Below are positions 1-64,000 of a stretch of DNA of 64,000 nucleotides, one piece after another. Under the pieces are notes generated by a model. The model did not search any database and was not told the DNA's origin. It saw only the letters and a list, made by a program, of their open reading frames with translations. Source of the stretch: an uncultured Verrucomicrobiae bacterium (GTDB lineage Bacteria > Verrucomicrobiota > Verrucomicrobiia > Limisphaerales > BOG-1460); contig CAVXEG010000017.1 of the NCBI GenBank assembly GCA_963760675.1, positions 200,515 to 264,514 of the forward strand. Reading direction: 5' to 3'. Position numbers and translations under genes: made by a program. Numbering within the stretch: the first letter of the stretch is position 1; every line of letters starts with the position of its first letter.

Positions 1-3000
1 GATTCGACCTCGAAGCCAGGCGGCATAATGAAGCTCAGTCGAAAAATTCCCGCGCGCGTGATATCTACGGAGACGTTCGCCGCCAGCACGGTGCGATCCT
101 CCCCGATTGAAAGTGTGTTCTGCGTCTCAACACGCACGTCCGGCTCGACAGCGGAGGCCTTCAAGGAAAAGGTCTTCGACACAGCCCGGCCCGAGCCGGA
201 GAACGTTCCGCTGCCGAATCCACTTCCATCGAGAGTCATCGGCGTTGAGTAACGGAATGCACGGCGCACGGTCAGGCCGGGGAACTGCGCCGCCATCACT
301 TGCACCGCGTTAGCCGGAAAATCTTCAAGGTTGATCGGCGAGAACTGCTCCGCGCTGACGTCGTCCAACTGCACCTCATTACCCGTGGCGATGCCGAGCA
401 AACCGATTTGACTCGCCGCGCCTTCTACCGAAAGCAATCCGAGGTTTTGTCCGAACGGCAACGTTCCGGTCGCAACCTGCGAAAGCACGAGCAACGTGAA
501 TGGTTTCGATTGCGCGCGGCTCAAGGTCACCCGCAGCTTCCGTGCATCAGGATCAAACCGCCACAACGAGACAAGTGAATTTGGGTTTCGAATTTCAGAT
601 TTTGGATTTGCAGACGCGCCATCGGTCACATCCGTCACCGTTGCGCCGCTCGGCACGTCGAAAGTAATTTCGCTCAATTCACCTTGGGCTGGGCGAATCG
701 CCACGAGATGCGCACCCTCAATCACTCCAGCCGACGGAACGTAGAGCTGGGAAATTTCCGCGTAGAATACCGGCTTCTCGCTTTTCACGTCGCGGCTGCG
801 CGGCCGCCAGGCCACGCGAGCGCCGTCGGCTGGCGAGAGCACCACCGTTGCGACAGTGTTACTGCCGGCCATTTCACGGCGGACAGACACCGCCTGCGGC
901 GACAGCACGTCGACGTCAGCATTCGCCAGGGTGATGGTCAGTTGGTTGATGAGACCGCTGCGCACCGGCAACGTGAAACTCCCTTCGGCGGCTCCCGCAG
1001 CGATTTGGATCTGGTACTGAAGCTCGATATCGAACACGCCTGTTTGTTCGGCCCGCAACTGCTGGTTTCTGTCCGTTGCGGACAGTTGCATCAAGGTGAA
1101 CGCGCGCGGCGGGAACGTCGCACGCGTCAGCACCGCTGGTTCCTGCAACAGCGGCAACACGTCACCGCGTGTCACACGCCAGCGAATCCTTGCTGTCGCC
1201 AGCGCGAATTTGTCCTCGACCCGGATGTCCTGCACAACCGATTCCGGCGCGGGTGCATTGGGAATGGAGTGAGAAACAGGTTCAGCGGCCATGGTCGTAG
1301 TTCCGCAACTCAACGCGAGTAACGCGCCGATACACCAGCCTGTGACCACGGGCGAAATTGCCGGAGCAGGGCCCTGCGGCGCCTCGGTGTCACGCGGCAG
1401 TTGCCACAGCCGGCGCAGTGCCGGAACGGCAACGTGCACGGCGAGAAACGTCGCGAACAACCATACGAAAGCGGGCGCGCTGTTCGGGAAGCGCAAGACC
1501 GCCCAGATCAGGCATGTCCATCCGGCTGCCAGCGCCAGTGTTTTGCGGAGTCCTGTGTCCGCCGTTGCCCCGTACACCCAAACAGCCAGCGCGAGCAGCG
1601 CGGGCCAGGCGGTGACGATGCGCCCGAACGTTGACATGCGGTCGGCGACGTTCGCGACTTCCACAGTGAGTGCGCTGTTCGCCGCCTGTACCGGCGCGAC
1701 CAGCGCCACGCCAGCAGGGATGGCAGCCCTTTGCTGTTCCGCCAGCACCGCCAGCCGCATCAGGAACGGGATCGCCGCCCCTATCGCGATCAAGCCGATC
1801 AAGGCGCCGCCCAGGTGGCGCGCGCTGTATCGGCGCGGGTTCGTCCGCGCGGTCCAACGCCACACCACCAGGGCTGCCCCAACCAGAACCCACGTAACGA
1901 GCAATGACATTAGCGCCTCGCCCGCCTCCCTGGCTGTGAAGATTCGCATCACCCCCGCAAAACCAGAAACGTCCGTCGCACCGCCGGCAGGCGTCAGGGT
2001 TCCGCGACGAAAGATCAACCGCTGTCCGGCATCGGGCGTGAGTGTCCATTCCGCGAGCATCACCGGCGCGGCGAGGATCGGGGCCGTCACGCTTACGCGC
2101 TTCGCATCGTTCGTCTGCGCGAGCTTCAATTGCACACGGAGAATCGCGTCAGGTGCGGCGTGCTGTGGCAGGGGAATCAACAGTGATCTGTCCACGCTCG
2201 CACCAGTATCTCCGGCGGACGCGCGGGTCGAGTCGATATTGGTCCGGACATCGAGAACCGGCACGACCGTCGCATCATTGACGACGGCGGACCACAACCG
2301 CGTTCCCGCTGGCAAAGTAACGCGGAGATTCGGGTTGCCGCGACTCTTGACGAAATAACGGGCATCGGTGAGCACCTGACCTTCCTGCGACACGCGCGTT
2401 TCGAGCGCGGCGCGGTCGATGACCTGGTTGAGCGAATCTCCCTGTTCGAGTGGGTGCAACGCGAGCCGGAGATCGAACGGTCGCGCGGTGTAGCGATACG
2501 CGGCGAGGATCGGCGCGTCAAAAAACAGCCTGTATTCCGCAGGCACTTCGCCGGGTTCGAGGACCATTAAGCCAGACGAAACATCCGCTGGTGTCACCTG
2601 AAACTGATACGAGCTGATAACGATTGTATGGCCTTGCTCGCTTTGCACGCCAAGCGGCTGTGCGCCGGTGAACGCGAGCGTTTCGCCCGCTGACTTGAAT
2701 GGCCGCTCATAAGTCGCGAGCAGTGTGTATGCGCCGGATACCGGCGAGTGCAATTGCACAACGTAACCGTTCGTGGTTTTCTGCCAGTTCCGCACATCCT
2801 TGCCGGTGAACTCGACATTGAAATATTCGTCGGACAATTCGACTCGCAACAGGGACAACGGCGCGCCGGAAATCTGATAGTTAATCACGCTGCTGCCGTA
2901 AGCGACGCCTTCGCCAATGGAGAACAAATGCAGCGCGTCGGCTTGCACGGTTTGAGGCAGACGTTCGACTCGCATCGTGGCTTCCCACGCTGGATCGCTG

Positions 3001-4597
3001 ATACGGAATGCGGTTTGAAGGTTCGCAACTTTGCGCGGAAAAAATGCCGTCGCGATTTCTGTCAACGACTGCGAGCGTTCGGCGCTCAAACGAAAACCGG
3101 CATCCGCCGAAATGCCGATGTTGCCGCGAACGGACTTCGCTTTGGCAACTTCGACGCGCGGCAAGTTCCAACTGGTTTCGTCAAGAGGTTTGTTGCGTTC
3201 GAGTCGAAGCTGGATCACCTGGCGGCCAGAGACGGGCTGGCCGTAGATAATGCGGAGGTCGTTTTGATCCGATGAACCCTTGGCCCCGTCCGAGGGGGAG
3301 AGACTGTCCGAAGGACGGGAGAGGGGGTCGCTCAGAAAATAGTCGCTCATGCCTGAAGCGTTGATGCGTGCAATGGCGTAGCCCTTCGGAACGCGGAGAA
3401 GGAGTTCACGCAGCGGGGCTTCGCGCACGTCCAGTTCGATCTCTGCGTCAATCGCGAGTTCGTTCTGGCCGTGATTATACGCGAGGATTTCGGAGACGCT
3501 GAGTTCGGGTTGGATTTGGTCCGCTTGCACGCGCAACCCGTAGTCGGCGCTGGAGAAACGATACGCGAACCGCTGGCTGCCACCGACACGCAGAGCCGCG
3601 CGCGTGACGTCGCTCTCCGGAAATTGCTCCGGCGAAATTTGCGAGAGACCGCTGGCTTGCGCAACTTCGAGCCGAACCGCGCCTTCATTCACCACGCGAA
3701 AATATCCGGCGAAACGCGTCGCGCCCTCAGGTTGCAAACGCATGGCTTCGGCAGTTTGCGGAAAAGCGCCCAGGGACGTTTGAAGCTGGACTTGCAGCGA
3801 GAAAGAATCTTTCTGCGGTTGGTTCAACTGAATCACAAGACGGCGATCAGCGGAACCGCTCACAGGTTCCAAATTCCACGCCAACACCTGATCTCCGCTG
3901 ACGCGTGTGACTTCGCCATCACCGTGCAGGAACAGCGACACGCGATTCAACTCACCCTGCATCACTTTGAAATCGAGCAGCGCAGTTTGCTGCATGAGTC
4001 CGGGACTCACGCTGACTTGCGCCAGCATCTCCGCGGCATAAAACAATTTTCCTTCCCCAGCTTTGCGCGCCTCTTTCCATGACAACTTCACCATACCGTC
4101 CGATGGAAGATAGCTCGTGAACTCGTTGCCTTTGCGCTCAGGCCGGGAAGCGCCGGGGAATTGAAACTGCGTGTCGGCAGCGAGGCCTTGCAAGACGAAC
4201 GGCTGCGGCGCGCCCGGCGCCACCTGGAAATCGACGGAGTTCCAATCGTTGCTCGCGCGGACAGCGGCGGTGAATTTGACCTGAACGGGATATTCCCCTC
4301 TGCGATCAAACACGGCAACGTAACGGTTCGACTCAGCGCGCATCCGCCATTTCGCGCGCGGATCCAATTCGGTGAGCGCGACAGTGCCGGCGAGCAGGTC
4401 GAGAGAGCCGCCATTTCGATCACCACCTTCGCAATCGCGGTGAGAGTGAACGTAGCGCGATTGCTGGAGAGATCCCCGACAAGTTGGAAATTGCGCAGCA
4501 CCGGGCCAGGTGCTGAGACGGGGCCTGCGAGGGACGATGTCGCCGCCCAACTGAACATGATTCCGCCGGCGAAGACGAGGGTGAGTGGAGTTTTCAT
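1..4597 (-). CDS. Very large secreted/surface protein. N-terminal signal peptide MKTPLTLVFAGGIMFSWAATSSLAGP at 4597, internal multi-TM hydrophobic block, C-terminus beyond window start. At least 3 frame changes between 4597 and 3950.
   Basis: Manual minus-strand translation shows a continuous frame with GC-rich third positions from ~3960 to position 1. Not in the ORF track because no stop falls inside the window. Plus-strand ORFs here are Ala/Ser/Arg-rich antisense artefacts. Confidence 0.5.
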
Positions 4598-4613
4598 AAA
4601 TCGAATGGCGCTT

Positions 4614-5561
4614 TCACCGCGACTGAACCGGCTGGAGGATCACGAGGATGTTCGTGTCGCCGCTCTGCGTCCGGAACCTGCCGGTCAACTCCGGTCGGCC
4701 CCAGTTGCTGGAACTGACGCTGGCAAATCCGCTGACCGCTCCTTCAACGACCGCGTCGAACCGAAAATGTCCTTCGGCATCGGTCCGCACTGATCCGCCG
4801 GGTTGTCCACCGACGGCGGACAGGCTGACCATGACGCCGGCCACTGGCTGATTGTCGAGTCCGACCACCGTGCCGGCGATTTGGGATGTGGCGGGCAGGA
4901 GTTCAATCGGCGGCAACTCAATCCGATTATCTTTTGCGCGGGTGTCCGAAAGTTGGATTCGTTCGCGGCTGTAGCCACGTGCGGTTGCCTCCACCGCAAA
5001 ATCTCCGGCTGGCGGCATGGCCGTGAAGGAGAAAGTCCCATTGGTTTCCGACTGTGTTCTGGTGAGTTCGGCGCCGGCTCTGTTGATCCACATGTGCAAG
5101 GCCACGTCGGCGTTGGGCAATGGCCGTCCGTCGACATCCTGCACCAACCCGGCGATCGTGAGTCCTGTCTGCAACTGCACGTTCACAGTCGCATCCGCTT
5201 CTTCGAGGTCCCGCGTGGCGACCAGATTGCGCGCAGCGTCGCGAACAATCAGCGCGGAATTGATTTTGGGAGCGCGGCTCGTGGGCGGTTGCGGCTGGGA
5301 CTTCCAGTGAACGATATACGTTCCATCGTCGGCGCTCGTGAATTCCTGGAACGGGTTGGCCGAGCGCCACACCCTGAGGACGGCGCCCGAGGCGGGCGTT
5401 CCGTCCGGGCCATAGATGACGCCGCTGGTCGTCCACTGGGGTTTGGCATCGGCCGCTGGATTGCCCGGCGTGAGGAGGTTCGTGTCGCCCGCCTGCACGT
5501 GCGCGTGACCGGCGATTGCAACGGTGACAAGGACGAGCCATGGAGCTCGTGGGATTTTCAT
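4614..5561 (-). CDS. Secreted protein with two carboxypeptidase-regulatory-like (CarboxypepD_reg-type) beta-sandwich domains
   Basis: 315-aa ORF. Signal peptide MKIPRAPWLVLVTVAIAGHAHVQA. Motifs GTVVGLDNQPVAGVMVSLS..TDAEGHFRF typical of CarboxypepD_reg-like domains. Confidence 0.65.
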   Translation of the reverse strand: MKIPRAPWLVLVTVAIAGHAHVQAGDTNLLTPGNPAADAKPQWTTSGVIYGPDGTPASGAVLRVWRSANPFQEFTSADDGTYIVHWKSQPQPPTSRAPKINSALIVRDAARNLVATRDLEEADATVNVQLQTGLTIAGLVQDVDGRPLPNADVALHMWINRAGAELTRTQSETNGTFSFTAMPPAGDFAVEATARGYSRERIQLSDTRAKDNRIELPPIELLPATSQIAGTVVGLDNQPVAGVMVSLSAVGGQPGGSVRTDAEGHFRFDAVVEGAVSGFASVSSSNWGRPELTGRFRTQSGDTNILVILQPVQSR

Positions 5562-5816
5562 ATGAAGGAGGAAGGTTGCGCCGCGTGCAATTGGGTTGAG
5601 TGGTTCCAGGTCGAACGGCGCTTCATGCCTTTCACAATCTTAATTCGCATTCCGGTTCCTTTTGTCATGCCTATGTAAAAAATTCGTTTACTGTTTGTCT
5701 GACGCCGGAATTTCCAACGGCACGCAGATTGAAAATCTGCGATACGGCAGAGCGCAACTCGGCGCTACGACTGTGGACCAGTCGCACACGTGCACTCTTC
5801 GCATAGCCGGGCATTT

Positions 5817-6299
5817 TCATTTCGCCCCGACAACTTCAACATTTTTCGGAACGGCTACCTGGTCCAAGGCGATTTTTCCGCCAGTCCAGAAATGCACTTC
5901 CAAAATGTAGTTGGTGCAAATTCCGTTTTTCCATCCGTTTCCCTGGCCGTATAATTCCCAGTCGCAAGGCCCGCGACCTGCCCACGGCGATTTCGCCTCG
6001 CCAACTCCGTCATGGAGAATCAAGCGATGCCGATCCACCGTGCCGCCAATTTTTGAGTAATCCTCCAGGAACGACGAAAAATTTGTCGCGGTCCCGGCAA
6101 AGAAGAAAACGTCGGTGATGTTGACGAAGAATCCGTAAATCCGGTTTGTTCCATTCACCAGGTTCGTCATCCCTTCCGGCCAGGAACCTGGATTGGTCAC
6201 AGGTTGGCCGTTCGGATGGTCCATGCCGAGGCCGAAAACGTGCCAGCCGGCAAGGGTAATCGCACCGGTAAGAACGGCAGCAATGCAGAGCTTTTTCAT
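5817..6299 (-). CDS. Secreted hypothetical protein (start at MKKLCIAAVLTGAITLAG)
   Basis: ORF 5817..6353 with an internal Met followed by a signal-peptide-like segment. Protein-like composition. Confidence 0.5.
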   Translation of the reverse strand: MKKLCIAAVLTGAITLAGWHVFGLGMDHPNGQPVTNPGSWPEGMTNLVNGTNRIYGFFVNITDVFFFAGTATNFSSFLEDYSKIGGTVDRHRLILHDGVGEAKSPWAGRGPCDWELYGQGNGWKNGICTNYILEVHFWTGGKIALDQVAVPKNVEVVGAK

Positions 6300-6301
6300 A
6301 A

Positions 6302-6951
6302 TCATTTCTTCGCCGAAATTTTCACTGGCGGCAGTGTGAGCGTTCCTTTGCATACGTACGGAACCACACCGGTTTCTGTTGAAATGATGCCATCAGCTCT
6401 TGTATAGCGGGGAAGAGGCAGCGTTTCGCCTTTTGGAATTGTCAGATTCAAAGCGCCGGACAGGTAATAGTCATTTCTGTCACCTCGGTGGATCTTCCAC
6501 AGATTCCAACCGGCTCCGATCAGCAACTCTCCGTCTTTCGCTTTCCAGTTGGCAGGGGGATTGGGGTGGACGCGCAAGGTTGAATCGAACGGCAATGCCA
6601 GCCACGTGAGTTCTGGGATCAAGCCATTGTAAGACCACATTGAAGGCGCGATTATTTTGCCGTCCGAATTCCGCAGTTCGCATTTCAAATCAAAATAGGA
6701 GTGGACGTAAATCGTATTCACCGAGTTGTTGGTATTTTGGAACTCAACAAAGATGATTGCCGTCCGGGAACCGAATGCATCGGCGGTTTCAAATTCACCA
6801 GTCGCGCTCTGAGACTCAAACCCTGAATTGGATTGTTGGTCAAAACCGCCCAGTCTCCAGTTAAAATATTTTCGCTCTCTGTTTGTGCCATCGTAATGGA
6901 GGCGGCCAAAGTCACACACGCGACAATGAGTATTTGTTTCAAGAATTTCAT
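6302..6951 (-). CDS. Secreted hypothetical protein. Signal peptide MKFLKQILIVACVTLAASITMA. Frame change near 6870 at an A/T homopolymer.
   Basis: Signal peptide found in frame of ORF 6718..7575 tail. The rest (NWRLGGFDQQSN...VKISAKK) is in frame of ORF 6302..6976. Confidence 0.5.
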
Positions 6952-6962
6952 GTGATTTGATT

Positions 6963-8927
6963 TCATTTCCCCGCAATGCTCTTCGCCTGCCGGATCATCC
7001 ATTCCAGTTTCTTCGGGCGCGCGTCCGCGCCATAGACTTCCGGCACGCCGCTCAGGTAATTCGAGCAACCGATCCGGCGTGACTTCGCCGGCGAACGGAC
7101 TCGACACCAGCCATTCGGAAAACGCGCTCGCCGTCGCCGCCAGGCGCATCGCCGGACTGGCCTGCTCCAGCGCAACGGCGTTGCCGGTGTAAGGCACGGC
7201 CCACTCCTGCTCGCGATAATCCGCTGTGCCGGGAATCTTGATAGCGCACGCGCACCGTGCGCAAGCGGCCCGTCGCCGCGCGGGATTCACCTCCACCGTG
7301 TAAAGCGCGTTGCCGGCTTCCTGCGCGGCGATCTCGGCGGCGTCCACCGTGTTGTCGCGGAACTGTTCCTTGGTGAGCTGATGCTTCGCGTAGCCGATCT
7401 GGCGATACGCCGTCACGCGCTGCGGATTGAACTCGACCTGCACCTTCACGTCCGACGCGGCGACCTGCAGCGCGCCGGCAAGCTGGCCGGCAAATTCCGT
7501 CGCCGGCTTCCTCGGGCGTATTGATGAAGCCGTAACGGCCATCGCCGTTGCGCGAGAGCACTTCGAGCAGATCATCGTTGTAACCTTCCCAGCCGATGCC
7601 GAAGCAATCGAGCGCGATGCCTTGCTTGCGATGCGCCTCGACCTTCTGCTTGAGCGCGTCGGGCTCGACGTCGCCGAGGTTCGCCGCGCCGTCGGTGAGC
7701 AGCACGACGCGGTTGATGCCGTTGGCGAGGTAATGCCGCAGCGCGGTCTGGTAGGCGAGGTTCATCGCGTCTTCGAGATTCGTGCCGCCCTGCGGCGTGA
7801 GATCGCTCGACCTGCTTCGGCGACTTCGCCGGCCTGGTCGCCGGGCACGCCGTCCACCCACAGCCGCGCCGTGCGCGCGAAGGTGACGACGCTGAGCTTG
7901 TCCTGCGGCTGCAACTGCGCCGCCAGCACGCGCAACGCCTCGCGGATGATGCTGCACGCGGTCGGCGCGCTCCATCGAACCGGAATTGTCGAGCAGCAGG
8001 ACGAGGTTCAGCGGCCGGCCCGGCTGGCGGCCCGCGCGCCGCGGTCTTGACCGAGAAGCGCAGCAGGTCGCGATTGTGCGCGAACGGATACCGCGCGCGC
8101 TCCCACGCAAAGGCAATCGGCGCGCCCGGCGGCGGCTCCGGATCGCGATAATCGAACGCGTTGATGAACTCCTCGCTGCGCATCGAAGCCGGGTCGGGCA
8201 TCTGGCCCTTCTCCAGGCTCGCCGCGGCGAGCTTGAAGGACACGTCGCTGACGTTGAGCGAGAAGGTGGAGAACGCATTATCGCGCGTCTGAATTTCCGG
8301 CTGCGGAACCGGCGGCGGCGTTGCGGGTTTAGGCGCAGGCGCGTCAGTTTGGGAAATCGCGGAAGGAGTTGCGCTCGGCATCGTGCTCATCGGATCCGTG
8401 TCCACGAGCTTGTTGCGCTGAACCGGATTGACGCCCGAATCGGAGACCTCGACCAACTTTTTCTCGGGCGTGACGCTAAGATTGATTCCCTCGCGGTCGA
8501 TCCTCGCGTCCAGTTTGTATTTTGCTTCCGACTCCGACTCAATGAGTCGCTGGCGCGACGGAGTGTCCAGCCTCGCTACGGTTTGACGGATCTGGTCAAT
8601 GGTCGCCTCGTCGCCCATGACTACCAGGTTGCCCGCATTGTCCACGCTGACAGTCGAGCTAGAGGTGTTCGTGGAGGGAACATAGATGGGCGAGCGCTTT
8701 GACAACTCCGCTTGCTTGTCCGAGCGATTGTTCGCGCCATATTGTTTCTGAAACGTCTGGACGCGAGTCGCCATGGAATCGTTCTGCGTATTGCGCGTGT
8801 TGCGCGCCGTATTCGCGCCAACGGTGTCCTGAAGAGCTTTCGCGATATCGTAGGGATCGGCGTAGCGGACGGGAATTTCCGACACTGCCACTTGATTGCT
8901 GGGCGGTGGAGTCGACACATAGCCCAC
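6963..8927 (-). CDS. von Willebrand factor type A domain protein (YfbK/DUF3520-like), at least 4 frame changes in this sequence
   Basis: Pieces spread over ORFs 7572..8927, 7052..8278, 6718..7575 and 6963..7175. Contains DYRDPEPPPGAPIAFAWE, a MIDAS-like LLLDNSGSME, LLTDGAANLG, and a C-terminal VEVNP...GNAVALEQAS region. Confidence 0.6.
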
Positions 8928-9275
8928 GATATTGACCCCGAAAACATTCGTCGTAGAACCGTCCGGCGGCCGGAAGCCGGCTAATGCGCCAGTAGGTAGC
9001 TGCAGCGGTCAACGTGTTGCGATGCCCCTGTCGGAGCTGCCTCCAGCGCTTTCGATACCTTGCGCATAGAATTGCCCGGGATCGTCGTAGCCGAGGAATT
9101 TCAGCCCGCTTTCATCTCCAGCTTGCTATTGCCGAGATACCATTCAAAAGCGCCTTATTGCATGCTGGTCGGTGCCGGCAACTGCGAGTCCGGAAGTCGG
9201 GTTGGTTGGCGATGACTCACCTCTAAAAAGTCTTCCCATGGAAAGGTATATCACCCAAAACCGGCACTCGACTTG

Positions 9276-10706
9276 TCAGCTCCCGTCGCGAAGGAATCTG
9301 AATTCCGAGAATAGAAATCCTTGCGTTGCTGGTTGCGCGCCTTCAGCAAATGCGCGTCCACCCAATCCACCACGACCGCCACCGCCAAATCCTCCACCAC
9401 CAAATCCGCCGCCACCACCGAAGCCACCACCACCAGAACCGCGGCGTCCGCCTCGGCCTGCGCCCCCGGCTGTGTTGAGAGAAGAGTTCGCGCTCGGCCG
9501 CAGCACCGTTGTTCGCGAAGTAGTTCGTTGATGTACCTTGTTGTTGATAAAGCGACCCGCCGAAAGATCTGAGCACGTCGAGACAATTGCTCCTGCTGTT
9601 GTCTTCTCTCGTAAGTAATATCTACCGCCTGATTCGGTGTCTGGCGCCCGCTCATCGTAGTCACCTGGTTATCACTCAGCTTGTCCTCCGCCAGTGCAAG
9701 CTCGTCGGAAACCGGCTTGCTCGCCGCAATTCCGGCAACGCGATTGCCCCGCGTGTTGTCCTCGAATTCCATCTTGTATCCCAAAGCCGGAGCGCCTGCA
9801 GATTCGTTGAACGAGTAACGATGGAGCAAGTCACTCGTGCCGGACGAAGCAGCCGGACTGGAATCCAGCGACTTGTTTCCCAAAGCAATTTCGCCTGCCG
9901 CTTCGGCGGTTTGCTGTGCCGGAGCAAAAGTTGCTGGAGGCAAAGCCGAAGGCGGCGGAGCAGACTCAACAACATTGAGTTCAAGCTTTCCTTCACCTCT
10001 CAGTCCGGGGAGCGGAGTTGTGGAAGCGGTCTCGGTGCCGGACGGCAGAACGATCGTTGTCCGGCTGCGTGACGACCGGCGGCGCAGCCAGAGAAATTTT
10101 GAGTGTTTCCGCTGTCGTGCTTTGTTCCTTCAGTTGCGTTTCGCCTAGGCCCTTGGCAGGCGAGACGGTGATCGTGCCTTCACCCCGCAGCCTCTCCAAA
10201 TCAGCAGATCGTCTCCTTGCAAGACTTCGTTTGCGCCGAGCGGCGGCGCTAATGACGGGTGCATATCTTGGTAGACGTCGAAACACTCGGCTAATCTCGA
10301 TTCGGTTCTGCTGGCGAGACGAGGGAGAACAGAGTATCGCAATCGCGCCGATCAGGACGAACACAGCCGCAACTGCCACGGCGACCCTCGCGAGAGAGAA
10401 ACGCTTTGCTGGCGGCGCAAATTCCTTCGGCTGGACCGTCTTGAATTTCGCCAGCAGTTTCTCGCGTCGTTCGGCGGAGAGTTTTAACGCGGGCGCAGCC
10501 TGTGACGTTTCCGCCGTGCTGGTCGCCGTTTCACGAACAAGTTCAACCGTGAGCTTCAACTGCTCGTGCAGTTTCGTCAGCTCCGGATCGTGCGCGATCA
10601 ATTTGCGCAGCAACTCCGCGTCGTCGCCGCTCAATTCGCCGAGCAACAGCGAAGTCAGCCGGGCTTCCAGCTCGGCGCGGAGGTTTTGGGGTGCGTCCGG
10701 GTTCAT
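9276..10706 (-). CDS. Anti-sigma factor: cytoplasmic N-domain, one TM helix, long extracytoplasmic tail ending in a Gly-rich (GGGF)n segment. Frame changes present.
   Basis: ORF 9993..10706 (MNPDAPQNLRAELEARL...TM VAVAVAAVFVLIGAIAIL) directly downstream of an ECF sigma. Continues in ORFs 9251..9943 and 9276..9506. Confidence 0.45.
9360..9470 (-). repeat. Low-complexity coding repeat encoding GGGGFGGGGGFGGGGFGGGGRGG (reads as a Pro-rich PPPNPPPP tract on the plus strand)
   Basis: Direct reading of ccaccgccaccgccaaatcctccaccacc... The minus-strand Gly-rich frame sits in the anti-sigma gene context. Confidence 0.5.
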
Positions 10707-10905
10707 AACGGGCTTTCTTCCAGCTCCGTCAGGAGCGGAATCTCTGTAGATTCATTGAGAAAAAGAGATAGAAGCTCCATAGGAGCGGAATATAAGATGT
10801 CGCTCCCACGGAGCTTCTGTCGGAATGCGGTAACGCCAACTACAAATATGGCGCCCCTGACGGGGCTTCCCGGCCATTGGTGCTTCGCACGTTGCGCTTC
10901 AATTC

Positions 10906-11502
10906 TCATTGCGTGATTCCGTTTCGGGCGAGTTCCTCGGCGATGGCTTTGAGCGCGTGGTGCAGGATGTAACCTACGTTGCCGATTCCCAGCCCGGTGC
11001 GCGCGCTGATTTCTTTGTAGGAAAGGTCTTCGTTGAACTTCAGCCGCACCAGTTCGCGGCTGCGTTCATCGAGCGTTTCGAGGCTCAGACGCACCAGCCC
11101 AATGCCTTCCCAGCGCGTGATTTGTTCGTCGGGCAACGGCTGCGGATCGCTCGGGTCGTTTTCGGCGGATGCGTTTTCGTCGTTCTCGGCGTTGAGCGGC
11201 ACGATCTTTTTCGCGTCGCGCAGATGGTTGAGCGCGAGGTTGTGCACGGTCCGATACAGCCAGCGGCGCGGCTCGCGGACTTCGACAAATTGCTCGTGCA
11301 ACTTCATGAACGCTTCCTGGACGATGTCCTCGGCGACACTGATTTCGCGAGCGAGGCGCAGCGCGTAGTTCAGCAACGGCGATTCCAGAGCTGCGAACAG
11401 CTCTTCGATCGTTTCCGGTTCGCGGGCTTTCACGCCGGCGTGGTCTGTTTGCGTCACCGCCATGGTTGCGGATTGCGCCGTCGGTTCATTCCGCGATCCC
11501 AC
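10906..11502 (-). CDS. RNA polymerase sigma-70 ECF-subfamily factor
   Basis: 198 aa. Region 2 and region 4 signatures (LLNYALRLAREISVAEDIVQEAFMKL ... LSYKEISARTGLGIGNVGYILHHALKAI). Confidence 0.8.
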   Translation of the reverse strand: MGSRNEPTAQSATMAVTQTDHAGVKAREPETIEELFAALESPLLNYALRLAREISVAEDIVQEAFMKLHEQFVEVREPRRWLYRTVHNLALNHLRDAKKIVPLNAENDENASAENDPSDPQPLPDEQITRWEGIGLVRLSLETLDERSRELVRLKFNEDLSYKEISARTGLGIGNVGYILHHALKAIAEELARNGITQ

Positions 11503-11851
11503 CGTTCTGGTGCGGGCAGGACATCGCCTTCACCTGTTATGACACGAGCGGCCATGATTTCTTAGACGAAAATTGTAACTCCTTTGCTCCGCATGAAACC
11601 GCTTAATGCCGCCGGAGCCCCGTGAAGTCGAGGAAATTGATTGGGCAGTTCTAGGGAAGTCCTCAGTTCCAGTTTCTGGATACCGAAATCCAAGAACTGC
11701 CTGAAGAAATCCTCTTACCTGTTGTTACCAGCCAAGCCAATGTGCCAACCCCGCAGGGCTGAGGAGACTGGCCCGTGTCTCACAAGCGCTTACACAAGGT
11801 AAGGCGACCCAGTGCGCTGTACATTCGTTTGATCCATCCGAGGCATCCAAG

Positions 11852-12235
11852 TTGCTAACCTTCGGCAGCATGACAATTGAGCTTGTTAGCAGAGCCACCG
11901 GTAGAGTTTTACGCCTGAGCGCCAATGCGTTCGGCAGGTTGCTGCACCTCGCCAAACAAAATGGTTGGGAGCCAGAACGGGCGCCACAGGACTGGCCCGA
12001 AGCCAATTGGGACACGCAGACTTTTCTTCCGTATGTGGGCTGTTACATGCCTGGGCTGATCTCGGCGACCGAAGCCCGAAGCTTGAAAGGCGCATTGATT
12101 AAAGCATCTGCCACCGGAGAGTTTGCATTTGACGGGAGTTTGAAACTTGCGTCAGAGGTTTTGCTTCAAGTAGCGCGTGAAGGGGCCTTCCTGGTGCGTC
12201 GCACAGCAGATGAGCCACTTGTTCAAGCTGTATAG
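11852..12235 (+). CDS. Hypothetical protein
   Basis: 127-aa ORF with protein-like composition. No recognisable domain. Confidence 0.3.
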   Translation: MLTFGSMTIELVSRATGRVLRLSANAFGRLLHLAKQNGWEPERAPQDWPEANWDTQTFLPYVGCYMPGLISATEARSLKGALIKASATGEFAFDGSLKLASEVLLQVAREGAFLVRRTADEPLVQAV

Positions 12236-12328
12236 CAACGACAAAGGACAGCACACGCACGACTGGTGCACGACTCCAAAAACGCACCTGATACTGCTCA
12301 GCCGATTCTGCAAATTTGGGAAATCACA

Positions 12329-12390
12329 AAACCCTTGTAAATATTGGCGCATCCGGCAGGACTTGAACCTGCAACCTTCTGATCCGAAGT
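12329..12390. repeat. attL-type direct repeat. Partial copy of tRNA-Arg(TCG) 3' portion (46 nt from CCA end to anticodon loop) plus 16 nt of flank. Identical to 50718-50779.
   Basis: 62/62 identity by eye to the sequence at the intact tRNA-Arg. Confidence 0.8.
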
Positions 12391-12720
12391 TTCAATAATG
12401 GCCTGTCCAAGCGTGATTTAGGGCGTTCCACTGCATAGTGAGAGAAATCATTGATTTCATTGGTCAAAGTCCAGATTTCCGAGCAAAACAAGACACTTAC
12501 CAGGGAAACCCGCGGACCATCACAATCCGCAGCACAAAAACAACTTGACTCGCCGGTCCGAATCCGTCCAAGATTCTCAGGCCAGCATCGGGAACTCACC
12601 GCCCGTAGAAATGGCGGTCTACCAACCAGCCTGTGGAAGAGGCAACGGTGGTTCAGACAACACCTGAGTGGGTGAAAGTGTCGATGTAGAAGAAAAGAGT
12701 ATCTCCATACGGCAGATTGA

Positions 12721-12756
12721 AAACCGTCCCGATGTTTGCGGACGGTTTATTTTTTG
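12721..12756 (+). terminator. Rho-independent terminator-like hairpin (aaaccgtccc..ggacggttt + TTTTTT)
   Basis: 9-bp GC-rich stem, then a T6 run on the plus strand. Confidence 0.5.
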
Positions 12757-13350
12757 CCGGCTTTCCCGATGTGTTTGAAAGAACACATCAACGATGAACA
12801 GTAGCACCTCGGGTCAGCGCCGAAATCATCGGCGCTGCCGTTTCTGAAAAGTCCTCAACCAACCCCTCCCGACATAGCAATTTCGTGCCACGGAAGCATC
12901 GTGCTTTTCCATCCGCTGACTGAGGCGGCGCGCAACTGGATGCGCGAACACTGTCCGAAAGGCGTGCGACCACACATACTTTGGCGGCGCTCTCGTAGTC
13001 GAGCCCCGCTATGTCGAAATCATTTTATTCCTTGCCGGCGAAGATGGGCTACTCGTTTGAGGACGGAACCAACACCACTCAAAGAGAGGCATACGCATGT
13101 GGTCCCTACCTCGAGATTATCCGATCAACGCCCGCGCCGCGAAGAATGCGGCGAGCTGAAACGCGAGGCCAAGTCGCAAACGCAAACCGAAGTGTGAACA
13201 TCACGACTGTACTGCAGGGCTGACGTTCGTTCCTGGTTTACGACATCTTCAGTGACGACCCAAAAGGCATTCGAACCTGTGTGAAGCCACAACGGATACT
13301 CGCGGCGACCCGGCTGAGGGCTATCTTCACTTGCTGCACTGCGGCGCGTC

Positions 13351-13611
13351 ATGGTCGAGAATTACACGTGGGAGATTTACCGCGTGGAGCGCGAGGGTGA
13401 GACCGTTTGTTTGAAATGCGCAGCTGAGGCGCATTTCAGCGACCCGGAGAATTGGATTGACCCGTGCGAAGTAAAGTACGTCGTGCTCGAACCGGACGTG
13501 GCAATCGCCTTTCGATTCGGAAAGTGGGGTGCTCAACGTGGCTCGCTGCCCGCATGTCCTCGGTGTGAAACAGCCGCTCCCGACTGGCATAGCGTTTCAC
13601 GAAAACGCTGA
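13351..13611 (+). CDS. Small hypothetical protein with paired CxxC motifs (zinc-ribbon-like)
   Basis: 86-aa ORF, VCLKCAAE...CPRCE. Confidence 0.3.
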   Translation: MVENYTWEIYRVEREGETVCLKCAAEAHFSDPENWIDPCEVKYVVLEPDVAIAFRFGKWGAQRGSLPACPRCETAAPDWHSVSRKR

Positions 13612-13899
13612 ATTCGACAGCATGGACGGTCACCAAATCGTCCGGGCGTCGTTTGCTCGACATGATTCAGGACCTCGACAGACCATTCGTGCCCGGTGCT
13701 CGACGCCGCATATCAGTTCGCCGTGAGCATTGGGCTTTATGTGCGCGCAACGGATTCCAAAATGCGACAGGAGGCAGCATGAACTCTCATGCGGCCTCCA
13801 TAGTCGGCTTCCACACAGAGTTTCAGTCGGACCAATCGGGCGCCAGGCTCGCGGTGGTTCCGAAATTCAAATTCATCAAGGCCGAAGGACGGCCGCGGT

Positions 13900-15007
13900 C
13901 GCGACATTGACGGGCTATGGATTCGCAACGGCCGTTTCTATTACCAACAATCGGTTCCGGGAAAAGGCTGCAGCCAAGCGCCCGCTGAAGGATACGCAAA
14001 ATCAGCCGGTCAGAGCATTCAACAGGCGAAGGACGCAATCGAGGCATTGCGTTTGAAAAGCGCGAAGGAGAAGTGCCTTGTTCGGGACGGGCTCCTCGGT
14101 TCAATGAATACGTAGAATATTACCTTACATGGATGAACCAGACGCAGGCGAAGAAGCCCAAAACACTGGTGCGGTGAGCGAAGTATTTTAAGGGCTGGGT
14201 CAAGTTTTTCGAGGCGTCCGTCTGAACCAAATCACTCAGCGAGACATCAACGGATACGCGCTAAAGCGGAAAAGCAGCACAGTAAGCAATCGAACCGTGA
14301 ATATGGCCGTGCTCGTGTTGGGAAATCTATTCCGCTTCGCCAGGAAGGACGGGGTATTTTCGGGCAAACTGCCGACTGACGGTTGGGAGAAGCTCGAATA
14401 TCACGCAGAGAAACAAAAGTTGTTTACCAAGGAGGAGATTGACCATTTCTGCGCCGTTGCAATTTCACAGAATGCGGACGGCACACCGCGATTCAAGAAC
14501 GGGGAGATGCTACGAGATGCTGTCCGGCTAATGAGTCTGTCAGGAGCCAGGTTGGCCTCTGCTCTGGCGCTTTGCTGGTCGGACATGAACTGGGAAAGAC
14601 GCCAGGTCACCTTTTGGCGGGATACGAAGTATTCAAAGACCATCATCGTCGATTTCAATCCTGAACTTGAGGCACTGCTGAAAGACTTACATTCGCGATG
14701 CCCCCCGGACACCGATGCACTGTTCCCAAGTAATCGGTCAGATGGCAGCGAAAGCATTGCTTCGTTGCGGAAATCTTTCGAACTCGTGCGCGAGGCCGCA
14801 AACCTGCCCGACTTCAAATTCCACTCGCTCAGGCACTATTTCGTCTCCAGGTGTGTGATGGCCGGAATCGACCTCCTGACCATCGCCGCGTGGGCGGGTC
14901 ATGCGGATACTGTCTTACATCTTAACCAAGACACGACGAATACTGAGCTTCATTCACCAGAAACCCGAAATGCCAACCTAAAGAGATGCCGTCCGACGCC
15001 AACATGA
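13900..15007 (+). CDS. int: Tyrosine recombinase / phage-type integrase. Catalytic C-terminal domain intact (14297..15007). N-terminal SAM-like domain split over 3 frames.
   Basis: HSLRHYFVSRCVMAGIDLLTIAAWAGHAD (HxxR...Y region) and LMSLSGARLASALALCWSDM. Upstream frames read IRNGRFYYQQ...AKDAIEALRLKS, typical of an integrase N-terminus. Confidence 0.7.
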
Positions 15008-15056
15008 TGACTAGACCCGAAGCGGCCTACATCCTCGACACCTTCCCCACCGCGAC

Positions 15057-15865
15057 ATGAATACCATTGGTCAGTTAATGAGGAACGCAAAGTCCGCATT
15101 GGCGCATCGAATGTTGAAGCAAACCGATCCGCGAGGATACGCGGCTTGCCCACAGGACAATCTGATTCAAGGTGTCGAGATGGGATTGTTTGAAACTGAG
15201 TTGCGGAGCGGGGACGGAGACGAACTGCGAATGAAATTCTGCGCCGCACACTCGTCGTCGGCGCTCGCCGCAAATAGTTTCGCGCCATTCAAACTCACAC
15301 CCAGTTCACGCTTGTCCTGTTGGGGCAGCACGGCTTCGACCGCGTTTGTTTTGAAAAGAAGCTGGATACCGGATTTCAGCGGAAGCCGAATCTCGATGTG
15401 TGGTTGGAGCATCCTAGTGGCGTGGTCGGCATCGAATCAAGACTTCTCGAATACATCATGCCCAAATTCGGCGCTTTCGGGGAACGGTATCAGCCTAAAG
15501 CTATGCCTTGGGTGGAAGACTGCTGGTGGAAGGTATGGAACGACGCGAAACAGGCGGGGAAGCAGCATCTGGATGTTGCGCAGTTGGCCAAGCATTACTT
15601 CGGCCTGAACCGGCTGTTGAAAAATGAGAAGCCTCCGGCCTCCGCGACGCTGCTGTATCTTTTTTGGGAACCGGGCAACGCCTCAGATTTCCCTGCGTTT
15701 CGCGAGCACCGTCGAGAAATCGAAGCTCTGTCCGTCGCCGTCAAGAGTTCTGTGGTCTCGTTTGAATGGCGGAGCTATCTTCAACTTTGGGCTGAATGGG
15801 AGCAGCAGCCTCTCCTTGTCCCGCATGTAGAAAATCTACGAAGCCGATATTTTTTGAGCTTATGA
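15057..15865 (+). CDS. Hypothetical protein (~265 aa), frame change near 15300
   Basis: ORFs 15057..15608 (N-terminus) and 15320..15865 (C-terminus) both protein-like. No confident domain call. Confidence 0.4.
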
Positions 15866-16094
15866 ATTCTTGGTATGACACCGTGAAGCGCAAGGACGGG
15901 GTACAGTTCAACGGCGACTTCCGAAGGCACGAAGCCAGAACAGCAACTTCTCTTTGATCCGCGCTTCTTAGAACAATACACGGGCGGACTGCCTCGAAGG
16001 CATCGTCACCCAGTGGGATGCTGCAAGGTATCAAGGCTGAACGCGATGCTGGCGTTGTCCTCGCCTTTGTGAATGACGGTCTTGCCAAGCTTGC

Positions 16095-16964
16095 TCAAAC
16101 AGGCATCGTGAACCGGCATTTCGGATACGCCGAGCATCCCCAGAATTGAGGGCCAGCGCTGTCCCCCTTCGTCGCCGTCCGCAACACCATTTCCTGTTCG
16201 CATTTCGGGCAAAACTTCCGTGTGTCGTTCAGGATCGTCAGCGTCTCAGGATCGAACCGACAATCGGTGTCCTCGATCATCTTTGCCAACCCGGCCTCGT
16301 TGACGATCTCGATGCCGTGCTTCTCGGCCAGTTGCTTTGCGTCTCCGGTGTAACCGCAAAGCGTGATGAAGACGCCCTTCGAGATTCCCGCGTCGGTCAA
16401 AGCGCCGAGAAATTCTCGTACGGCCTTTACGCCCACATTCCAAGTCCGCCATTGCTTGCATTGTACGGCCGAGCGTTGGCCGTCTTTCTCAATCACGAGA
16501 TCAATTCCGCCATCTGGATTCGCACCGCCTCGGCGAGTGACGGTGAAACCGAGCTTGCGATAAACCAGGGCGACCAACTTCTCGAATTGAAACCAATCAA
16601 TCGCCCGGAGTTGCTCCATTAAATCGGCGGTGGTCACCGGACTTTCCTCGCTGGCCGCAGGTACGATGATGATGTCTTCGCTCGCAGGTGTGGAAACCAG
16701 GGTGTCGAGCCTGGTCGTTGAAATCGGGAACGACGGCTTTCTCTCCGTTCGCCGGATCAAAAACACAACGAACGCCACGGCACCGAGGAAGATGATCGCT
16801 CCGATAAGAATGACGCCGAAACCGAGGAGCATCTGCCGGACTTGGGGCAGAAACATGCCAGCGAATACGAGAAAGGCGATCAACTGGGCCACGCCCAGCG
16901 CAATGTCCAATTCTCGATTTCGTCTGCGTCTTGCCACAACTTTGTCCCTCCATGCGCAGCGCAA
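16095..16964 (-). CDS. Membrane-anchored Mrr-like restriction endonuclease (PD-(D/E)xK, Mrr_cat) with C-terminal topoisomerase-type C4 zinc ribbon
   Basis: Two N-terminal TM helices. GGIDLVIEKDGQRSAVQCKQW core motif. C-terminal FCPKCEQEM...FWGCSAYPKCRF. Confidence 0.7.
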   Translation of the reverse strand: MRCAWRDKVVARRRRNRELDIALGVAQLIAFLVFAGMFLPQVRQMLLGFGVILIGAIIFLGAVAFVVFLIRRTERKPSFPISTTRLDTLVSTPASEDIIIVPAASEESPVTTADLMEQLRAIDWFQFEKLVALVYRKLGFTVTRRGGANPDGGIDLVIEKDGQRSAVQCKQWRTWNVGVKAVREFLGALTDAGISKGVFITLCGYTGDAKQLAEKHGIEIVNEAGLAKMIEDTDCRFDPETLTILNDTRKFCPKCEQEMVLRTATKGDSAGPQFWGCSAYPKCRFTMPV

Positions 16965-17168
16965 AAAGTGCCGCTACTGCGCCTCCTCACCAGCCTGGAA
17001 CATTTTTATTACGATCATGAATCGCAATCGACTTCACTGTCCGACGACAGTATGGCGAATGGTTTCGATTTCGGCGAAGCCATTTTTGAGGCGGTGGTGC
17101 CGTTCCCGACGATTGTGGAACTGCGCCCGTAGTTTAACTTCGTTGCTGTTTCACGTCGCGTGTGATAT

Positions 17169-17450
17169 TTGAAATCCGTGCTTCAGAAACAACTTGGACG
17201 GCGCATCGCTGAATTGCGCAAGAATCGAGGGCTGACGCAAATGCAACTTGCGAAGTCCTTGGGTTGCTCCGTGGAGTTTATCAGCCTGGTCGAGCGTGGT
17301 GTGAACGCCCCGTCCGTTGCCCGGCTGGAAGATTTTGCCAGGGTGTTGAAGGTGGAGGTCGTCGATCTGTTTAAGTTCGCTGGCCGGAAGCCAACTCGCA
17401 TCAGGAAAGTTCGGATCAGCAAGAGAGGGGGATCATGGATTCCCAACTGA
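17169..17450 (+). CDS. XRE-family helix-turn-helix transcriptional regulator
   Basis: LTQMQLAKSLGCSVEFISLVERG HTH signature. Confidence 0.75.
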   Translation: MKSVLQKQLGRRIAELRKNRGLTQMQLAKSLGCSVEFISLVERGVNAPSVARLEDFARVLKVEVVDLFKFAGRKPTRIRKVRISKRGGSWIPN

Positions 17451-17758
17451 CCTTTTACCAGTTTAGCCGCTCGAAAGTGGAATCAGGAGATTTCAGTCAT
17501 TTCCTCGCCCTATATGGGCCAAATCCATGACCGAACAAGAGTTTCAAAGCGTCTATCCGTGGTCGCCGCCTGGATTCAACAGACGCTGGCACACCACGCC
17601 TCGGCATCACAATCCGTGACCTCGTTCGGCTTCAGACGTCTGCCGCATTATTACAGCCACGACATTCTGAACTGAGCAAAGGTCGTTGTCGTGCCGACGG
17701 GTGCCGATACCGCCACTGTCAGCGATGGGCCTCGACCGGTTCAGGGATTTCGAGCAAC

Positions 17759-18067
17759 ATGGAGGCTGGAGGCATCACGTACCTCGACACGTATTTCGTT
17801 CGCGCTGACGAAGCTCAGTCGGAATCGCTCCACTTTCACGAACTCGTTCACGTCATCCAGTGGCGGTTGCTCGGCCCGGAAAAGTTTCTGGCGCTGTACG
17901 CCGATGGCTTGGAACGCTTCGGCTACCGGAACAGCCCGCTGGAAGTCATGGCCTACGAATTACAGGAGAGGTTTGAGCGCGAACAGCAACCGTTCGACGT
18001 TGAGGCCGCATGTCAGAAAGCTACTCTGGAATGTAACCAGCCACGGAGCAAGAGGCGCATCCCTTGA
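17759..18067 (+). CDS. HExxH metallopeptidase-like protein (ImmA/IrrE, DUF955-like), partner of the XRE regulator
   Basis: HFHELVHVIQW motif. Immediately downstream of the XRE gene. True start may lie upstream in another frame. Confidence 0.45.
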   Translation: MEAGGITYLDTYFVRADEAQSESLHFHELVHVIQWRLLGPEKFLALYADGLERFGYRNSPLEVMAYELQERFEREQQPFDVEAACQKATLECNQPRSKRRIP

Positions 18068-18073
18068 CCGCAC

Positions 18074-18421
18074 ATGAGCGCGATTCGCACATACAACGTC
18101 GAGGCCGGGCTGCCCGTTCTCGACGAGGCGCGGCGGCTGGTCATCGGAGAAATCAAGCGGGCCAAGCGCGACGGAGTGAAGGTGCTAAAGGTGATTCACG
18201 GTTACGGCTCATCGGGCAAGGGCGGAGCACTCTGTGTCGGGCTGCGCAAATCGTTCGGGCTTGCGGAAAAAGGAAGGGGTCATCAAGGATTTCGTTGCGG
18301 GCGAGGATTTTTCAATTTTCAACCAACGGTGCTGGCCCTGCTGGAAGCCGTACCGGAGTTGCGCGGCGATCCTGATTTGGGCGCAACCAATGAAGGCGTC
18401 ACCATCCTCTGGCTGAAGTGA
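18074..18421 (+). CDS. Smr domain protein
   Basis: LPVLDEARRLVIGEIKRAKRDGVKVLKVIHGYGSSGKGGAL resembles the Smr nuclease domain. Tail possibly frameshifted. Confidence 0.55.
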   Translation: MSAIRTYNVEAGLPVLDEARRLVIGEIKRAKRDGVKVLKVIHGYGSSGKGGALCVGLRKSFGLAEKGRGHQGFRCGRGFFNFQPTVLALLEAVPELRGDPDLGATNEGVTILWLK

Positions 18422-18479
18422 GCACCCGGTCGAGGTTCCGAATGAAACGACGAACGCTTCAAGCAGCTTCGCCCGAAAC

Positions 18480-18809
18480 GACAGCCACACGACCACCACA
18501 ATGTTTACGTCGTGCTGCTCGATCCCGCCGTCGGCAAAATCCGAAAGGTGCGTGCCGAAAACCCGAAGCGCGATCCGCAAGAAGCCGTGCGTTTACGTGG
18601 GCATGACGGGACTGACGCCGGAGGAACGCTTCGCCAATCACAAGGCCGGGATCAAGGACGCTTCGCTGGTGAAGCGCTACGGCATCCGCCTCCTGCCGGA
18701 ATTGTACGAGCACTTGAACCCCATGCCGTTCGAGGCGGCGGCGCAGATGGAGAAGGATTTGGCGGAGGATTTGCGCCGCGCCGGTTACACGGTCACAGGC
18801 GGGCATTGA
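18480..18809 (+). CDS. GIY-YIG-like nuclease domain protein (frameshifted N-terminus)
   Basis: NVYVVLLD...KKPCVYVGMTGLTPEERFANHK resembles GIY..YIG..R..H spacing. Confidence 0.4.
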   Translation, partial: DSHTTTTMFTSCCSIPPSAKSERCVPKTRSAIRKKPCVYVGMTGLTPEERFANHKAGIKDASLVKRYGIRLLPELYEHLNPMPFEAAAQMEKDLAEDLRRAGYTVTGGH

Positions 18810-18853
18810 GAAAATCCGTGCGAGGTATTCGGCTACACAGCTTTGCTACGAGA

Positions 18854-19540
18854 TCAGCTTCGCCAGCGCATAAGCCACACCGGCTGCGCCCCTCCGACCA
18901 GCACCGTTTGCAGGGCGCTCTTGATCTTGGAGACGCCCGTGAACTTTCCCTTCACGAAGCCGAACACCGCCAACGCCGTCAGCGTGAACACGACCGAGAA
19001 GTAGAACGCCGTCTTGATGTCGTGGAAGGCGATGTACGGGGCGAGCGGGATGATCCCGCCGACAATGTAGGACACCGCAATCGTCACGGCGCTTTGCAGT
19101 GCCCGCTTCGGATCGGGTTCCTCAAGGCCCAACTCGAAGCGCATCATGAAATCCCGCCAAGCCTTCGGTTTGGTGCGCAGGCCCGCGACGACCGGCCCGT
19201 ATTCCTGATCCGTCAGCCCATACTGCCGGAAGAACTCGGCCACTTCCTCCGCCTCGACCTCCGGCTTCTCTCGGATTTCGGCTTCCTCCCGCGCCAGTTC
19301 GCTCTGGTAGTGCTCCACTTCGCTCCGGGCGGCCAGATAACCGCCCAGGCCCATCGCTATCGAGCCAGCGGCGATCTCGGCGAAGCCAGCCGTGACGACA
19401 ATGTGGGCTGCGCTGATGGCTCCCGAAATCCCTGCCGCCAGGGCGAACGGCACCGTCAGCCCGTCCGACATGCCGATCACGATGTCTTTTACCGTGTCGC
19501 CGCCTCGAAAGTGTTCTTCCCGATGATAGAGGGTATCCAT
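18854..19540 (-). CDS. VIT1/CCC1-family iron/manganese transporter
   Basis: DGLTVPFALAAG motif with 3-4 TM helices in the C-terminal half. Start taken at MDTLYHREEHF. Confidence 0.7.
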   Translation of the reverse strand: MDTLYHREEHFRGGDTVKDIVIGMSDGLTVPFALAAGISGAISAAHIVVTAGFAEIAAGSIAMGLGGYLAARSEVEHYQSELAREEAEIREKPEVEAEEVAEFFRQYGLTDQEYGPVVAGLRTKPKAWRDFMMRFELGLEEPDPKRALQSAVTIAVSYIVGGIIPLAPYIAFHDIKTAFYFSVVFTLTALAVFGFVKGKFTGVSKIKSALQTVLVGGAQPVWLMRWRS

Positions 19541-20095
19541 ACCGGGCAGGGTAGTTGCGAGAGTGCGGTTCAACAAGCGATCTGCGACTCTGCTGCGTTG
19601 GGATGAACGGAGGTCAGCTAACCGCCGACAGTCTTGTCAACAACCCAGAAGACCGCTGTTCCGTTTTGTTGTTCCTCACTGCTATTCCCAACGCTTTCTG
19701 CTGGCCAACGAGAACGACGAGCTTCTTGCCCCGCGTCGCCCCCCACGAGACAGATTGACGGAGTGATGGAATTTAAACACGAATACCGAGGCACGAAACA
19801 TCACGGGATCGACTTCGTCACGATGAGCGGTTTTCGCATCAACCGATTCGGATATTTGAATTCAAGATATTTGCACCCCCACAAAGTATAAGTGGACTGT
19901 AACCATGATCTCGTGATACACGTCTTGCACGTTCGATGAGAAACTGCATCAACATATCAGCCACGAGTTGGCCGACGATGACGGTCGCGAAAGCGACACG
20001 TCATAGCCGGTATAACCCGGGTTGTGCGTTTAGCCAGAGGCTATCCCTCGCATCCATCGGGCAACGGCCCGAAGGTAATTTGGATAGTCCCGGAG

Positions 20096-20170
20096 GTAAG
20101 CAGGTTTAAAGAATCGAACGAAAGATTTCTCTCACCCTGCTTACCGCAATGTAAGCAGGGTTTTTTGTTT
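20096..20170 (+). promoter_or_regulatory. Attenuator-like element: gtaagcagg (20096-20104) and gtaagcaggg (20151-20160) can each pair with ccctgcttac (20135-20144). The downstream pairing is followed by T6, giving antiterminator/terminator alternatives.
   Basis: Direct sequence inspection. Upstream ~230 nt is structured and GC-rich. Lies ~500 bp upstream of ECF sigma 20664. Confidence 0.4.
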
Positions 20171-20473
20171 CCCTGAAACTGACGGTGAAATGGCAGCAAC
20201 GAAAGGTGAACAGTCTGTGAACGATAACAAAGTGACGTCTTGATGATGTCTGACAGTGCCAAACGAATTGAGGCGCAGGAACGCCGAGGCGTTCCACCGA
20301 TGTGGTGTGCCCACGCGGAGCGAATACGCGCGCCGAGACGATTTGAAACGCTTTTACATTTTAAGGGCTTCGGAGGAGGTGTGCCCCTAAACACCGAAAC
20401 AGCCGCCGTGAATCCGCGGGTTGGGATCGCAAGTAGATCACAAGAGGTGTTTGTTCTTTATTGAAATGGCATG

Positions 20474-20508
20474 GGCCGGGACTGAAACAAGTCCCGGCCT
20501 TTCAATTT
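20474..20508 (+). terminator. Hairpin gggccgggac..gtcccggcc followed by TTTCAATTT
   Basis: 9-bp GC stem with interrupted T tract. Same hairpin+TTTCAATTT architecture recurs at 22995, 31180 and 32833. Confidence 0.45.
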
Positions 20509-20663
20509 ACTCCCTGCGCCAAGCCAATTCGCGTTCACCTTTCGACAACTGGCGCGTAGCAACACCGGCTCAGTTATACCCACGATAAAGTCAGCGAAGA
20601 TGTCATGTTATCTATGCTTATACCGTTTAGTTCGCCGCCGCAAACGCGCTGCCGCCATCACTA

Positions 20664-21266
20664 TTGAGTGACGATATGAATTCATCAGAGCTGGACACCA
20701 GCGCGGATTGGACCGACGGAGATTACGTCGAGAGCAGCCGCAACGGCTGCCCTGAGCACTTCCGGTTGCTGGTGCAACGGTATCAGAAACCGCTGTTCGC
20801 GTATCTGTCGAGCCGCATTGGCGACCGATCTGAAGTTGAAGAAGCCGCGCAGGAATCATTCGTGCGGGCTTTTCTGTCTTTAAAAAAGCTGCGGAAACCG
20901 GAGTCGTTTTACTCCTGGCTGATCGGCATCGCAGGTCGGGTCGCCAAGGAACAATTCCGTTCAGCCGCGCACCGCGAGAGAGATCGTGGAGCAGCCGAAA
21001 CCATGCTGATGGATGCGGGAGATGGCCGGGAGGAATATCCGTTGGAGGAAGTCATCGCCGTTCTGCCTGAAAACTATCGTCGGGTGATTCTGCTGCGGTA
21101 TTACGAAGGGCTTTCCTGTCAGGAAGTGGCCACACGCCTCGAACTGCCGCTGGGCACGATCACCAAAACGCTCTCGCGAGCTTACGCCCTGCTTCGGCAG
21201 GAACTCCAAGCGCGCGAAAGCGGCAACGAAACATTCAAACAAACTGAACCACATGAACTGCGCTGA
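20664..21266 (+). CDS. RNA polymerase sigma-70 ECF-subfamily factor
   Basis: 200 aa. FRLLVQRYQKPLFAYLSSRIGDRSEVEEAAQESFVRAF and LSCQEVATRLELPLGTITKTLSRA. Confidence 0.8.
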   Translation: MSDDMNSSELDTSADWTDGDYVESSRNGCPEHFRLLVQRYQKPLFAYLSSRIGDRSEVEEAAQESFVRAFLSLKKLRKPESFYSWLIGIAGRVAKEQFRSAAHRERDRGAAETMLMDAGDGREEYPLEEVIAVLPENYRRVILLRYYEGLSCQEVATRLELPLGTITKTLSRAYALLRQELQARESGNETFKQTEPHELR

Positions 21267-22963
21267 ATGTCGGGACAATTTAGTTGCTTGCGCGGAAGGG
21301 TTGCTTGACCGCGAGGCGTCGCTGGAATGCCAGGCACATTTGGAGACGTGTGCGTCGTGTTGCGCCGAATTTGAGGCGATCACGAAATTGCAGCAGCGAC
21401 TGATTAATCGAGGTGAAACGGCATCCGAACTGGCAATTGTCGAACCGGTCATGCAGCGAATCCGAAAGGAACAGTTCATACCGGAAAGAGAGACAATCAT
21501 GAGCAGGATGTTGAAACATAGTTGGGCATGGGGCTTTGGAGCGGCCGCGGCGGCGCTTTTGATCGCAGTTATCGTTGGGAGCGCACCGAATGTACAGGCG
21601 AAAGCAGCGGAGGTTTTGACAAAAGGCGCGCAGGCGATTGCGAAACTCACGACCATTCACTTGCGTGGACAGTTGCGCACGTTGCCGGCGGATAACTTCA
21701 GTTACATCGATTACCGCTGCGACTTCGCTCCCATTGAACTCTGGAAAGAGTTTGATCCGGAACTCAAATGGCGCGTGGACAAACCCGGTCGCAAAGCAGT
21801 CATGAATGGAAAGACCACGGTGCTTTACATCAACGCGAACAATAGCGGTTACAAAATTAATTCGCCGACACAAAGCGCGTTCGACACAGCATGGCTCCAT
21901 ATGATTGCGAACCTGAGCAGCACGATTACGAATGAACTCTTCAACGCGCAAAAGAGAGGTTGGAAGCTGGAACTTGAGGAGAAAAGCGGCAGCGATGGCA
22001 GGATAAAATCCATCGTGACGGTTCATGCGATGACAGGTTTGCCGGACACGGATCATCTGAAGAACGCTTTCTTCGACATCGCCGACACGCGGCGCGTGTA
22101 TCACTTCGACACCGGGTCCGAATTGCTTGAAGCCGTGCAGGTGTATCTCGTCCGGCCCGAAGGCGAGGTGCTGATCTTCGACCTGAATCAAATCGAATAC
22201 AACCAGCCGCTCACTGCCGAAACCTGGCAACTCAGCATTCCCGCGGATGTGACCTGGGAGCGCGATCCACAAGTGTTGCCGGATAATCAGAAGTACGCCG
22301 CGATGACCGCCGAACAAGCTGCCCGCGCGTTTTTCGAAGCGTGTGGTCGCGAGGATTGGACTGAGGTGGAGAAATTCGTTTCAACTCTGACTCCGTCGTT
22401 CAAACAATATCTCGGCGGCATCCAGATCATCAGCCTCGGTGAATCCTTTTCGTCGCAGGTGCAGAACACGAATCTCCAGCGTTTTGTTCCTTACGAAATC
22501 AAATTGCGCCCGCAGGATATGTATTTACGGCTCTCGAATTCCAATCAGGCGAAGCGCTTCGTCCTGACCGCGCAACTCGACAGCAACATGAAAGTTGAAG
22601 AAGACTTCAAGTGGACAACCGAGCCACCGGTGCTCGCTGCCGATGACGTCTGCGCGAAGATGTCACCTGCTGAAGTTGCGAAGGCGTTGTTCGACGCCTC
22701 TCGGAAATTGGATTGGGACACAATCGCTAAAATTGTTCCTGAGAGCACCGTCACCAGACTCAAACAACAAGTCACCGAAGCGCAGAAAGCGGGAATCGAT
22801 GTGCGTAAACTTGATTCCCGAAATGGAAATCATTGATGCATCCTGGTCAGAATCGCAATCGGCGTGGCTCGTCAAAGCGCGTGTCGCTCACGTGAAGAAA
22901 TGGAATCTCGCTCTGAGGAGGGACAATCCGACTGGGCGGTGGCAATTCGATGGCGGACTGTAA
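21253..22963 (+). CDS. Anti-sigma factor with N-terminal zf-HC2 (CAECRDNL...C..H..C..CC), one TM helix and a large extracytoplasmic domain with repeated NTF2-like modules. Last ~50 aa in a shifted frame.
   Basis: ORF 21253..22836 overlaps the sigma stop. C-terminal module continues in frame of ORF 22595..22963. Confidence 0.65.
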
Positions 22964-22994
22964 GTGACGGAACTTTGTCCTTTAATGACACAAC

Positions 22995-23036
22995 GCGGGC
23001 CGGAAGTGCAATGACGCTTCCGGCCCTTTCAATTTC
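22995..23036 (+). terminator. Hairpin gcgggccggaag..cttccggccc followed by TTTCAATTTC
   Basis: Sits after the anti-sigma stop. Leads directly into the first tRNA of block D. Confidence 0.5.
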
Positions 23037-23111
23037 GCGGTTGTGATTTAACAGCCAGAATGGCTCCTCGCCAGGGAGCATGTCCGGGCGCAACTCCCGG
23101 CGACCGCACCA
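23037..23111 (+). tRNA. tRNA-like. Anticodon region ambiguous (loop tcgccag, GCC-like). T-loop CGCAACT.
   Basis: Acceptor gcggttg/cgaccgc. Encoded CCA 23109-23111 followed by ATTT. Confidence 0.45.
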
Positions 23112-23120
23112 ATTTATAAT

Positions 23121-23194
23121 ACGCCGAGCGCCAGCTTGCGCAGCAGAGTCTCCAAAACTCCGTTTGCCTGGGGCAGCACCAGGGCGGCGTGCCA
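23121..23194 (+). tRNA. tRNA-Trp(CCA)-like, T-loop GGCAGCA
   Basis: Acceptor acgccga/gcggcgt. Anticodon loop ctCCAaa. CCA 23192-23194. Confidence 0.5.
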
Positions 23195-23204
23195 ATCATT
23201 TCAT

Positions 23205-23280
23205 GGGGCCGTGGCTGAAAAGTGAAGCGCCTGCCTTGCAAGCAGTGTCAAGCGGGAGCGTTACCCGCCGGACTCCACCA
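23205..23280 (+). tRNA. tRNA-Ala(TGC)-like, T-loop AGCGTTA
   Basis: Anticodon arm ctgc-ctTGCaa-gcag. Encoded CCA. Confidence 0.5.
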
Positions 23281-23286
23281 TTTCAT

Positions 23287-23364
23287 TGCGGGGAACTCGA
23301 CTAAAGCACAGAGCGAAGCCTCATAAACTTCGTCAGGCAGGTGTGATTCCTGCCCCCGCTACCA
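23287..23364 (+). tRNA. tRNA-like, possible CAT anticodon in an enlarged loop. T-loop TGTGATT.
   Basis: Acceptor tgcgggg/ccccgct. CCA 23362-23364 then TTTCC. Confidence 0.4.
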
Positions 23365-23369
23365 TTTCC

Positions 23370-23459
23370 GGGAAGTGATCCAGCCCGCGGCCTGTAAATC
23401 CGCAGTCACAAAACAGCGCTGGAAGATGACGACTGGAGCGTTACCAGCACTTCCCACCA
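23370..23459 (+). tRNA. tRNA-Tyr(GTA)-like, class II (long variable arm), T-loop AGCGTTA
   Basis: Acceptor gggaagt/acttccc. Loop ctGTAaa. 90 nt. CCA 23457-23459. Confidence 0.5.
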
Positions 23460-23571
23460 ACCTTCGCTCGAAGCTTCAGCAAGAGCGAGGTTGCCGCGCC
23501 ATGGCGAAGCGAAGGCGGGCGCAGCTCGTCAAAATGCAAAAACTTCGAGCTTCGTCTCGGCGGCCATTTCT

Positions 23572-23647
23572 GGATCCGTAGCTCAATCAGCAGAGCGCCC
23601 CGTTGTCTGCGGGAGGGTTAAGGGTGCAATTCCCTTCGGGTCCGCCA
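23572..23647 (+). tRNA. tRNA-Asp(GTC)-like, D-loop AATCAGCA, T-loop TGCAATT
   Basis: Clean cloverleaf: ggatccg ta gctc..gagc, anticodon loop ttGTCtg, aaggg-tgcaatt-ccctt, cgggtcc g CCA. Confidence 0.6.
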
Positions 23648-23648
23648 T

Positions 23649-23723
23649 CAGCGCGTAGTGTAGAAGCAACATGCTCGGCTTGGGACCGAGCGATCGCAGG
23701 TGCAAATCCTGCCGCGCTGACCA
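23649..23723 (+). tRNA. tRNA-Pro(TGG)-like, T-loop TGCAAAT
   Basis: cagcgcg ta gtgt..acat g ctcgg cTTGGga ccgag .. gcagg tgcaaat cctgc cgcgctg a CCA. Confidence 0.6.
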
Positions 23724-23798
23724 ATTCAATTGGTTCTTTCTCCGGTGCAGCAGGCCCGCCAGTTCTGCGGTGCCTCGCATCGTTGCAGACGGGAGTTG

Positions 23799-26295
23799 CT
23801 ACTGCAATTTCCATTCGAGAATACCCCCGGAGAAGCGAGGCCTGAGTTGGACTTCGAGCCGCAGAGCCGTCGTTTCAATCGCATCAAACTCGACACGATT
23901 GAAACAATTCAAGAGCACACCGAATTCGCCACGCGGACTGACAGGTCTCCATTCGTCGCCGTCTCTGTAAAGCAGCCGCCACGAGTCGGGCACACGGCAA
24001 CTGCCGATGCCAGTATCGTCAAACCAATAAACGCTGACGGCTGCGACGCGTTTCGGAGAGTCGAAATCATATTGTGCCCATTCGGCAGTGCCGCGATGAT
24101 CCCACCAGGTGAGGCGAGGAATGTCTTGGTCGTTGGAACTGGCGGGGTCGAGCCCGTCGCACATGGCATTCACCGTATCATTCTCAAAACAATGCGAAGC
24201 GGTGGGCTTGTACGCGGCTGGCCTCGGCTGAGGCGTGACGACCCACTCGTGCGCTTCGGCAGTGGTGCTGACTGTGGGGAAGCACGAAATGCGGAGACGC
24301 GCCGCGCCCATCGGAATGAGCGTGATGTGCTCGACCGGCTCGTCGGATTTCGCCGGACTTGGCTGAAGTTTGCCGACCGCGTGCTGAGGCGGTCCAGCCT
24401 GCCATTGCGGGATCTTGCGCGCTTTGCGCCTTGATGCGATCGGTGCGGTGTCCGGCGTGAACGGTTGCGGCGGCAGGGGGCCGCTCCGGCGGCTGACGCT
24501 AAAGGATTTCGCCGGGTCACGCGCGTCGAGCACAAGACCGTAGTTCCAGGGCGAGTCAGGAAAAACTTCCCACTCAGGCCAGTTGGCGATTCGGTCGCCG
24601 TATTTCTGCCAGCGTTCCTTGATCGCCAGCGAGAAGCTCAGCGGGCCATAGTCCACGGACACGGCGTCTTTATTCTTTGCCCAGACGCGGACGGAGAACT
24701 TCATCGGCAATTGCAGTTCAATAGTATCATCGTTTTTCCAATCGCGGTTGACCACGATGAATGAGAGCGGCTTTGGTTTTCACTTCGCTGCTCTGGCCGT
24801 TGATCTTGACGATGCGGCATCTCGCACCAGCGCGGCACGCGCAGGTAGAGCGGGAAGGTCGACCGCTTTGGGCATGGCGAGCTTGAACGCGATCGTGTCG
24901 CTGAACGGATAATCGGTTTCTTCGGTGATCTTCACCGGCGTGCCGTCGCCGACCTTCGCGCTGACTTCGCTGGCGGCGTAGAGCGAGGCGCACAGGCCGT
25001 TGTCGGCCGTGGCCAGCCAGAGTTCCTCGGCGTAGTACGGCCAGCCGTGCGAGACGTTGTGCTGGCAGCAGCGATAGACCTCGAACGGGCTGTAGGAGAA
25101 CATCGTGCCGCCGTTCTGCGACTGCCGGGCGCTTTGTTGTCTCGGTCGAGTTGGACCTGGTTGGCGCAGGTCAGGTAGTGCAGGCCCTTCTGGTCCGGCG
25201 TCATGCGCGGCGGGGAAAGTGTTGAACGCGATCTCCTCGCAGCGGTCGGCCCAGAGCGGGTTGCCGGAGATCTTCGTCAGCATCTCGAAGCTGTGCATGA
25301 ACTCGACGATGCCGCAGGTCTCGAATGCCGCCGCGCGGGTCGGCGTAAGCCGGGCCGGCAATTCTCGTCGCCGGCGAAGCCGCCGCCGGGGAACTGGCCG
25401 TAGAGGTCCATGACCTGTCTGGTAATTGCTGCTCCGCGGAATCGAGGTCTCCGGCTTCGTGCGACTGCAGCCAATAGACCGCGCCGGTCGCGGAAGCCCT
25501 GGGCGATGTTCACGTTGTGCCAGTTGATGCACGCCCGTGGTCCCAGCGCTGCCATGTTCTCGTGGATCTTCTGCGCCAGCTCGAGCAGCCATGCTTCGCC
25601 GGTGCGGTTGTAGAGCCAGTAGACGCTTTCGATGTTGTCGCCGGCGCGAATCTTCGGCCAGTAGCCCTCGCCGAATGCGCTCGGCCGGGAGCTGCGTTCT
25701 CCCACTTGAAGTATCGCGTCATCAGGTCGAGCACGCGCGGGTCGCCGCTGAATTCGTAATAGGACTGCAGCACGTTCAGCATGACCATGTGCGGCCAGAG
25801 GTCGGGCTTGCCGTTGCAAGCGAAGTCAGCAGGTCGCGCGGGCCGAACCAGCCGTCCGCGCGCTGGGTGGCGAGCATCGGCTTCGATCCATTCTTCGCTT
25901 CGGCGATGATCGCCTCGTCCTTGCAGCACGTAGCCGAGGTCGCCGTAGCCTTTGAGCCAGTAAGGCAGTTCCTCCCAGCCGCGTTCGCCCTTGCCTTGCT
26001 TGTTGGCCCAGGCGCTGCCCTCGAAATTGAGCCAGGGCGAAATCTCCTTCAGCCGGCCGGTCATGCCGTCGCGCTCCAGCTCGAGCTGATGCCGCAGCCA
26101 GCCGCGCGGCGTGATGCTGCCGATGGGCAGTTTCACGAACGGACTGGGTTCGAGCGGCGCGCGGTTGCTGACGTAGAAAGCGTTTGACGCGTTCACAGGC
26201 GGTCCGTCCACAACGCTCAGTTGCATTTGCGCGGTCGTGTATTGCGCGTTGCAGGCCAAAACCAAAATTCCGTAAAGCAGGGGAAGCCTGTTCAT
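23799..26295 (-). CDS. Glycoside hydrolase family 127 (DUF1680, beta-L-arabinofuranosidase-like), multiple frame changes
   Basis: Signal peptide MNRLPLLYGILVLACNA at 26295. Fragments in ORFs 25510..26304, 25277..25819, 24780..25592, 23799..24755 (YRCCQHNVSHGWPYY, VSVYWFDDTGIGSCRVP). Confidence 0.6.
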
Positions 26296-26329
26296 GGCCT
26301 TCAAATTCTTCTATTTCGCAGGCATGTAC

Positions 26330-28605
26330 GTTGACGATGCCGACGTCAATGTATTGCCCGCCAGTCGTTTGGTGGCAGTGAACGGCGAGGACGTTATTCG
26401 TCGGCTGAAGCGCGGCGCTGGCTTCTGGGCTCATCGGCACCTCTTCGTATTCCGTGCTGTAACCGCCTACTTGAGCGGCGAGCGCACCGTTCACGTAGAT
26501 TTCCGCGTCTTCGTCATGGTGCAAACGCAACTGGAGTTGTCCATCGGCGGGCCGTGCGGCGTTGCAGATGCGGCGCAGCCAAATGTCGGACGTGTTCCAG
26601 ATCGTCCCGACATGCGCGCCGGGCGTGCCGCGGCTGCCGAAGCCAGCCGGACTATCGTGCCAGCCGCTGTCATCGAAGCCGGGCTTGAACCAGTCGTCAC
26701 CTGGTTTGATCGTTGTGTAGCGCCAGATGAAGGTTTCGTTCTCGGAGGTGGGCACGACGGATCTAATCACGGGTGCCGGAGGTGGCGCGGTGTAGAGACG
26801 CTTTGCCGCCGTGATGGCGAGCGGGTCCATTTTCACAAGCGCGCGGTCGTAAGTCATGAGGCCATTGACCTCGACTTCGACGTCCGTGGTTGGGTGTAAA
26901 CGGCGGCGGCCAGTCCGCGCGTGCCGGTCAACGGATGGAGCTTGCCGAGCAAATCGACGTAAGCGTCGGTGAGATCGGCGTTGTTGGTGAAGCTGCGATA
27001 ACCCCAGTTCTTCTCGTCCTGCCAGGTGTGCCCGCGAACGGGCAGGCCGAGCCCGCCGAATTCGCCCAGCACACCAGCGCGATTCCTTCCGGCGCGGGGG
27101 CGCCGGGACCGGGATAATTGTGGATGTCCATCACGTCGCCGGAACCGCGATCGGTCCAGCCGCTGGCGTCATCCACCAGCCGCGTGGGATCGAGTTGCTT
27201 GATGAGCTCGGCTAGCGCGGCGTTTCGTACTGGCCCCAGCCTTCGTTGAACGGCACCCACATGACGATGCATGGGTGATTGCAGCGTCCATTGATGAGCG
27301 CCTTGAGTTCCTGCTCATACTCCGCGGACGCGTCGTCGAGCGGCGGCGGTCAGTGCGGTTTCGCCGAAATTACCGCTGGGCATGTCCTGCCAGACGAGCA
27401 GGCCGAGCTTGTCGCACCAGTAATACCAGCGATCCGGCTCAACCTTCACGTGCTTGCGCGCCATGTTGAAGCCGAGCTTCTTCGTCATCTCGATGTCGTA
27501 GCGCAGGGCTTCGTCCGTGGGCGCCGTGTAAAGGCCGTCCGGCCAGAAGCCCTGATCGAGCGGGCCGAATTGGAAGAGGGCTTGTTATTCAGACACAGGC
27601 GGTGAAGCCCTCCTCGTCTTTGCCCAGGGAGATTTTGCGCATGCCGAAGTAGCTCGACTTCGTCGCGCAGCCTCCTTTGTCGTCAAAGACTTGACCAAGA
27701 GGTCATAGAGAAATGGCGAGTCCGGCGACCAGAGCTTTGCTGTGCCAACTCGAGTGTGACCTCGCCAGGAAATTTCGTGCCAGCGGCGGAAGCACGGTCG
27801 TATCGTACGCAAAATGACCTAGAACTCTTCTTGGATTTACCTTCGAGGATCGACACTTTTGCCTCAAACAGATTGTTGTCTTTGCCGGTTACGAGCGTGA
27901 AAGCCACCTTCACGGTGAATTCTCCAAGTCTGGTGTAATTCTGATATTCTCGACGTGCGCGTCGTCACCGGCTCCAACCACACCGTCTGCCAAATCCCGC
28001 TGGTGGGCGTGTACCAAATGCCGTCGGGCTTCCGCACCGCTTGCCGCGCGGTTGAGGGCCGGCGTCGCTCGGATCGAACACCGCCACGACGATTTCCTGT
28101 TCGCCCGAGGGCTTGAGCGCGTCGGTGATGTCGAAGCTGAAGCCATCGTAGCCGCCCTGATGCGAGCCGAGCTCCTTGCCGTTCACCCAGACCGTCGTTT
28201 CCCAATCCACGGCGCCGAAGTTCAGCAACACGCCTGGTTGCGCCAGCCACGCGCAATCGTGAACGTGCGCCGATACCAGAGCCGGTTCGTTTCGTACACC
28301 CGCTTCATCACGCCGGACAACGCGGACTCGATCGGGAACGGCACCAGGATTTGTCCATCCCAAGTCGCCGGTTGCGGGGCGTCTTTGCCGGTGATGGCGT
28401 ACTCCCACAGCCCGTTCAGATTCTGCCAATCCTCGCGGACCATTTGCGGCCGCGGGTATTCGGGATGGGCGTTTTTAGGTGAAACGTCCTTGGCCCAGCG
28501 CGTCATCAGCGGTCCTTTGGCGGGCTGCCAGTCTGCCGCAATAGACACCAAGGTGATGCTTGCTAATGCAATGGCAGCCAGGCACAGCCTTGAGCATTTG
28601 ACCAT
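26330..28605 (-). CDS. Glycoside hydrolase family 2 (beta-galactosidase/glucuronidase-like) with extra C-terminal sugar-binding-like domain, multiple frame changes
   Basis: Signal peptide [91 protein letters not shown] and DIHNYPGP, scattered over ORFs 28222..28701, 27965..28429, 26928..27272 and 25826..26857. Confidence 0.55.
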
Positions 28606-28733
28606 AGAGTCTTCATTGTCTATGCGTCCGTATCCGGCCTGCAAGCACTGATTCCATGTGAACCGTCTCAACTTACTCTGCTTCCTTGGTGCCACGGCCA
28701 AAGCGAAAACACAGGTCTATGATCATATCAAAT

Positions 28734-28810
28734 TGCTGCCGTGGTCGAATACATCAGGCATCCGCCTTCTAAGCGGAACGATGCAGGTGAAAATCCTGCC
28801 GGCAGGCGCC
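28734..28810 (+). tRNA. tRNA-like unit (T-arm gcagg-tgaaaat-cctgc, ends cgCCA), cloverleaf not fully resolved
   Basis: Abuts tRNA-Asn-like unit. Acceptor pairing imperfect. Confidence 0.3.
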
Positions 28811-28812
28811 AT

Positions 28813-28887
28813 TGCCAGGTAGTGTCAAAGTAGCACGGCGGCCTGTTAAGCCGTTCGGTGTTGGTGCGAGTCCAACCCTGGCAGCCA
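28813..28887 (+). tRNA. tRNA-Asn(GTT)-like, D-loop CAAAGTA, T-loop TGCGAGT
   Basis: tgccagg ta gtgt..gcac g gcggc ctGTTaa gccgt tcggt gttgg tgcgagt ccaac cctggca g CCA. Confidence 0.6.
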
Positions 28888-28891
28888 ATTT

Positions 28892-28967
28892 CAGGGTGTA
28901 ATGTCAGCAGCAGACGGCCTTGTTCGGAACGAGGAGGTCGCAGGTGCAACTCCTGCCACCCTGACCA
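28892..28967 (+). tRNA. tRNA-Pro(CGG)-like, T-loop TGCAACT
   Basis: Acceptor cagggtg/caccctg. Anticodon arm ccttg-ttCGGaa-cgagg. CCA 28965-28967. Confidence 0.55.
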
Positions 28968-28971
28968 TTTC

Positions 28972-29058
28972 GGATGGTTGGCAGAGCAGTAATGCCCCGG
29001 TCCCGAAAACCGAGTGAGCCTCCGGGCTGCGTGGGTGCAATCCCTACACCATCCGCCA
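28972..29058 (+). tRNA. tRNA-Ser(CGA)-like, class II with long variable arm (gagcc..gggctg), T-loop TGCAATC
   Basis: 87 nt. Acceptor ggatggt/accatcc. Loop ccCGAaa. Discriminator G, CCA. Confidence 0.55.
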
Positions 29059-29223
29059 CTTTTAAACCCTTAACGAAAGGAAATCCCATGAAGCCCATTC
29101 TCCGTTATCAAAGCCAATTGCTCTTTCGCCGGAGCTACAAACCAAATCGGTGATGCGAATCCGACCGTGACGTCGAACCTCGTGTTCCGCCCGGCCGATT
29201 CGGCGCGAAGCCGCAATTCAAAC

Positions 29224-29297
29224 TGTCTCGTAGCTCAAAAGCAGAGCATCCGGCTGATAACCGGAAGACCGCGGAGCGTTACCGCGCGGGACAACCA
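29224..29297 (+). tRNA. tRNA-Ile(GAT)-like, D-loop AAAAGCA, T-loop AGCGTTA
   Basis: tgtctcg ta gctc aaaagca gagc a tccgg ctGATaa ccgga agac cgcgg agcgtta ccgcg cgggaca a CCA. Confidence 0.6.
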
Positions 29298-29299
29298 AT

Positions 29300-29374
29300 C
29301 CCCGAGTAGCTGAGACAGATTAGCGCCTCCCTGAAGCCGAGGAGACGTTGGCGCGATACCAACCTCGGGGACCA
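29300..29374 (+). tRNA. tRNA-Phe(GAA)-like, T-loop CGCGATA
   Basis: Acceptor ccccgag/ctcgggg. Loop ctGAAgc. T-arm gttgg-cgcgata-ccaac. Confidence 0.5.
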
Positions 29375-29412
29375 CTCAAAACCCATCCCGCTTGGCGGGC
29401 ACAAAAGGAAAC

Positions 29413-30564
29413 ATGAACACCTTGACTGAAACTCAGGTGCGCCTTTTCGCCTCGGCCCAAAGCTGGATCGAAGGCGAAGCGGTGCGCCAACTCTATGCCA
29501 CCGCGAAACTCGACGGCGTCCGCCGCGCGGTCGGCTTCCCGGATTTGCATCCGGGCAAAGGCTCGCCCGTCGGTGCGGCGTTCGTGACCGAAGGCGTGAT
29601 CTACCCGCACCTCATCGGCGGCGACATCGGTTGCGGCATGGCGTTGTTCAAGACGGACCTCGTCCGTCGCGACGCCAAGCTCGATCGCTGGGCCAAGCTG
29701 CAGTTCAACCTCGAACACCCGTGGGATCAGTTCGTCAGCGACTTCCTCGCTGAACACGATCTCGAATCCACGGAGTTCGATTCGGCGCTCGGCACGATCG
29801 GCGGTGGCAATCACTTCGCCGAATTGCAGACGGTCGAGAAGGTGCTCGACGCCGACGAGTTCAAGAAACTTGGACCTCGGCAAGCAGCAACTCGTCGTGC
29901 TCGTTCACAGCGGCTCGCGTGGATTGGGTGAATCCATCCTGCGGGCTCATGTGGATCAGCACTTCGGCAACGGAGTCGAAGCGGATTCGTTCGCGGCGGA
30001 GGAATATCTCCGCGGTCACGACTTCGCAGTCCGCTGGGCCAAGGCAAATCGCGAACTCATCGCGCGTCGCTTCGTTGCGACGCTCGGTGCGGAAGCCGAA
30101 TGCCTCTGGGACGGCTGCCACAACAGCATCACCCGCCATGGAAGCTGGTTGGATTCACCGCAAAGGTGCAGTTGCTGCCGACGGTGACTTCGTCGTGATC
30201 CCGGGTTCACGCGGCTCGTTGAGCTATCTCGTGAAGCCGATCGGCGATGGCGAAAGTCACGCCTGGTCGCTGGCCCACGGTGCGGGTCGCAAGTGGGCGC
30301 GCAGCGATGCTCGTCAGCGCATGCGCGAACGCTTCGGCATGCACCAATTGGTGCAGACGCCGCTCGGCGGCCGCGTGATCTGCGAAGAGCGCGACTTGCT
30401 CTACGAAGAAGCACCCGCCGCCTACAAAAACATTGAGGCAGTGATCGCAGGACCTCGTTGCTGCCGGACTCGTGTCCGTCATCGCGACGTTGCGACCACT
30501 CCTCACTTACAAGACGCGCAAAGCTTCGCCGCTAACGCGTCCATCATCGCCACGGAGGAACTGA
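29413..30564 (+). CDS. rtcB: RtcB-family RNA 3'-phosphate/5'-OH ligase (short form, ~380 aa), spread over 3-4 frames
   Basis: PDLHPGKGSPVGA, GGDIGCGM, GTIGGGNHF, LVHSGSRGLG, HRKGA, IPGSRG, HGAGR. C-terminus QDLVAAGLVSVIATLRPLLTYKTR in a shifted frame. RBS aaaaggaaac before the ATG. Confidence 0.7.
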
Positions 30565-30633
30565 GTCCACAGAGTTAAGGTCTGCCCGCGAGCAGCGACT
30601 CTGGGTTCTCATCCTCTGCGGCAACCATTTTCT

Positions 30634-30711
30634 GTCCGTGAATGCAAAGCAGCTCGAGCAGCCGGTCTTTCAAGCCGGGCCTAGTCGGTGCGAGTCCGAT
30701 CACGGATGCCA
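30634..30711 (+). tRNA. tRNA-Glu(TTC)-like, T-loop TGCGAGT
   Basis: Acceptor gtccgtg/cacggat. Anticodon arm ccggt-ctTTCaa-gccgg. CCA 30709-30711. Confidence 0.5.
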
Positions 30712-30715
30712 TTTT

Positions 30716-30793
30716 GCTCTCAAGGTGTAATTAGTTCTGCACGCCGCTCTGCGAAGGCGGAGGTTCGTGGTGCAAATCCACGTGAGAGCGCCA
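30716..30793 (+). tRNA. tRNA-like unit, anticodon unresolved. T-loop TGCAAAT.
   Basis: Acceptor gctctca/tgagagc. D-arm gtgt..gcac. CCA 30791-30793 then GTTTC. Confidence 0.4.
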
Positions 30794-30801
30794 GTTTCAA
30801 A

Positions 30802-30877
30802 GCCCCCGTGCCTCAGCAGCTACAGGGCGAGTTTCGTAAACTCGTATTCGTCGGTGCGAGTCCGACCAGGGGCTCCA
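30802..30877 (+). tRNA. tRNA-Thr(CGT)-like, T-loop TGCGAGT
   Basis: Anticodon arm cgagt-ttCGTaa-actcg. T-arm gtcgg-tgcgagt-ccgac. CCA 30875-30877. Confidence 0.5.
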
Positions 30878-31246
30878 GTTTCAAATGGTGATCATGATGT
30901 AACAGCAGCATCACGCCCCGTGAAGGCGTTTGTGCCGGTGCGAATCCGGTTGGTCCTGCCCAATTTCAGAATTTGAATCAGCCAGCAGCCACTCCGGCAG
31001 TTCGCCGGAACGGTTCTGCGCATGAGCTGGTTCAATCGCGGTTCGAATCCGCACGTTGGCTGATAACCAACTCCATTGGCTGGAGACGGGAGAAATCCCA
31101 CCACGGTTCGGGGCAGCGAGACCGGCGCGCAAGCGCAGCCCGAAGGCGGCTTTGTGAGAATTGCGCTGAGCGATTCTCCCGCCGCCGGACGGTGGTCTGC
31201 TGCTCTCGGGCTTTCAATTTTCAACCAGCAAGAAAGGAGAACACTA

Positions 31247-32030
31247 TGAACTACGAAATCATCATCATCGCAATCGGCATCGCCATCTATCGGCATCGTC
31301 ATCGGTCTGCCGCAGTCTGCTTCAGAATTCCGCCGCGCGTTCCTCGTGCCGGAAGGTTACGCCGGCCTGCTCTACCACAAGGGCAAGTTCGTCGGAAGTC
31401 CTCCGCGCTGGCCGACACATCCGCTGGGGTCGCCACTTCACGCTCGACGTGCAGGACCTCCGCAAGACGTCGCTGCTCGTGGCCGGTCAGGAAGTCCTCA
31501 CGGCTGACAACGTCGGCCTCAAGATCAGCCTGCTCGTCACCTACCAGGTGACCGACCCGGTCAAGGCTGCGCACGAAACGCAGAACTGGCAGGGCGACCT
31601 CTACAACGCCGCCCAGCTCGCGCTGCGCGCGGTCGTGGGCGGGGTCGCCGTCGAAGCGCTGCTCGGTCAGCGACTCGAAATCGGCGCGCAACTGCTGGCC
31701 CGCGTGCAGCCGGAAGCCGCCAAGATCGGCATCAACGTCCTCGCGGTCGAAGTGAAGGACGTGATGTTCCCGGCCGACCTCAAGCGCGCCTTCGCCGACG
31801 TGCTGAAGGCGAAGCAGGAAGGCCAGGCCGCGCTCGAACGCGCCCGCGGCGAAAGCGCCTCGCTGCGCAATCTCGCCAACGCGGCTCGTGTGCTGGAAGG
31901 CAATCCGGCGTTGATGAACCTGCGTCTGATGCAGTCGCTCTCGGCTGCGCAGAACGCGGGCAACACGCTCGTGCTCGGCATGCCCGGCGGCTTCGTGCCG
32001 TTGAAGAACGGCAAGCCAAGTTCGCCTGAA
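31247..32030 (+). CDS. SPFH/Band-7 (stomatin/prohibitin/HflC-like) membrane protein, N-terminal region in 3 frames
   Basis: TM N-terminus MNYEIIIIAIGIAIY. EFRRAFLVPEGYAGLLYHKGKFV. SPFH core in ORF 31449.. (LVAGQEVLTADNVGLKISLLVTYQV ... LAVEVKDVMFPADLKRAFADVLKAKQEGQAALERARGE). RBS aaaggaga. Confidence 0.6.
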
Positions 32031-32062
32031 CACAGGCCGAGGACGGAGCAAGTTAAACAACG

Positions 32063-32090
32063 CGGGCGGAGGCGAAAGCTTCCGCCCGCA
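32063..32090 (+). terminator. Hairpin gcgggcggaggcgaaagcttccgcccgc. Identical second copy at 32833-32863.
   Basis: Perfect 10-bp GC stem. The apparent in-frame read-through of the Band7 ORF across it has low GC3 and is treated as non-coding. Confidence 0.45.
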
Positions 32091-32147
32091 CTTTACAACG
32101 AATATTCAAACAACAAGAAACATGAAACCAATTACTTGAGAACAGTT

Positions 32148-32772
32148 ATGAAAAAAAATCAAGGCAAGGCCTCCGCCGATTTCCGTGTGGAGGTCCGGTC
32201 TTGGGGAAACTACGTCGAGCGAATCGCCGAGCTTGAAGCGAGCGCTCGCGAAGAAACCCACGAACGCTTCAAATCGAAATCGTCGGTGACGGGTGAAATC
32301 CCGGCGGACAGCGGCGTTGCGATTCCGCTCGGCATTGATGGAACGCTCACCGAGGACGCGGATTGTCACCAACGCGCGTTCCAGCCTGCAAGGCGGCTCG
32401 GTGCTGCTCTGGTTGCTGGGCGACACCGGACATTCGCGACGACGCGCGGCTCTATTTCCGTCGCACCACGTTGTCCGAGGACGACGAGGTGCCGGAGAAT
32501 GGAGCTGGGAGGACGACGAACCGAAGTATCGGGATTCGTATTCCGCGATTGATCCGGACGAAGGCGATTACGCGCGAGTGCTGCAACTCATCAATGAGTT
32601 CCTGCCGGTCAAGGAAATGGCCGGGCGACTCATCGGTGTGCCGGTGCTGCGGCAATTCGGTCTCATCGAAAACGAGAAGGTGGACAGTTTCCTGGCCACT
32701 GTGCTTTCGAAAAGCTCAGAGCCGAGCGAACGCCGTGAACGCAACGAATCAACAGCGTGTTGCGACGCGTGA
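32148..32772 (+). CDS. Hypothetical protein (~205 aa), frame change near 32400
   Basis: MKKNQGKASADFRVEVRSWGNYVERIAELEASAREE... continues in ORF 32293..32772 (EDDEPKYRDSYSAIDPDEGDYARVLQLINEFLPVKEMAGRLIGVPVLRQFGLIEN). Flanked by identical hairpins. Confidence 0.4.
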
Positions 32773-32832
32773 AAGCCCGCGCACGACAGATCGCAGATAA
32801 TCAGTTCAAGGACGCCAAGAGGCAGACAACAG

Positions 32833-32863
32833 TGCGGGCGGAGGCGAAAGCTTCCGCCCGCAC
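32833..32863 (+). terminator. Second copy of hairpin gtgcgggcggaggcgaaagcttccgcccgcac, followed by TTCAATTTC
   Basis: Identical to 32063-32090. Confidence 0.45.
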
Positions 32864-32874
32864 TTCAATTTCAT

Positions 32875-32949
32875 ATCCCGTTGGCCGAGCAGCTCAGGCG
32901 GCGGCCTGCAAAGCCGCAGAGGCTGGTGCGATTCCAGCACGGGATTCCA
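32875..32949 (+). tRNA. tRNA-Cys(GCA)-like, T-loop TGCGATT
   Basis: atcccgt tg .. gcggc ctGCAaa gccgc agag gctgg tgcgatt ccagc acgggat t CCA. Confidence 0.6.
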
Positions 32950-32955
32950 TTTCTT

Positions 32956-33030
32956 CGGGCATAGGTGTTGAGAGACACACGCCGGTCTTCCAAACCGGAG
33001 TACAGGGCGCGCTACCCTCATGCCCGTCCA
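32956..33030 (+). tRNA. tRNA-Gly(TCC)-like, T-loop CGCGCTA
   Basis: Acceptor cgggcat/atgcccg. D-stem gtgt/acac. Anticodon arm ccggt-ctTCCaa-accgg. Confidence 0.55.
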
Positions 33031-33032
33031 TT

Positions 33033-33117
33033 TCCCAAGTGAATCGGGTGCGTCGGCAGAGACCCCGCACGGTCGAAGTAATGGCCGGACACCCGATTCG
33101 GTGCGCTTGGGATTCCA
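33033..33117 (+). tRNA. tRNA-like unit, unresolved (85 nt)
   Basis: Ends ttgggat t CCA tttt. Internal pairing ambiguous. Confidence 0.3.
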
Positions 33118-33126
33118 TTTTCCGCG

Positions 33127-33199
33127 ACGCGAAATCCCGGTGTCGATCAGAACTTCACAGATCTGGCCGCGGTGGTTCAACTCCGCCTTCGTGTCGCGC
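33127..33199 (+). tRNA. tRNA-like unit with a canonical T-arm (ggtgg-TTCAACT-ccgcc) and no encoded CCA. The exception in the array.
   Basis: Acceptor acgcgaa/ttcgtgt. Anticodon arm unresolved. Confidence 0.3.
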
Positions 33200-33201
33200 T
33201 T

Positions 33202-33276
33202 GGGTTGCAAACTTTGACAGTGAAGTCCCGGCTCTTAACCGGCGAGAACTCGGTGCGAATCCGAGGCAACCCACCA
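33202..33276 (+). tRNA. tRNA-Lys(CTT)-like, T-loop TGCGAAT
   Basis: Acceptor gggttgc/gcaaccc. D-stem actt/aagt. Loop ctCTTaa. T-arm ctcgg-tgcgaat-ccgag. Confidence 0.55.
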
Positions 33277-33281
33277 TTTCC

Positions 33282-33357
33282 GCATCCGTGGTGAAATTAT
33301 TATCATCCTCCGCTTCGAACGGAGAGTTTGCAGGTGGGAGTCCTGCCGGATGCACCA
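33282..33357 (+). tRNA. tRNA-Arg(TCG)-like, T-loop TGGGAGT. Same anticodon as the host tRNA at the island boundary.
   Basis: gcatccg tg gtga..tcat c ctccg ctTCGaa cggag agttt gcagg tgggagt cctgc cggatgc a CCA. Confidence 0.55.
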
Positions 33358-33363
33358 ATTTAC

Positions 33364-33445
33364 GGGCATGTGGTTAACCCAATAGCAGAGGGTCCAGACT
33401 CAGAATCTGGCAGCCTTGGGGGTGCAAGTCCCTTCACGCCCACCA
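33364..33445 (+). tRNA. tRNA-like, anticodon loop ctCAGaa (Leu CAG-like), 82 nt
   Basis: Anticodon arm ccaga-ctcagaa-tctgg. T-loop TGCAAGT. Acceptor with one mismatch. Confidence 0.4.
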
Positions 33446-33449
33446 TTTC

Positions 33450-33532
33450 GCCCACGTGGCTCCAACGGAACAGCAGACCCGGCGCACTTAAAACGCGCAC
33501 AGTTCGGGTGCAAGTCCGACCGTGGGCACCGA
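33450..33532 (+). tRNA. tRNA-like, anticodon unresolved (possible TAA). Ends in CCG rather than CCA.
   Basis: Acceptor gcccacg/cgtgggc. T-loop TGCAAGT. Confidence 0.3.
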
Positions 33533-33615
33533 CCGGCGTGTAGCCCAATCGGAACAGCAGACCGGTTCCGCTCAAACCGGAAAGGTTGCAGGTGCAAGTC
33601 CTGCCACGCGGACCA
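33533..33615 (+). tRNA. tRNA-like, anticodon loop ctCAAac (Leu CAA-like)
   Basis: Anticodon arm ttccg-ctcaaac-cggaa. T-arm gcagg-tgcaagt-cctgc. CCA 33613-33615. Confidence 0.4.
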
Positions 33616-33619
33616 ATTT

Positions 33620-33707
33620 GGAATGTCCACCGGTCAAGCGCGCCGGGCCTCGGTGCTAACGAGTGCGTGCCTTCGGGCAAGTGGTGCAAGTCCACGGCAT
33701 TCCGCCA
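33620..33707 (+). tRNA. tRNA-Ser(GCT)-like, class II (88 nt, long variable arm), T-loop TGCAAGT
   Basis: Acceptor ggaatgt/gcattcc. Loop gtGCTaa. Variable arm tgcc..ggca. Discriminator G, CCA. Confidence 0.5.
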
Positions 33708-33712
33708 TTCAT

Positions 33713-33804
33713 GCGCGCGTAGCTCAAAGAGAGCCGGCGGCTTTATACCCCGCATCGCACTAGATCAGTGCCGGGATCCGGAGCGTTACCGGACGCGCGT
33801 ACCA
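33713..33804 (+). tRNA. tRNA-like, 92 nt. Anticodon loop region gctttatacc reads as TAT (Ile AUA) or TTA (ochre suppressor) depending on register. T-loop AGCGTTA.
   Basis: Acceptor gcgcgcg/cgcgcgt. ta gctc..gagc D-arm. Anticodon stem imperfect. Confidence 0.35.
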
Positions 33805-33808
33805 TTTT

Positions 33809-33884
33809 GTCCCCATAGCTCAAAACACAGAGCGGGCGCGTCCTAAGCGTCAGGTTGTCGGTGAGAGTCCGGCTGGGGACACCA
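33809..33884 (+). tRNA. tRNA-Arg(CCT)-like, T-loop TGAGAGT
   Basis: gtcccca ta gctc aaaacaca gagc g ggcgc gtCCTaa gcgtc aggtt gtcgg tgagagt ccggc tggggac a CCA. Confidence 0.6.
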
Positions 33885-33890
33885 ATTTCT

Positions 33891-33964
33891 GCGGGTGTGG
33901 TTCAACAGCAGAATGCGGCCGTGCCAAGGCCGAGACGACGGTGCGACTCCGTTCACCCGCTCCA
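33891..33964 (+). tRNA. tRNA-Gly(GCC)-like, T-loop TGCGACT
   Basis: Anticodon arm cggcc-gtGCCaa-ggccg. T-arm gacgg-tgcgact-ccgtt. Acceptor gcgggtg/cacccgc. Confidence 0.6.
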
Positions 33965-33969
33965 ATTTC

Positions 33970-34044
33970 GGGGGCGTAGCTCATCAGCAGAGCGCTCGTT
34001 TGACATGCGAGAGGCAAAGAGGGCAGCACTCTTCGCTCCCACCA
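33970..34044 (+). tRNA. tRNA-Val(GAC)-like, D-loop ATCAGCA, T-loop GGCAGCA
   Basis: gggggcg ta gctc atcagca gagc g ctcgt ttGACat gcgag aggca aagag ggcagca ctctt cgctccc a CCA. Confidence 0.6.
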
Positions 34045-34050
34045 TTTTCC

Positions 34051-34127
34051 GAGGGCATAGCTCAGCCAGTCAGAGCGGATGCTTCACATGCATCAGGTCG
34101 AAGGCGCGAATCCTTCTGCCCTCACCA
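34051..34127 (+). tRNA. tRNA-Val(CAC)-like, T-loop CGCGAAT
   Basis: gagggca ta gctc agccagtca gagc g gatgc ttCACat gcatc aggtc gaagg cgcgaat ccttc tgccctc a CCA. Confidence 0.65.
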
Positions 34128-34132
34128 TTTCT

Positions 34133-34210
34133 GTCCCTGTGGTGTAGTCCAGTCAACATGCCTGCCTCTCATGCAGGAGATCACCGGAGCGAAGCCGGTC
34201 AGGGACGCCA
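34133..34210 (+). tRNA. tRNA-Glu(CTC)-like, T-loop AGCGAAG
   Basis: Acceptor gtccctg/cagggac. Anticodon arm cctgc-ctCTCat-gcagg. T-arm accgg-agcgaag-ccggt. Confidence 0.6.
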
Positions 34211-34219
34211 ATTTCAATT

Positions 34220-34294
34220 GCCCTCAAAGCATTGTCAGCGATGCATTCGCTCGGTAAGCGAATCAGCTCGGTGCAATTCCGAGTGAGGGCTCCA
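34220..34294 (+). tRNA. tRNA-Thr(GGT)-like (anticodon loop tcGGTaa with C33), T-loop TGCAATT
   Basis: gccctca aa gcat tgtcagcg atgc a ttcgc tcggtaa gcgaa .. ctcgg tgcaatt ccgag tgagggc t CCA. Confidence 0.5.
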
Positions 34295-34297
34295 TTT

Positions 34298-34369
34298 CGC
34301 AGTCGAGCCAGCGCTCAAGTGGGTTTCATAAGCCCGCTGTGTCCGGGGCAGCACCGGAGACTGCGACCA
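34298..34369 (+). tRNA. tRNA-like with apparent 9-nt anticodon loop (tttCATaag), T-loop GGCAGCA
   Basis: Acceptor cgcagtc/gactgcg. T-arm tccgg-ggcagca-ccgga. Confidence 0.35.
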
Positions 34370-34374
34370 TTTCC

Positions 34375-34446
34375 GCCTCCATGCAGCAGCCTGCGGATTT
34401 CTTTTGTAAAGAATTCCTGCCGGAGCATCACCGGCTGGAGGCTCCA
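34375..34446 (+). tRNA. tRNA-like (72 nt), anticodon unresolved. T-loop AGCATCA.
   Basis: Acceptor gcctcca/tggaggc. T-arm gccgg-agcatca-ccggc. Confidence 0.35.
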
Positions 34447-34454
34447 TTCCATTT

Positions 34455-34529
34455 GCTCGCGTAGCCCAATGCAGAGGCACGACGTCGAGAACGTCGCCAG
34501 TGCAGGTGCAAGTCCTGCCGCGAGCACCA
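34455..34529 (+). tRNA. tRNA-like, anticodon loop tcGAGaa (GAG, Leu-type anticodon but short variable arm), T-loop TGCAAGT
   Basis: Acceptor gctcgcg/cgcgagc. Anticodon stem cgacg/cgtcg. Confidence 0.4.
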
Positions 34530-34536
34530 ATTTCAA

Positions 34537-34617
34537 GGAGTCGAAGCACAAAGCAGACCGGCACCGGACTTTTAATCCGTGAACATGGTGAGGTTGCAAC
34601 TACCTCCGGCTCCACCA
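34537..34617 (+). tRNA. tRNA-like (81 nt), anticodon region imperfect (possible TTT). T-loop TGCAACT.
   Basis: Acceptor ggagtcg/cggctcc. T-arm gaggt-tgcaact-acctc. Confidence 0.35.
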
Positions 34618-34623
34618 ATTCAT

Positions 34624-34698
34624 TGCCGGGTCGTCTAATCAGTAGGACACCGCCCTTTGAAGGCGACGGTGATGGTGCGAATCCATCCCCGGCAGCCA
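34624..34698 (+). tRNA. tRNA-Gln(TTG)-like, D-loop AATCAGTA, T-loop TGCGAAT
   Basis: tgccggg tc gtct aatcagta ggac a ccgcc ctTTGaa ggcga cggt gatgg tgcgaat ccatc cccggca g CCA. Confidence 0.55.
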
Positions 34699-34716
34699 AT
34701 TCAGTCGAGCTTCGAC

Positions 34717-34790
34717 CGCTCGGTGGTGAAATAGCATCACGTCTGGCCTACACCCAGAAATCGAGGGGGCAGAACCTTCCCGGGCGACCA
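34717..34790 (+). tRNA. tRNA-Val(TAC)-like (loop ccTACac, C33), T-loop GGCAGAA
   Basis: Acceptor cgctcgg/ccgggcg. D-arm gtga-aatagca-tcac. Anticodon stem tctgg/ccaga. Confidence 0.45.
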
Positions 34791-34797
34791 ATTCCAT

Positions 34798-34873
34798 TGC
34801 CTCGTGTGCATAATCAGCAGTGCGCCGGTCTCTGACACCGGAGAGTCTGGAGCAAAACCAGGCGAGGCAGCCA
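34798..34873 (+). tRNA. tRNA-Gln(CTG)-like, T-loop AGCAAAA
   Basis: Acceptor tgcctcg/cgaggca. Anticodon arm ccggt-ctCTGac-accgg. T-arm tctgg-agcaaaa-ccagg. Confidence 0.5.
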
Positions 34874-34944
34874 ATTTCGCCATTTCAACAAAGAACAAAC
34901 ACCTCAACGCGCGGAGCAGTCAGTGGCGGTGTGCAAACACTTTT

Positions 34945-35529
34945 ATGAGCGACATACTGAACAAGACGATTGTGCTGGTGCTCAACCGCAACTGGCAGGC
35001 GATCAACATTCGCACGCCGCAGGACGCGTTCTGCCAGATGGCCACGAACGTGGCCACCGCGCTGGAGATCGAAGGCGAGAACCACATCCGTCCCGTCACG
35101 TGGGACGAGTGGATCACGCTGCCGATTCGCGAGGGCGACAACGCCGTGCGCACCGCGCGCGGCGCGATCCGCGTGCCGACGGTGATTGTGGCGGTGAACT
35201 TCGCCAAGGTGCCGAAGAAGCGCCCGAAGCTCTGCGCCAAGACGATTCGCGAGCGCGACGGCAACCGCTGCCAATACACGGGCAAGTTGCTGAAGCCGGA
35301 CGAAGGCAGCCTCGACCACGTCCTGCCCCGCTCGCGCGGCGGCGCGGACACGTGGGAAAACCTCGTGTGGTCGAGCAAGGACGTGAACACCCGCAAGGGC
35401 AACCGCCTGCCGCACGAAGCCGGCCTGAAGCTGCTCAGCGTCCCGCGCGCGCCGAAGGAACTGCCGGTGACGGCGCTCATCCGCAACGCCCACGGCGTCG
35501 CCGAGTGGAAACTGTTCCTGAATGAATGA
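34945..35529 (+). CDS. HNH endonuclease
   Basis: CQYTGKLLKPDEGSLDHVLPRSRGGADTWENLVWSSKDVNTRKGNR (HNH core with Zn-binding Cys/His). Starts at MSDILNKTIVLVLNRNW. Directly 3' of the tRNA array. Confidence 0.75.
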   Translation: MSDILNKTIVLVLNRNWQAINIRTPQDAFCQMATNVATALEIEGENHIRPVTWDEWITLPIREGDNAVRTARGAIRVPTVIVAVNFAKVPKKRPKLCAKTIRERDGNRCQYTGKLLKPDEGSLDHVLPRSRGGADTWENLVWSSKDVNTRKGNRLPHEAGLKLLSVPRAPKELPVTALIRNAHGVAEWKLFLNE

Positions 35530-35609
35530 AACAACGGGAGAGCGGGCGTCAAAGCTCGCTCTCCTAGCTTAAACTCAACAAACGAATCAAAATCTGCAAG
35601 CATCATCCC

Positions 35610-36345
35610 ATGTTGTGCCGGCTATGTCATAAGAAAGCAGTGCTAAGGAATTCACACATCATTCCAGAATTCTTCTACAAGCCGGCGTATGACCCTTTGC
35701 ATCGTTTTCAAGTGATCACTTCCAATCCAGAAACTCCTGAGAGTTATGCTCAGAAGGGCCTGCGAGAAAAGCTTCTCTGCCACGAATGCGAACAAATTTT
35801 GCGCGGTGGGAACACTACGCGAATGAAACTCTTGTTCATAGCAACGGACTTGTGTCCGTTAACGTTCCGGAAGGAGTAGTGCTAAAGGGTTTGGATTACA
35901 CGAAATTCAAACTTTTTTTGCTGTCAATCCTTTGGCGCATGGGCGTGAGTTCGCTAGACGCATTTGTGGAAGTCAAACGAGGCAGTCATCATGAAGAAGC
36001 ACTTCGCGTTGCTCTCTTGAACGGCGATCCTTAAGCGGAAGACCGCTACGGTTGCATGATGATTGCACTCACTTTGAAAGGTAAGATTTACACTGAATTG
36101 GATTATCCCTCCGACATTGGTCAATTTCTGCAACCAGCATTGCTACCGGGTTCTCATTAATGAATCCTCTACTGCTTTTTAGTTTCGAAACAGCCAACTC
36201 CAAAACAGTTAAAACCGCTGATGCAACTCGTCAGAATCAAATGCTCGTGCTCACGGGGGATGTCGTGGATGTGCCTTTTCTATATAAAGCGGTGACTGAA
36301 TTCTCGAAGGCCATTAACAAACGCAAATCCAAACGCTTAAAATGA
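35610..36345 (+). CDS. Hypothetical Cys-rich protein (CRLCHKK...CHECEQ), lower GC than surroundings, 2 frame changes. Stop overlaps the rtcB start (taaaATGa).
   Basis: ORFs 35610..35879, 35786..36034 and 36160..36345 form one reading-through protein of ~240 aa. AT-richer codon usage suggests separate origin. Confidence 0.4.
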
Positions 36346-37746
36346 ACACCAAAGATTTTCTCCGTCTCGGCGTGCCGCTCGGTGAAGCCACGCGGCGCGC
36401 GACGGATTTTGTTGCGCAATTCATCTTGCGCGGCGGCGACACGGCGAAGTTGGAAGAGGAAGTCAAAGCCATCGTCGCCAATCCCGGCGTTGTTCGCCGA
36501 AGATCCGTTGCGCAAGGAATTCGCAAAAGCCGTTGCCAATTCGCCTCCGCCACCGCGCGCCGAACCGGTGAAGTATCGGCAATGGGGCGAAGGGCTCGAA
36601 CACGACGCGGTGATGCAGATGGAGAAGGCGTGCCTGTTGCCGGTGTCGGTGGCGGGCGCGCTGATGCCGGACGCGCACGTGGGCTACGGCCTGCCCATCG
36701 GCGGCGTGCTGGCCACGGAGAACGCGGTCATTCCTTACGCCGTCGGCGTGGACATCGCGTGCCGCATGAAGATGACGGTGCTGGATATTCCGGTGCGCGA
36801 CCTGGAGCAAAAGCAGGATCGGCTCACGCGCGCCATCGAAGCGGAGACGCGCTTCGGCATCGGCGCCAACTTCAAGCAACGCCGCGAGCATGAGGTGATG
36901 GACGCGGATTGGTCGGTCAGCGCCGTGACGCAGCAGAACAAGGACCGGGCGTGGTCGCAACTCGGCACGAGCGGCAGCGGAAATCATTTCGTCGAGTTCG
37001 GTTTGTTCACGGCGCAAGCAAGAGATCAACGGATCTTGCCAGCCGGGAACTTACGTGGCGTTGCTGTCGCACAGCGGCAGTCGCGGCACGGGCGCGGCGG
37101 TGTGCGATCATTACAGCAAGCTGGCGTTTGGCCAGCGTCGCGGATCTTGCCGAACGAATTGCTCCGGCTCGCGTGGCTGTCGCTCGATTCGCAGGAAGGC
37201 CAGGAATACTGGAACGCGATGGAGTTGATGGGCCAATACGCGGCGGCGAACCACGCGTGCATTCACCAGCACATCGCGGAGAATCTCGGCGCGCAGGTGC
37301 TGCTCGATTTGGAGAACCATCACAACTTCGCGTGGAAGGAGAAGCACGTCATTGACGGCGTGGAACGCGAAGTGGTCGTTCATCGCAAAGGCGCGACGCC
37401 GGCGGGCAAGGGCGTGCTCGGAATCATTCCCGGCTCGATGGCATCGCCGGGATTTGTCGTGAGCGGCAAAGGAAATCCGGAATCGCTCGAACTCGGCGTC
37501 GCACGGCGCGGGCCGCGCGATGAGCCGCAAAGCCGCGAACGAGAAATTCAATTGGAAGGACGTGAACCGTTTTCTCAAGCGAGCGAGGCGTGACGCTCAT
37601 CAGCGCCGGCCTCGACGAAGTGCCGATGGCTTACAAAAACATCCGCGAAGTGATGGCCGCGCAGAGCGACCTGGTCGACGGTGCTCGGCGAGTTCGATCC
37701 CAAGCTCGTGAAGATGGCGCCGAGCGGCGAGCGGCCGGAGGATTGA
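36342..37746 (+). CDS. rtcB: RtcB-family RNA ligase (long form, ~465 aa, N-terminal extension), frame changes near 36480 and 37500
   Basis: MPDAHVGYGLPIGGV, GVDIACRMKM, GTSGSGNHF, HRKGATPA, IIPGSMASPGFVV. C-terminal VTLISAGLDEVPMAYKNIREVMAAQSDLV in a shifted frame. Confidence 0.7.
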
Positions 37747-38246
37747 AATAAGATAGCGCGCTGAGGGGCCTCTGGTAATCTTGAAAACGCACTGCCCGAA
37801 CGCTAACGACACAAGATAGCTTTGGCCGACGAAGGAGCGCCGGAGCTATCAGGGGTTGAACGAGCCCGTGGAAGGAGAGTTAAGTTCGCAACAATTTCCA
37901 AAAGTTAGAAAAACCGCTCAACAATGCCAGTGTTCCAAAAGCGCCCCCCTTAAACCCCCCGTAAAAAGATTGCCTTTTCCTTCTATCGCATTTGACCTCG
38001 CCCTGGCCAAGGTTTTCTGCGAAAACAAATGGCCAAGGATCACTGACATGAACCGCTTCTTAGCCCACAGGCTCTCCTGGGTCAAGTCGCTCGGCCCTTT
38101 CTGCCGCGCAGCGGCTCAGTTCAACCCGACGGTGCAGCGAAAGGAAGCCAGCCGATTCGCTCAGAGACAAATCGAACGTCATCGACGGCTGGCTCCCGTC
38201 ACTGAACTTTGCGTTGGGTTCCACTCAAGCGCGTGAAACGGCGAGA

Positions 38247-38734
38247 ATGAAGGCGACCATCTATTACCTTCTCCTGTTGGGGATCGCCCTGGGATTACCT
38301 GCGGGTTGCAGCAGCACGGAGAGTGAGCGCGGAAGCGCAGATCGGCTGAAGACGAGCAGGACTTCCCTGGGAGCTTCGGCGTCCTCTCAAGTGAACGGCG
38401 AAGCTGGTCGTCATCCTGCTGAGACATCACCGGAACAGAGCCAGAAGATCGAATCACTATTCGCCTGGTGCTGGACGCCCATCGTTTTGTGCCGCCCATT
38501 TTCCTCGAAGGGCAAGACGGAGTGAGGTGGGCAGTGAGCACCCGGCCAGGCTCGGAGCGTCAGTTGGTTTTAGCGTTGGTGAAAATTGGTCTGACGAACC
38601 AGGTTTCCGTTGAATTGTTGCCCTACGTGCACATCGGCGTCACCTGGGCTTTGCCGGGTCATGAGTTTCGGGGGTTCACCGATCAGGAGGCACGCGAGAT
38701 GAACGATCAAATTCGGGAGAGACTCGTCAAGTGA
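38247..38734 (+). CDS. Lipoprotein (lipobox LPAGC), frame change near 38480
   Basis: MKATIYYLLLLGIALGLPAGCSS signal. C-terminal part in ORF 38468..38734. Confidence 0.45.
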
Positions 38735-38924
38735 TTCCGAGCGCATTATGCCAGGACCTCCCCTTTCAGATCAATCTTTGAAGCCCAACAATCGGATGCA
38801 CACGAGCCGCCGCCTCGCGCTTCGATTCCGAGTCTCTGGATTATTTGGACGCTGGATTCGCTGCCAGCGCCCGCTTCCGGCGGCAGTCGGTGAGTTTGAT
38901 CGTTGGTATCATTCACGTTTTATG

Positions 38925-39275
38925 AATTATCACACATCGCTTTTTGTTGCCGCTTTAGTGGCTTCAACATTGGTTGGTTGTTCCAAGCATTCAACCACAA
39001 CGGCGGTTCCGAAAGCTACGGATTGGGGAATCATTGAGGTGTCGGATGGCGTCTCTAGTCGTCATACTTTGGCTGACGGTCGAGTTTGCACCCTGACACC
39101 GACTATTTTGCCTGGAGGTCATCAAGTTCAGTTGGCCACGAGTATCACCAATATGGAAGCCGGCGGAGCCAGATATGTTTTTTCTCTCACTACTTTCTTT
39201 ACGCCTGACACGCAGACCACTTTTGCATTTGACCCAAGCAATGTCATCAGTTTGACATTGCACATAACAAAATGA
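38925..39275 (+). CDS. Lipoprotein (MNYHTSLFVAALVASTLVGC), lower-GC gene
   Basis: Internal start within ORF 38748..39275 with lipobox. Confidence 0.45.
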   Translation, partial: NYHTSLFVAALVASTLVGCSKHSTTTAVPKATDWGIIEVSDGVSSRHTLADGRVCTLTPTILPGGHQVQLATSITNMEAGGARYVFSLTTFFTPDTQTTFAFDPSNVISLTLHITK

Positions 39276-39498
39276 CGCCTAACCAGTCGCGAGCCTGTGT
39301 GAAAATTGGCGGAGTGATTGAGGGCTGAATGGGGAAGAGGAAAGGATTTTTCTGCGGCTCAAAGTTTTTGGGCGGTTAACGGATTGGGCAAGGGTCGGTG
39401 TGGGTGGCGTTCCGGGGAGTTATCGCAACCGAAAATCTGCCATATGATTTCTGTTGATGGCTACTAGCAACGTCTGACGACCGGACGTTTGGCCACCA

Positions 39499-40467
39499 CT
39501 ATTGCGACATCAGCAGGCGAAAGAACTGTTGATTTACGCCGGGCATAAAAGCGTTCGTCACATAAAATGGACTGCCATTGCCCGGCAGAATGCCAAAGAG
39601 ATTGGTCCAGTTGCCGCTGACGAGATCCGTGCGCGATTGCAACTGGTAAGTGTGGTTTGTCTGTGTGGGGCCGGACAATTTTACAGCACCGGAAATCGCG
39701 GTGATGGCTGTCGTTACGTTGGTGTATGGAGCGCCAACAAATTGCGAAGGTTGCAGCGCCGTGCTGCTGAACCTCAATTCATCAATCTGCCCGTCGAAAT
39801 TTCGGCGATATGGCCCGTTGTCCTGTCCGCCCGGGAAGTTGCCCGCGCCGACGTAAACGGGATAATTTGCCCAGGCAATCGGGGGGAATGAGTTGCTGGC
39901 CGAAGCAACAAGGCTGTAATCCGCGAAGAGTGAAAATAGAGTGTTGGTCTGGCCGATTTTGCACGTGAGCGCAAAGTGATGCCAGTTGCCGTCGGCGAAG
40001 TTCAATGACGCGGGAGAAACCAGATCAATGCCGTAGCTCTCCGAAAAGCAGATATGGCCGACCACTTGTCCCAGGTCAGTTAAAAGACAGACATAGGAAC
40101 TCAAAAAATCTCCCGGATTAGAGGTAAAAAGCTTGTTAACCATTGCTGGCGCGTAACCGTAAATGTGAATGGGCTGGTTGGCCTTGAAGAAAAACTCAAC
40201 GGTCCAGTCATTCGTCAGAATCAAATTTGCCGAATTGGGGATCTGGCCGTAATTCAAGTCGCCCGATAGATCGAGACAATTGCCGAGAACCCCGGGTGCA
40301 AACACTGCCGAACCCTGCACGGATCCGGTCAAATTGGATGGGCCGGAGTCAATCAGCGCCGAGGCGCTCAGGCCAGCCGTCCCGTCGAAATGATAGAAAG
40401 CAATTGTTTGGGCGGTTGCAGTGCCGCAGATGAATACCAGCGCAAAAACGCCCGAGTATAATTTCAT
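39499..40467 (-). CDS. Secreted protein with concanavalin-A-like/LamG-type lectin fold
   Basis: Signal peptide MKLYSGVFALVFICGTATAQ. LDLSGDLNYGQIP...WTVEFFFKAN pattern typical of LamG-like domains. Confidence 0.55.
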   Translation of the reverse strand: MKLYSGVFALVFICGTATAQTIAFYHFDGTAGLSASALIDSGPSNLTGSVQGSAVFAPGVLGNCLDLSGDLNYGQIPNSANLILTNDWTVEFFFKANQPIHIYGYAPAMVNKLFTSNPGDFLSSYVCLLTDLGQVVGHICFSESYGIDLVSPASLNFADGNWHHFALTCKIGQTNTLFSLFADYSLVASASNSFPPIAWANYPVYVGAGNFPGGQDNGPYRRNFDGQIDELRFSSTALQPSQFVGAPYTNVTTAITAISGAVKLSGPTQTNHTYQLQSRTDLVSGNWTNLFGILPGNGSPFYVTNAFMPGVNQQFFRLLMSQ

Positions 40468-40840
40468 AATTAGGGGTTGCAGCCGTCCCCGCTGGGATGG
40501 TGTCTGCTGTCATGATTGGCGTCAACAGATACCTATTTAAACTTTGGCGAAATGAAGTGATTCGTCCGCAAGCCTATGAAAACCATTCGAGGTTACCAAC
40601 TCATCACGCCAGATGATTTGCATTGGCGGCCCTCCAACCTGATGAAGATCCCGAACGCGGATTATCTGGAGCGCACCGGGAGCCTTCCTGTGCAAAACGC
40701 ACCATCGGATGCGTTGCGGAGCGCTCTTCCGCAATCGTCAATCGCAAGTCAAGGCCGGAGGCTCTGGGGCCATTTAGGAAATACTGGTCAGGGCAGACAC
40801 CCGCTCTACCTTCCCGTTAAGCCATAAGTTCTAGGCGGCA

Positions 40841-41554
40841 TTGAGACTGTCCCAAAGCGAGGTATGGAAAAGATATCGCGCAAGGAATGAGGATTCTGCG
40901 AGAATGATTCGCATGTCGCATCCAGACCCGAAGGGCCCGCCGGATCACACACTGATAAAAGCCGGCGAGATCTGGGAGAACCCGGTCAACCGGGAACGGC
41001 TCACGATCCTGGAGCGTCCCTGGGACAACCCGGAGGGGCGGGCGACCTTCGAGATGACTGCGCTCGTGGGGGCGCGAGTCGTGGGTGAACACCGCCATCC
41101 TGCCATCGTCGAGCGATTTACCGTGATCGAGGGGGAGCTGACCGTGAAGCGAAACGGGCAGACCGGCATCCTTCGTCAAGGCGAGACGGCCGTCGCCGAG
41201 GCCGGCGTCTGGCACGACTGGTGGAATGCGGGCGAGCGCGATGCGCGCGTGCGTGTGGAAATCACGCCGGGCGAGCGGTTCTTGCACATGATCGAGACCT
41301 TCTTCGGCCTCGCGCGGCTCGGGCACACTGACAGCAAGGGCATGCCGCGTCTCTTGCAGCTCGTTCCGATCGCACGCGAGTTCAGCGACGTGGTCGAGTT
41401 CCGTTCACCGCCAGCGGCTGTGCAGCGCATTGTCTTTGGGGCGCTCGCGCCCGTCGCGCGGTGGCGCGGCTATCAGCGGGACCTACCCGCAATTCTCACG
41501 CAGTGTGCTGGCGCCCCGGACTTAATACCGGGGTGGCGTTCCGGGGAGTTATAG
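40841..41554 (+). CDS. Cupin-domain protein
   Basis: GEHRHPAIVERFTVIEGELTV two-motif cupin signature. Confidence 0.55.
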   Translation: MRLSQSEVWKRYRARNEDSARMIRMSHPDPKGPPDHTLIKAGEIWENPVNRERLTILERPWDNPEGRATFEMTALVGARVVGEHRHPAIVERFTVIEGELTVKRNGQTGILRQGETAVAEAGVWHDWWNAGERDARVRVEITPGERFLHMIETFFGLARLGHTDSKGMPRLLQLVPIAREFSDVVEFRSPPAAVQRIVFGALAPVARWRGYQRDLPAILTQCAGAPDLIPGWRSGEL

Positions 41555-41844
41555 GAACCCACGGAGGATGGGACAAATGCGGTCCAAGGATTGTAATGAG
41601 CTTCAGATATACGAACCGCTGGTTCGTATATCCGAGGGAGCTCGGAGTGATTGGCAATGACTTACAATTTAGAAATCCCGGGGCAGTTCTCCATGAATCC
41701 ACTGAAGCGCCGGCAGCGTATTTTCATTGACGTTTTATTGATTTCCAAGTAGTTACATATGTCAGGAGACATGAAGAATCCGCAGTTGAATAAACGACTG
41801 CCAGTCGTATAAAAAAAGTTAGGCGTCTGCGAGCGCGGCTGCTG

Positions 41845-42150
41845 ATGAGCACACCACAAGAGAGCAGCGAGTCACCCGAAATCGGCATGTGTCCGAAGTG
41901 CCGGACCACACGGACCATTCCCCACAACGGCGGGCAGTGGTGTTCGTTGTGCGGTTCGTTTGCCATTCCGCCAGACCCGCACCAGACAGCCCACATTCCG
42001 GATTCGCCACCACGTCAGCACGCACCAGTTGCACATGCTGGCTCGCCCCGTTGCGGATCATGCGGGCAGCTCGTTGACATTGGTGCTGGAGTTTACGATG
42101 ACGGCGAGTGGCTTTGCGGGCACTGTATCGCCCGCTACACAGACAGATGA
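41845..42150 (+). CDS. Cys-rich (double zinc-ribbon-like) hypothetical protein
   Basis: CPKCRTTR...CSLCG and CGSCGQ...CGHC motifs. Confidence 0.4.
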   Translation: MSTPQESSESPEIGMCPKCRTTRTIPHNGGQWCSLCGSFAIPPDPHQTAHIPDSPPRQHAPVAHAGSPRCGSCGQLVDIGAGVYDDGEWLCGHCIARYTDR

Positions 42151-42237
42151 ATCGAACCAGAACGCCTAACCAGAGCGCTGCAGCGAACCGCCGCCCCGCT
42201 GGGCAGTCGGACGGTTCGGATAATTTGTCAGCGACTG

Positions 42238-42842
42238 TTGCAGCCGACCGGGCGTTTCCGGCGGCGGTCGCTGAGCTTGGTCGTTCGACGACATGCTATG
42301 CCCGGGGTCTTTGAGTTAAAATACCGTGACGGCCGTGTTGAGGAACTATGGGGCCATCGCGGGTATTACTATGTGCTGGGCCCTGACACATTATTGTGTT
42401 TCTTGCCGATTCCCGCGTGGTGCCATCAATGCGGGGCTGTTCGGTTGTGCGAGGATTTGAAGACGGTGGGCGAGATTCGCGAAGAGTTGAAGCAGATCGA
42501 GAATCCAGAATCGGATTGGTATCGTCGGCAGAAACGCCCTCCGTCCGCACAGGACATAGGAATCGAAAAGGAGTCGCGTCAGAATCAGCTAAGGCTCTGG
42601 GGGCTCCGAACCTCCTCGGCTCGATGTATGAGTTGCGGCAAAAGTTCAGTGAGCTTTTTCGCAGAGGACAAATGGTCGCCTCACCCGGAACTGGCGAAGA
42701 GGTCTTGTTCTTATGGGTCGGCATGGGCAGCACCAATTACGCGATGCGTTTCTTTGATCCAGATGGAGCGGAGCTCACATTAAGTGACGCACAGCGTCAG
42801 CATTACTTGTCGCTTGTCAGAACCGGCCAACACTTATGGTGA
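42238..42842 (+). CDS. Hypothetical protein, probable frame change
   Basis: ORFs 42238..42783 and 42396..42842 both protein-like. Confidence 0.3.
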
Positions 42843-42958
42843 AGTCGAACCCCAGCGTGCAGCGGACCAGAGCCAGCCGTTCGGATCACCATGCTTTCCC
42901 AAGCCAGTGGCGGCTGGCACCAGCCGCTGACGCTTGCCGTTCGGCGACTTGAAACACC

Positions 42959-43291
42959 ATGACACAGAAGGCGACATTACGATCGTTGACGGTTGTTCAA
43001 GTCGTCGCGGTAATTCTGATGTTTCCGGTTTTCTTCTGCTGGGCTCCTTGGGAATCTGCAATACCGCGCGAAGAGGCTCTTGCACGCTTTCCTGGCCAGG
43101 TCGGTGCCGATTGGAGGGCAGTGACAGTGAATCACGGTAAGGTTCACGAGTGGAAACTTGGCACTGTTAGCCAGAATCCAGCGGGGTTCGCCTTGTGCAC
43201 GCTTTTACTGGTTGCGATCCTCGGGGTGCTGTTTTGGAGCATCTGGTTTGCAGCTCGGACCAAGAGATTCAAGAGAGGACAGAATTATTGA
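42959..43291 (+). CDS. Small membrane protein (2 TM)
   Basis: Hydrophobic segments VVQVVAVILMFPVFFCW and ALCTLLLVAILGVLFWSIWF. Confidence 0.4.
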   Translation: MTQKATLRSLTVVQVVAVILMFPVFFCWAPWESAIPREEALARFPGQVGADWRAVTVNHGKVHEWKLGTVSQNPAGFALCTLLLVAILGVLFWSIWFAARTKRFKRGQNY

Positions 43292-43799
43292 GATGAGTGG
43301 GTCGCCGAACCAGTTCACTGGAGCCAACAGCCGCTGTGCCGGGCAGTTGGACAGTTGTCGGAGTCACAACGGTGTGGTTCCAGTCGCGAGCGCGCGGCCA
43401 GCGGCTGTGGCTCAGTTCTGGCGTTGATATGGCTCAATAAGTGTCAAGCGGGCAGTTGGATTTGGTTGCCGGTTTTTCACGGATTTTCTTTCCGACATGG
43501 CGCAATGGACTGAGGGGTTGGCAGAGGCCGCCATCAACGACGGTTGATCCTGCTGATATGCGTGAGTTCGTCCGGTGCAAAGCACGGACTTATCGACCTG
43601 ACCACGGTGCGAGTCGCGGCGCTTCCTCTCTCTAGGCTCGAGGGTCCCTCAAGGGGCCTCTTAACGACAACGAGGGTTCGCCTTAACCGAGCTGCTCTCT
43701 GCCAACGCATCAATCCATTCCAAAGTTGAACAGGCTTCTTTATCTTTGTTCTGATTCCTGCCCGAGGCTGCTCCGGGCGAGCGCAGCGGATGCGCAGCG

Positions 43800-45200
43800 A
43801 GAGCCGGCGCGTCAGCGGTGGGATTCCGTGACGACCGTTGGTGCTGTTTTGCTCTGGCGTTGGCATCGGCTTGCTTTCTCAAAAGCTATTGGGTTTTCTG
43901 GAACTGCTTTTCCGGGTTGAGCCGGTAGACCTTGCCGCGGCAGGTGCGAATGATCTCCGGGGCAGCCGGCTGCGGCGCGGCCTGGACCTGGCAGGCAATG
44001 GCCCAGACAAAGCCGGTGAGTTCGCGGGCGATGGCCGTGGCGGCCACCACACTCTTCTTGCGGATGGAAAGTTGTTTGAAGCGTTTATGGAGCCGCGGTT
44101 GGGCCTTCCAGGCTATCAGGCGCACGGCCTTGCTCTGCTGTTGTTGCCGTTTCTGCATCGCCTCGCTGACCTTGGGTGGCAGCCGATAATGCCAGGCGGC
44201 TTCGGTCAGCACGCGCCGGCAATGGGCGTTGCCGCATTTGGTGATGCCGCCCTGCACCCGTTTGTCGGCACTGGTATGTTCGCTGGGAGTCAGCCCGAAA
44301 AAGTGCATCAAGGATCGCGGGTCCTCAAAGCGGCTGAGGTCACCGACTTCAGCCACCAGGGTCATCGCCGTCAGAACCTGGACCCCGCGCAAGCTCATGA
44401 GCGCGCGCACGACCGGTTCCCACTTCCAGCCCGGCAGGGCAGCTTCCACCGCCTGGGTGAGGCGTTGGAGACGATCACTGGCCTCATCGATGGCATGGAT
44501 GTATTCCTGAAAGGCGATTTGCTGGGGGGCTTGCGGCATCAACAGGCCGGAGAGATACCGCTTGTGGGCATCGGTCCAACTGCTCTTGCCGGTGTAACGA
44601 AACCCCAGGCGCAATAGAAAGCCCTTCAGCCGGTGGCGCGCCTGGCGCTGATCGTGGACGGCGGCCGTGCGGGCGCGGATGAGGTCGCGGATGGCTTCAT
44701 CCTCCTGATCGGGCACATGGATGGCCGTGAGTTCACCGGCCCGATAGAGGCGGGCGAGCTGATCGGCGTCGCGCCGGTCGGTCTTGACGCGGTCGGAAGC
44801 TTTTTTGGGAATGAGCGAGGGGCTGACGACCTCGCAAGGAATGCCTTTGCTGCGGAGGTGACGGCAAATGACAAAACCGCAGGGACCGGCTTCATAGACC
44901 ACGCGCAGCTCAACGTTGTTCTGTGCGATGCGTTTGATGAGTTGGTCGATGGCCTCCAGAGTGCCGCCGATGATGCCGTAACGGCGGACTTCCGTGGAGT
45001 GCTGCGGGGCGATAGCCACCGCGATGGTTTCTTTGTGGACGTCCAAACCGAGGTAATGCACGATTTTGTTCATGGGTGTTTGGTTTCGCTATTCGGTGAT
45101 CAATGACCCAGCTTCGGGCCGGGTCTTTAACAGGGTGGATAGGTCCGCACTCGCGGATAACCCACGTTTCCAACCGGAATCAAACACCCGCTCCGGCTTT
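43800..45200 (-). mobile_element. IS110-family insertion sequence (boundaries approximate)
   Basis: Contains an intact IS110 transposase gene. IS110 elements lack clear terminal inverted repeats, so ends are not defined here. Confidence 0.55.
43886..45073 (-). CDS. IS110-family transposase (DEDD), intact 395 aa
   Basis: N-terminus MNKIVHYLGLDVHKETIAVAI and C-terminal helix-hairpin-helix region. Confidence 0.8.
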   Translation of the reverse strand: MNKIVHYLGLDVHKETIAVAIAPQHSTEVRRYGIIGGTLEAIDQLIKRIAQNNVELRVVYEAGPCGFVICRHLRSKGIPCEVVSPSLIPKKASDRVKTDRRDADQLARLYRAGELTAIHVPDQEDEAIRDLIRARTAAVHDQRQARHRLKGFLLRLGFRYTGKSSWTDAHKRYLSGLLMPQAPQQIAFQEYIHAIDEASDRLQRLTQAVEAALPGWKWEPVVRALMSLRGVQVLTAMTLVAEVGDLSRFEDPRSLMHFFGLTPSEHTSADKRVQGGITKCGNAHCRRVLTEAAWHYRLPPKVSEAMQKRQQQQSKAVRLIAWKAQPRLHKRFKQLSIRKKSVVAATAIARELTGFVWAIACQVQAAPQPAAPEIIRTCRGKVYRLNPEKQFQKTQ

Positions 45201-45236
45201 CTGGTAAGCCATATGGTCTAGGCCACTCGACGAGTC

Positions 45237-45455
45237 ATGCCGAAGTTTCAGCTCTATGACGAGGTTCGAGTAGTCCGCGTGCCTGCGGGACAGCGAGCCA
45301 GTGCTGCATCTCGGTTGGCGAGAGTCGGAGACATTGGAGTGGTTGTGATGGTTTACGATTCACCGCGAGAAGGCTATGGGGTTGAGGGCGTCGAAGACGA
45401 TGGACGCGTTGAGTGGTATTTCGATTTTGCACCAGAGGATTTAGAGAGAGTTTGA
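45237..45455 (+). CDS. Small protein, DUF4926-like
   Basis: 72 aa, FQLYDEVRVV..GDIGVVVMVY...GYGVE pattern. Confidence 0.4.
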   Translation: MPKFQLYDEVRVVRVPAGQRASAASRLARVGDIGVVVMVYDSPREGYGVEGVEDDGRVEWYFDFAPEDLERV

Positions 45456-46087
45456 GTTAGGCCGCAAGACGCGCATTGATTTTATGAAGACAAACACCTT
45501 TCAGAATATTGAGACGTTCAAGATCAGCTCGCTGATTCCGATATTGTCACCCGTCGTCATTTTGCTGCTGTTTTACAGCCTGCGATGGTCGGGAGTTTTA
45601 GGGGCGGTTCTTTTCACAGCGATGCTCTGTTCATCGCCAGCCAGCTATCGCACTCGCGGCGGTTCGCTTGTTCCGGCTATTTGTTTGGTGGCTGTTCCTG
45701 TGGTTTTCCGCTGCCGTGGTTTTTGTGCTTTCATTTTTCGGAGCACATTGAGTTATGACAATTTTGCGGCATAACCAAACCGGCTGCAGGCAACGCCGGA
45801 GGCGGGTCTCAATTGACAATCGAATGCCATTGGCCAGGCGTCCCTGAGCCGGAACGTTGGCCAGCAGACACGGCCGCAAAACTTATGATAAATAAAAAAC
45901 ACCAACCGTTTGTCCGGGCGCTCACCACGGCGTTCGTCCTCGTGTTTGGGACTCTGCGGATGCAAGAGTTCACGGCGCGGGCTCAACGAACCGGGTCGAC
46001 TGCCACGGTCAGCCCCGCAGCACATCCACTCGAGAATGGCGCATACGCCTGTCCTTCGCGAAGCGCCCACGCCGCAAGAGGCCCGAG

Positions 46088-46456
46088 TTGAGGGTGGCTC
46101 CCAAGGTTGTGCTTGCTTATGACCGCAGAAAATACAGCGGCGCCCCGCCCAATGAGCCTCTCACCTACGTTGCCATTGATCCGAAAGATTACGTTCCGCT
46201 GATTATCGAAGGCACGCCGGAGATGAAAAGCGATGGGCAGGGCAAGAGCGTTCTCACGGTGTCACTGGCGCGCAAGAACGTGGAACGGGCGGAAGCATTC
46301 ACCCGGGCGCACCTCGGCGGCCGCATAGCGATGGTCGTGGACGGGGAGATTGTGACATTGCACAAGATCCGGAGCGTCATCACAGGCGGGAAGGTGCAGA
46401 TCACTCGCTGCACCGACAACGCGTGTGAGGTGATTCGCTCAAAGCTTGTCAAATAG
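46088..46456 (+). CDS. Hypothetical protein
   Basis: 122-aa ORF with protein-like composition. Confidence 0.35.
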   Translation: MRVAPKVVLAYDRRKYSGAPPNEPLTYVAIDPKDYVPLIIEGTPEMKSDGQGKSVLTVSLARKNVERAEAFTRAHLGGRIAMVVDGEIVTLHKIRSVITGGKVQITRCTDNACEVIRSKLVK

Positions 46457-46623
46457 ATAGGCCATGCCATGACGACGTGGTAACAAGATCACTGGAGCGA
46501 AAGTGGCGGGCGCATGCAGTTTCATGCGCTTGGTTCTTTCGCGTTTCCCGAGCAGTTGGAGCGGCGCTTACCGCCACTTCGCTCAGTTCTGTCGTTAGGC
46601 TGCAGCGTTTCAGTGACGAATTT

Positions 46624-46872
46624 ATGAAAAGGAACCTGAAGCAGTTATTCGTAATCGGAGCTGCCAGCTTTTTGCTGGCTGGCTGTCGCATGACACACCA
46701 CGTCACACGTTGGGAGTATAAGGTTGCGGACGTGAACAGAATCGGGCTTACCCGCGCGGAGATTCTGAAGAAGCAGGAAGCGTTGATGAACGACTTGGGC
46801 AAAGATGGATGGGTATTTGTGAGCCAATTCGCAGTCGACGGGAATCTATGTTTCAAGCGTCCCCTGAAATAG
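46624..46872 (+). CDS. DUF4177-like lipoprotein
   Basis: MKRNLKQLFVIGAASFLLAGC...WEYKVADV...DLGKDGWVFVSQ. Confidence 0.45.
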   Translation: MKRNLKQLFVIGAASFLLAGCRMTHHVTRWEYKVADVNRIGLTRAEILKKQEALMNDLGKDGWVFVSQFAVDGNLCFKRPLK

Positions 46873-47241
46873 CGGTCGCAGCCTAACAATGAAGGGTGTG
46901 TTGCTGCGGGGCGCAGCGGAGCCAGCAAACACGCCATTGGTTGAAACCAGAGCATTGCACACAACGCCGGTTGGCGCTCTCAGTTCGACCGGAAAACTAG
47001 GGACGCTGATTTGGAAAGGGTGGTCAGCCTCACGAAAGCCAAAGCGCGGCGCATTTTGCCGTTCGATACACCAGATCAAAGTCGCGAGGATAAGAGAGTG
47101 AATCTCGATGTCATGCTGCCCTTTCTGAATGACAATTGGACCCAGCCATGAACGATGCTGCTTCAAAGCGAATCCACACAGTCTCAGTGCGCGAATTGAT
47201 CGAGTTTGTCTTGCAACGGGGAGACTCGGAGAAACGGCGGT

Positions 47242-48204
47242 TCATTCCTGCGACTTACATTTCGCGCTGACGACCCTCAAGGTCATGTAGGTTTCATTGT
47301 CGCCGATTCTTTCGGCAATGAGTCCCACAACGCCGCCGCAAATCAGGCGCGGAGGATTTGGCGCGGTGACAACAAGGGTTATTTTGAGGACGCTTTGATT
47401 ATTCATTCGAAGGAAACAAGGAAGATAATAAATGGGCGTGTCGGGAGGCAGATCCCAATCTGTCGGGTTGGCCGGCACAGCGGTTCGCATAATCTCGAGC
47501 GCAGTCTTTACCCCCAAGTGAGTGACGACTGACCACACGGATGGCGGTTTTAGGAGTTGGAAAAGAAGGTCCTCCAATCCGTCCGTATGCTGAACAATTT
47601 CGAGATAAGACGTGATCGCCGGCAATGCACCGGCAAGGGCTTGCTGCTCGTCGGGGGTCAGCTTGCTGGCAGGGGCGGCATTTGTCATCAGCCTCTGACG
47701 ACGAACAATGGCTGCGGCGCGCTCCAGTCCGATGCCAAGAAAGCTTTCATTCAGCATGAAATGGGCGGTTTGCTCGCTGGGTTTCAATTGCATCTTGTCA
47801 CTGGAAGCGTTGAATGGCCCGAGCATTCGCAAACTGGCCGGGACCGGCTTTGATGGGAATGAAAATCTCCGTTTGAACATGTTGACGACCATCGGCGGTT
47901 GATTGGAGGTGATTTTTTCCTGAGACTCTGCTCGAACGTATAAGAGCCACTGCGCTTCCTTTTTTTTGTGGAACATTGTGCCTAAAATCGTCACCGAATC
48001 TCCCGAATGCAGGATGTTCGTGGTGAGTGGAGGGTCTATGCCCGTGAGCGGAATATGGTTTGTGGCGGCTGCGGTGACGATGGCAGCACAGATCGGGACG
48101 GTTTTGAATTTGGGAGGAAGATCCTGCGCGATTGCGCGACAGTTCGCGTCAATGACCGCCAGCACCATTAAGAGGCATGCAATGAGTGGAAACACCCTCG
48201 GCAC
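47242..48204 (-). CDS. Secreted hypothetical protein (lower GC)
   Basis: Signal peptide MPRVFPLIACLLMVLAVIDANCRAIAQ. 320 aa. Confidence 0.45.
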   Translation of the reverse strand: MPRVFPLIACLLMVLAVIDANCRAIAQDLPPKFKTVPICAAIVTAAATNHIPLTGIDPPLTTNILHSGDSVTILGTMFHKKKEAQWLLYVRAESQEKITSNQPPMVVNMFKRRFSFPSKPVPASLRMLGPFNASSDKMQLKPSEQTAHFMLNESFLGIGLERAAAIVRRQRLMTNAAPASKLTPDEQQALAGALPAITSYLEIVQHTDGLEDLLFQLLKPPSVWSVVTHLGVKTALEIMRTAVPANPTDWDLPPDTPIYYLPCFLRMNNQSVLKITLVVTAPNPPRLICGGVVGLIAERIGDNETYMTLRVVSAKCKSQE

Positions 48205-48790
48205 CTTGGTTCGACCGCGTTCGGGGCCGTTTTGTTCAGCGGCTATCAGGGTGGTTACCCAGTCCGTCTCTTATCCGTCGGTCACTTTCGGGTGAAGTGG
48301 CGATGGTTTGCCTGACCGATGCGCCGGTGGCGGTGTCGATGAGATGGAGATCGGCTTTGCGGTCGGAGCGATCCAGGCCGATGACCAGGTCGAAGGGAGG
48401 GTTGGAGTTCATGTTCATGTTTTTGGGTTTTGGATTAAGGCCTCTCCGCAGGCTTGACCCGGCGACGGCAATATAGAAGAGTCGTTCAGCAATGTGAGGC
48501 GGCCTCTTGAGTAGTCGTTAGAGGGTCAAGCCCGCCCGGCGGGCCGGTCGATAAAGCTCAAAGTCGTTGCGACGACTGGTCGTTAGCAGACCTGGCCCGC
48601 CGGGGCGAAAAACCGAGGAAGCGGATAACCGAAATGAAACCCAAGGCCATCCGCTCATGCTCTGCCGACCGGCGGCGGCGAAGTTATTCACGGCCGCTGC
48701 GCGAGTCCTCCAACCCACTCGCCCGCATCCCATGAATAACTTCGGATGACCTATATTGGCGTTCGGCGACAACAACGGAGAGTCAATGAT

Positions 48791-48991
48791 ATGAAAAAGT
48801 GGGAATATAAGGTTATCGACACGAAGGACGTCCCAGGGGGTGGGATACTCAAGGGCAAAAGTTGCGATGCGATCGAGGCTCACCTGAACGAGCTCGGCGG
48901 ACAAGGTTGGGAGATTGTGAACCTTGACGCCCTCGAATGGCAAGGTCACCGCCTGACGTTCTTGGGTGTTGCTAAGCGCGAGAAGTCATGA
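48791..48991 (+). CDS. DUF4177-like small protein (paralog of 46624..46872)
   Basis: MKKWEYKVIDTKD...LNELGGQGWEIVNL. Confidence 0.45.
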   Translation: MKKWEYKVIDTKDVPGGGILKGKSCDAIEAHLNELGGQGWEIVNLDALEWQGHRLTFLGVAKREKS

Positions 48992-49160
48992 CCGACCTCA
49001 AAGGCGAGGTGGGGCGCATTAAACTCAACGCGCATGAATTGCCGAACCGGTCGCTCGACCGAATGACGAGGAGCGCGGGCACGTCACTGTCCGGATTCGA
49101 GCGTCACTGGCGCGCTCCTCGTCATCGGTCGGCTTTGCGTTAACCAGAATGCCTCGTGCT

Positions 49161-49548
49161 ATGAAAACCATCGCAATAGTGCTCCTGCTTGTTGCTAGTT
49201 GCTCGATTGGCTGCAGAGGCGTGTCGTCGGAGCATCAGTCTGCAGAGGCAAAGGCCAGTGCCGTTTCTGAAGCCCCATTGTCATCGACGCCGCCCATTCA
49301 GCATCTGACGGCCGAGCAAGCTATTGCACTGGCCAAGCCGTCCCTATGGCTGCCACCGGGAGATCAATACCGCGCGCGTTTCATCCCTGAGCCGTCAACG
49401 GTATATGCGCCCGGCAGCGGTCCGGTCCGGCAACGGGGCAATATGGTGGGTTTTTACTGATCAGGATGGTGCTCACTACCGCGCTTACACCGTCGTTGTG
49501 ATTCGAGACTCGGATGGAAAGATCCTCGGTTCCGAAAATCACTTCTGA
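49161..49548 (+). CDS. Lipoprotein, frame change near 49440
   Basis: MKTIAIVLLLVASCSIGC lipobox. Tail in ORF 49324..49548. Confidence 0.4.
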
Positions 49549-49669
49549 AGAATGTATGGGCTTTCTGGTTAACCAATCGCGCCAGCCAACGCCGGGAGTT
49601 CGCCTTGCGGCGCACCGGACATCAATGGCCCGGCGTGGCTGCGCTCAGCGTTAGGCCACGAGACACGCT

Positions 49670-50058
49670 ATGGCATCTGATGAACGAGAAATCCGCACGA
49701 TGCATTCAATTTGGATTGATGCCGTCAATGCCGGTGACCTGGCTCGTCTGCTCACCTTAGTCGCGGAGGATGTCGTTTTTCTCACGCCCGGCCAAGCGCC
49801 GTTCGGCCGGGAGGGATTTCGTCCAACTTCATGGTCGCTCACCAGCAGATGCGGATCTGTTGCACCAGCGAGTTGGAAGAGGTCGTTGTTGTCAGCGAGG
49901 TCGCCTACACGCGGAGCCGAGACGCACTGTCAGTGACCCCGCGCGCAGGCGGGAAGGCGGCACAGTTCGCCGGACATCGCATGACGGTATATCGCAAGCA
50001 GCGCGACGGTCGCTGGCTTCTGTCCCGCGATGTCCACACTTTGTCCGCCGTGGCCTAA
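49670..50058 (+). CDS. SnoaL-like / NTF2-fold (DUF4440-like) protein, frame change near 49830
   Basis: IRTMHSIWIDAVNAGDLARLLTLVAEDVVFLTPG then ...VYRKQRDGRWLLSRDVHTL. Confidence 0.45.
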
Positions 50059-50717
50059 CCTAACCTCTGCGCCAGGCGCGACATTGAAAGCCTAGGACAA
50101 CGAAAAGACCGGAGAGCAACAAGGTGCCAGTCATGGCTGAAAACAACTCAGTCTCGGTGAAGTCCAACTGAGCGAGCCTTCGAATGCCAAACACCATCAC
50201 TACACCGGCAACTATAGAGCAAAGAATCTGACAAAAATGTGCCACGTTCTTATCAGAAACCACCGCGCGTCTGAGAGTCTGAATAATCATAAATCGCCTT
50301 TCTATCTTGATAATACATCACACTGAATCTGACAGCCGAACGGGGAAAACATCACGGACACTCCAGCGGCCTAACGACAGAACTCACACACGCCGGACCA
50401 AAAGACGCTGCCCGCGAAGCGGAACTGAGACCGCCATCCGGCGTTGTGTGCAGTGATCTGGTTCGGCCTCATAGTTCCTGCTCAATCTTCTTCTCTGCGC
50501 AATCCATCGGCGGAGTTACTCCGAAAAAATGTTCCCGATAACTTTGCTCCGCGAAAGAGCTTTGTCGTCGAACAGCACCTCCTTGATGCGTTGAAAGAAA
50601 CGCAGCACAAATACAAAGCCCGAAACCACGATTCCTCGAAAGCTGACACGGCCAATAAGGGGGGGGACCAGCACAATCGCAGCACAATCGTGAATCCGAC
50701 TGAGACGGATTCTTCAT

Positions 50718-50779
50718 AAACCCTTGTAAATATTGGCGCATCCGGCAGGACTTGAACCTGCAACCTTCTGATCCGAAGT
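50718..50779. repeat. attR-type direct repeat, identical to 12329-12390. Overlaps the 3' 46 nt of the intact tRNA-Arg.
   Basis: 62/62 identity by eye. Confidence 0.8.
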
Positions 50780-50810
50780 CAGAAGCTCTATCCAATTGAG
50801 CTACGGATGC
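50734..50810 (-). tRNA. tRNA-Arg(TCG), canonical (D-loop AATTGGATA with GG, T-loop TTCAAGT), encoded CCA
   Basis: GCATCCG TA GCTC AATTGGATA GAGC T TCTGA CTTCGGA TCAGA AGGTT GCAGG TTCAAGT CCTGC CGGATGC G CCA. Confidence 0.85.
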
Positions 50811-50984
50811 ATCGCGAAGGGATGCTAAGTCAATTGGCAGTTGCCGTCAACGCGTGCCGGTTTGATATCCACATGTTGCGTTTCTTTGCGCATGCCATTC
50901 GACGCGCCCACCGCTCAACTCAGAAAGAGTTCGTATCTTTGCCACATTCCGTGGTTAATAACAGGAACGCAGGTTCAGTTTAGC

Positions 50985-51917
50985 ATGAAGACTATTTTAA
51001 GATCCAAAATCCCCTGCTCAGCCTTGTTCCTTCTTCTCGTCTCGATGACGCTCGACGCCGCGAATCTTCCGAAAGAAATTCTCCTCTGGCCCAACGGAGC
51101 GCCGGGTTCGGAAGGCAAAACCGGCGCGGAAAAAGTCCGCATCGCCAATACCAACGAACACGTCATCTCAAACATCCACAAACCCAGCATCACGCCGTTC
51201 CTGCCGTCCAAACGCAAAGCCACGGGTTGCGCCGTAATCATCGCGCCGGGTGGCGGACATCGCGAACTCTGGATTGATCACGAAGGCTACAACGTCGCCC
51301 GATGGTTAAGCGAACGCGGCATTGCAGCGTTCGTGCTCAAGTATCGCCTCGCGCGAGAGACCAACTCCACCTACACAGTTGACGGCCACGCGCTCGCCGA
51401 CGCGCAACGCGCCATTCGCCTCGTCCGCAGTCGCGCGCAGGAATGGCAGATTGATCCCGCGTGCATCGGCATCATGGGATTTTCCGCCGGTGGCGAAGTC
51501 GCCTTTCTCACCGCGCAACGCTTCGATTCCGGCACTTCCCTCAACCGTCCTGCGGACACCTTGTCCCCCAGCGGGGGAGAAGGCGGAGATGAGGGGGCCG
51601 ACGCAATCAACCGCCAGAGTTCTCATCCGGATTTTCAAGCTCTGATTTATCCGGGCAACACGCGCCGCATCGAACCGACAACAAATTCGCCGCCCGTGTT
51701 TCTCGTCTGCGGCGCCAACGACCGGGCCAACATCTCAGAAGGCTTGGCCAACGTCTATCTCAAATTCAAACAAGTCAAAGCCCCCGCCGAGCTGCACATC
51801 TACGCTGGGACGGGCCACGGCTTCGGCTTGCGACCGAACGACACGAAGCCGTCGGGCAAATGGATTGAACGGTTTGAGGAATGGCTGGGGGAAAGCGGAT
51901 TTCTGAAAAAGCCGTGA
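50985..51917 (+). CDS. Secreted alpha/beta-hydrolase (esterase/lipase-type, GxSxG = GFSAGG)
   Basis: Signal peptide MKTILRSKIPCSALFLLLVSMTLDA. Nucleophile elbow IMGFSAGGEVA. Confidence 0.6.
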   Translation: MKTILRSKIPCSALFLLLVSMTLDAANLPKEILLWPNGAPGSEGKTGAEKVRIANTNEHVISNIHKPSITPFLPSKRKATGCAVIIAPGGGHRELWIDHEGYNVARWLSERGIAAFVLKYRLARETNSTYTVDGHALADAQRAIRLVRSRAQEWQIDPACIGIMGFSAGGEVAFLTAQRFDSGTSLNRPADTLSPSGGEGGDEGADAINRQSSHPDFQALIYPGNTRRIEPTTNSPPVFLVCGANDRANISEGLANVYLKFKQVKAPAELHIYAGTGHGFGLRPNDTKPSGKWIERFEEWLGESGFLKKP

Positions 51918-52822
51918 ACCGCATTCGGTTTGAAATACTTTTGGTTGCGGCGGCTGTTTCCTCTGGTCGTCTCCTGCCGGTCGCCTATGCCGCTGATTCA
52001 AGCAACAACATTGCTGCTGCGAGCAGCGCCACGATCACCGAACACTTGTCGCAGTTGAAACAAAAAGCTCCCGAAGGTTTTACCATCGTCGTCCAACCAC
52101 CGTTCGTGGTGATTGGCGATGAGTCGCCGGCGCAAGTCCGGCAGCGCACGGAGAAAACCGTGAGGTGGGCGGTGGACAAGTTGAAGCAGGATTTTTTCAC
52201 GCGCGACCCGGTGGAGACGATCGACATCTGGCTGTTCCGCGACCGCGAGAGTTACACAAACCATGCGCGGCTGCTGTTCAACGATTCGCCGACGACGCCG
52301 TTCGGTTATTACTCGGCGCGGCATCACGCACTCGTGATGAACATCGCCACGGGCGGCGGCACCCTTGTGCATGAGATTGTGCATCCATTCATGCGCGCGA
52401 ATTTTCCTGAGTGCCCGGCATGGTTCAACGAGGGCCTGGCGTCGCTTTACGAACAATCTACTGAACGGAACGGACACATTCACGGCGAAATCAACTGGCG
52501 ATTCAAAGCTCTCGAACAAACGATTAAGGAAGGAAGAACTGTTTCGTTCGAGAAGCTCACGGCGATGAGCGACACAGAATTTTATGGCGGCGTGGATAGT
52601 CCAAACTACAGCGAGCATTACGGGCAGGCGCGGTATCTTTGCTATTATCTCCAGGAGAAAGCATTATTGTTGAGGTTTTATCATGAGTTCGTAGCGAACG
52701 CGAAAAATGATCCGACCGGATCCACCACGTTAAAACGAGTACTCGGCGAGGATGACATGGCGGCGTTTCAGAAGAAATGGGAGAAATTTATTTTGGGCCT
52801 GCGAACGGGAGACAGCGAGTAA
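51881..52822 (+). CDS. Secreted protein with HExxH motif (HEIVHPF), putative zinc metallopeptidase (DUF1570-like)
   Basis: 313 aa, signal-like N-terminus, LVHEIVHPFMRANFPECPAWFNEG. Confidence 0.45.
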   Translation: MAGGKRISEKAVNRIRFEILLVAAAVSSGRLLPVAYAADSSNNIAAASSATITEHLSQLKQKAPEGFTIVVQPPFVVIGDESPAQVRQRTEKTVRWAVDKLKQDFFTRDPVETIDIWLFRDRESYTNHARLLFNDSPTTPFGYYSARHHALVMNIATGGGTLVHEIVHPFMRANFPECPAWFNEGLASLYEQSTERNGHIHGEINWRFKALEQTIKEGRTVSFEKLTAMSDTEFYGGVDSPNYSEHYGQARYLCYYLQEKALLLRFYHEFVANAKNDPTGSTTLKRVLGEDDMAAFQKKWEKFILGLRTGDSE

Positions 52823-53046
52823 GACTGCAACAGCGTGACAACTCTTTGGCCGCCGCTCGATCAAGTGCCTGCCTCAAACACGAAAAGCAGCGCGGGCGGG
52901 AAGACGGTGTGGCAAATCATTTTCACGGATGCACGATTCGATCGTCATGGTATGCAGAACTGACAGAAGGTCGTTGGGCTCACAAATAGCGAAGGGAGTA
53001 TCGTTGCCGCATTGGGCATCTTTTGAGACGCTTGGTGATCGAAAGC

Positions 53047-53721
53047 ATGAAGCAGTTTTTTTCTACCCTGTTCCGCAATTTCATCGGCTGCTTCAAAGGC
53101 CAGATGCTTGTTTGGCACGTTGTTGCCATCGCGCTTACCATCGTTCTCGTCACTTCCGGTTTCGATTGGCTTTATTTCAGCGCCACGCGCGCTCGAATCT
53201 TTCGGTTATGGGCATGGCCTGCAATCCGCATTGGCGGAGAGTTGCCCATTCTGTTGCCGTTCGCGTTGCTTGTCATTGGACTGGTCTTCCGAAACGTCAG
53301 ATGGAACTTGTGTGGCGCTGCCGTGGCCCAGGCCGTAATTCTCGGTTCGCTGATTTCCTCTACCTACAAAGCGTTCACCGGCCGTGTCCATCCATTGCGT
53401 GAGATTGGCGCCGACATCAGCCGCGATTTCAGATTCGGCTTCTGGCGCGGCGGGGTGTTCTGGGGCTGGCCGTCATCGCACACGACCATCGCGTTCGCCA
53501 TGGCGGTGACCATCTACATGCTTTTTCCAAAACAGCGGTGGATGGGATGGACTGCGATTGCCTACGCGCTGTATGTCGGGCTCAGTGTGTCCGTGACGAT
53601 TCACTGGTTCTCGGATTTCGTCGCCGGCGCAATCATCGGGAGCGCCATCGGCGTGGTCGCAGGCAGGAGTTTTTGTGCAAGCATGGCACAACAGGAGCAA
53701 CGAAAGAAAACCGGGGAATGA
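53047..53721 (+). CDS. PAP2-superfamily membrane phosphatase
   Basis: Multiple TM helices. WPSSHTTIAFAMAV (PSGH-type) and SR..H motifs. Confidence 0.6.
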   Translation: MKQFFSTLFRNFIGCFKGQMLVWHVVAIALTIVLVTSGFDWLYFSATRARIFRLWAWPAIRIGGELPILLPFALLVIGLVFRNVRWNLCGAAVAQAVILGSLISSTYKAFTGRVHPLREIGADISRDFRFGFWRGGVFWGWPSSHTTIAFAMAVTIYMLFPKQRWMGWTAIAYALYVGLSVSVTIHWFSDFVAGAIIGSAIGVVAGRSFCASMAQQEQRKKTGE

Positions 53722-53775
53722 AGTTCAAATTCTCGGGAGCCTCTGCTTCGTCCTGTTCCAGCCGTGTGTTCGCGA

Positions 53776-55666
53776 TTATTCCTCCACCGGCACGACCAGG
53801 TTCTCCATGATGTAATCTTTGCGCTCGGGCGTGTTCTTGCCCATGTAGAAGCTGAGGATGCCGGCGGCGTCGGGCTTGGGCGCGTATTCGACTTGGCTCA
53901 GGCGCATTTCTTTGCCGATGAATTGCTTGAACTCGTTCGGGCTGATTTCGCCCAGGCCTTTGAACCGCGTGATCTCGCGGCTTTGCCGCCAAGTTCTTTC
54001 GCGGCGTCGTCGCGCTCGGCTTCGCTGTAGCAGTAAATCGTTTTCTCCTTGTTGCGCACGCGGAACAGCGGCGTCTCCAGCACGTAGAGGTGGCCGTCGT
54101 GCACGAGTTGCTCGAAGAACCGGAAGAAATAGGTGATCAGCAGATTGCGGATGTGCAGGCCGTCCACGTCGGCGTCGGTGGCGAGGATGACCTTGTCGTA
54201 GCGCAGGCCTTCGAGGTTGTCCTCGATGTCGAGGCTGCGCATGAGGTTGTACATCTCGTCGTTCTTGTAAACGATGTCGCGCTTGAGGTCCCAGACGTTG
54301 AGCGGCTTGCCTTTGAGCACGAAGATCGGCCTGGGTGTTCACGTCGCGGCAGCTCACGATCGAGCCGGCGGCGGACTGGCCTTCGCGTGATGAAGACCAT
54401 CGTGCCCTTGCCCTTGTCCTTGCTTCTTGTCGAAATGATTCTTGCAGTCCTTGAGCTGCGGGATGCGGAGCGTGATCGCCTTGGCCCGTTCGCGCGCCAG
54501 CTTCTTCACCTCCTGCAATTCCTTGCGAAGCTGCTGGGTGTCCTCGACCTTGGCCATGATCTTCTCGGCGATCTCCTTGTTGCGATTGAAGAAGTGCAGC
54601 AGTTCCTCGCGCACGCTGTTGACCAGCTCGGTGCGGATTTCCGTGTTGCCGAGCTTGTTCTTGGTCTGCGACTCGAACACCGGGTCCTTCAGCCGGATCG
54701 CCACCGCGCCGACCATGCCTTCGCGCACGTCGTCGCCTTCGTAACTTGCCGTTGCGCGATATTCGTTGACCGCCTTGAGCAAGCCTTCGCGGAACGCGCT
54801 CAGGTGCGTGCCGCCGTCGCTGGTGTATTGGCCGTTGACGAACGAATAAAACGTCTCGCCGTAGCGGCTGTTGCTGTGCGTGAAACAGAACTCCAGCGTC
54901 TTGCTCGCGTAATGCAGCGGCGGATAGATCGGCTCGCTGCCGTCGGCTTGCAAGATCTTCCATCACCAGGTCCAGCAGGCCGTTGCGCGACTGGAAACGT
55001 CTTGCCGTTGATTCAGATCAGCTTCAGCCCCGTGTTCAGGTAGCTGTAATGCCGCAGCCGCCGCTCGATGTGCTCCGGCGCGAAATTCGCTGTCCTTGAA
55101 AATCTCCGGGTCCGGCTCGAACTCGATGAACGTGCCGTCCGGTTCCTTGCGTCTTGCCCTTCTTCTCGTTCTTGAGCTTGCCCTGCTTGAACGACGCCTC
55201 GACGAATTCGCCTTCGCGATGGCTGCGCACGAGGAACTCCTTCGAGAGCGCATTGACCGCCTTGGTGCCGACGCCGTTCAGGCCGACGCTGAACTGGAAC
55301 ACGTCGTCGTTGTATTTCGCGCCGGTGTTGATCTTGGAAACGCAATCCACGACTTTGCCCAGCGGAATGCCGCGGCCGAAATCGCGCACGCGCGACGCGC
55401 TTGCCTTCGATGTCGATCTGGACCTCCTTGCCGTGGCCCATGATGAATTCGTCGATGGCGTTATCGATGACCTCCTTGAGCAGGATGTAGCAGCCGTCGT
55501 CGTAATGCGAGCCATCGCCGATGCGGCCGATGTACATGCCCGTGCGCAGCCGGATGTGCTCCAGCGAGGAGAGCGTCTTGATCTTGCTCTCGTCGTAATT
55601 GTGTTTCGTGTTTTCAGCCATAAACAGTCTACAGACAAACAAGATGCGGCAAATCTCCGCGGATGA
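53776..55666 (-). CDS. Type IIA topoisomerase B subunit (GyrB/ParE homolog, ~630 aa), split over at least 4 frames
   Basis: N-terminus [24 protein letters not shown]...[27 protein letters not shown]. Toprim [22 protein letters not shown]-terminal RKDYIMENL. Confidence 0.65.
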
Positions 55667-55807
55667 AAATGGGAAAGTGAGATTGCAGCCACCTCCGTTT
55701 CGTTTTGGGAATTTTTGTGAAATAGAAGCGTGCGTTTTGGGCACAGGCCGGGTAATAAGGTTCCGTTCAAATCAGTTGAAGCTTTGGTAAGGCCGCGCGG
55801 CCCCGTT

Positions 55808-58404
55808 ATGAAAGAAAACTTCATGTCCTCCATTGTTCGGAAGCACGGAACTGACCCGCACAGAAAATTGAATGGAATTGCGCTCGCCGTCTTCGGTGCA
55901 GTCTTTGCGTGGCCGCTCATGGTTTGCGGCGCGGATCAATCAGCACCGGTCGGAGCCATTGGTCCAACCGCGAGTGACTCAGCAATGGTGGAGCAATTGA
56001 ATCCGCAACAGCGGCGCGGGGGACCCGGTGCTCAGGTGCGAGGCGTTTATAAATCGCAGATTACGCCGCATTGGATCGCTGACGGCGATCGATTCTGGTA
56101 CCGCAACGATCTGAAGGGTGGCACGAAGGAATTCATTCTGGTGGACACAGAGAAGCGCACGCGGCAGGCCGCATTCGACCACGAGAAGCTCGCCGCGTCA
56201 TTGTCGAAAGCTGCGAATCAGGAGTTCAAGGCGGACAAATTGCCCTTTTCGAATATCGAGTTCGTTGACGACGACAAAGCCATCAAATTCGATGCCGCAG
56301 ACAAAACCTGGCATTGTGATCTCACCTCGTACGAGTGCACCGCCGTCACGAGTTCAGAATCAAAACCGGCGGCCGGAGTCGTTCCGAACGGAGCAGTTGA
56401 CGCAACGCAATCAGCCTCGTTGGATCCGGCGGCGAATGATGAAGGAACACTCTCTTCGCCTCAGACCCAGGGCGAGCAGAATCAGGCTCAGGGTCAACGG
56501 CGCGGCGGACGTGGGCGCGGCGCGGGCATTGGCGGAAGATTCGGCCCCGGCCCACGGAATTCGCCCGATACCAAATGGTCCGCGTTTGTGCGGGACTCGA
56601 ACGTCTTCATTCGTTCGCAGGAGGACAGCAAGGAATACCAACTTACTCAGGACGGCGCGACGAACGATGCTTACGGTCGCATCGAATGGTCAGCGGACTC
56701 CAAAACACTTGTCGCATGGCGGATTGATCCCGGAAACATTGGCGATGTTTATCTGATTCAATCGTCGCCGACAGGTGGCGGGCGTGCAAAGCTCCAAACG
56801 CGCCGGTACGCGCAAGCAGCTGATCGATTCCCTCGTTACGAACTAAGCTTGTTCAATATCGCGGAACGCAAACAAATCAAACCCGAGGTGGATCGTTTCG
56901 AGCACGAGTGGCTCACTCCAAACCTCCGTTGGAACAAGGACCACGTTCATTTCACATACGAACAGGAGGACCGCGGGCATCAACGCTTCCGCATCATCGA
57001 CGTTGACGCGAGCAACGGTGCTGTTCGCAATATCGTTGACGAGAAGACGAAGACCTTCATCTGGACAGCGCACGCGGAAGATTTGGAGAATCGTGGCCTG
57101 CGGCACGTTACTTATCTGGACGATACCGGCGAGATCATCTACTCGTCCGAGATGGACGGCTGGAGGCACCTTTACCTGATCGATGCAGCGACTGGAAAAA
57201 TGAAGAACCAAATCACCAAGGGTGAGTGGGTCGTGCGCGGCGTGGACAAAATTGACGAGGAGAACCGGCAAATTTGGTTTCAGGCCAGCGGCTTGAATCT
57301 GGATCAGGATCCGTACTTCATTCATTACTGCCGCGTTAATTTCGATGGCACAGGATTCGTGACGCTGACAGATGGCAATGGCAATCACACGATTCAATAT
57401 TCACCCGACCGGAAATACCTGATCGACACTTACAGCCGTCCGGATATGCCGCCTAAGCACGAGTTGCGGCGCGTTTCTGATGGGAAGCTCGTTTGCAGGT
57501 TGGAAGAGGCAGACATTTCGGAATTGGAAGCCACCGGTTGGAAAGCGCCGGAAGTGTTCGTGGCAAAAGGCCGCGACGGCAAGACGGACATCTGGGGCAA
57601 TATTTATTTCCCGCATAACGTGGACCCGAACAAGAAATATCCGATCCTCGAGGACATTTACGGCGGCCCGCAGGATTCCTACACACCGAAATCTTTCAGT
57701 GGTGGGAATCGCTACGAACGATACAATCAACTCGGTTTCATCGTGGTGAAGCTCGACGGGATGGGCACGGCGAACCGCTCCAAAGCATTTCACGACGTGT
57801 GCTGGCACAATCTCAAAGACGGGGGCTTCCCCGACCGTATTCTTTGGATCAAAGCCGCTGCGGCAAAGCATCCGTTCATGGATATTGATCATGTCGGCAT
57901 TTTCGGCACGTCGGCTGGAGGACAGAACGCCGCTGCGGCTGTGCTCTTTCACCCCGAGTTCTACAAGGTTGCTGTCGCGAATTCGGGCTGCCACGACAAT
58001 CGGATCGACAAGGCCTCCTGGAACGAACAATGGATGGGTTACATGTCGCCCGATAAAATCTGGGAAAAGAGTGATGACAACCGGTATTCGCAGTGTTCGA
58101 ACATAGACAACGCCGCGAAGCTCCGCGGCAAGCTCCTGCTCATCGTTGGCGAAATGGATACCAACGTGCCACCGGAATCAACGATGCGCTTCGTGGATGC
58201 ACTGATCAAAGCCGGCAAGGATTTCGATTTGATCTGGTCGTGCCAGACGCCAATCACGGCGCTGCGAGTCCCGAGAACCGTGGCTATGCTGAACAACGCA
58301 CTGAGGATTTCTTCATCAAAAACCTGCTCCATCAGGAACCGCCAGATCGAAATGCACCCGTACAGGAGACTGTGGCAGGCAACGCCGGAAATGCTGTACC
58401 CTGA
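55808..58404 (+). CDS. S9-family dipeptidyl-peptidase IV-like serine peptidase (beta-propeller + alpha/beta hydrolase), frame change near 58240
   Basis: Signal peptide. [11 protein letters not shown], catalytic [10 protein letters not shown] and H in tail [15 protein letters not shown]. Confidence 0.65.
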
Positions 58405-58478
58405 CCGAAGACCGGCTGGTGTGCGGCGCAACAGAAAGAAATACTGTGACACTGAACTTGCTCTCACGAGTTAGCGGG

Positions 58479-60518
58479 ATGTTTCTCTTCGGTTGTGCTT
58501 GTGCTGTGCTGTTGTTCGCCGCAACTGAATTCGAACTGGCGGCTCAACCCGGAGTATCCGGTGGCGCAGCGAGCACCTTGCCGCCGATTGATCCACAGCA
58601 GGTGCAGGATCAGCAGGACATGACGTGGGACGATTTTCATCCCATTCCTGATCACAACTGGTCCGACCCAGCGCTCAAACCTGAGCGCGGTTTTAATCTG
58701 GCTTTGCTCACCATGGATTTTCCTGACGAGCCGTTCGTCATCACCTTGCCGAAACACTCCGACCCGTTCGGGAATCCGCAGATTGATCCCGTGCCGCGCG
58801 AAAAAGTCTCCCAGTTCTATGCGGATTTCTGGATGAAGCCGAGTGCTCTGAATCATTACCAGACGATTAACGGCTATTGGATGGAGCAATCGCGCGGCAA
58901 GTTCGGCATCACGAACGTGGACGTGTTCGGTCCATACAGAATGCCGAAACCGTTCTGGTATTACGGGCTGAACGAGCACCGACAGAATGATTCGACTCCG
59001 GACGGCTCACGAGCGAACGGTCGCATGGAGCCGGATGTGGATGCGCTCTGGCGCGCGGACAAAGGTGACGACATCGCGAACAAGTATCGCCGTCCGAATG
59101 GCGCGGTGCTGCGCATTTACGCCGGATACGATGAAACCGGCGTGTGGCAGGAGTTCGGTGAAATGAAATTTCAGTCGAAGGACGACATTCCGCCCGAGTG
59201 GGGCAATCCCAATCCCGAAAAACCGCGTTGGGTTCCGACGCGATACGTGCCGTGGACAAGCTGGCTTGCGGGCGCGCAACAGTGGGGTGTGGCCTCGATT
59301 CGGCAGGGCGAAAACTCCGGCACGATCATGCACGAGCTTGGTCATTACGCCTTCAGCATCGGCGATTTGAACAATAACCCTTACGTTCAGCCGTATCGCA
59401 GGGTGGCTGTCGGCCCGTGGGATATGATGGATCGCGGTTCGTTCAATGGTCCCGAAGGTCCCCACAGCCGCTGGAAAATCCCATCGCTTTCGGGCGCAAG
59501 GATGCCCGCGGGCTTGATGCTCCGGAACCGGCTTCTGAATGGGTTCATAACGAGGTCGCAAATCCTGATGCTTAATCGAGACGGCCTCGCGAAGTCCGGC
59601 CTCGCCGTCGCTACGATCACGGCGCGCGAAGTGGACCCTCTGCCAAACACTTTCGCCGGCATCACCGTCAGACTGGACGGGGCGGAGCCGCGCGACCGCA
59701 CACCGCCAGATGATCCGAGCACCAATGCGCTTTCCGCCGGCATTCCAAATTTCGATTTCTATTCGATGGAAGTTGTGCAGCGAATCGGTTACGACTCGTT
59801 TTGTCCGGACAACGGCGTGTTGATTGCGAAGAACAAGGATCGCGAAGGCCGCAACGGCGGGACGAATGGCTTTAACGGATTCATCTGGGTGATTGACGCG
59901 CATCCGGAAGACATCAATCAATCGGACTATATTCAACCCGGAACGCGCAGGCCCATCATGCGGACAATTGCCGATTACCGGCAGTTGAATGACGCGCTGT
60001 TTCACGCCGGCGTGGATTCAGGGAGCCAATTCGAGCATGAGGATATACCGAATCGACTGCACTTTTATGTAATCGATTTGCAGAAGGACTCGAACGGAAT
60101 TCGCTCCTACACGCTCGGCGTGCGCTCACTCGACGGTTCGGGGCCGCAGCAGCACGGCGTCGCCCTCACGGCATCCTCTGATGCGGCGGTCCGCGAACCG
60201 AACACGCGATGCACCTTTCAACTTAAGAACACCGGGCAAGCCACGCATACCGACCCTGCATTGCACCAGAGCGACTTCAACGACTACCTGACTTCCGATA
60301 TTTATCGACTGTCTGTTTCCGCGGACGGCAACGGTTGGTCTGCGGACCTTCAGAACACGTTGGCTGCGGTGAAATTCGGCGGTGAGCAATCGGTGCCCGT
60401 GTTCGTGTCCCGAAGATCCGGGGGGGCTTCATCTGGAACGGTTACGCTAAAAGCAGTTTCAGAAAGCGATCCGTCAAAAGCGGCCACCGCAATCCTTAAG
60501 GTGTCCGCTGTCAATTGA
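58479..60518 (+). CDS. Secreted zinc metalloprotease (HExxH: IMHELGHYAF), M6/InhA-like
   Basis: Signal peptide MFLFGCACAVLLFAATEFELAAQP. 680 aa. Confidence 0.5.
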   Translation: MFLFGCACAVLLFAATEFELAAQPGVSGGAASTLPPIDPQQVQDQQDMTWDDFHPIPDHNWSDPALKPERGFNLALLTMDFPDEPFVITLPKHSDPFGNPQIDPVPREKVSQFYADFWMKPSALNHYQTINGYWMEQSRGKFGITNVDVFGPYRMPKPFWYYGLNEHRQNDSTPDGSRANGRMEPDVDALWRADKGDDIANKYRRPNGAVLRIYAGYDETGVWQEFGEMKFQSKDDIPPEWGNPNPEKPRWVPTRYVPWTSWLAGAQQWGVASIRQGENSGTIMHELGHYAFSIGDLNNNPYVQPYRRVAVGPWDMMDRGSFNGPEGPHSRWKIPSLSGARMPAGLMLRNRLLNGFITRSQILMLNRDGLAKSGLAVATITAREVDPLPNTFAGITVRLDGAEPRDRTPPDDPSTNALSAGIPNFDFYSMEVVQRIGYDSFCPDNGVLIAKNKDREGRNGGTNGFNGFIWVIDAHPEDINQSDYIQPGTRRPIMRTIADYRQLNDALFHAGVDSGSQFEHEDIPNRLHFYVIDLQKDSNGIRSYTLGVRSLDGSGPQQHGVALTASSDAAVREPNTRCTFQLKNTGQATHTDPALHQSDFNDYLTSDIYRLSVSADGNGWSADLQNTLAAVKFGGEQSVPVFVSRRSGGASSGTVTLKAVSESDPSKAATAILKVSAVN

Positions 60519-60526
60519 GAATTGAG

Positions 60527-62848
60527 ATGACTCGAACGAACATCACTGGCTTTTATGACGCGCAGCGCATTGCCTGCCATACTCGCCGCATCAGCTTGAA
60601 AATCCTCCTGAGCTTCGCTCTTGCGTTCAACTGCCTGCTCACCGACGCGCAGGAAAGACCTGATAATGCGCGCATACGATTCGGCGACACCGCGGCTGAA
60701 TTGACCGTCGGCGAGGTGAGCGACCAGACGGTTCGCATCGCGTTTTCTCCGTTGGATGAACACGGGCGGGGGAACAATTCGCTGCCGTCTGCCATGCTCA
60801 CGCCGTTTCCCTCACAAGAGCGACTCAAAATTCGCGAGCTGACGAAGCCAAGGGAAGTTCGCGCCGGGAACTTGCGCCTTTTACTCAAACCGCAGCCGCT
60901 GACGATCACTATTACCCGGCGGGACGGCTCCCTCGTGCAGGAATTGGTGTTCGGCGACAACGAGGAAACGAGTTCAATATCGTTCCGCACGGCTGCCCCG
61001 GTGCTCGGTTTGGGTGAAGGCGGCGACCAATTTGACCGGCGTGGCTACAATTTTCCGCTTATCAACGGGCAGCGCTACAAACTCGCCGAACTCGGCACGC
61101 GGATTTTTTCGCCCTTCCTCATTGGAACGGAAGGCTGGGCAATGTTCTTCAGCGCGCCTTACGGCAGCGTGGATTTGCGCGGCGAGCACGGGGTATTTCG
61201 TCCGCAACGCGATTCAGAACCGGGCAGCGCAGAGATCTTTGTAATCGACGCGCGCGAACCGGCGGACGCCATGCGCGAGTTCATCCGGCTGACCGGCGCG
61301 CCGGTGATGCCGCCGAAATGGGCCTTGGGCTACATGCAGTCGCACCGGACGCTTTCGACCGAAGCGGACATCCTGGCTGAAGCGCGAACATTCCGGGAAA
61401 AGAATCTTCCTTGCGACACGTTCATTCTTCTGGGCACGGGTTTCTGTCCCGCCGGCTGGAATTTTTCTCACGACTCCTTTGCATTCAACACAAACGTCTT
61501 CGTTCGCAGCCCGGCCGAAGTAATTCGCGACCTGCACGCGCTGAATATCCATGTCGCGCTGCACGTTGTGCCCCAGGACCCGCGCTCGCGAGATTCGCGG
61601 TCGCTGTATCCCTCGCTCCATGGAAGCATCCCGCCCGCGCCGGGCGACACACTCGACGCGCTCCACATCCAGACCTATTGGAAAAGGCATGGCGAACTGT
61701 TCGCCGACGGCGTGGATGGCTGGTGGCCGGATGAAGGCGACTGGTTTGACGTGCCGAGCCGGCTTGCGCGTCATCGGATGTATTATGAAGGGCCGCTCAG
61801 CGAGCGACCAAACGTCCGTCCCTGGAATCTCCAGCGCAACGGTGCTCCGGGAATTGCGCGTTACGGCGGCTGGGTGTGGTCTGGCGACATCAGTTCAAGC
61901 TGGCGCACGCTGGCGGCGCAGGTGAAAGTCGGACAAAATTCCTCGTTGAGCGTCTCGCCTTTTTGGGGAACGGACATTGGCGGGTTTTTCCCAAGCACGA
62001 ACCGCGAATTCACCGGCGAATTGTACGCGCGTTGGTTCGAGTTTGCCGCGTTCACTCCGTCGTTTCGCTCGCATGGCCGGAACTGGTGGTTGCATCGCCC
62101 CTGGGGTTGGGACACCGGCGAAGTCGGGCCAATTGAATCACGCCCCGCGCCTGATCCATCCGAACTCCACAATGCCGCTGTCGAGCCGGTCTGCCGTCAG
62201 TATCTCAATCTTCGCTACGAGTTGATGCCATACACATACACTGCCACGCGCGAATCACACGACACTGGCCTGCCGCTCATGCGCGCGCTCTGGATGCATT
62301 ATCCGAAGGACGCGGACGCGGTGAAACCTGGCGATGAATTTCTCTGGGGCCGCGATCTGCTCATCGCGCCGGTCACCGAAAAAGCCGCGGCCTCGCGCCG
62401 CGTCTATTTGCCAGCGGGCGAATGGTTCGACTGGTGGATAGACAAGAAGGTTTCCGGCGCGCAATGGATCGAACGTCCGGTGGACCTGGCAACTATGCCC
62501 ATTTATGTTCGCGCCGGAGCAATCATCCCGCTCGACCCGATCCGCCAGTACGTGACGCAACCTGTGACCGAACCGACGACGTTGAAGATTTATCCCGGCG
62601 CGGATGGAGAATTCACGCTTTACGATGACGACGGCCAAAGCCTCGGCTATTTGAACGGTTCCGATGCGAAAACGATTTGGATTCGATTCCATTGGGACGA
62701 TTCGAATAAGCGCCTGACAATTGAGCCGGACGCGCGCATGAAAAAATGGCCGGGTGGCGTGCGGGCGTTTGCGGTGGAAATCGCGGGTGGCGGCGTGAAA
62801 GGAAAGCGGGTTGAGTTCAATGGCAACAGGATTTCCGTCGCCTTATGA
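60527..62848 (+). CDS. Glycoside hydrolase family 31 (alpha-glucosidase/alpha-xylosidase-like)
   Basis: KWALGYMQSHRT, GVDGWWPDEGDW, GWVWSGD, FRSHGRN motifs. Confidence 0.7.
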   Translation: MTRTNITGFYDAQRIACHTRRISLKILLSFALAFNCLLTDAQERPDNARIRFGDTAAELTVGEVSDQTVRIAFSPLDEHGRGNNSLPSAMLTPFPSQERLKIRELTKPREVRAGNLRLLLKPQPLTITITRRDGSLVQELVFGDNEETSSISFRTAAPVLGLGEGGDQFDRRGYNFPLINGQRYKLAELGTRIFSPFLIGTEGWAMFFSAPYGSVDLRGEHGVFRPQRDSEPGSAEIFVIDAREPADAMREFIRLTGAPVMPPKWALGYMQSHRTLSTEADILAEARTFREKNLPCDTFILLGTGFCPAGWNFSHDSFAFNTNVFVRSPAEVIRDLHALNIHVALHVVPQDPRSRDSRSLYPSLHGSIPPAPGDTLDALHIQTYWKRHGELFADGVDGWWPDEGDWFDVPSRLARHRMYYEGPLSERPNVRPWNLQRNGAPGIARYGGWVWSGDISSSWRTLAAQVKVGQNSSLSVSPFWGTDIGGFFPSTNREFTGELYARWFEFAAFTPSFRSHGRNWWLHRPWGWDTGEVGPIESRPAPDPSELHNAAVEPVCRQYLNLRYELMPYTYTATRESHDTGLPLMRALWMHYPKDADAVKPGDEFLWGRDLLIAPVTEKAAASRRVYLPAGEWFDWWIDKKVSGAQWIERPVDLATMPIYVRAGAIIPLDPIRQYVTQPVTEPTTLKIYPGADGEFTLYDDDGQSLGYLNGSDAKTIWIRFHWDDSNKRLTIEPDARMKKWPGGVRAFAVEIAGGGVKGKRVEFNGNRISVAL

Positions 62849-63933
62849 GTGTCATTTTGAAACGGACCGGCGCTGCATCAGCCGCCGCGGTACTGTGGCT
62901 CTTGGTGATTGCTTCCGATGCGGCCGAATCTTCGCCACCAAGGGAAGGTGATTTCGTCATCCGCGACTTTCATTTTCGCAACGGACAATCACTTCCGGAA
63001 TTGCGGATGCATTATCTCACGTTCGGTCAGCCGGAGCGGGATGCGAGCGGCAAAGTCCGCAATGCGGTGCTGATTCTTCACGGGACGACCGGGAGCAGCG
63101 CACAATTTCTTCGCAGCGAATTTGCGGATGAGCTTTACGGCAAAGGGCAGCCACTCGACGTCTCGCGCTATTACCTCATCATTCCAGACAACGTCGGCCA
63201 CGGAAAATCGAGCAAGCCGAGCGATGGCTTGCGCGCGAAATTTCCGAATTACGGCTATCGAGACATGATTGAAGCGCAGTATCGCCTGCTCACCGAAGGC
63301 TTGAGCGTGGATCATCTGCGACTCGTCATGGGCACTTCGATGGGCGGGATGCACACCTGGCTTTGGGGCGAGATGCATCCGGACTTCATGGACTCGCTGA
63401 TGCCGCTGGCGAGTTTGCCAACGCAAATCTCCGGCCGCAATCGGATGTGGCGACGCATCATTATTGACGCGATTCGCGGCGCGCCGGATTGGCGTGGCGG
63501 AAACTACGAGCAGCAGCCGTTCGGTTTGAAGCTTGCCGCGGAAACCATGGATTTCATGGGCAGCAATCCAGCGATTCAAAGTCGCCTGCATCCGACACTC
63601 GCATCGGCGGACGCCGCGCTCGATGCCTACGTCGCGAGTTTTCCGACGAACCACGACGCGAATGACGTGCTTTACGCGTTTGAGGCATCGCGCGATTACG
63701 ATCCCGGCCCTGACCTGGAAAAGATCAAGGCGCCACTGCTCGCAATCAATTCCGCGGATGATCTGATCAATCCGCCGGACCAGAACATTTTAGAACGCGA
63801 AATCAAACGCGTGAAACACGGCAGAGCCATCGTTCTTCCCGAAACCGATCGAACCGTGGGCCACGGCAGCCACACGAAAGCCGTGCTGTGGAAGAAATAT
63901 TTGGGCAGATTGCTCCGAGAAACCAAGCGGTAG
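62845..63933 (+). CDS. Secreted alpha/beta-hydrolase of the MetX/homoserine-acetyltransferase-like fold
   Basis: Signal peptide. LILHGTTGSS and nucleophile elbow GTSMGGM. Confidence 0.55.
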   Translation: MSVILKRTGAASAAAVLWLLVIASDAAESSPPREGDFVIRDFHFRNGQSLPELRMHYLTFGQPERDASGKVRNAVLILHGTTGSSAQFLRSEFADELYGKGQPLDVSRYYLIIPDNVGHGKSSKPSDGLRAKFPNYGYRDMIEAQYRLLTEGLSVDHLRLVMGTSMGGMHTWLWGEMHPDFMDSLMPLASLPTQISGRNRMWRRIIIDAIRGAPDWRGGNYEQQPFGLKLAAETMDFMGSNPAIQSRLHPTLASADAALDAYVASFPTNHDANDVLYAFEASRDYDPGPDLEKIKAPLLAINSADDLINPPDQNILEREIKRVKHGRAIVLPETDRTVGHGSHTKAVLWKKYLGRLLRETKR

Positions 63934-64000
63934 CGTTCGTCAGCTAATGCGTTCGTCCGCGCACAATGATTACTCCCGACCGGCTCACGCGCTGGCTTAC

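Follow-up and report, generated by a model that had tools for sequence, protein, structure and literature searches.

Islands and prophages that sit in tRNA genes, with crossover in the anticodon loop, are reportedly among the integration-site classes distinguished by Williams in 2002. Long tRNA arrays (L-arrays) are described as spreading horizontally and as linked to an HNH nuclease and rtcB; plasmids, conjugative elements and also phages carry them (PMC8421152; PMC4758250). A tRNA array unit is defined as at least 20 tRNA genes, at a density of at least two per kb, in one orientation (PMC4758250). Features of both are found in the window studied here (the whole stretch of DNA analysed, 64 kb). 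We consider it probable that the window, part of a Verrucomicrobiota chromosome, holds a genomic island inserted in a tRNA-Arg(TCG) gene; the interior of this island is a mosaic.

The ends of the island and the integrase gene

The ends are marked by a 62-nt direct repeat with 100% identity between its copies, located by a repeat search of the window and by reading of the sequence. The features at the ends are as follows.

12329-12390, no strand assigned: attL, displaced copy of the repeat (16 nt of downstream flank plus tRNA-Arg positions 32-77)
13867-~15050, plus strand: tyrosine integrase gene, disrupted (Pfam PF00589, E = 3e-16; domain at 14297-15007)
50718-50779, no strand assigned: attR, second 62-nt copy, the 3′ part of the intact tRNA gene
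50734-50810, minus strand: host tRNA-Arg(TCG), intact (called by ARAGORN and by Rfam, 71.9 bits)

The host tRNA-Arg(TCG) has a canonical T-loop (TTCAAGT), G18G19 and an encoded CCA. Its 3′ end faces the island, and transcription is directed into the island. The register of the repeat is directly visible: attR spans positions 32-77 of the tRNA (46 nt, from the last base of the 5′ strand of the anticodon stem to the CCA) and the 16 nt downstream, and attL is oriented in the same way as the tRNA gene. The two copies have no similarity to each other in the 60 nt on their outer and inner sides. When the core was searched for by blastn at low stringency, no third copy appeared in the window, only an inverted T-arm similarity to the array tRNAs. 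By our own arithmetic, about 1e-28 exact 62-nt matches would be expected by chance in 64 kb. The original prediction of a 62-bp att core duplicated at tRNA-Arg(TCG) therefore holds at its coordinates, with 62 of 62 nt identical and the intact tRNA called by both programs.

The integrase was likewise predicted 1.5 kb inside the left repeat. It is there, with its domain confirmed by Pfam, although the gene is disrupted as assembled. The remnant runs through frame +1 (13867-14079), frame +3 (14055-14204, with an internal TGA) and frame +2 (14210-14947), with the tail out of frame. An 18-nt in-frame (six-codon) deletion removes IGRVYG, including the catalytic Tyr; with three frames and internal stops, the assembled gene lacks an intact R-H-R-Y set. 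The closest full-length homologues carry an integrase annotation, the nearest of them (P0122) being 71% identical. An integrase from Pedosphaera (43% identical) adjoins a tRNA-Leu gene in the same geometry. The arrangement of repeat, tRNA gene and integrase supports site-specific insertion into the tRNA gene. Because the integrase has lost its catalytic Tyr and its reading frame, the island is probably immobile and fixed in place. Part of this damage could be consensus error, since frameshifted genes are numerous in the island and the flanks alike.

The many small gene-breaking indels in the contig point to an uneven consensus quality, and a short-read contig from another run begins at the inner edge of the right repeat, to within 2 nt; both would suit a repeat made during assembly, by a chimeric join or a duplication at shared tRNA sequence. 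However, a partial tRNA with an identical 16-nt non-tRNA flank requires a second molecule sharing the 62 bp, and such a molecule would be an attP-bearing element. Together with the integrase next to the repeat and a composition that is continuous across both junctions, this makes an artefact highly unlikely.

Comparison of composition inside and outside the island, proposed along with the original prediction, gave no contrast. The GC content is 0.573 inside and 0.581 outside, and the tetranucleotide correlation of the island with the flanks (r = 0.86-0.92) is close to that of flank pieces of similar size (0.89-0.94); the island therefore has no clear foreign signature. The host is closest to Pedosphaera-like metagenome bins from soil and peat. 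The flank genes have their best relatives at 74-81% identity, without synteny and with no empty attB among them, and the exact 62-nt core did not occur in the metagenome and viral collections searched. No public relative was close or syntenic enough to reveal an empty site.

Contents of the island

The left arm, between the integrase gene and the tRNA array, carries the following genes.

15057-15865, plus strand: REase-ARP-like restriction endonuclease, split over two frames (PF22558, E = 1e-11, profile positions 114-270)
16095-16964, minus strand: Mrr-type (type IV-like) restriction endonuclease, membrane-anchored, with a C-terminal topoisomerase-type zinc ribbon (Mrr_cat match)
17169-17450, plus strand: XRE-family HTH regulator (domain search)
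~17750-18064, plus strand: ORF with an HExxH motif, no family match
18074-18421, plus strand: weak Smr-like ORF (E = 0.0011, under the Pfam cut-off)
18854-19576, minus strand: VIT1-family iron/manganese transporter (E = 6e-67), the last gene of the left arm

The right arm (37750-50717, no strand assigned) is mostly without host-like coding signal. Domain searches identified the following features in it.

39499-40467, minus strand: LamG
40841-41554, strand not given: cupin
43886-45073, minus strand: IS110 transposase, intact
46088-46456, strand not given: SecDF-P1-like ORF
48239-48517, minus strand: IS110 N-terminal remnant
48740-48988, strand not given: DUF4177
49655-50055, strand not given: DUF4440, frameshifted

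Most of the cargo named in the original prediction was recovered (Mrr_cat with its zinc ribbon, the XRE HTH, HNH, two RtcB, GH127 and GH2 fragments, and IS110). The exceptions are GIY-YIG, which was not found, Smr, which is a weak match, and the ImmA-like partner, which is unconfirmed, with the HExxH motif but no family match.

Arrays of tRNAs with HNH genes are common in large phages, HNH homologues in IMG/VR (41-48% identity) also follow tRNA arrays, and a conjugative element of Acidithiobacillus bears a tRNA array (PMC4758250). These parallels would fit a prophage or an integrative conjugative element. In the ORFs scanned, however, there are no virion, packaging or lysis genes (capsid, portal, terminase, tail and lysis domains) and no Pfam domains of relaxases, coupling proteins or type IV secretion. 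Nucleotide comparison with 50,697 phage records gave no match, and the sole match among 72,556 plasmid records is 199 bp long, at chance level. No relative of P0122 was found in viral contigs. We regard either identity for the interval as very improbable.

Between the two arms lies the tRNA-array module, the main cargo of the island, ordered as leader, tRNAs, RtcB#1, tRNAs, SPFH protein, tRNAs, HNH, a 246-aa-family ORF and RtcB#2, and interrupted by two insertions.

19831-37747, plus strand: tRNA-array ('L-array') module, with sharp ends common to at least 20 other loci
19831-20508, plus strand: conserved non-coding leader of two units (terminator hairpins; conservation across loci)
20509-22973, plus strand: insertion specific to the window, inside the module (ECF sigma factor, 20664-21266; zf-HC2-type anti-sigma factor, 21253-22836)
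23037-23723, plus strand: tRNA block A, with Gly(GCC), Ala(TGC), Asp(GTC), Pro(TGG) and degenerate copies
23733-28720, minus strand: insertion specific to the window, inside the array (GH127, 23799-26304; GH2, ~26300-28701; each broken over several frames)
28735-29374, plus strand: tRNA block B, with Arg(TCT), Asn(GTT), one without assigned isotype, Ser(CGA), Ile(GAT), Phe(GAA)
29392-30578, plus strand: RtcB RNA ligase #1, split over three frames (domain/homology search)
30634-30960, plus strand: tRNA block C, with Glu(TTC), one without assigned isotype (Arg(GCG) there in relatives), Thr(CGT), His(GTG)
31173-32045, plus strand: SPFH/Band-7 protein (69-87% identical to module copies at other loci)
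32875-34870, plus strand: tRNA block D, with Cys, Lys(CTT), Arg(TCG), Leu(CAG), Ser(GCT)-like, Ile(TAT) (92 nt, long variable arm), Arg(CCT), Gly(GCC), Val(CAC), Glu(CTC), Thr(GGT), Thr(TGT), Leu(GAG), Gln(TTG) and three further Rfam tRNA matches
34879-34906, plus strand: reverse complement of the invariant element of the leader, lying 42-69 nt before the HNH start codon
34948-35529, plus strand: HNH endonuclease, 194 aa, intact (88-96% identical to >120 Verrucomicrobiota protein clusters)
35610-36333, plus strand: 246-aa-family homologue, split over three frames (the 246-aa protein is always between HNH and RtcB)
36342-37747, plus strand: RtcB RNA ligase #2, with several 1-nt insertions specific to the window

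The array has about 30 tRNAs. At 23.2-34.9 kb on the plus strand there are 26 Rfam matches, one tRNA found by ARAGORN only and further candidates from relaxed ARAGORN. A tRNA-Arg(TCG) at 33282-33357 is among them, as predicted. This gives about 2.3 tRNAs per kb, rising to about 4 per kb when the 5-kb GH insertion is left out. In number, density and single orientation the array falls within the definition given above, and HNH and rtcB are attached to it. The module belongs to the 'L-array' kind and is common as a cassette in Verrucomicrobiota.

Each of the two leader units ends in an intrinsic-terminator hairpin, one at 20133-20170 and the other at 20473-20500; 19831-20508 has no conserved ORF and matches no Rfam family. 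These two structured leader RNAs, previously unannotated, precede the array. One of them contains an invariant 27-28-nt element (20443-20470), of which a 27-nt stretch is complementary to the 5′ leader of the HNH gene in the same cassette.

The array tRNAs of the window depart from the canonical elbow: G55 replaces the universal U55 in nearly all, and G18G19 is usually missing. Across the Verrucomicrobiota cassette loci, G55 is present in ~99% of 395 distinct array tRNAs, in all isotypes, and G18G19 is absent in 342 of 377 array tRNAs with G55. Positions 54 and 58 covary as a pair, being T-A in 320 and A-T in 45; this speaks against decay and for selection on a re-made elbow. Along with the tRNAs, the cassette holds the two RtcB ligases and several proteins without known function. 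We tentatively propose, at less than even confidence, that the cargo belongs to a Verrucomicrobiota-wide cassette encoding a structurally distinct second tRNA pool. If functional, the array tRNAs would be an elbow-altered, separately regulated set, which could evade particular forms of processing, modification or nuclease recognition, or depend on them. If it works like the Anabaena L-array (PMC8421152), the array may serve as a reserve of tRNAs induced by stress, with RtcB repairing tRNAs.

Proposed arrival of the array and assembly of the mosaic

The module ends at 19831 and 37747, which are directly observed, recur in many loci, and the two inner segments are absent from every relative. The module is found with the same ends in >85 other Verrucomicrobiota contigs without the integrase of the window. 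Neither this integrase family nor any island-arm gene lies within 10 kb of the array in any of 86 loci. The flanks of the array vary among the 86 loci, consistent with a supernumerary, sporadically distributed array. In two loci (L084 and L085), the array abuts orthologues of two features that belong to the left chromosomal flank in the window, the giant gene and ORF 5817-6353; this hints that the array may have long resided in the neighbourhood of the giant gene. Because the module is self-contained, occurs elsewhere without the integrase and adjoins the orthologue of the giant gene in a relative, the array may have come separately or be long resident. The original prediction that everything between the repeats is an integrated element stands for the insertion anatomy at tRNA-Arg, but oversimplifies the interior.

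A small integrase-bearing element (the left arm of ~7.4 kb, perhaps with the right arm) could have integrated by itself. The array module would then have come separately into a resident island, possibly by recombination promoted by its own HNH, or have been relocated from an older site next to the giant gene. The sharp recurrent ends, the loci without integrase or arm genes and the position next to orthologues of left-flank genes in L084 and L085 speak for this, and HNH nucleases have been proposed to promote the spread of tRNA arrays (PMC8421152). On the other hand, neither 19831 nor 37747 shows a target-site duplication or a terminal repeat, and the events are undated. We rate separate arrival as a serious possibility that falls somewhat short of an even chance; it is compatible with insertion of an island at tRNA-Arg(TCG), not opposed to it.

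For the inserted island, which we prefer, we infer the integration event itself and the order of arrivals as follows. A tyrosine integrase would have inserted the element by crossover within a 62-bp stretch common to attP (element) and attB (chromosome), which runs from the anticodon stem-loop to the tRNA 3′ end plus 16 nt. The copy from the element would complete the tRNA gene at the right end, giving attR, and the displaced chromosomal 3′ piece would mark the left end as attL, with the integrase 1.5 kb inside. The integrase would later have lost its catalytic tyrosine and its frame, leaving an island that is most likely immobile. The mosaic now between the att sites consists of a small nuclease/regulator arm (REase-ARP, Mrr, XRE, Smr-like, VIT1), a self-contained module with a long tRNA array (leader RNAs, about 30 tRNAs, SPFH, HNH, two RtcB) and a right arm that is poor in coding sequence and carries IS110 elements. 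The module would have received two later insertions, the ECF sigma/anti-sigma pair and GH127 with GH2.

Comparison with known systems

The island resembles tRNA-gene-integrated islands and prophages in having an intact tRNA at one end and, at the opposite end, a direct repeat of the tRNA from its anticodon stem-loop to its 3′ terminus, with a tyrosine integrase just inside one att site. It differs in that the integrase is distal to the intact tRNA and inactivated, and in that the composition does not contrast with that of the host. With ICEAfe1-type elements of Acidithiobacillus (PMC4758250; reference 30 of PMC8421152) it shares a tRNA array in an integrated chromosomal mobile element; by description those elements are conjugative, whereas no conjugation genes were found in the island. 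Phage tRNA clusters with homing endonucleases (T4 SegB; large IMG/VR phages) also have an HNH-type nuclease directly after a run of tRNAs. The sampled phage arrays, however, have a TTC T-loop in 25 of 33 tRNAs and G18G19 in 30 of 33, and the island has no phage genes.

The trn operon on plasmid delta of Anabaena/Nostoc PCC 7120 (PMC8421152) likewise has about 30 co-oriented tRNA genes with encoded CCA, supernumerary there and putatively so in the window. Its adjacent HNH is homologous to that of the window (43% identical over the HNH core), rtcB is nearby, and the genomic contexts are patchy. The array of the window, in contrast, is chromosomal and within an att-bounded island, is broken up by protein genes and two insertions, and is preceded by a structured leader of 680 nt. 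The tRNAs themselves also differ: 23 of 24 are canonical in the Nostoc array, whereas those of the window have G55 in nearly all cases and mostly lack G18G19.

The att repeats and the integrase

Site-specific insertion at a tRNA-Arg gene is the best explanation of this stretch, and a likely one, because of its att structure and an integrase remnant. Of the 16 tRNA genes called by ARAGORN in the window, 15 are + strand genes at 23.5–34.7 kb. The tRNA-Arg(TCG) gene, also called by ARAGORN, has the top Rfam score in the window (71.9 bits).

Target site and core repeat
50734–50810, −, intact tRNA-Arg(TCG)
12329–12390, left core copy (attL)
50718–50779, right core copy (attR)

The two copies form the single long direct repeat (62 of 62 positions identical). 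The repeat covers tRNA positions 32–77, starting at the final 5′-strand base of the anticodon stem and running via the anticodon loop to CCA, and additionally spans 16 nt past the gene. The outer 60 nt of either copy show no relation on either side. ARAGORN, Rfam, the repeat search and direct reading of the sequence thus agree with the original prediction of a 62-nt duplicated core and an intact tRNA-Arg(TCG). A low-stringency search of the window gave no third core copy in direct orientation, only opposite-strand T-arm similarity to the array tRNAs. The tRNA-Arg gene is transcribed towards the interval, which puts the intact gene on the right and the displaced 3′ fragment on the left. This is the arrangement expected from site-specific insertion with an attP carrying the 3′ part of the tRNA. 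An assembly duplication was also weighed and rated unlikely. A 2,859-nt contig from independent short reads (Logan ERR12983021) encodes an identical DUF1570 protein and corresponds to about 50781–53639 of the window; by gene offsets, it would start ~2 nt in from the right-hand edge of the 62-bp repeat.

The phage-integrase domain (Pfam, profile positions 18–158 of 172) is located in the ORF 14297–15007. In a database search, the relatives of this 234-aa fragment at 71–73% identity are on tiny metagenome contigs, and those at ~43% include Pedosphaera parvula integrases. When relatives are aligned by tblastn, the gene starts near 13867 and is spread over three frames, namely +1 as far as 14079, +3 (interrupted by an in-frame TGA) as far as 14204, and then +2, the shifts being located at A4 and T5 runs. 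In the tyrosine region all relatives have GHADTVLIGRVYGHLN, and the window has GHADTVL------HLN. An 18-nt in-frame deletion has removed the catalytic tyrosine, and the tail 3′ of the deletion is out of frame again. Judged from the sequence as assembled, no active recombinase could be made from this gene. The deletion stands apart, because every other window-specific indel seen is 1–3 nt. The loss of the tyrosine is probably real; the remaining damage may be real or consensus error. The island is probably immobilised. At a Pedosphaera locus (L086, 9404–10879), an integrase (43% identical) and a full-length tRNA-Leu(CAG) are immediate neighbours on opposite strands. The geometry is that of attL and the integrase here and suggests that this integrase family uses tRNA genes generally.

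Island contents and consensus quality

The array module (19831–37747) is surrounded by two arms and is itself interrupted by two gene pairs.

Arms and insertions
12.4–19.8 kb, left arm: integrase, REase-ARP-like nuclease, Mrr nuclease, XRE, HExxH ORF, Smr-like ORF, VIT1
20509–22973, ECF sigma/anti-sigma pair after the leader and before the first tRNA; no counterpart in any related array
23733–28720, GH127 and GH2 pair between tRNA-Pro and tRNA-Arg(TCT); no counterpart in any related array
37.75–50.7 kb, right arm: LamG, cupin, intact IS110 transposase, IS110 remnant, DUF4177, frameshifted DUF4440

The Mrr nuclease and the XRE regulator of the predicted cargo are confirmed, the former being membrane-anchored with a zinc ribbon. 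The HExxH-motif ORF matches no family, the Smr-like match is weak, and the predicted GIY-YIG nuclease was not found in the island. The right arm mostly lacks a host-like coding signal in the codon-usage model. A 42-nt inverted repeat (46945–46986 and 50422–50463, 90% identical) flanks 3.4 kb of this arm and encloses the N-terminal IS110 remnant (48239–48517, −) and the small DUF4177 and DUF4440 ORFs; this stretch is possibly a decayed composite element.

Profile searches matched none of the ORFs scanned to virion, lysis, relaxase or secretion families, and PHROGs gave nothing for ten island ORFs. Megablast of 24.7 kb of the island gave no useful nucleotide match in phage records and one 199-bp chance-level match in plasmid records. 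A prophage and a conjugative element were each considered and rated unlikely. This is a mosaic genomic island of neither phage nor conjugative type. The compositional contrast that had been proposed as a check is not seen, there being no foreign signal from GC (0.573 inside vs 0.581 outside) or from tetranucleotide usage (r = 0.86–0.92 for the island vs 0.89–0.94 for flank controls).

Frame changes were located with a codon-usage Viterbi model and fall in clusters.

Frame-break clusters
6.3–9.0 kb (6316–8979), vWA/YfbK gene, left flank
24.8–28.6 kb (24858–28558), GH127 and GH2
29389–30444, rtcB#1
35610–37677, includes rtcB#2
53.8–55.7 kb (53779–55721), GyrB/ParE-like gene, right flank

The model places none in the giant gene of the left flank (1–4415), the anti-sigma gene or 55.7–63.9 kb. 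Set against four other loci, rtcB#2 shows six 1-nt insertions peculiar to the window, mostly outside long homopolymers. Island-specific decay was rejected as the cause, the GyrB/ParE-like and vWA genes of the flanks being equally broken. The frame breaks probably reflect uneven consensus quality; because the topoisomerase-like gene is broken too, much of the frameshifting would be consensus error and not decay.

The tRNA-array module and its residence in the island

The module contains ~30 tRNA genes in four blocks, with 26 Rfam matches at a relaxed threshold, all on the + strand. Permissive ARAGORN made 116 calls, mostly false, which were kept only where Rfam concurred. Interleaved with the tRNAs are rtcB#1, an SPFH/Band-7 gene, an intact 194-aa HNH nuclease, an ORF of the 246-aa family and rtcB#2. 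Relatives of the HNH nuclease number more than 6,000; identity is 88–96% in the top 120 clusters, of which the named ones are Verrucomicrobiota. Their contexts repeat one order: tRNAs, SPFH, HNH, 246-aa ORF and RtcB. When the window is compared with 86 loci by blastn, homology always starts at 19831–19837 and ends at 37746–37748, the rtcB#2 stop. The array is a separately bounded module of a known kind and matches the 'L-arrays', long runs of supernumerary tRNA genes that are spread horizontally, are linked to rtcB and an HNH homing-type nuclease, and occur in Verrucomicrobia among other phyla (Santamaria-Gomez et al., PMC8421152). Verrucomicrobiota of soil and peat carry the cassette widely. 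No att-like repeats were found around the array in the other loci. Array-embedded protein genes of 246, 269, 337, 270 and 216 aa are kept across loci; none of these five proteins has a Pfam match, and PADLOC gave none for the 246-aa one.

Conserved array-embedded genes
Window: 32314–32790 and 35610–36333
L084 (array locus): 3383–6770 and 10700–11437
L081 (array locus): 2031–2678

The 5′ edge of the module is a leader of ~680 nt (19831–20508, +), 77–87% identical in at least 13 loci, with no conserved ORF in the alignment and no Rfam family. The alignment divides it into two units, each closed by a terminator hairpin (20133–20170 and 20473–20500). The first unit has a possible anti-terminator (GGTAAGCAGG, 20096–20105), and its RNAalifold structure has 58 pairs, with compensatory changes numbering 5. 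The second unit folds into 73 pairs, with 12 compensatory changes, and pairing holds in 95.6% of cells, as against 34–48% with the partners slid, and none of 500 shuffles attains the observed value, in a structure derived from the same nine sequences that were used for its test. Just before the second terminator is an invariant 27–28-nt element, AGAGGTGTTTGTTCTTTRTTGAAATGGC (20443–20470), which has no match in viral contigs. Its reverse complement is found at 34879–34906, 42–69 nt upstream of the HNH start, and likewise in ~30 other loci. The two copies could serve for RNA–RNA pairing (antisense control of the nuclease) or as an operator common to both places, and there is no covariation to favour either.

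All relatives join 20508 directly to 22974 and about 23732 to about 28721, which makes the ECF sigma/anti-sigma and GH127/GH2 pairs insertions peculiar to this genome. Neither this integrase family nor any arm gene occurs within 10 kb of the array in any of the 86 loci. The original prediction took everything between the repeats as one integrated element; insertion at tRNA-Arg is the likely event, and the whole 38 kb may or may not move as a single unit. In the array loci L084 and L085, the array lies between tRNA-Gly(TCC) and a giant gene of 2,291 aa, beyond which comes a gene of 246 aa. In both, these orthologs of the window's giant gene and its neighbouring ORF (L084 12968–20594) adjoin the array directly at its RtcB end. 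The left flank of the window (1–6353, −) has both orthologs (66% over 1,400 aa, 4415–3; 54%, ORF 5817–6353), and here the array is on the opposite side of the pair, ~13.5 kb off (distance to the leader). On gene order, this placement points to a local hotspot, or else to long residence followed by relocation.

No empty tRNA-Arg site was found through relatives of flank genes or by searching for the att core in metagenome and viral collections. Relatives of the right-flank hydrolase reach 74% at best in a search with one genome per species and lack the tRNA-Arg beside them, and the exact 41-nt and 36-nt att cores are absent from metagenome and viral contigs. The 121-aa gene just outside attL (11870–12235, +) has relatives 81% and 63% identical (L180–L185), but these share the gene alone, with wholly different neighbours on both sides; thus, even the 'chromosomal' left flank is non-syntenic among relatives.

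The tRNA elbow and known arrays

The host tRNA-Arg has a canonical T-arm (GCAGG-TTCAAGT-CCTGC) and GG in the D-loop. The array tRNA-Arg(TCG) has acceptor and T stems in common with it, a T-loop TGGGAGT and a D-loop without GG. The comparison of elbows covers 395 distinct array tRNAs from the window (23037–34870, +) and 85 other loci. Positions 54–56 are TGC in 259, AGC in 61, TGA in 30, TGG in 25, CGC in 13, TGT in 2 and TAC in 1; TTC is present in only 4 of the 395, one of these being a host-type tRNA-Gly of L084. G55 replaces the universal U55 in about 99%. The D-loop lacks G18G19 in 342 of the 377 G55 tRNAs, and the 54–58 pair covaries (T-A 320, A-T 45). Nine of ten host-type tRNAs have TTC with GG. 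In the tRNA-array literature searched, neither T-loop peculiarities nor G55 is mentioned, and a literature search on G55 gave nothing relevant. One array tRNA has a class II shape.

Class II-shaped array tRNA
33713–33804, +, 92-nt tRNA with anticodon TAT (Ile), long variable arm and T-loop AGCGTTA

It occupies the same place in at least seven loci; its amino-acid identity is putative.

As an island, the element is ordinary; it is an example caught after the death of its integrase and adds Verrucomicrobiota to the lineages with a long tRNA array inside an att-bounded integrated element. The cargo, with its non-canonical elbow (G55, usually no G18G19), is of greater potential importance. If the array tRNAs are charged and used, they would be a natural test of the limits to changing a universally conserved elbow and a way into the open question of the purpose of long tRNA arrays. 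The array-adjacent HNH of Nostoc PCC 7120 is 43% identical to that of the window over the HNH core (E = 7e-21), and IMG/VR phage contigs have HNH homologs 41–48% identical, likewise located after tRNA runs. The tRNAs themselves differ: unlike those of the window array, 23 of 24 in the Nostoc array are canonical and 25 of 33 in the phage arrays have TTC.

Follow-up and report, generated by a model that had tools for sequence, protein, structure and literature searches.

Inside an island of a Verrucomicrobiae genome, four head-to-tail blocks of tRNA-like units raise the question of whether these are functional tRNAs or random repeats, and what such a collection would do on such an element. We analysed a stretch of 64,000 nucleotides from this uncultured bacterium, referred to as the window, in which features lie on the plus strand unless a strand is given. 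The first-pass annotation had placed the island in a tRNA-Arg gene, and this is borne out: the canonical host tRNA-Arg(UCG) gene (50734..50810, minus strand; ARAGORN; RF00005 71.9 bits) is the integration site. The island of 38.4 kb is bounded by a perfect 62-bp direct repeat (repeat family D3, 100% identity), the right copy of which (50718-50779) lies over the 3′ end of the host tRNA-Arg gene, while the left copy (12329..12390, no strand assigned) reproduces the final 46 nt of this tRNA. The island also encodes a tyrosine-recombinase (phage integrase family) catalytic domain (14297..15007; Pfam PF00589, E 6.5e-17), the gene of which is possibly truncated or frameshifted.

In total, we recognize 40 cloverleaf units, all on the plus strand and in the four blocks that had been proposed (23037-23723, 28734-29374, 30565-30962 and 32875-34873). 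ARAGORN at default settings reports 15 tRNAs within the blocks, and the Rfam model RF00005 at its gathering score yields 20 matches in the whole window; run on 22500-35500 alone, it gives 25 matches of at least 29 bits and one at 27.2 bits, and has no match for 14 of the 40 units even at E<=10. A custom covariance model (R1), built from 25 window units, returns 37 island matches at E<0.01, 12 of them outside the training set. A tRNA-Ser (33620, R1 E 0.8) and two further units, one Tyr-like (23370) and one tRNA-like (33123), complete the total of 40. For the array signature GGTGCRANTCC-N11-CCAWTTY, the window has 12 matches and shuffles have 0. The tRNA array therefore stands, but the earlier count of about 44 does not; three stretches likely included in it (23460-23571, 30556-30633 and 33031-33122) are not cloverleafs. 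Every anticodon read at that stage was confirmed, and the coverage of nearly all amino acids extends to all 20, with Met CAT (two copies), His GTG, Arg TCT, Arg GCG, Lys TTT, Leu TAA, Thr TGT, an Ile-like TAT and a second Gly GCC having been missed. The units possess the described 7-bp acceptor stem, 17-nt T-arm (5+7+5), discriminator and short, A/U-rich spacers, and CCA is encoded in 35/40. C33 replaces U33 in about 16% of units, stem mismatches are present in several, and the 3′ end differs from N73-CCA in units 28735, 30888 and 33450, while unit 33123 has no CCA. The assembly appears prone to indel errors, and hence single-nucleotide oddities of this kind may be artefacts.

Block 1 opens with tRNA-Gly(GCC) (23037..23111; R1 62.2 bits as a training unit, without RF00005 match; T-loop CGCAACU, C33, A73) and tRNA-Trp(CCA) (23121..23194; R1 23.9 bits, E 2.8e-4; T-loop GGCAGCA, A1:U72, G73). 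It continues with tRNA-Ala(UGC) (23205..23280; RF00005 33.3 bits, R1 49.5 bits, hand reading; T-loop AGCGUUA), in which G3:U70 and A73 fit if the acceptor 3′ strand bulges one A, and with tRNA-Met(CAU) (23287..23364; R1 36.9 bits; T-loop UGUGAUU), which has an initiator-like acceptor, UGCGGGG/CCCCGCU, with a 1:72 mismatch. Following the tRNA-Tyr(GUA)-like unit (23370..23459), the block ends with tRNA-Asp(GUC) (23572..23647; ARAGORN; RF00005 49.1 bits) and tRNA-Pro(UGG) (23649..23723; ARAGORN; RF00005 59 bits). Block 2 comprises tRNA-Arg(UCU) (28735..28811; RF00005 41.9 bits, R1 51.4 bits; T-loop UGAAAAU, irregular 3′ end C-GCCA), tRNA-Asn(GUU) (28813..28887; ARAGORN; RF00005 53.6 bits), tRNA-Pro(CGG) (28892..28967; RF00005 44 bits), the class II tRNA-Ser(CGA) with a long variable arm, C33 and G73 (28972..29058; ARAGORN; RF00005 36.9 bits), tRNA-Ile(GAU) (29224..29297; ARAGORN; RF00005 52.9 bits; T-loop AGCGUUA) and tRNA-Phe(GAA) (29300..29374; RF00005 40.9 bits; T-loop CGCGAUA). 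Between its units lies a 21-codon remnant (29088..29153) of a small, very basic ORF, which tblastn finds in 36 loci and which is kept at 40-50 aa in other arrays; it has no Pfam family.

Block 3 holds tRNA-Glu(UUC) (30634..30711; R1 61.7 bits), tRNA-Arg(GCG) (30716..30793; RF00005 52.2 bits), tRNA-Thr(CGU) (30802..30877; ARAGORN; RF00005 45.8 bits) and tRNA-His(GUG) (30888..30961; RF00005 35.5 bits, R1 43.8 bits; C33, irregular 3′ end G-CCCA). Directly 5′ of block 4, a very stable hairpin (32831..32864; fold z-score -9.5) is followed by UUCAAUUUCA and has a 95% identical copy at 32056-32093 (repeat family D4). Block 4 begins with tRNA-Cys(GCA) (32875..32949; ARAGORN; RF00005 51.7 bits; U73), tRNA-Gly(UCC) (32956..33030; R1 52.4 bits; T-loop CGCGCUA, U73), the tRNA-like element at 33123..33195, tRNA-Lys(CUU) (33202..33276; R1 61.8 bits) and an array copy of tRNA-Arg(UCG) (33282..33357; ARAGORN; RF00005 51.5 bits). 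Three leucine units follow: tRNA-Leu(CAG) (33364..33445; RF00005 27.2 bits, R1 32.1 bits) and tRNA-Leu(CAA) (33534..33615; RF00005 30.7 bits, R1 45 bits), both with a short variable loop and A73, enclose tRNA-Leu(UAA) (33450..33531; R1 24.7 bits, E 1.8e-4), which has an 8-nt T-loop register and CCG in place of CCA. Next come tRNA-Ser(GCU) (33620..33707; class II, G73; R1 only 11.3 bits, E 0.8), recovered by an anchored scan with 7/7 acceptor positions paired, and a tRNA with anticodon UAU (Ile AUA; 33713..33804; ARAGORN relaxed mode; R1 18.5 bits; seven orthologues) with a conserved long variable hairpin, T-loop AGCGUUA and A73. The block proceeds through tRNA-Arg(CCU) (33809..33884; ARAGORN; RF00005 46.6 bits; T-loop UGAGAGU), tRNA-Gly(GCC) (33891..33964; ARAGORN; RF00005 53.2 bits; U73), tRNA-Val(GAC) (33970..34044; RF00005 43.1 bits; T-loop GGCAGCA), tRNA-Val(CAC) (34051..34127; ARAGORN; RF00005 62.1 bits), tRNA-Glu(CUC) (34133..34210; ARAGORN; RF00005 51.5 bits), tRNA-Thr(GGU) (34220..34294; ARAGORN; R1 64.2 bits; C33), the second tRNA-Met(CAU) (34298..34369; R1 29.5 bits, E 8.5e-6; short D-arm, T-loop GGCAGCA) and a tRNA-Thr(UGU)-like unit (34375..34446; R1 41.4 bits; ARAGORN relaxed mode), the anticodon loop of which may have 9 nt. 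It closes with tRNA-Leu(GAG) (34455..34529; ARAGORN; RF00005 47.4 bits; 72 nt, without long variable arm, C33), tRNA-Lys(UUU) (34537..34617; RF00005 31.7 bits, R1 30 bits; extended variable region), tRNA-Gln(UUG) (34624..34698; ARAGORN; RF00005 56.7 bits; U1:A72, G73), tRNA-Val(UAC) (34717..34790; RF00005 39.3 bits; T-loop GGCAGAA, C33) and, as the final unit, tRNA-Gln(CUG) (34798..34873; RF00005 37.8 bits).

Two members depart further from the standard architecture. A class II variable arm had been ascribed to both the Ser and the Tyr units; this holds for Ser, while the Tyr unit is long for another reason, and in the Leu units the variable loop is short. The Tyr-like unit at 23370 (T-loop AGCGUUA, A73, CCA) is without a normal D-arm, and its nucleotides 10-15 form a helix with a segment located 3′ of the anticodon arm. 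Across 55 distinct copies found elsewhere, this 10-15/50-55 helix is 97.7% paired, with compensatory changes in 3/6 pairs. The tRNA-like element at 33123, which yields only a weak tRNA-Sec match (19.3 bits, E 8), has a terminal stem of 9-11 bp, no CCA, UCA in the anticodon-like loop and the sole canonical T-loop of the array (UUCAACU), and is conserved with covariation in 9 loci.

G18 and U55 are otherwise near-universal in tRNA. In the array, G55 replaces U55 in 39/40 units and the D-loops of these units read A18-G19 and not G18-G19; that the T-loops are not of the T-Psi-C type had been missed at first. The array tRNA-Arg(UCG) at 33282 illustrates the change, as its acceptor and T stems are identical to those of the host tRNA-Arg, whereas its D-loop (AAUUAUUA) and T-loop (UGGGAGU) are both unlike those of the latter (AAUUGGAUA and UUCAAGU). 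About 1,000 related units from other genomes, mostly Verrucomicrobiota, show the same coupled A18/G55 change; these altered-elbow tRNAs come from soil and lake bacteria. A UUC T-loop occurs together with a D-loop GG in 402/408 related units, whereas an NGC T-loop occurs without it in 431/478 (Fisher p 1.6e-187). Among G55-type units, the D-loop G is present in 911/928 with C56 versus 66/129 without (p 6e-49), and the base preceding this G is A in 80%. In a model-aligned set (n=150), A18 was found in 138/150, G19 in 134/150 and G55 in 149/150, while U8, A14, Y48, U33 and R37 are retained. In an independent sample of contigs located via the leader-RNA motif described below, without use of any tRNA pattern, 364 of 425 units downstream of the leader RNA have an NGC T-loop and 0 have UUC.

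The only natural tRNAs that we could find documented without G18-G19 and U55 are the staphylococcal non-proteogenic tRNA-Gly, which are excluded from translation (PMC13443448), and this precedent speaks against a translational role of the array units. The pattern of sequence change, by contrast, supports the proposal of the first-pass annotation that they are functional isoacceptors and not random repeats. Of the cloverleaf cells in 150 related units, 98.0% are paired, versus 37-45% in slid controls, and 20/21 pairs show changes on both sides. Across 89 orthologue comparisons, stem pairs altered at both positions remain paired in 181 cases and are broken in 2, and those altered at one position remain paired in 124 and are broken in 21. 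The discriminator matches the anticodon in 87% of 1,057 G55-type units compared to 88% of canonical units of the same loci. G55-type Ala units carry G3:U70 and A73 in 63/63 cases, and the expected discriminators are found for Cys (U73, 43/43), Pro (A73, 72/72), Asp (G73, 72/73) and Asn (G73, 72/73); the 1:72 pairs of Asn, Pro, Gln and Trp are conserved, as synthetase-read features. Since the synthetase identity elements are maintained and stem changes are compensated, the array units are selected and, it appears, chargeable tRNAs.

Upstream of the array lies a structured non-coding leader RNA of ~650 nt (19840..20510), conserved across related arrays, without Rfam match and without 3-nt periodicity. 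Its 5′ domain contains an intrinsic terminator (20134-20161) with a U-tract, and the strand GGUAAGCAGG at about 20094-20104 is a possible antiterminator; the 3′ domain, which closes with a hairpin (20473-20500), shows high conservation. No promoter was identified. In relatives, which join position 20486 directly to 23014, the leader RNA is directly 5′ of the first tRNA; in the window, a 2.5-kb insertion separates the two. This window-specific insertion encodes an ECF sigma factor (20664-21266; Pfam) and a 527-aa ORF without Pfam family match (21253-22836), neither of which tblastn finds in any related locus. A partial second leader copy, comprising the last ~65 nt (22974..23038; nhmmer; fold z-score -6.0) with a hairpin at 22997-23026, abuts the first tRNA.

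Blocks 1-4 of the window map onto one contiguous stretch in a relative (L014 3795-6724). Hence, by this comparison, the four blocks are one ancestral array that was split here by later gene insertions. Between blocks 2 and 3 a first copy of an RtcB RNA ligase gene is inserted (29392..30578; Pfam PF01139, E 9e-24 and 5e-23), which, like the integrase gene, is interrupted, being divided into two reading frames (29392-29931 and 29919-30578); its homologue in L053 is 83% identical. An inserted cassette (30973..32772), also found in L053 and L026, consists of a 192-aa ORF, an SPFH/Band-7 protein (31449-32552; Pfam PF01145) and a 159-aa ORF (32293-32772). Directly 3′ of the array lies a homing-type HNH endonuclease gene (34804..35529; Pfam HNH_4, E 6.8e-9; PHROG 16726), the true start of which is probably downstream of 34873, followed by a second, intact RtcB copy (36382..37593; Pfam PF01139, E 3.3e-52; PHROG 1075). 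Homologues of the HNH protein occur in 26 array loci and those of the second RtcB in 15. Plasmids of Nostoc, Acaryochloris and Mycobacterium, groups from which tRNA arrays are known, likewise carry HNH homologues.

The best explanation of the locus as a whole, to which we assign a probability of roughly 70%, is that the four blocks represent one horizontally transferred L-array in an integrase-bearing island, the units of which form an auxiliary tRNA pool. Its function is most likely that of a regulated pool. The array would be transcribed as long precursors from which RNase P and 3′ trimming release the units, and host synthetases would charge the released tRNAs. As shown for the cyanobacterial L-array, the cell would draw on this pool upon damage to the resident one or impairment of translation. 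RtcB may repair cleaved tRNAs, the HNH enzyme may promote spread of the array, and the leader RNA could gate transcription into the array via its terminator/antiterminator alternative. The A18/G55 elbow might keep a tertiary contact and yet free these tRNAs from factors that recognize the canonical G18/Psi55 elbow, or hide them from such factors, candidates being modification enzymes or nucleases that target the elbow or the T-loop; this last point is the least certain of the proposed steps.

Long tRNA arrays of up to 43 genes, horizontally spread and with HNH and RtcB neighbours, are an established class, which has also been listed in Verrucomicrobia (PMC8421152). In the Anabaena L-array, 23/26 tRNAs are aminoacylated in vivo, and translational stress induces the array, which is regulated together with rtcB (PMC8421152). 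The window array resembles these L-arrays in being long and horizontally transferred and in having HNH and RtcB genes as conserved neighbours. The array had initially been considered unusual for its size and completeness, a view that this class moderates; the description does fit the altered elbow, the leader RNA and the odd array members, among them the Tyr-like unit and the small basic ORF, three things that had not been noticed at first and that look new.

ARAGORN at default settings predicts 15 tRNAs in four blocks of the window, namely block 1 (23037–23723), block 2 (28734–29374), block 3 (30565–30962) and block 4 (32875–34873), and additionally the host tRNA-Arg(UCG) at 50734–50810 on the minus strand. 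The Rfam tRNA model RF00005 returned 20 matches at its gathering score in the whole window; when the search was limited to 22500–35500, 25 matches reached the gathering threshold of 29 bits and one scored 27.2 bits. All matches of both programs in the block region lie on the plus strand and within the blocks in which a first-pass annotation of the bare sequence, which had proposed this check, had placed tRNA arrays. The remaining units were delimited from their 3′ end by a 7-bp acceptor stem, a 5-bp T-stem with a 7-nt loop, the discriminator and CCA, and anticodons were read by a cloverleaf parse of the delimited units. A covariance model trained on 25 window units (R1) and run unfiltered on the window recovered 37 island units at E < 0.01, 12 of them outside the training set, as well as the host tRNA-Arg. 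One further R1 match at 60134–60204 (+; 20.9 bits, E 0.002) falls in a G/C-rich coding region outside the island and is probably a false positive. The total rises from 37 to 40 with a Ser-GCU unit at 33620 (E 0.8), a Tyr-like unit at 23370 and a tRNA-like element at 33123; 14 of the 40 units have no RF00005 match at E ≤ 10. Since ARAGORN (default) finds only 15 and RF00005 25 of these 40, surveys with standard finders may undercount such arrays.

Taken together, ARAGORN, RF00005, R1 and the cloverleaf parse confirm the arrays in all four blocks, and the earlier count of about 44 is lowered to 40. Three stretches that were probably included in the former number were rejected as tRNAs: 23460–23571 and 30556–30633 fold no better than shuffles, and 33031–33122 contains a hairpin common to only one relative and no cloverleaf. 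All anticodons read in the first-pass annotation are correct and ten further ones are readable, so that the array comprises about 36 different anticodons, covers all 20 amino acids and contains only Gly-GCC and Met-CAU twice. The units possess a 7-bp acceptor stem and D, anticodon and T arms, the exceptions being the Tyr-like unit, which has no D-arm, and the element at 33123–33195. All 40 are on the plus strand with spacers of mostly 4–10 nt within blocks. Repeat families within the array amount to a shared T-arm and 3′ end only, and the order is non-periodic with no tandem amplification. Block 4 holds 23 units in 2.0 kb, about 11 per kb, and the whole region 40 in 11.8 kb, or 3.4 per kb, which places the array within the array-unit definition of Tran et al. 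2016 (a minimum of 20 tRNA genes and of 2 genes per kb).

The spacer motif CAATTTC is mildly enriched (25 observed versus 13.8 expected), but we do not take it as a processing signal because the excess comes from the array itself. A sigma-70 promoter scan of 20000–38000 gave no more matches than shuffles, and a terminator scan gave no overall enrichment, though individual hairpins are real. Very stable G/C-rich hairpins followed by UUCAAUUU are located at 32056–32093 and 32828–32865, and also at 20473–20500 and 31194–31212 (+). Two of these hairpins share 95% identity; as a group they are similar to the CCA-AUUUC context found 3′ of the tRNAs and could be terminators or processing sites.

Few nucleotides in biology are as conserved as U55 (Ψ55) and G18. 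The host tRNA-Arg(UCG) has the D-loop AAUUGGAUA and the T-loop UUCAAGU; the array tRNA-Arg(UCG), with the same acceptor and T stems, has the D-loop AAUUAUUA and the T-loop UGGGAGU. Throughout the window array G55 is found in 39 of the 40 units, followed by C56 in 35, and the D-loops of the G55 units are devoid of a GG dinucleotide, so that the array departs from the canonical G18–G19 and U54-U55-C56 of an RF00005-type elongator tRNA. Across the window and 240 loci, a scan identified 999 units that combine complete pairing of the 7-bp acceptor with a 5-bp T-stem, a CCA in the gene itself and well-formed D and anticodon arms. Among these, a UUC T-loop goes with a D-loop GG in 402 of 408 cases and an NGC T-loop with its absence in 431 of 478 (Fisher p 1.6e-187), the genome and viral loci having been chosen by T-loop pattern and the metagenome sample without it. 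Arrays from cyanobacteria and viruses that were retrieved with the same pattern consist mainly of canonical units and include a few of the G55 type.

In a model-aligned set, the D-loop consensus is A14-R-Y-A18-G19-N-A21 (A18 in 138/150, G19 in 134/150) and the T-loop consensus U54-G55-C56-R57-A58-N-U60 (G55 in 149/150). The D-loop G accompanies C56 in 911 of 928 G55-type units, compared to 66 of 129 units without C56 (p 6e-49), and the base 5′ of it is A in 80% of the G55-type but G in 84% of the canonical units. Positions 54 and 58 vary in a coupled way (U:A 298, G:G 65, A:U 52, C:A 29), and this T-loop subtype is isoacceptor-specific across genomes. The simplest reading of these data would be that the G18–Ψ55 contact is replaced by A18–G55 while G19:C56 is kept. 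We further observed that the main T-loop type, G55-C56-R57-A58, reads as a putative GNRA-like sequence. A limited literature search found no description of natural A18/G55 tRNAs as a whole set of this kind.

Aligned over 150 units from other genomes, the cloverleaf has 98.0% of its cells in standard pairs, compared to 37–45% when the partners are slid, and 20 of the 21 pairs show changes on both sides. We also compared window units with same-anticodon units elsewhere (89 comparisons, 70–98.5% identity): stem pairs changed on both sides were still paired in 181 cases and broken in 2, and one-sided changes kept pairing in 124 and broke it in 21. The discriminator matches the canonical bacterial rule for the amino acid of the anticodon in 87% of 1,057 G55-type units and in 88% of the canonical units of the same loci. 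At the level of single isoacceptors, G55-type Ala units carry G3:U70 and A73 in 63/63, Cys U73 in 43/43, Asp G73 in 72/73, Asn G73 in 72/73 and U1:A72 in 68/73, Pro A73 in 72/72 and C1:G72 in 68/72, and Trp G73 in 12/12. Residues U8, A14, Y48, U33 and R37 are conserved in the model-aligned set, with U33 present in 83% and R37 in 94% of the G55-type units, and the T-stems are ordinary and G/C-rich. C33, in place of the near-universal U33, occurs in 16% of G55-type versus 2% of canonical units, and G55-type tRNA-Gly carries A73 in 66/81 instead of the usual U73.

Pairing, orthologue comparison and identity elements together argue for selection on folding and specific aminoacylation and thus support the earlier suggestion that the units are functional isoacceptors. 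An array of decaying tRNA pseudogenes, or of a functionless tRNA-derived repeat family, would account for the RF00005 median of about 46 bits as compared to 71.9 for the host tRNA-Arg, for units without CCA or with mismatches and for the three inter-unit stretches that are not cloverleafs. It is nevertheless strongly disfavoured and, in our estimate, very improbable: both-sided changes that nearly always preserve a pair, near-complete pairing and conserved identity elements are not what decay would leave behind, and the same coupled deviation recurs everywhere, unlike random decay, with T-loop subtypes that follow the isoacceptor from genome to genome.

Several members of the array are unusual in their architecture. 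The Tyr(GUA)-like unit at 23370–23459 (+), which has 55 distinct relatives elsewhere, possesses no ordinary D-arm; instead, nucleotides 10–15 form a helix with a segment downstream of the anticodon arm. Pairing in this helix amounts to 97.7%, and 3 of its 6 pairs show compensatory changes (29 aligned copies); the whole structure is 96.6% paired versus 30–49% when slid. The class-II variable arm that the first-pass annotation had assigned to Tyr is therefore not correct. Leu units have short variable loops (33534 was parsed by hand). The unit at 33713–33804 (+), in contrast, combines an isoleucine anticodon, UAU (AUA codon), and A73 with a class-II-like body that includes the conserved long variable hairpin GCACU-AGAUG-AGUGC, and is conserved in 7 loci. 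The element at 33123–33195 (+), conserved in 9 loci, consists of a 9–11-bp terminal stem and a loop containing UCA, lacks CCA, harbors the sole canonical T-loop of the array (UUCAACU) and gives a weak tRNA-Sec match of 19.3 bits. A small, very basic ORF of 40–50 aa (MKPVIRYQSQLLFRKSYKP..RIRP), which belongs to no Pfam family, lies inside the arrays in 36 loci; the window copy at 29088–29153 (+; MKPILRYQSQLLFRRSYKPNR...) is preceded by an SD-like AAGGAAA and ends early after 21 codons.

The only natural precedent that we found for tRNAs without G18–G19 and U55 is the staphylococcal non-proteogenic tRNA-Gly (NP1–NP3), which is charged but excluded from translation (PMC13443448, PMC4574755). Since the elbow of the array units is changed in the same kind of way, they might likewise be charged without serving the ribosome, either as toxin decoys or sponges or as amino-acid donors for non-ribosomal reactions; a sponge role has been raised for the cyanobacterial array (PMC8421152), and the raised share of C33, irregular anticodon loops in some units and the missing D-arm point in the same direction. 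However, 20 amino acids, about 36 anticodons and the prevalence of U33 and R37 are the needs of a decoding set rather than of a decoy, the T-stems are ordinary, and no dedicated transferase is in evidence, as no Fem-, MprF- or cyclodipeptide-synthase-type genes occur among the conserved neighbours. The likeness to NP1–NP3 is also partial: these carry U18U19 or C18U19 and no G19, whereas the array tRNAs keep G19:C56, and they serve one amino acid and feed Fem transferases, in contrast to an array for 20 amino acids that has no Fem-like neighbours. Moreover, NP1–NP3 possess an extra 31:38 pair and weak EF-Tu determinants, and it is to the latter, not to the elbow, that their exclusion from translation is attributed. 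A role outside the ribosome hence appears unlikely to us.

Related arrays were sought with the signature GGTGCRANTCC-N11-CCAWTTY, which occurs 12 times in the window and 0 times in shuffles. In a sample of one genome per species, contigs with several signature matches are almost only from Verrucomicrobiota, and signature-bearing taxa include Verrucomicrobiaceae, Opitutaceae, Chthoniobacter, Limisphaerales, Prosthecobacter, Akkermansiaceae and Pedosphaera. Some 8-kb slices of related contigs hold at least 20 units, and R1 detects 512 units in 38 multi-match loci. The closest relative of block 4, of the HNH endonuclease and of the intact RtcB copy (DATJRH010000015.1, 256001–262857; 79–88% identity) stems from a MAG that carries the label Candidatus Aquilonibacter (phylum Vulcanimicrobiota), which suggests either transfer between phyla or a binning or labelling problem. 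A megablast of window positions 20000–44000 gave no phage match and, among plasmids, one irrelevant 200-bp match.

Upstream of the array, the 650 nt at 19840–20510 (+) have counterparts of 70–80% identity in at least 12 related genome contigs, where they immediately precede the first tRNA. Apparent ORF matches in this leader occur on both strands, but a coding reading was ruled out by the absence of 3-nt periodicity, and no conserved ORF was found. A cmscan of 19500–20700 against Rfam, including GOLLD and ROOL, returned noise only (E ≤ 10), and neither the phage collection, searched in distant mode, nor the plasmid collection gave a match. For the 5′ part, RNAalifold on 57 diverse copies predicted 64 pairs that are 88% paired, and for the 3′ part 72 that are 91% paired, versus 31–46% when slid; several helices show compensatory changes. 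The 3′ domain is very conserved and the 5′ domain more variable. A 35-nt motif from the 3′ domain is present in at least 120 metagenome contigs and in 0 IMG/VR sequences. Among the leader-motif contigs listed, a sample whose selection involved no tRNA feature, 82 extend for at least 600 nt downstream and 67 of these 82 have a tRNA unit within 3 kb, the first tRNA usually beginning 50–200 nt past the motif; the 425 units downstream of the motif in the contigs listed comprise 364 NGC and 0 UUC T-loops.

The 5′ part of the leader is closed by a conserved intrinsic terminator at 20134–20161 with a U-tract. The upstream GGUAAGCAGG equals the 3′ strand of this terminator and can therefore pair with the terminator 5′ strand or with ACUUGC near the 5′ end, a layout that may function as a transcription-attenuation switch. 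The terminal-hairpin region of the leader has a partial second copy at 22974–23038 (+). We regard the leader RNA as a candidate for a new large RNA class or a riboswitch-like leader of tRNA arrays, alongside GOLLD and ROOL.

The array and its leader reside on a 38.4-kb island enclosed by perfect 62-bp direct repeats (12329–12390 and 50718–50779) that span the last 46 nt of the host tRNA-Arg; together with a tyrosine-recombinase domain (PF00589, 14297–15007), this is the arrangement of an island integrated at a tRNA gene. A homologue of the integrase was found by tblastn in one fetched locus only, as a weak match of 27% identity (L081). Located around the blocks are an ECF sigma factor (20664–21266), an RtcB RNA ligase split over two frames (RtcB-1, 29392–30578), an SPFH protein (31449–32552), an HNH endonuclease directly 3′ of the last tRNA (34804–35529) and a second, intact RtcB copy (RtcB-2, 36382–37593). 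The island further contains restriction-type nucleases, namely a split REase-ARP and an Mrr with Top1 zinc ribbon, and an IS110-family transposase (15057–16964, 43886–45073), and a DUF1570 domain is among the domains of the flanks, which together with the relatives served to deduce the phylum of the host. In the related locus L014, the counterparts of blocks 1–4 (3795–4723, 4729–5455, 5455–5877 and 5984–6724) are adjacent. Because the blocks are adjacent in relatives, the 5-kb, 1.2-kb and 1.9-kb gaps of the window represent insertions at tRNA boundaries. The sigma factor and a 527-aa ORF without family match (20500–23014) constitute an insertion between the leader RNA and the first tRNA that related arrays lack, flanked by a duplicate of about 65 nt, i.e. 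the two copies of the terminal-hairpin region of the leader.

A tblastn search of the island proteins against all fetched loci detected HNH in 26, RtcB-2 in 15, RtcB-1 in 12 and SPFH in 5 of them, and the sigma factor and the 527-aa ORF in none. When neighbouring genes were clustered, HNH, RtcB, the small basic ORF and one 280-aa family without name (8 loci) stood out from clusters dominated by spurious ORFs read through tRNA genes. HNH homologues are also encoded on plasmids of Nostoc, Acaryochloris, Tolypothrix and Mycobacterium. On Acaryochloris marina pREB6 (73440–75830) the homologue lies beside a plasmid-borne methionyl-tRNA synthetase gene; no tRNA genes were found within 6 kb of it, which ruled out this plasmid as a comparator array. 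A gyrB/parE-like topoisomerase gene at 53776–55744 (−) is split over at least three reading frames, and the assembly thus probably contains indel errors, so that the reading-frame breaks of RtcB-1, REase-ARP, the integrase and the small ORF, as well as single-nucleotide oddities of some tRNAs, may be artefacts.

tRNA clusters that include homing endonucleases are a familiar feature of phages, and the array could accordingly be the remnant of a prophage cluster that matched phage codon usage or replaced host tRNAs cut by defence systems, with no bacterial role. Some G55-type units indeed occur in IMG/VR viral contigs, one 83-kb contig (L160) carries 20 NGC-loop units in a 7-bp-acceptor/5-bp-T-stem/CCA scan together with an HNH homologue, and PHROG phage families exist for HNH endonucleases and RtcB. 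Pfam annotation of the neighbouring genes on L160 and a second viral contig, L183, fits neither a phage nor a non-phage origin clearly. The island itself, however, encodes no phage structural or replication genes that were recognised by Pfam or by a PHROG search of its unannotated ORFs, and a search of the phage collection gave nothing for the array region (near mode) or, as for the leader motif in IMG/VR, for the leader RNA (distant mode). Furthermore, viral contigs carry mostly canonical UUC-type tRNAs, and the arrays are conserved and colinear across many bacterial genomes. We therefore judge a prophage remnant to be distinctly improbable.

A more far-reaching reading, to which we give a probability of roughly 0.3, is that the array represents a complete, mobile second tRNA set in which A18–G55 replaces G18–Ψ55 with G19:C56 kept, that is orthogonal to elbow-reading factors and switched by its leader RNA, and that includes the first bacterial tRNA without a D-arm, the tRNA-Tyr. 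With its A18–G55 elbow the set would escape recognition by toxins, modification enzymes and perhaps also regulatory RNAs that depend on a canonical elbow or T-loop, and the ornate, riboswitch-like leader RNA of about 650 nt, previously undescribed, would switch the set on. More than 1,000 natural tRNAs for all 20 amino acids swap G18 and U55 in a coupled manner and keep their synthetase identity elements, which makes this family a ready-made experiment on the purpose of the tRNA elbow. What role horizontally transferred tRNA arrays play is a standing question, for which the RtcB ligases, the HNH endonuclease, the leader RNA with its terminator/antiterminator-like switch and the small basic protein provide handles.

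Long tRNA arrays of up to 43 genes that have spread horizontally, lie beside a homing endonuclease and are associated with rtcB have been described as L-arrays in seven phyla, Verrucomicrobia among them (PMC8421152). Because its neighbourhood (HNH, rtcB, horizontal spread) is as described for L-arrays, we assign the array to this known class, and it is hence not new as such. In agreement with this, it comprises tens of close, same-strand genes in non-periodic order next to an HNH endonuclease and two RtcB genes, its horizontal acquisition is apparent from the att repeat and the integrase, and an array tRNA-Arg(UCG) that duplicates that of the host suggests that it is supernumerary. The first-pass observation is thereby confirmed overall, and what appears undescribed is the A18/G55 elbow, the leader RNA, the tRNA-Tyr without D-arm and the small ORF. 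As an A18/G55 variant of the L-arrays, the array raises questions on tRNA architecture and on the role of such arrays.

When compared to the best-studied member of this class, the trn operon of Anabaena/Nostoc sp. PCC 7120 (Santamaria-Gomez et al. 2021, PMC8421152), the window array is likewise a long, non-periodic set of closely spaced same-strand genes for most amino acids that comes on mobile DNA in addition to the tRNAs of the host, with an adjoining HNH gene and RtcB genes nearby. A homologue of the window HNH endonuclease is also present on the cyanobacterial contig L043, where, however, 8 of the 10 units that pass a 7-bp-acceptor/5-bp-T-stem/CCA scan and a D-arm/anticodon-arm score filter have canonical UUC T-loops, whereas the window array has G55 in 39 of 40. 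The Anabaena array is regulated via direct repeats in its promoter, and the window array is preceded by the structured leader RNA. For Anabaena, aminoacylation was shown for 23 of the 26 array tRNAs, and translational stress induces the array (PMC8421152); the conserved identity elements lend indirect support to the idea that the tRNAs of the window array may similarly be expressed and aminoacylated.

With the other mobile arrays, those of Acidithiobacillus ICEs and of Mycobacterium chromosomes, plasmids and phages (Tran et al. 2016, PMC4758250; Morgado and Vicente, PMC5966550), the array shares horizontal acquisition and a size of 20 or more tRNA genes with a density of at least 2 per kb, but it stems from a different phylum. 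Searches of the plasmid and phage collections revealed no sequence similarity to the array region or the leader RNA, and we found no report of a G55/A18 elbow in the Acidithiobacillus or Mycobacterium arrays. Mycobacterial arrays are accompanied by the large structured RNA GOLLD, and GOLLD and ROOL are both large structured non-coding RNAs that often lie next to tRNA islands (PMC12286853). The leader RNA resembles them in being a large structured RNA beside tRNA arrays, with a length of about 650 nt, and abuts the first tRNA. It differs in that it matches neither family model and harbors, in its interior, an intrinsic terminator together with a strand that can compete for it; moreover, phages or prophages carry GOLLD and ROOL, in contrast to the 0 matches of the leader in IMG/VR and the phage collection. 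Finally, the array is comparable to phage clusters of the T4 segB type, in which tRNA genes are flanked by or interspersed with a homing-type endonuclease thought to spread the cluster (PMC8421152), and is set apart from these by its location on a non-phage island, a far larger tRNA set and the altered elbow.

Follow-up and report, generated by a model that had tools for sequence, protein, structure and literature searches.

How do tRNAs without U55 hold their elbow together, and do they still work as tRNAs? The G18-U55 contact, in which U55 is the future pseudouridine, is near universal and locks the corner of the tRNA, and a dense tRNA array from an uncultured Verrucomicrobiae bacterium departs from it. 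We called tRNAs in the window (the whole stretch of 64,000 nucleotides analyzed) with ARAGORN, Rfam, and our own covariance model (CM), and every unit boundary was anchored on the encoded CCA. All three approaches recovered the array that a first-pass annotation had placed at 28813-34873 with about 35 units whose T-arm could be placed, but the array is larger than that. The main block starts upstream (28735-34873), a second block lies at 23037-23723, and CCA anchoring yielded 39 confident units, nearly all with an encoded CCA, that cover 20 of 20 amino acids. A tandem GGTGCRANTCC pair occurs 8 times in the window versus 0.00 expected from shuffles.

Position 55 of the T-loop is G in 39 of 39 confident units, as first proposed, and U55 is present in 0 of 39 after CCA anchoring. 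Position 54 is more variable (T 24, A 7, G 4, C 4). C56, initially described as unchanged, is kept in 35 of 39 units, with exceptions in the units starting at 23287 (T), 28735 (A), 33282 (G), and 33809 (A). The array D-loops read A-N-(N)-A-G-Y-A, and the reported absence of a GG dinucleotide at the 18-19 site was confirmed, with A-G standing instead of G-G. The accompanying numbering, in which G18 stays and position 19 becomes C or U, was wrong. Because canonical and variant homologous D-loops align (AATGGTA versus AATAGTA; AACGGCAG versus AACAGCAG), position 18 has changed from G to A, G19 is retained, and the C or U is position 20.

All array units lie on the + strand; D-loop and T-loop are given in that order. 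In the block at 23037-23723, ARAGORN, Rfam, our CM, and the CCA anchor identified tRNA-Asp(GTC) (23572-23647; AATCAGCA, TGCAATT) and tRNA-Pro(TGG) (23649-23723; AGAAGCA, TGCAAAT). Our CM and the CCA anchor placed tRNA-Gly(GCC) (23037-23111; AACAGCCA, CGCAACT with G55), tRNA-Trp(CCA) (23121-23194; CAGCTT, GGCAGCA with G54, G55, and G58), and tRNA-Met(CAT) (23287-23364; T-loop TGTGATT with G55 and T56). The tRNA-Ala(TGC) unit (23205-23280; AAAAGTG, AGCGTTA with A54, G55, and T58; Rfam 33.3 bits, our CM) has a G3:U70-compatible acceptor and one extra nucleotide in its 3' acceptor strand, and a tRNA-Tyr(GTA)-like unit (23370-23459; T-loop AGCGTTA), whose variable region is long, was recognized from a weak CM match, its fold, and manual reading.

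In the main block, ARAGORN, Rfam, and the CCA anchor agreed on tRNA-Asn(GTT) (28813-28887; CAAAGTA, TGCGAGT), tRNA-Ile(GAT) (29224-29297; AAAAGCA, AGCGTTA), tRNA-Thr(CGT) (30802-30877; AGCAGCTA, TGCGAGT), tRNA-Cys(GCA) (32875-32949; AGCAGCTC, TGCGATT), tRNA-Arg(TCG) (33282-33357; AATTATTA with U at 19, TGGGAGT with G55 and G56), tRNA-Arg(CCT) (33809-33884; AAAACACA without G19, TGAGAGT with G55 and A56), tRNA-Gly(GCC) (33891-33964; AACAGCA, TGCGACT), tRNA-Val(CAC) (34051-34127; AGCCAGTCA, CGCGAAT), tRNA-Glu(CTC) (34133-34210; AGTCCAGTCA, AGCGAAG), tRNA-Leu(GAG) with a variable loop of only 5 nt (34455-34529; D region CAATGCAGA, TGCAAGT), and tRNA-Gln(TTG) (34624-34698; AATCAGTA, TGCGAAT). These three lines of evidence together with our CM identified tRNA-Ser(CGA), with a long variable arm and C33 (28972-29058; T-loop TGCAATC), and ARAGORN, our CM, and the CCA anchor identified tRNA-Thr(GGT) (34220-34294; TGTCAGCG, TGCAATT).

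Rfam, our CM, and the CCA anchor supported tRNA-Arg(TCT) (28735-28811; AATACATC without G19, TGAAAAT with G55 and A56), tRNA-Phe(GAA) (29300-29374; AGACAGAT, CGCGATA), tRNA-Arg(GCG) (30716-30793; AATTAGTTCT, TGCAAAT), the 82-nt tRNA-Leu(CAA) (33534-33615; T-loop TGCAAGT), tRNA-Val(GAC) (33970-34044; ATCAGCA, GGCAGCA), tRNA-Val(TAC) with C33 (34717-34790; AATAGCA, GGCAGAA; 39.3 bits), and tRNA-Gln(CTG) (34798-34873; AATCAGCA, AGCAAAA; 37.8 bits). Our CM and the CCA anchor gave tRNA-Glu(TTC) (30634-30711; T-loop TGCGAGT), tRNA-Gly(TCC) (32956-33030; TGAGAGAC, CGCGCTA), tRNA-Lys(CTT) (33202-33276; TGACAGTG, TGCGAAT), and two 72-nt units with the 4-nt D-loop CAGC, tRNA-Met(CAT) (34298-34369; GGCAGCA) and tRNA-Thr(TGT) with an extended anticodon stem (34375-34446; AGCATCA). 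Rfam and our CM detected tRNA-Pro(CGG) with a 3-nt connector after the acceptor stem (28892-28967; AGCAGCA, TGCAACT), tRNA-His(GTG) with C33 and an irregular acceptor end (30888-30962; AACAGCA, TGCGAAT), the 82-nt tRNA-Leu(CAG) with a short variable loop and extra D-region nucleotides (33364-33445; T-loop TGCAAGT; 27.2 bits), and the 81-nt tRNA-Lys(TTT) (34537-34617; T-loop TGCAACT; 31.7 bits). Our CM also matched an 82-nt tRNA-Leu(TAA)-like unit (33450-33531; T-loop TGCAAGT plus one extra G), whose CCG rather than CCA end reflects decay or a sequence error, and a unit with a long variable region (33712-33804; T-loop AGCGTTA) most likely carrying TAT (Ile) in its anticodon loop. The long-variable-arm tRNA-Ser(GCT) (33620-33707; T-loop TGCAAGT) folds into a cloverleaf. 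Many array units show further oddities, including C33, extra nucleotides, irregular acceptor ends, and tRNA-Leu without a long variable arm.

The one canonical unit originally described, at 33124-33201 (+), does contain a TTCAACT T-loop, but we rejected it as a confident tRNA: Rfam tRNA-Sec scored only 19.3 bits versus a gathering score of 47, and the folded element lacks a CCA, closes with a 10-bp terminal helix, and shows UCA in the region of the anticodon loop. Nor is its loop the only canonical one, since fold and sequence revealed TTCGAAT in another tRNA-like element with an 8-bp terminal helix (30972-31072, +).

We parsed approximately 3,000 tRNAs from 360 public loci. In the main set, whose loci were chosen for tandem TGCRA loops and thus by T-loop pattern, 1,285 sequences combined an AG D-loop with G55, 653 combined GG with U55, and 40 were discordant, these counts being of sequences and not of independent events. 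Viral loci contributed 452 AG/G55, 439 GG/U55, 12 GG/G55, and 8 AG/U55 (Fisher p about 1e-233), and genome loci contributed 833, 214, 17, and 3, respectively (Fisher p about 1e-200). Unambiguous 7-nt D-loops of the viral set gave 176 (A18,G55), 143 (G18,U55), 4 (G,G), and 3 (A,U), and control loci chosen on canonical loops gave 636 GG/U55, 13 AG/G55, and 0 GG/G55. Closely related tRNA-Leu genes of Myxococcota arrays differ essentially by the A18/G55 versus G18/U55 double change: with D-loop, variable loop, and position 55 excluded, they show 3-4 differences over 58 compared positions, and these near-identical pairs carry AACAGCAG with TGCAA versus AACGGAAG/AACGGCAG with TTCGA. The 19-56 pair was G-C in 309 and 310 of the 7-nt-loop cases, and in tRNA-Arg units with A56 or G56, U replaces G19. 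The coordinated, internally consistent D-loop and T-loop change suggested by the first-pass annotation is therefore upheld by very strong covariation in independent loci, but its wiring as Y19 plus G55, or as a register-shifted pair, is not. Judged by sequence, A18-G55 replaces G18-U55 with almost perfect covariation over thousands of tRNAs, and G19-C56 is kept. The pattern does distinguish the array tRNAs from the window's host tRNA, but it is not array specific, as hundreds of tRNA arrays in phages and Verrucomicrobia-like bacteria share the A18-G55 design. Syntenic arrays in other Verrucomicrobiota genomes are 80-93% identical.

Single elbow changes are harmful, as no single mutation is tolerated at G18-U55, G19-C56, or U54-A58 of yeast SUP4oc (PMC4117946). 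In riboswitches, T-loops usually take the form UGNRA/YGNRA, in which two hydrogen bonds hold an intercalating A to the G2 sugar edge (10.1101/2022.12.26.521914). By analogy, the array T-loop would adopt the common UGNRA fold, with an adenosine intercalating between 57 and 58 and bonding to the second loop nucleotide, a G, at its sugar edge, so that the array elbow is probably a normal L shape built the other way. Since G19-C56 is kept, the outer elbow face, which most partners read, has probably stayed the same. Lacking U55, array tRNAs are not TruB substrates, and the suggested escape from this modification holds for the sequences of 39 of 39 units; their predicted lack of pseudouridine 55 and Gm18 is a direct consequence, and m5U54 is probably missing as well. 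Possible gains are independence from the Psi55, Gm18, and m5U54 enzymes and protection from nucleases that recognize or cleave the T-Psi-C loop. Alternatively, one array lineage may have passed on the elbow as a neutral trait without adaptive meaning.

G55 was kept in 85 of 86 orthologue-like comparisons. The stems in these 86 comparisons contained 88 compensatory double, 86 wobble-preserving single, and 16 breaking changes, and this compensatory evolution argues for functional tRNAs. T-stem pairs 49-65, 50-64, and 51-63 are also GC rich (1.94 of 3 versus 1.68 in canonical tRNAs). The oddities of individual units could instead indicate reduced or altered function. We found no description of the A18-G55 elbow design of tRNA arrays in the literature. 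The only described tRNAs that we found with this elbow, and the only well-studied ones combining U54-G55-C56 with an A-G D-loop like the array, are the staphylococcal cell-wall tRNA-Gly species, and these nonproteinogenic tRNAs have no part in translation (PMC13443448). The Anabaena trn operon has one A18/G55-type tRNA, Ile-GAU (T-loop GGCAGTA), which is reported to be aminoacylated in vivo (PMC8421152). It migrated aberrantly on acid gels, and as a precedent it is one tRNA only, belonging to the G54/G58 subclass. The orthogonality and the escape from other elbow readers suggested by the first-pass annotation are possibilities, but coverage of 20 amino acids, compensatory stems, GC-rich T-stems, and Anabaena tRNA-Ile charging together point to ordinary tRNA function. 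The array units would most likely be transcribed together, and the tRNAs may be expressed and aminoacylated and may serve translation as a spare or stress pool. We consider it fairly probable that the locus as a whole is a mobile 39-tRNA array in a tRNA-Arg island, encoding L-shaped tRNAs with an A18-G55 elbow as a putative translation-competent pool.

A genomic island of 38.4 kb that has inserted at tRNA-Arg(TCG) carries the array, which is a horizontally mobile long tRNA array. A repeat search found perfect 62-nt direct repeats flanking the island (100% identity, spacing 38,389). The left repeat, an att site (12329-12390), holds 16 nt in addition to the displaced 46-nt 3' portion of tRNA-Arg(TCG), and our CM matched a tRNA 3' half at 12345-12434 (-); the right repeat (50718-50779) overlaps the integration target, the intact host tRNA-Arg(TCG) (50734-50810, -), in its 3' part. 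ARAGORN, Rfam (71.9 bits), and alignment confirmed the earlier description of this host tRNA as canonical (D-loop TTGG, GGTTCAAGTCC; G18, G19, T54, T55, and C56). Near the left end, a 236-aa tyrosine recombinase/integrase open reading frame (14297-15007, +; Pfam Phage_integrase, E=6.5e-17) has no Pfam match before residue 62.

Several window genes are frameshifted, making sequence quality or decay a concern. A SPFH/Band 7 protein gene inside the array (31247-32060, +; ATG at 31247; Pfam Band_7 on 31449-32057, E=4e-25) is frameshifted, and a second RtcB RNA ligase (36382-37593, +; Pfam RtcB, E=3e-52) is probably frameshifted near its 3' end and is kept in loci L146 and L139 (85-88% DNA identity). 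The first RtcB ligase (29413-30578, +) is split over reading frames in the window, with Pfam RtcB matches on both fragments; its orthologue in locus L237 (85% DNA identity) is an intact 400-aa open reading frame exceeding the NF007153 and TIGR03073 (release_rtcB) cutoffs. Directly downstream of the array lies an HNH endonuclease (34948-35529, +; Pfam HNH_4/HNH_5/HNH), and this gene together with two RtcB ligases resembles the gene set of published long tRNA arrays. As proposed for those arrays, the RtcB ligases may help the array tRNAs through RNA repair, and the HNH endonuclease may spread the array. The island HNH protein is a homologue of that encoded next to the Anabaena trn operon on pCC7120delta (43% identity, E=7e-21), and HNH homologues occur at 49 array loci from genomes and 14 from viruses.

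When each unit of the tRNA array was read from its encoded CCA end, which is followed by (A)TTTC and closes nearly every unit, the acceptor strand, the 5-bp T-stem, and the 7-nt T-loop became unambiguous, and position 55 was G in all 39 confident units. This register check bears out the first-pass annotation, which had reported G55 in essentially all units that it could place. The same annotation had described C56 as unchanged, a claim that holds in 35 of the 39 units and fails in the other four, which include tRNA-Arg units with A56 or G56. A purine occupies position 57 in 39 units and A occupies position 58 in 28, with position 54 being T in 24 units, A in seven, G in four, and C in four. 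D-loops follow the pattern A-N-(N)-A-G-Y-A and lack G-G at positions 18 and 19. Few nucleotides in biology are as conserved as G18 and U55 (or Psi55). Both are missing in all 39 units and G19 and C56 are retained in 35 to 36, a departure from the conserved elbow of the Rfam tRNA family RF00005. Confirming a further first-pass observation, the host tRNA-Arg(TCG) at 50734-50810 (minus strand) is canonical. Tandem T-arms of the form GGTGCRANTCC...GGTGCRANTCC occurred eight times in the window versus 0.00 times in shuffled sequence.

The 39 units all lie on the plus strand, seven at 23037-23723 and 32 at 28735-34873, and supply anticodons for 20 of 20 amino acids. A tRNA array is thus present as first described, but with the block at 23037-23723 it is larger than first delimited. 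ARAGORN called 15 of the 39 units, and Rfam called 20 with default filters and 25 with permissive filters, the latter scoring 30.7 to 62.1 bits against RF00005 (gathering score, 29). A covariance model trained on 25 units recovered most of the others, and the 14 units without an Rfam call were found only with this array-trained model or by hand. No tRNA fold was obtained for the CCA-ended segments at 23460-23566, 30540-30627, and 33036-33117 or for 29100-29223. Because standard tools undercall G55 units, phages and genomes of Verrucomicrobiota, Planctomycetota, and Myxococcota probably encode more tRNAs than they are credited with, and such arrays are likely underannotated in public genomes.

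Public loci with similar T-arms were retrieved by pattern scans. Scanning IMG/VR for two adjacent GGTGCRANTCC T-arms returned at least 120 loci, contigs of 200 to 480 kb among them, and scanning GTDB, with one genome per species, for three adjacent arms of this form also returned at least 120 loci. Cloverleaf parsing that was blind to D-loop and T-loop identity yielded 1,057 viral and 1,291 genomic tRNAs from the loci listed. Since A-G is a nonstandard pair, we assessed the association between positions 18 and 55 by contingency tables. Many viral arrays are mixtures of canonical and variant tRNAs, which allowed the two types to be compared within the same loci. Among the viral loci listed, a GG D-loop accompanied U55 in 440 of 455 tRNAs, whereas AG without GG accompanied G55 in 402 of 477, the commonest D-loops being AATGGTA and AATAGTA, respectively. 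With 7-nt D-loops from these viral loci, for which numbering is unambiguous, positions 18 and 55 were A and G in 176 tRNAs, G and U in 143, G and G in four, and A and U in three, and positions 19 and 56 were G-C in 309 cases. Over all loop lengths, the viral loci listed contained 452 AG/G55, 439 GG/U55, 12 GG/G55, and 8 AG/U55 tRNAs, and the genome loci listed contained 833, 214, 17, and 3, respectively (Fisher p of about 1e-233 for viral and 1e-200 for genome loci, values that overstate independence because the sequences are related). The first-pass annotation had proposed a covariation test for the elbow, and in both sets of loci listed nearly all tRNAs are either AG/G55 or GG/U55.

As a control, at least 120 viral loci chosen on canonical TTC loops gave 636 GG/U55, 13 AG/G55, and 0 GG/G55 tRNAs; the A18/G55 elbow made up only about 2% of tRNAs in the loci listed from this set. 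All isotypes were represented in the G55 class among the loci listed. Genome matches listed came mostly from Verrucomicrobiota, Planctomycetota, and Myxococcota and included isolates such as Geminisphaera colitermitum TAV2 (locus L226, with 18 G55 tRNAs). Nine G55 units were parsed from Verrucomicrobium sp. BvORR034 (L204), whereas Opitutaceae bacterium EW11 (L183) matched the scan pattern but yielded no parsed G55 unit in its 8-kb stretch. Among the closest of the loci listed were syntenic arrays with 80 to 93% identity in several Verrucomicrobiota MAGs. The suggestion that the elbow is specific to this array therefore survives with respect to the canonical host tRNA-Arg but not with respect to public phage and mobile-element arrays, in which the same elbow recurs. 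Among cultured phages, a BLAST search of 50,697 phage records with a portion of the array as query returned weak single-tRNA matches only, and the T4-like Klebsiella phage that we examined has canonical elbows, so that this search yielded no cultured-phage relative.

The cleanest evidence for a joint change at positions 18 and 55 comes from nearly identical tRNA-Leu(CAG/GAG) genes in Myxococcota arrays. Over 58 compared positions, from which the D- and variable loops and position 55 were excluded, these genes differ at three or four, and yet one carries AACAGCAG with TGCAACT and the other AACGGAAG with TTCGAAT. Length-matched homologous D-loops likewise differ solely at the first G (AATGGTA versus AATAGTA; AACGGCAG versus AACAGCAG). 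Considering the covariation counts together with the near-identical tRNA-Leu genes, the change is G18 to A18 plus U55 to G55, with G19-C56 kept. The first-pass annotation had anticipated a coordinated rewiring of the elbow, and that part stands; it had the wiring itself wrong, proposing that G18 is kept, that position 19 becomes a pyrimidine, and that shifted or swapped D-loop/T-loop pairs may build a structurally distinct elbow. The A-G-C/U-A motif can indeed be numbered in this way if a D-loop is read without homologues, and in the Rfam alignment its G falls under either G19 or G18, at a lowered posterior probability. However, the homologous D-loops of matched length place the difference at the first G, the revised numbering preserves a 19-56 G-C pair in more than 600 cases among the loci listed, with position 19 changing along with position 56, and neither C19 opposite C56 nor G18 opposite G55 makes a plausible pair. 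We therefore consider the original numbering extremely improbable.

The concerted behavior of positions 19 and 56 is most evident in the array tRNA-Arg units at 28735-28811, 33282-33357, and 33809-33884 (all plus strand), which have A56 or G56. Where C56 is lost in these units, G19 is also lost and replaced by U, as fits a maintained 19-56 pair. Typical combinations in the array tRNA-Arg and related loci are the D-loop AATTATTA with the T-loop TGGGAGT and AATGTATA with CGAAAGT. Judging from these loops, there seems to be a third elbow variant with U19-A56 or U19-G56 in place of G19-C56. Positions 54 to 58 also vary as combinations. Twenty-eight of the 39 fit Y-G-N-R-A at these positions (T or C at 54, G55, R57, and A58), and A54 or G54 occurs in the remaining 11, in most cases together with T58 or G58. 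The combinations include A54 with T58 (AGCGTTA, as at 29224-29297, and AGCATTA), G54 with G58 (GGCAGCA, as at 33970-34044, and GGCAGTA), and C54 with A58 or C58 (CGCGATA at 29300-29374). In the G55 class of the pattern-ascertained loci listed, position 54 was T in 1,012 tRNAs, A in 142, G in 140, and C in 121; T54-G55 loops of the form TGCRANT numbered 1,012 across all loci listed.

T-loops outside tRNA mostly have the sequence UGNRA or YGNRA, and their positions 4 and 5 are separated by an intercalated adenosine that comes from a remote loop and hydrogen-bonds twice with the G2 sugar edge; tRNA, with U at position 2, is the exception (10.1101/2022.12.26.521914). A18 together with U54-G55-C56-R57-A58 would amount to this generic UGNRA solution placed in a tRNA. 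The A18/G55 covariation supports a model, which we infer by analogy, in which A18 is inserted between loop positions 4 and 5 and bonded to G55. T-loops of this type in FMN and cobalamin riboswitches share G2, purine 4, A5, and the intercalating adenosine predicted for the array tRNAs, but they dock onto receptor loops rather than within a tRNA, and the array tRNAs also keep a Watson-Crick pair between C56 (loop position 3) and G19. A yeast suppressor tRNA tolerated no single mutation at G18-U55, G19-C56, or U54-A58 (PMC4117946), which fits a need for both changes to occur together. Without U55 there is no substrate for TruB, and without G18 no site for Gm18; by analogy with the nonproteinogenic tRNA-Gly of Staphylococcus, m5U54 may also be missing from the array tRNAs. 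Because G19-C56 is kept, we see no reason to expect orthogonality toward RNase P, the ribosome, or the CCA enzyme. A widespread natural class that swaps both 18 and 55 across full isoacceptor sets would represent a second viable solution for the tRNA elbow and offers clean natural covariation for a tertiary contact. The class also supplies ready-made scaffolds that should do without the usual elbow modifications, and cannot accept them, which is of interest for cell-free translation and engineered orthogonal tRNAs.

In its organization, the array belongs to a published kind, and its novelty lies in the uniform A18/G55 elbow. Long tRNA arrays are defined as clusters of 20 or more tRNA genes with no fewer than 2 per kb (PMC4758250) and are also termed L-arrays (PMC8421152), and 22 of our units lie in one orientation within 32875-34873 (2.0 kb). 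Silence during normal growth and induction by translational stress are further hallmarks of published long arrays, and an HNH family is reported to be conserved beside them, with rtcB nearby. The array is adjoined by an HNH endonuclease gene (34948-35529), contains RtcB ligase no. 1 (29413-30578) and an SPFH protein gene (31247-32060), and has RtcB ligase no. 2 adjacent to it (36382-37593). Among the loci listed, HNH homologues occur in 49 genome loci and 14 viral loci and RtcB homologues in approximately 27 genome loci. As judged from its orthologue in the related locus L237 (277-1479), RtcB no. 1 belongs to subfamily TIGR03073 (440 bits versus a cutoff of 272), which is named for coupling to release factor H; no prfH-like gene was noticed beside RtcB no. 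1. The array is also supernumerary and horizontally acquired, with relatives spread over several phyla and among viral contigs. It lies in a 38.4-kb island bounded by two identical 62-nt direct repeats (12329-12390 and 50718-50779), each made up of the 3'-terminal 46 nt of the host tRNA-Arg and a further 16 nt. The island holds both tRNA blocks, an integrase gene near one end, an Mrr-type nuclease, an ECF sigma/anti-sigma pair, glycoside hydrolases, and an IS110 transposase. No recognizable phage structural genes were found in the island.

The closest described relative in organization is the trn operon of Anabaena sp. PCC 7120, which likewise consists of dozens of same-strand, very dense, supernumerary tRNA genes on a mobile element (PMC8421152; PMC4758250), with an HNH gene beside it whose product is 43% identical to that of the window (E = 7e-21) and RtcB in the neighborhood. 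In contrast to the window array, with G55 in every unit, the Anabaena operon has almost wholly TTC loops and GG D-loops, and the expectation that it would be of the G55 type was rejected. Its sole exception is a tRNA-Ile(GAU) with the A-G D-loop AAAAGTG and the T-loop GGCAGTA. This tRNA is reported to be aminoacylated in vivo, although it migrates oddly, and the operon tRNAs tested were reported in polysomes (PMC8421152). The array papers make no mention of T-loop or D-loop deviations (PMC8421152; PMC4758250). Phage tRNA clusters (T4-like, T5-like, and jumbo phages), for which a role in evading tRNA-targeting defenses has been proposed (PMC10264068; PMC11555353), are similarly grouped on mobile DNA and deviate from host tRNAs at functionally important positions, and the A18/G55 class is abundant in the IMG/VR contigs retrieved (at least 120 loci), including those of 200 to 480 kb; however, the escape mutations described for phage tRNAs lie in the anticodon loop, and the T4-like phage examined is canonical at the elbow. 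The phage tRNA escape paper (PMC10264068) does not take up T-loops or D-loops. In open-access papers and preprints, we found no description of an A18/G55 tRNA class, and an earlier description is possible.

The stems of the array tRNAs have evolved in a compensatory manner. When window units were compared with the nearest relatives of matching anticodon from other genomes (86 comparisons), we counted 88 compensatory double changes, 86 wobble-preserving single changes, 16 disruptive single changes, and 0 disruptive double changes, and G55 was kept in 85 of the 86. This pattern bears on whether the units are decaying pseudogenes, or artefacts of an error-prone assembly, in which the odd positions would be meaningless. 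Many protein genes are broken across frames throughout the window (RtcB at 29413-30578, SPFH at 31247-32060, 23799-28701 on the minus strand, and glycoside hydrolases among them), some tRNA units carry one nucleotide too many or end in CCG, and few units are recognized by ARAGORN, all of which might be taken to favor decay or artefact. Because RtcB no. 1 is broken here and its orthologue in L237 is an intact 400-amino-acid ORF, the broken genes suggest indel errors of long-read assembly or recent decay, and the one-nucleotide oddities in some tRNA units may have the same cause. The change from U55 to G, however, is a substitution rather than an indel and occurs in every unit beside a canonical host tRNA in the same window, and the same elbow is present in hundreds of independent assemblies among the loci listed, isolate genomes included. 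Together with the compensatory stem evolution, these findings make decay or artefact as the source of the elbow highly improbable. Collapse of GG to G by long-read errors was rejected on similar grounds, since the change at position 55 is a substitution, GG and TT are intact in the host tRNA, and the pattern is shared by MAGs from Illumina data and by isolates.

Several features fit array tRNAs that would serve as substrates for charging and decoding: the 20-isotype coverage, an Ala unit with an acceptor that reads as G3:U70 compatible, the encoded CCA, and GC-rich T-stem pairs of the type contacted by EF-Tu. At these pairs (49-65, 50-64, and 51-63), the array tRNAs average 1.94 G-C of three versus 1.68 of three in canonical tRNAs of the same loci. 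The comparison is informative with respect to the nonproteinogenic tRNA-Gly of Staphylococcus, the cell-wall pentaglycine donors, which resemble the array tRNAs in having a U54-G55-C56-A57-A58 T-loop and an A-G D-loop. These species are reported to lack G18-G19, U55, pseudouridine, and m5U and to be kept from translation by weak EF-Tu determinants (PMC13443448). The same pattern scan of GTDB recovered them from Staphylococcus petrasii (tandem genes on the minus strand of locus L142, 3990-4200, with D-loop ...CUUAGA and T-loop UGCAAGU) and also retrieved Staphylococcus nepalensis (L218). The staphylococcal species demonstrate that cells do process and charge tRNAs with such an elbow. They also raise the idea that the array tRNAs are aminoacyl donors for nonribosomal reactions in cell wall, lipid, or peptide modification. 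Yet the staphylococcal tRNA-Gly are chromosomal, of one isotype, and with a known nonribosomal role, a shortened anticodon loop, and A-U, U-A, and A-U at the three T-stem pairs to which their exclusion from translation is ascribed, whereas the array tRNAs cover all isotypes with GC-rich T-stems and 7-nt anticodon loops. Furthermore, no nonribosomal use is known for a set of 20 amino acids and approximately 40 anticodons, and neither a Fem-type gene nor any other for an aminoacyl-transferase turned up in the island, so that a donor role is quite improbable.

Anticodon loops of the G55 class often deviate as well. C33 was present in 142 of 810 G55 tRNAs versus 17 of 239 U55 tRNAs in the genome arrays listed, recurs in Glu(TTC), His(GTG), Ile(GAT), and Val(TAC) across related loci (L122-L241), and is found in the window units at 28972-29058, 30888-30962, 34717-34790, and 23037-23111 (loops CCCGAAA, CCGTGAA, CCTACAC, and TCGCCAG, respectively). 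These deviations, along with the two RtcB ligase genes in and beside the array, could indicate that the array tRNAs are decoys or sponges for tRNA-cleaving toxins or defense nucleases, with RtcB resealing the cuts and little decoding taking place. A sponge role has been raised for array tRNAs (PMC8421152), and phage tRNAs are reported to evade anticodon nucleases by loop mutations (PMC10264068). A decoy would nevertheless be expected to mimic its target, and the array tRNAs depart from the host at the most conserved positions; their isotype coverage, Ala acceptor, CCA ends, and EF-Tu pairs suit genuine decoding, and the array tRNAs of Anabaena are charged and present in polysomes (PMC8421152). 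We thus regard decoys as an unlikely explanation.

A toxin that cuts the T-loop between the conserved T and Psi has been described (CdiA-CT E479; PMC9086364). Considering that such a toxin exists, that phage tRNAs reportedly escape anticodon nucleases, and that C33 is frequent in the arrays, a protective role of the A18/G55 elbow is conceivable. We tentatively entertain the possibility, which remains doubtful, that the arrays give phages and mobile islands a separate, self-sufficient tRNA pool that would fold without Psi55, Gm18, and m5U54, would be unseen by or resistant to host and competitor readers and cutters of the T-Psi-C loop such as tRNases of the CdiA-CT E479 type, and would sustain or take over translation when host tRNAs are attacked. 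If true, this would be a natural form of tRNA orthogonality at the level of the elbow. The A18/G55 class makes testable the idea that mobile elements shield their tRNA supply from T-loop-directed enzymes. Alternatively, the elbow could be a neutral trait inherited within one array lineage.

Some units have unusual lengths or variable regions. The tRNA-Leu at 34455-34529 lacks a long variable arm and has a 5-nt variable loop, as do 49 of 61 G55-type Leu tRNAs in the genome loci listed. Three 82-nt tRNA-Leu units (33364-33445, 33450-33531, and 33534-33615) and an 81-nt Lys(TTT) unit instead have extra nucleotides in the D region (...CGGAACAGCAGACC...). Such oddities of the Leu variable arm and D region were also observed in the related public loci L127, L129, L131, L149, and L220.

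The first-pass annotation had noted one canonical TTC unit in the array. The element at 33124-33201 (plus strand) does have a TTCAACT T-loop, but it is one of two odd TTC elements rather than a single one, and both have abnormal helices. It combines a 10-bp terminal helix with a UCA exposed in the anticodon-loop region, is without CCA, and bears only a weak likeness to tRNA-Sec (19.3 bits versus 47). The second, at 30972-31072 (plus strand), has a TTCGAAT loop, an 8-bp terminal helix, and an AACCA end, and it lies inside stretches that align at 78 to 86% with the public loci L143, L202, L128, and L238. Finally, a GC-rich hairpin, GCGGGCGGAGGCGAAAGCTTCCGCCCGC, was observed twice, with 95% identity between the copies, at 32056-32093 and 32828-32865, 3' of the SPFH gene and of the next ORF, respectively, and by sequence the two copies look like terminators inside the array.
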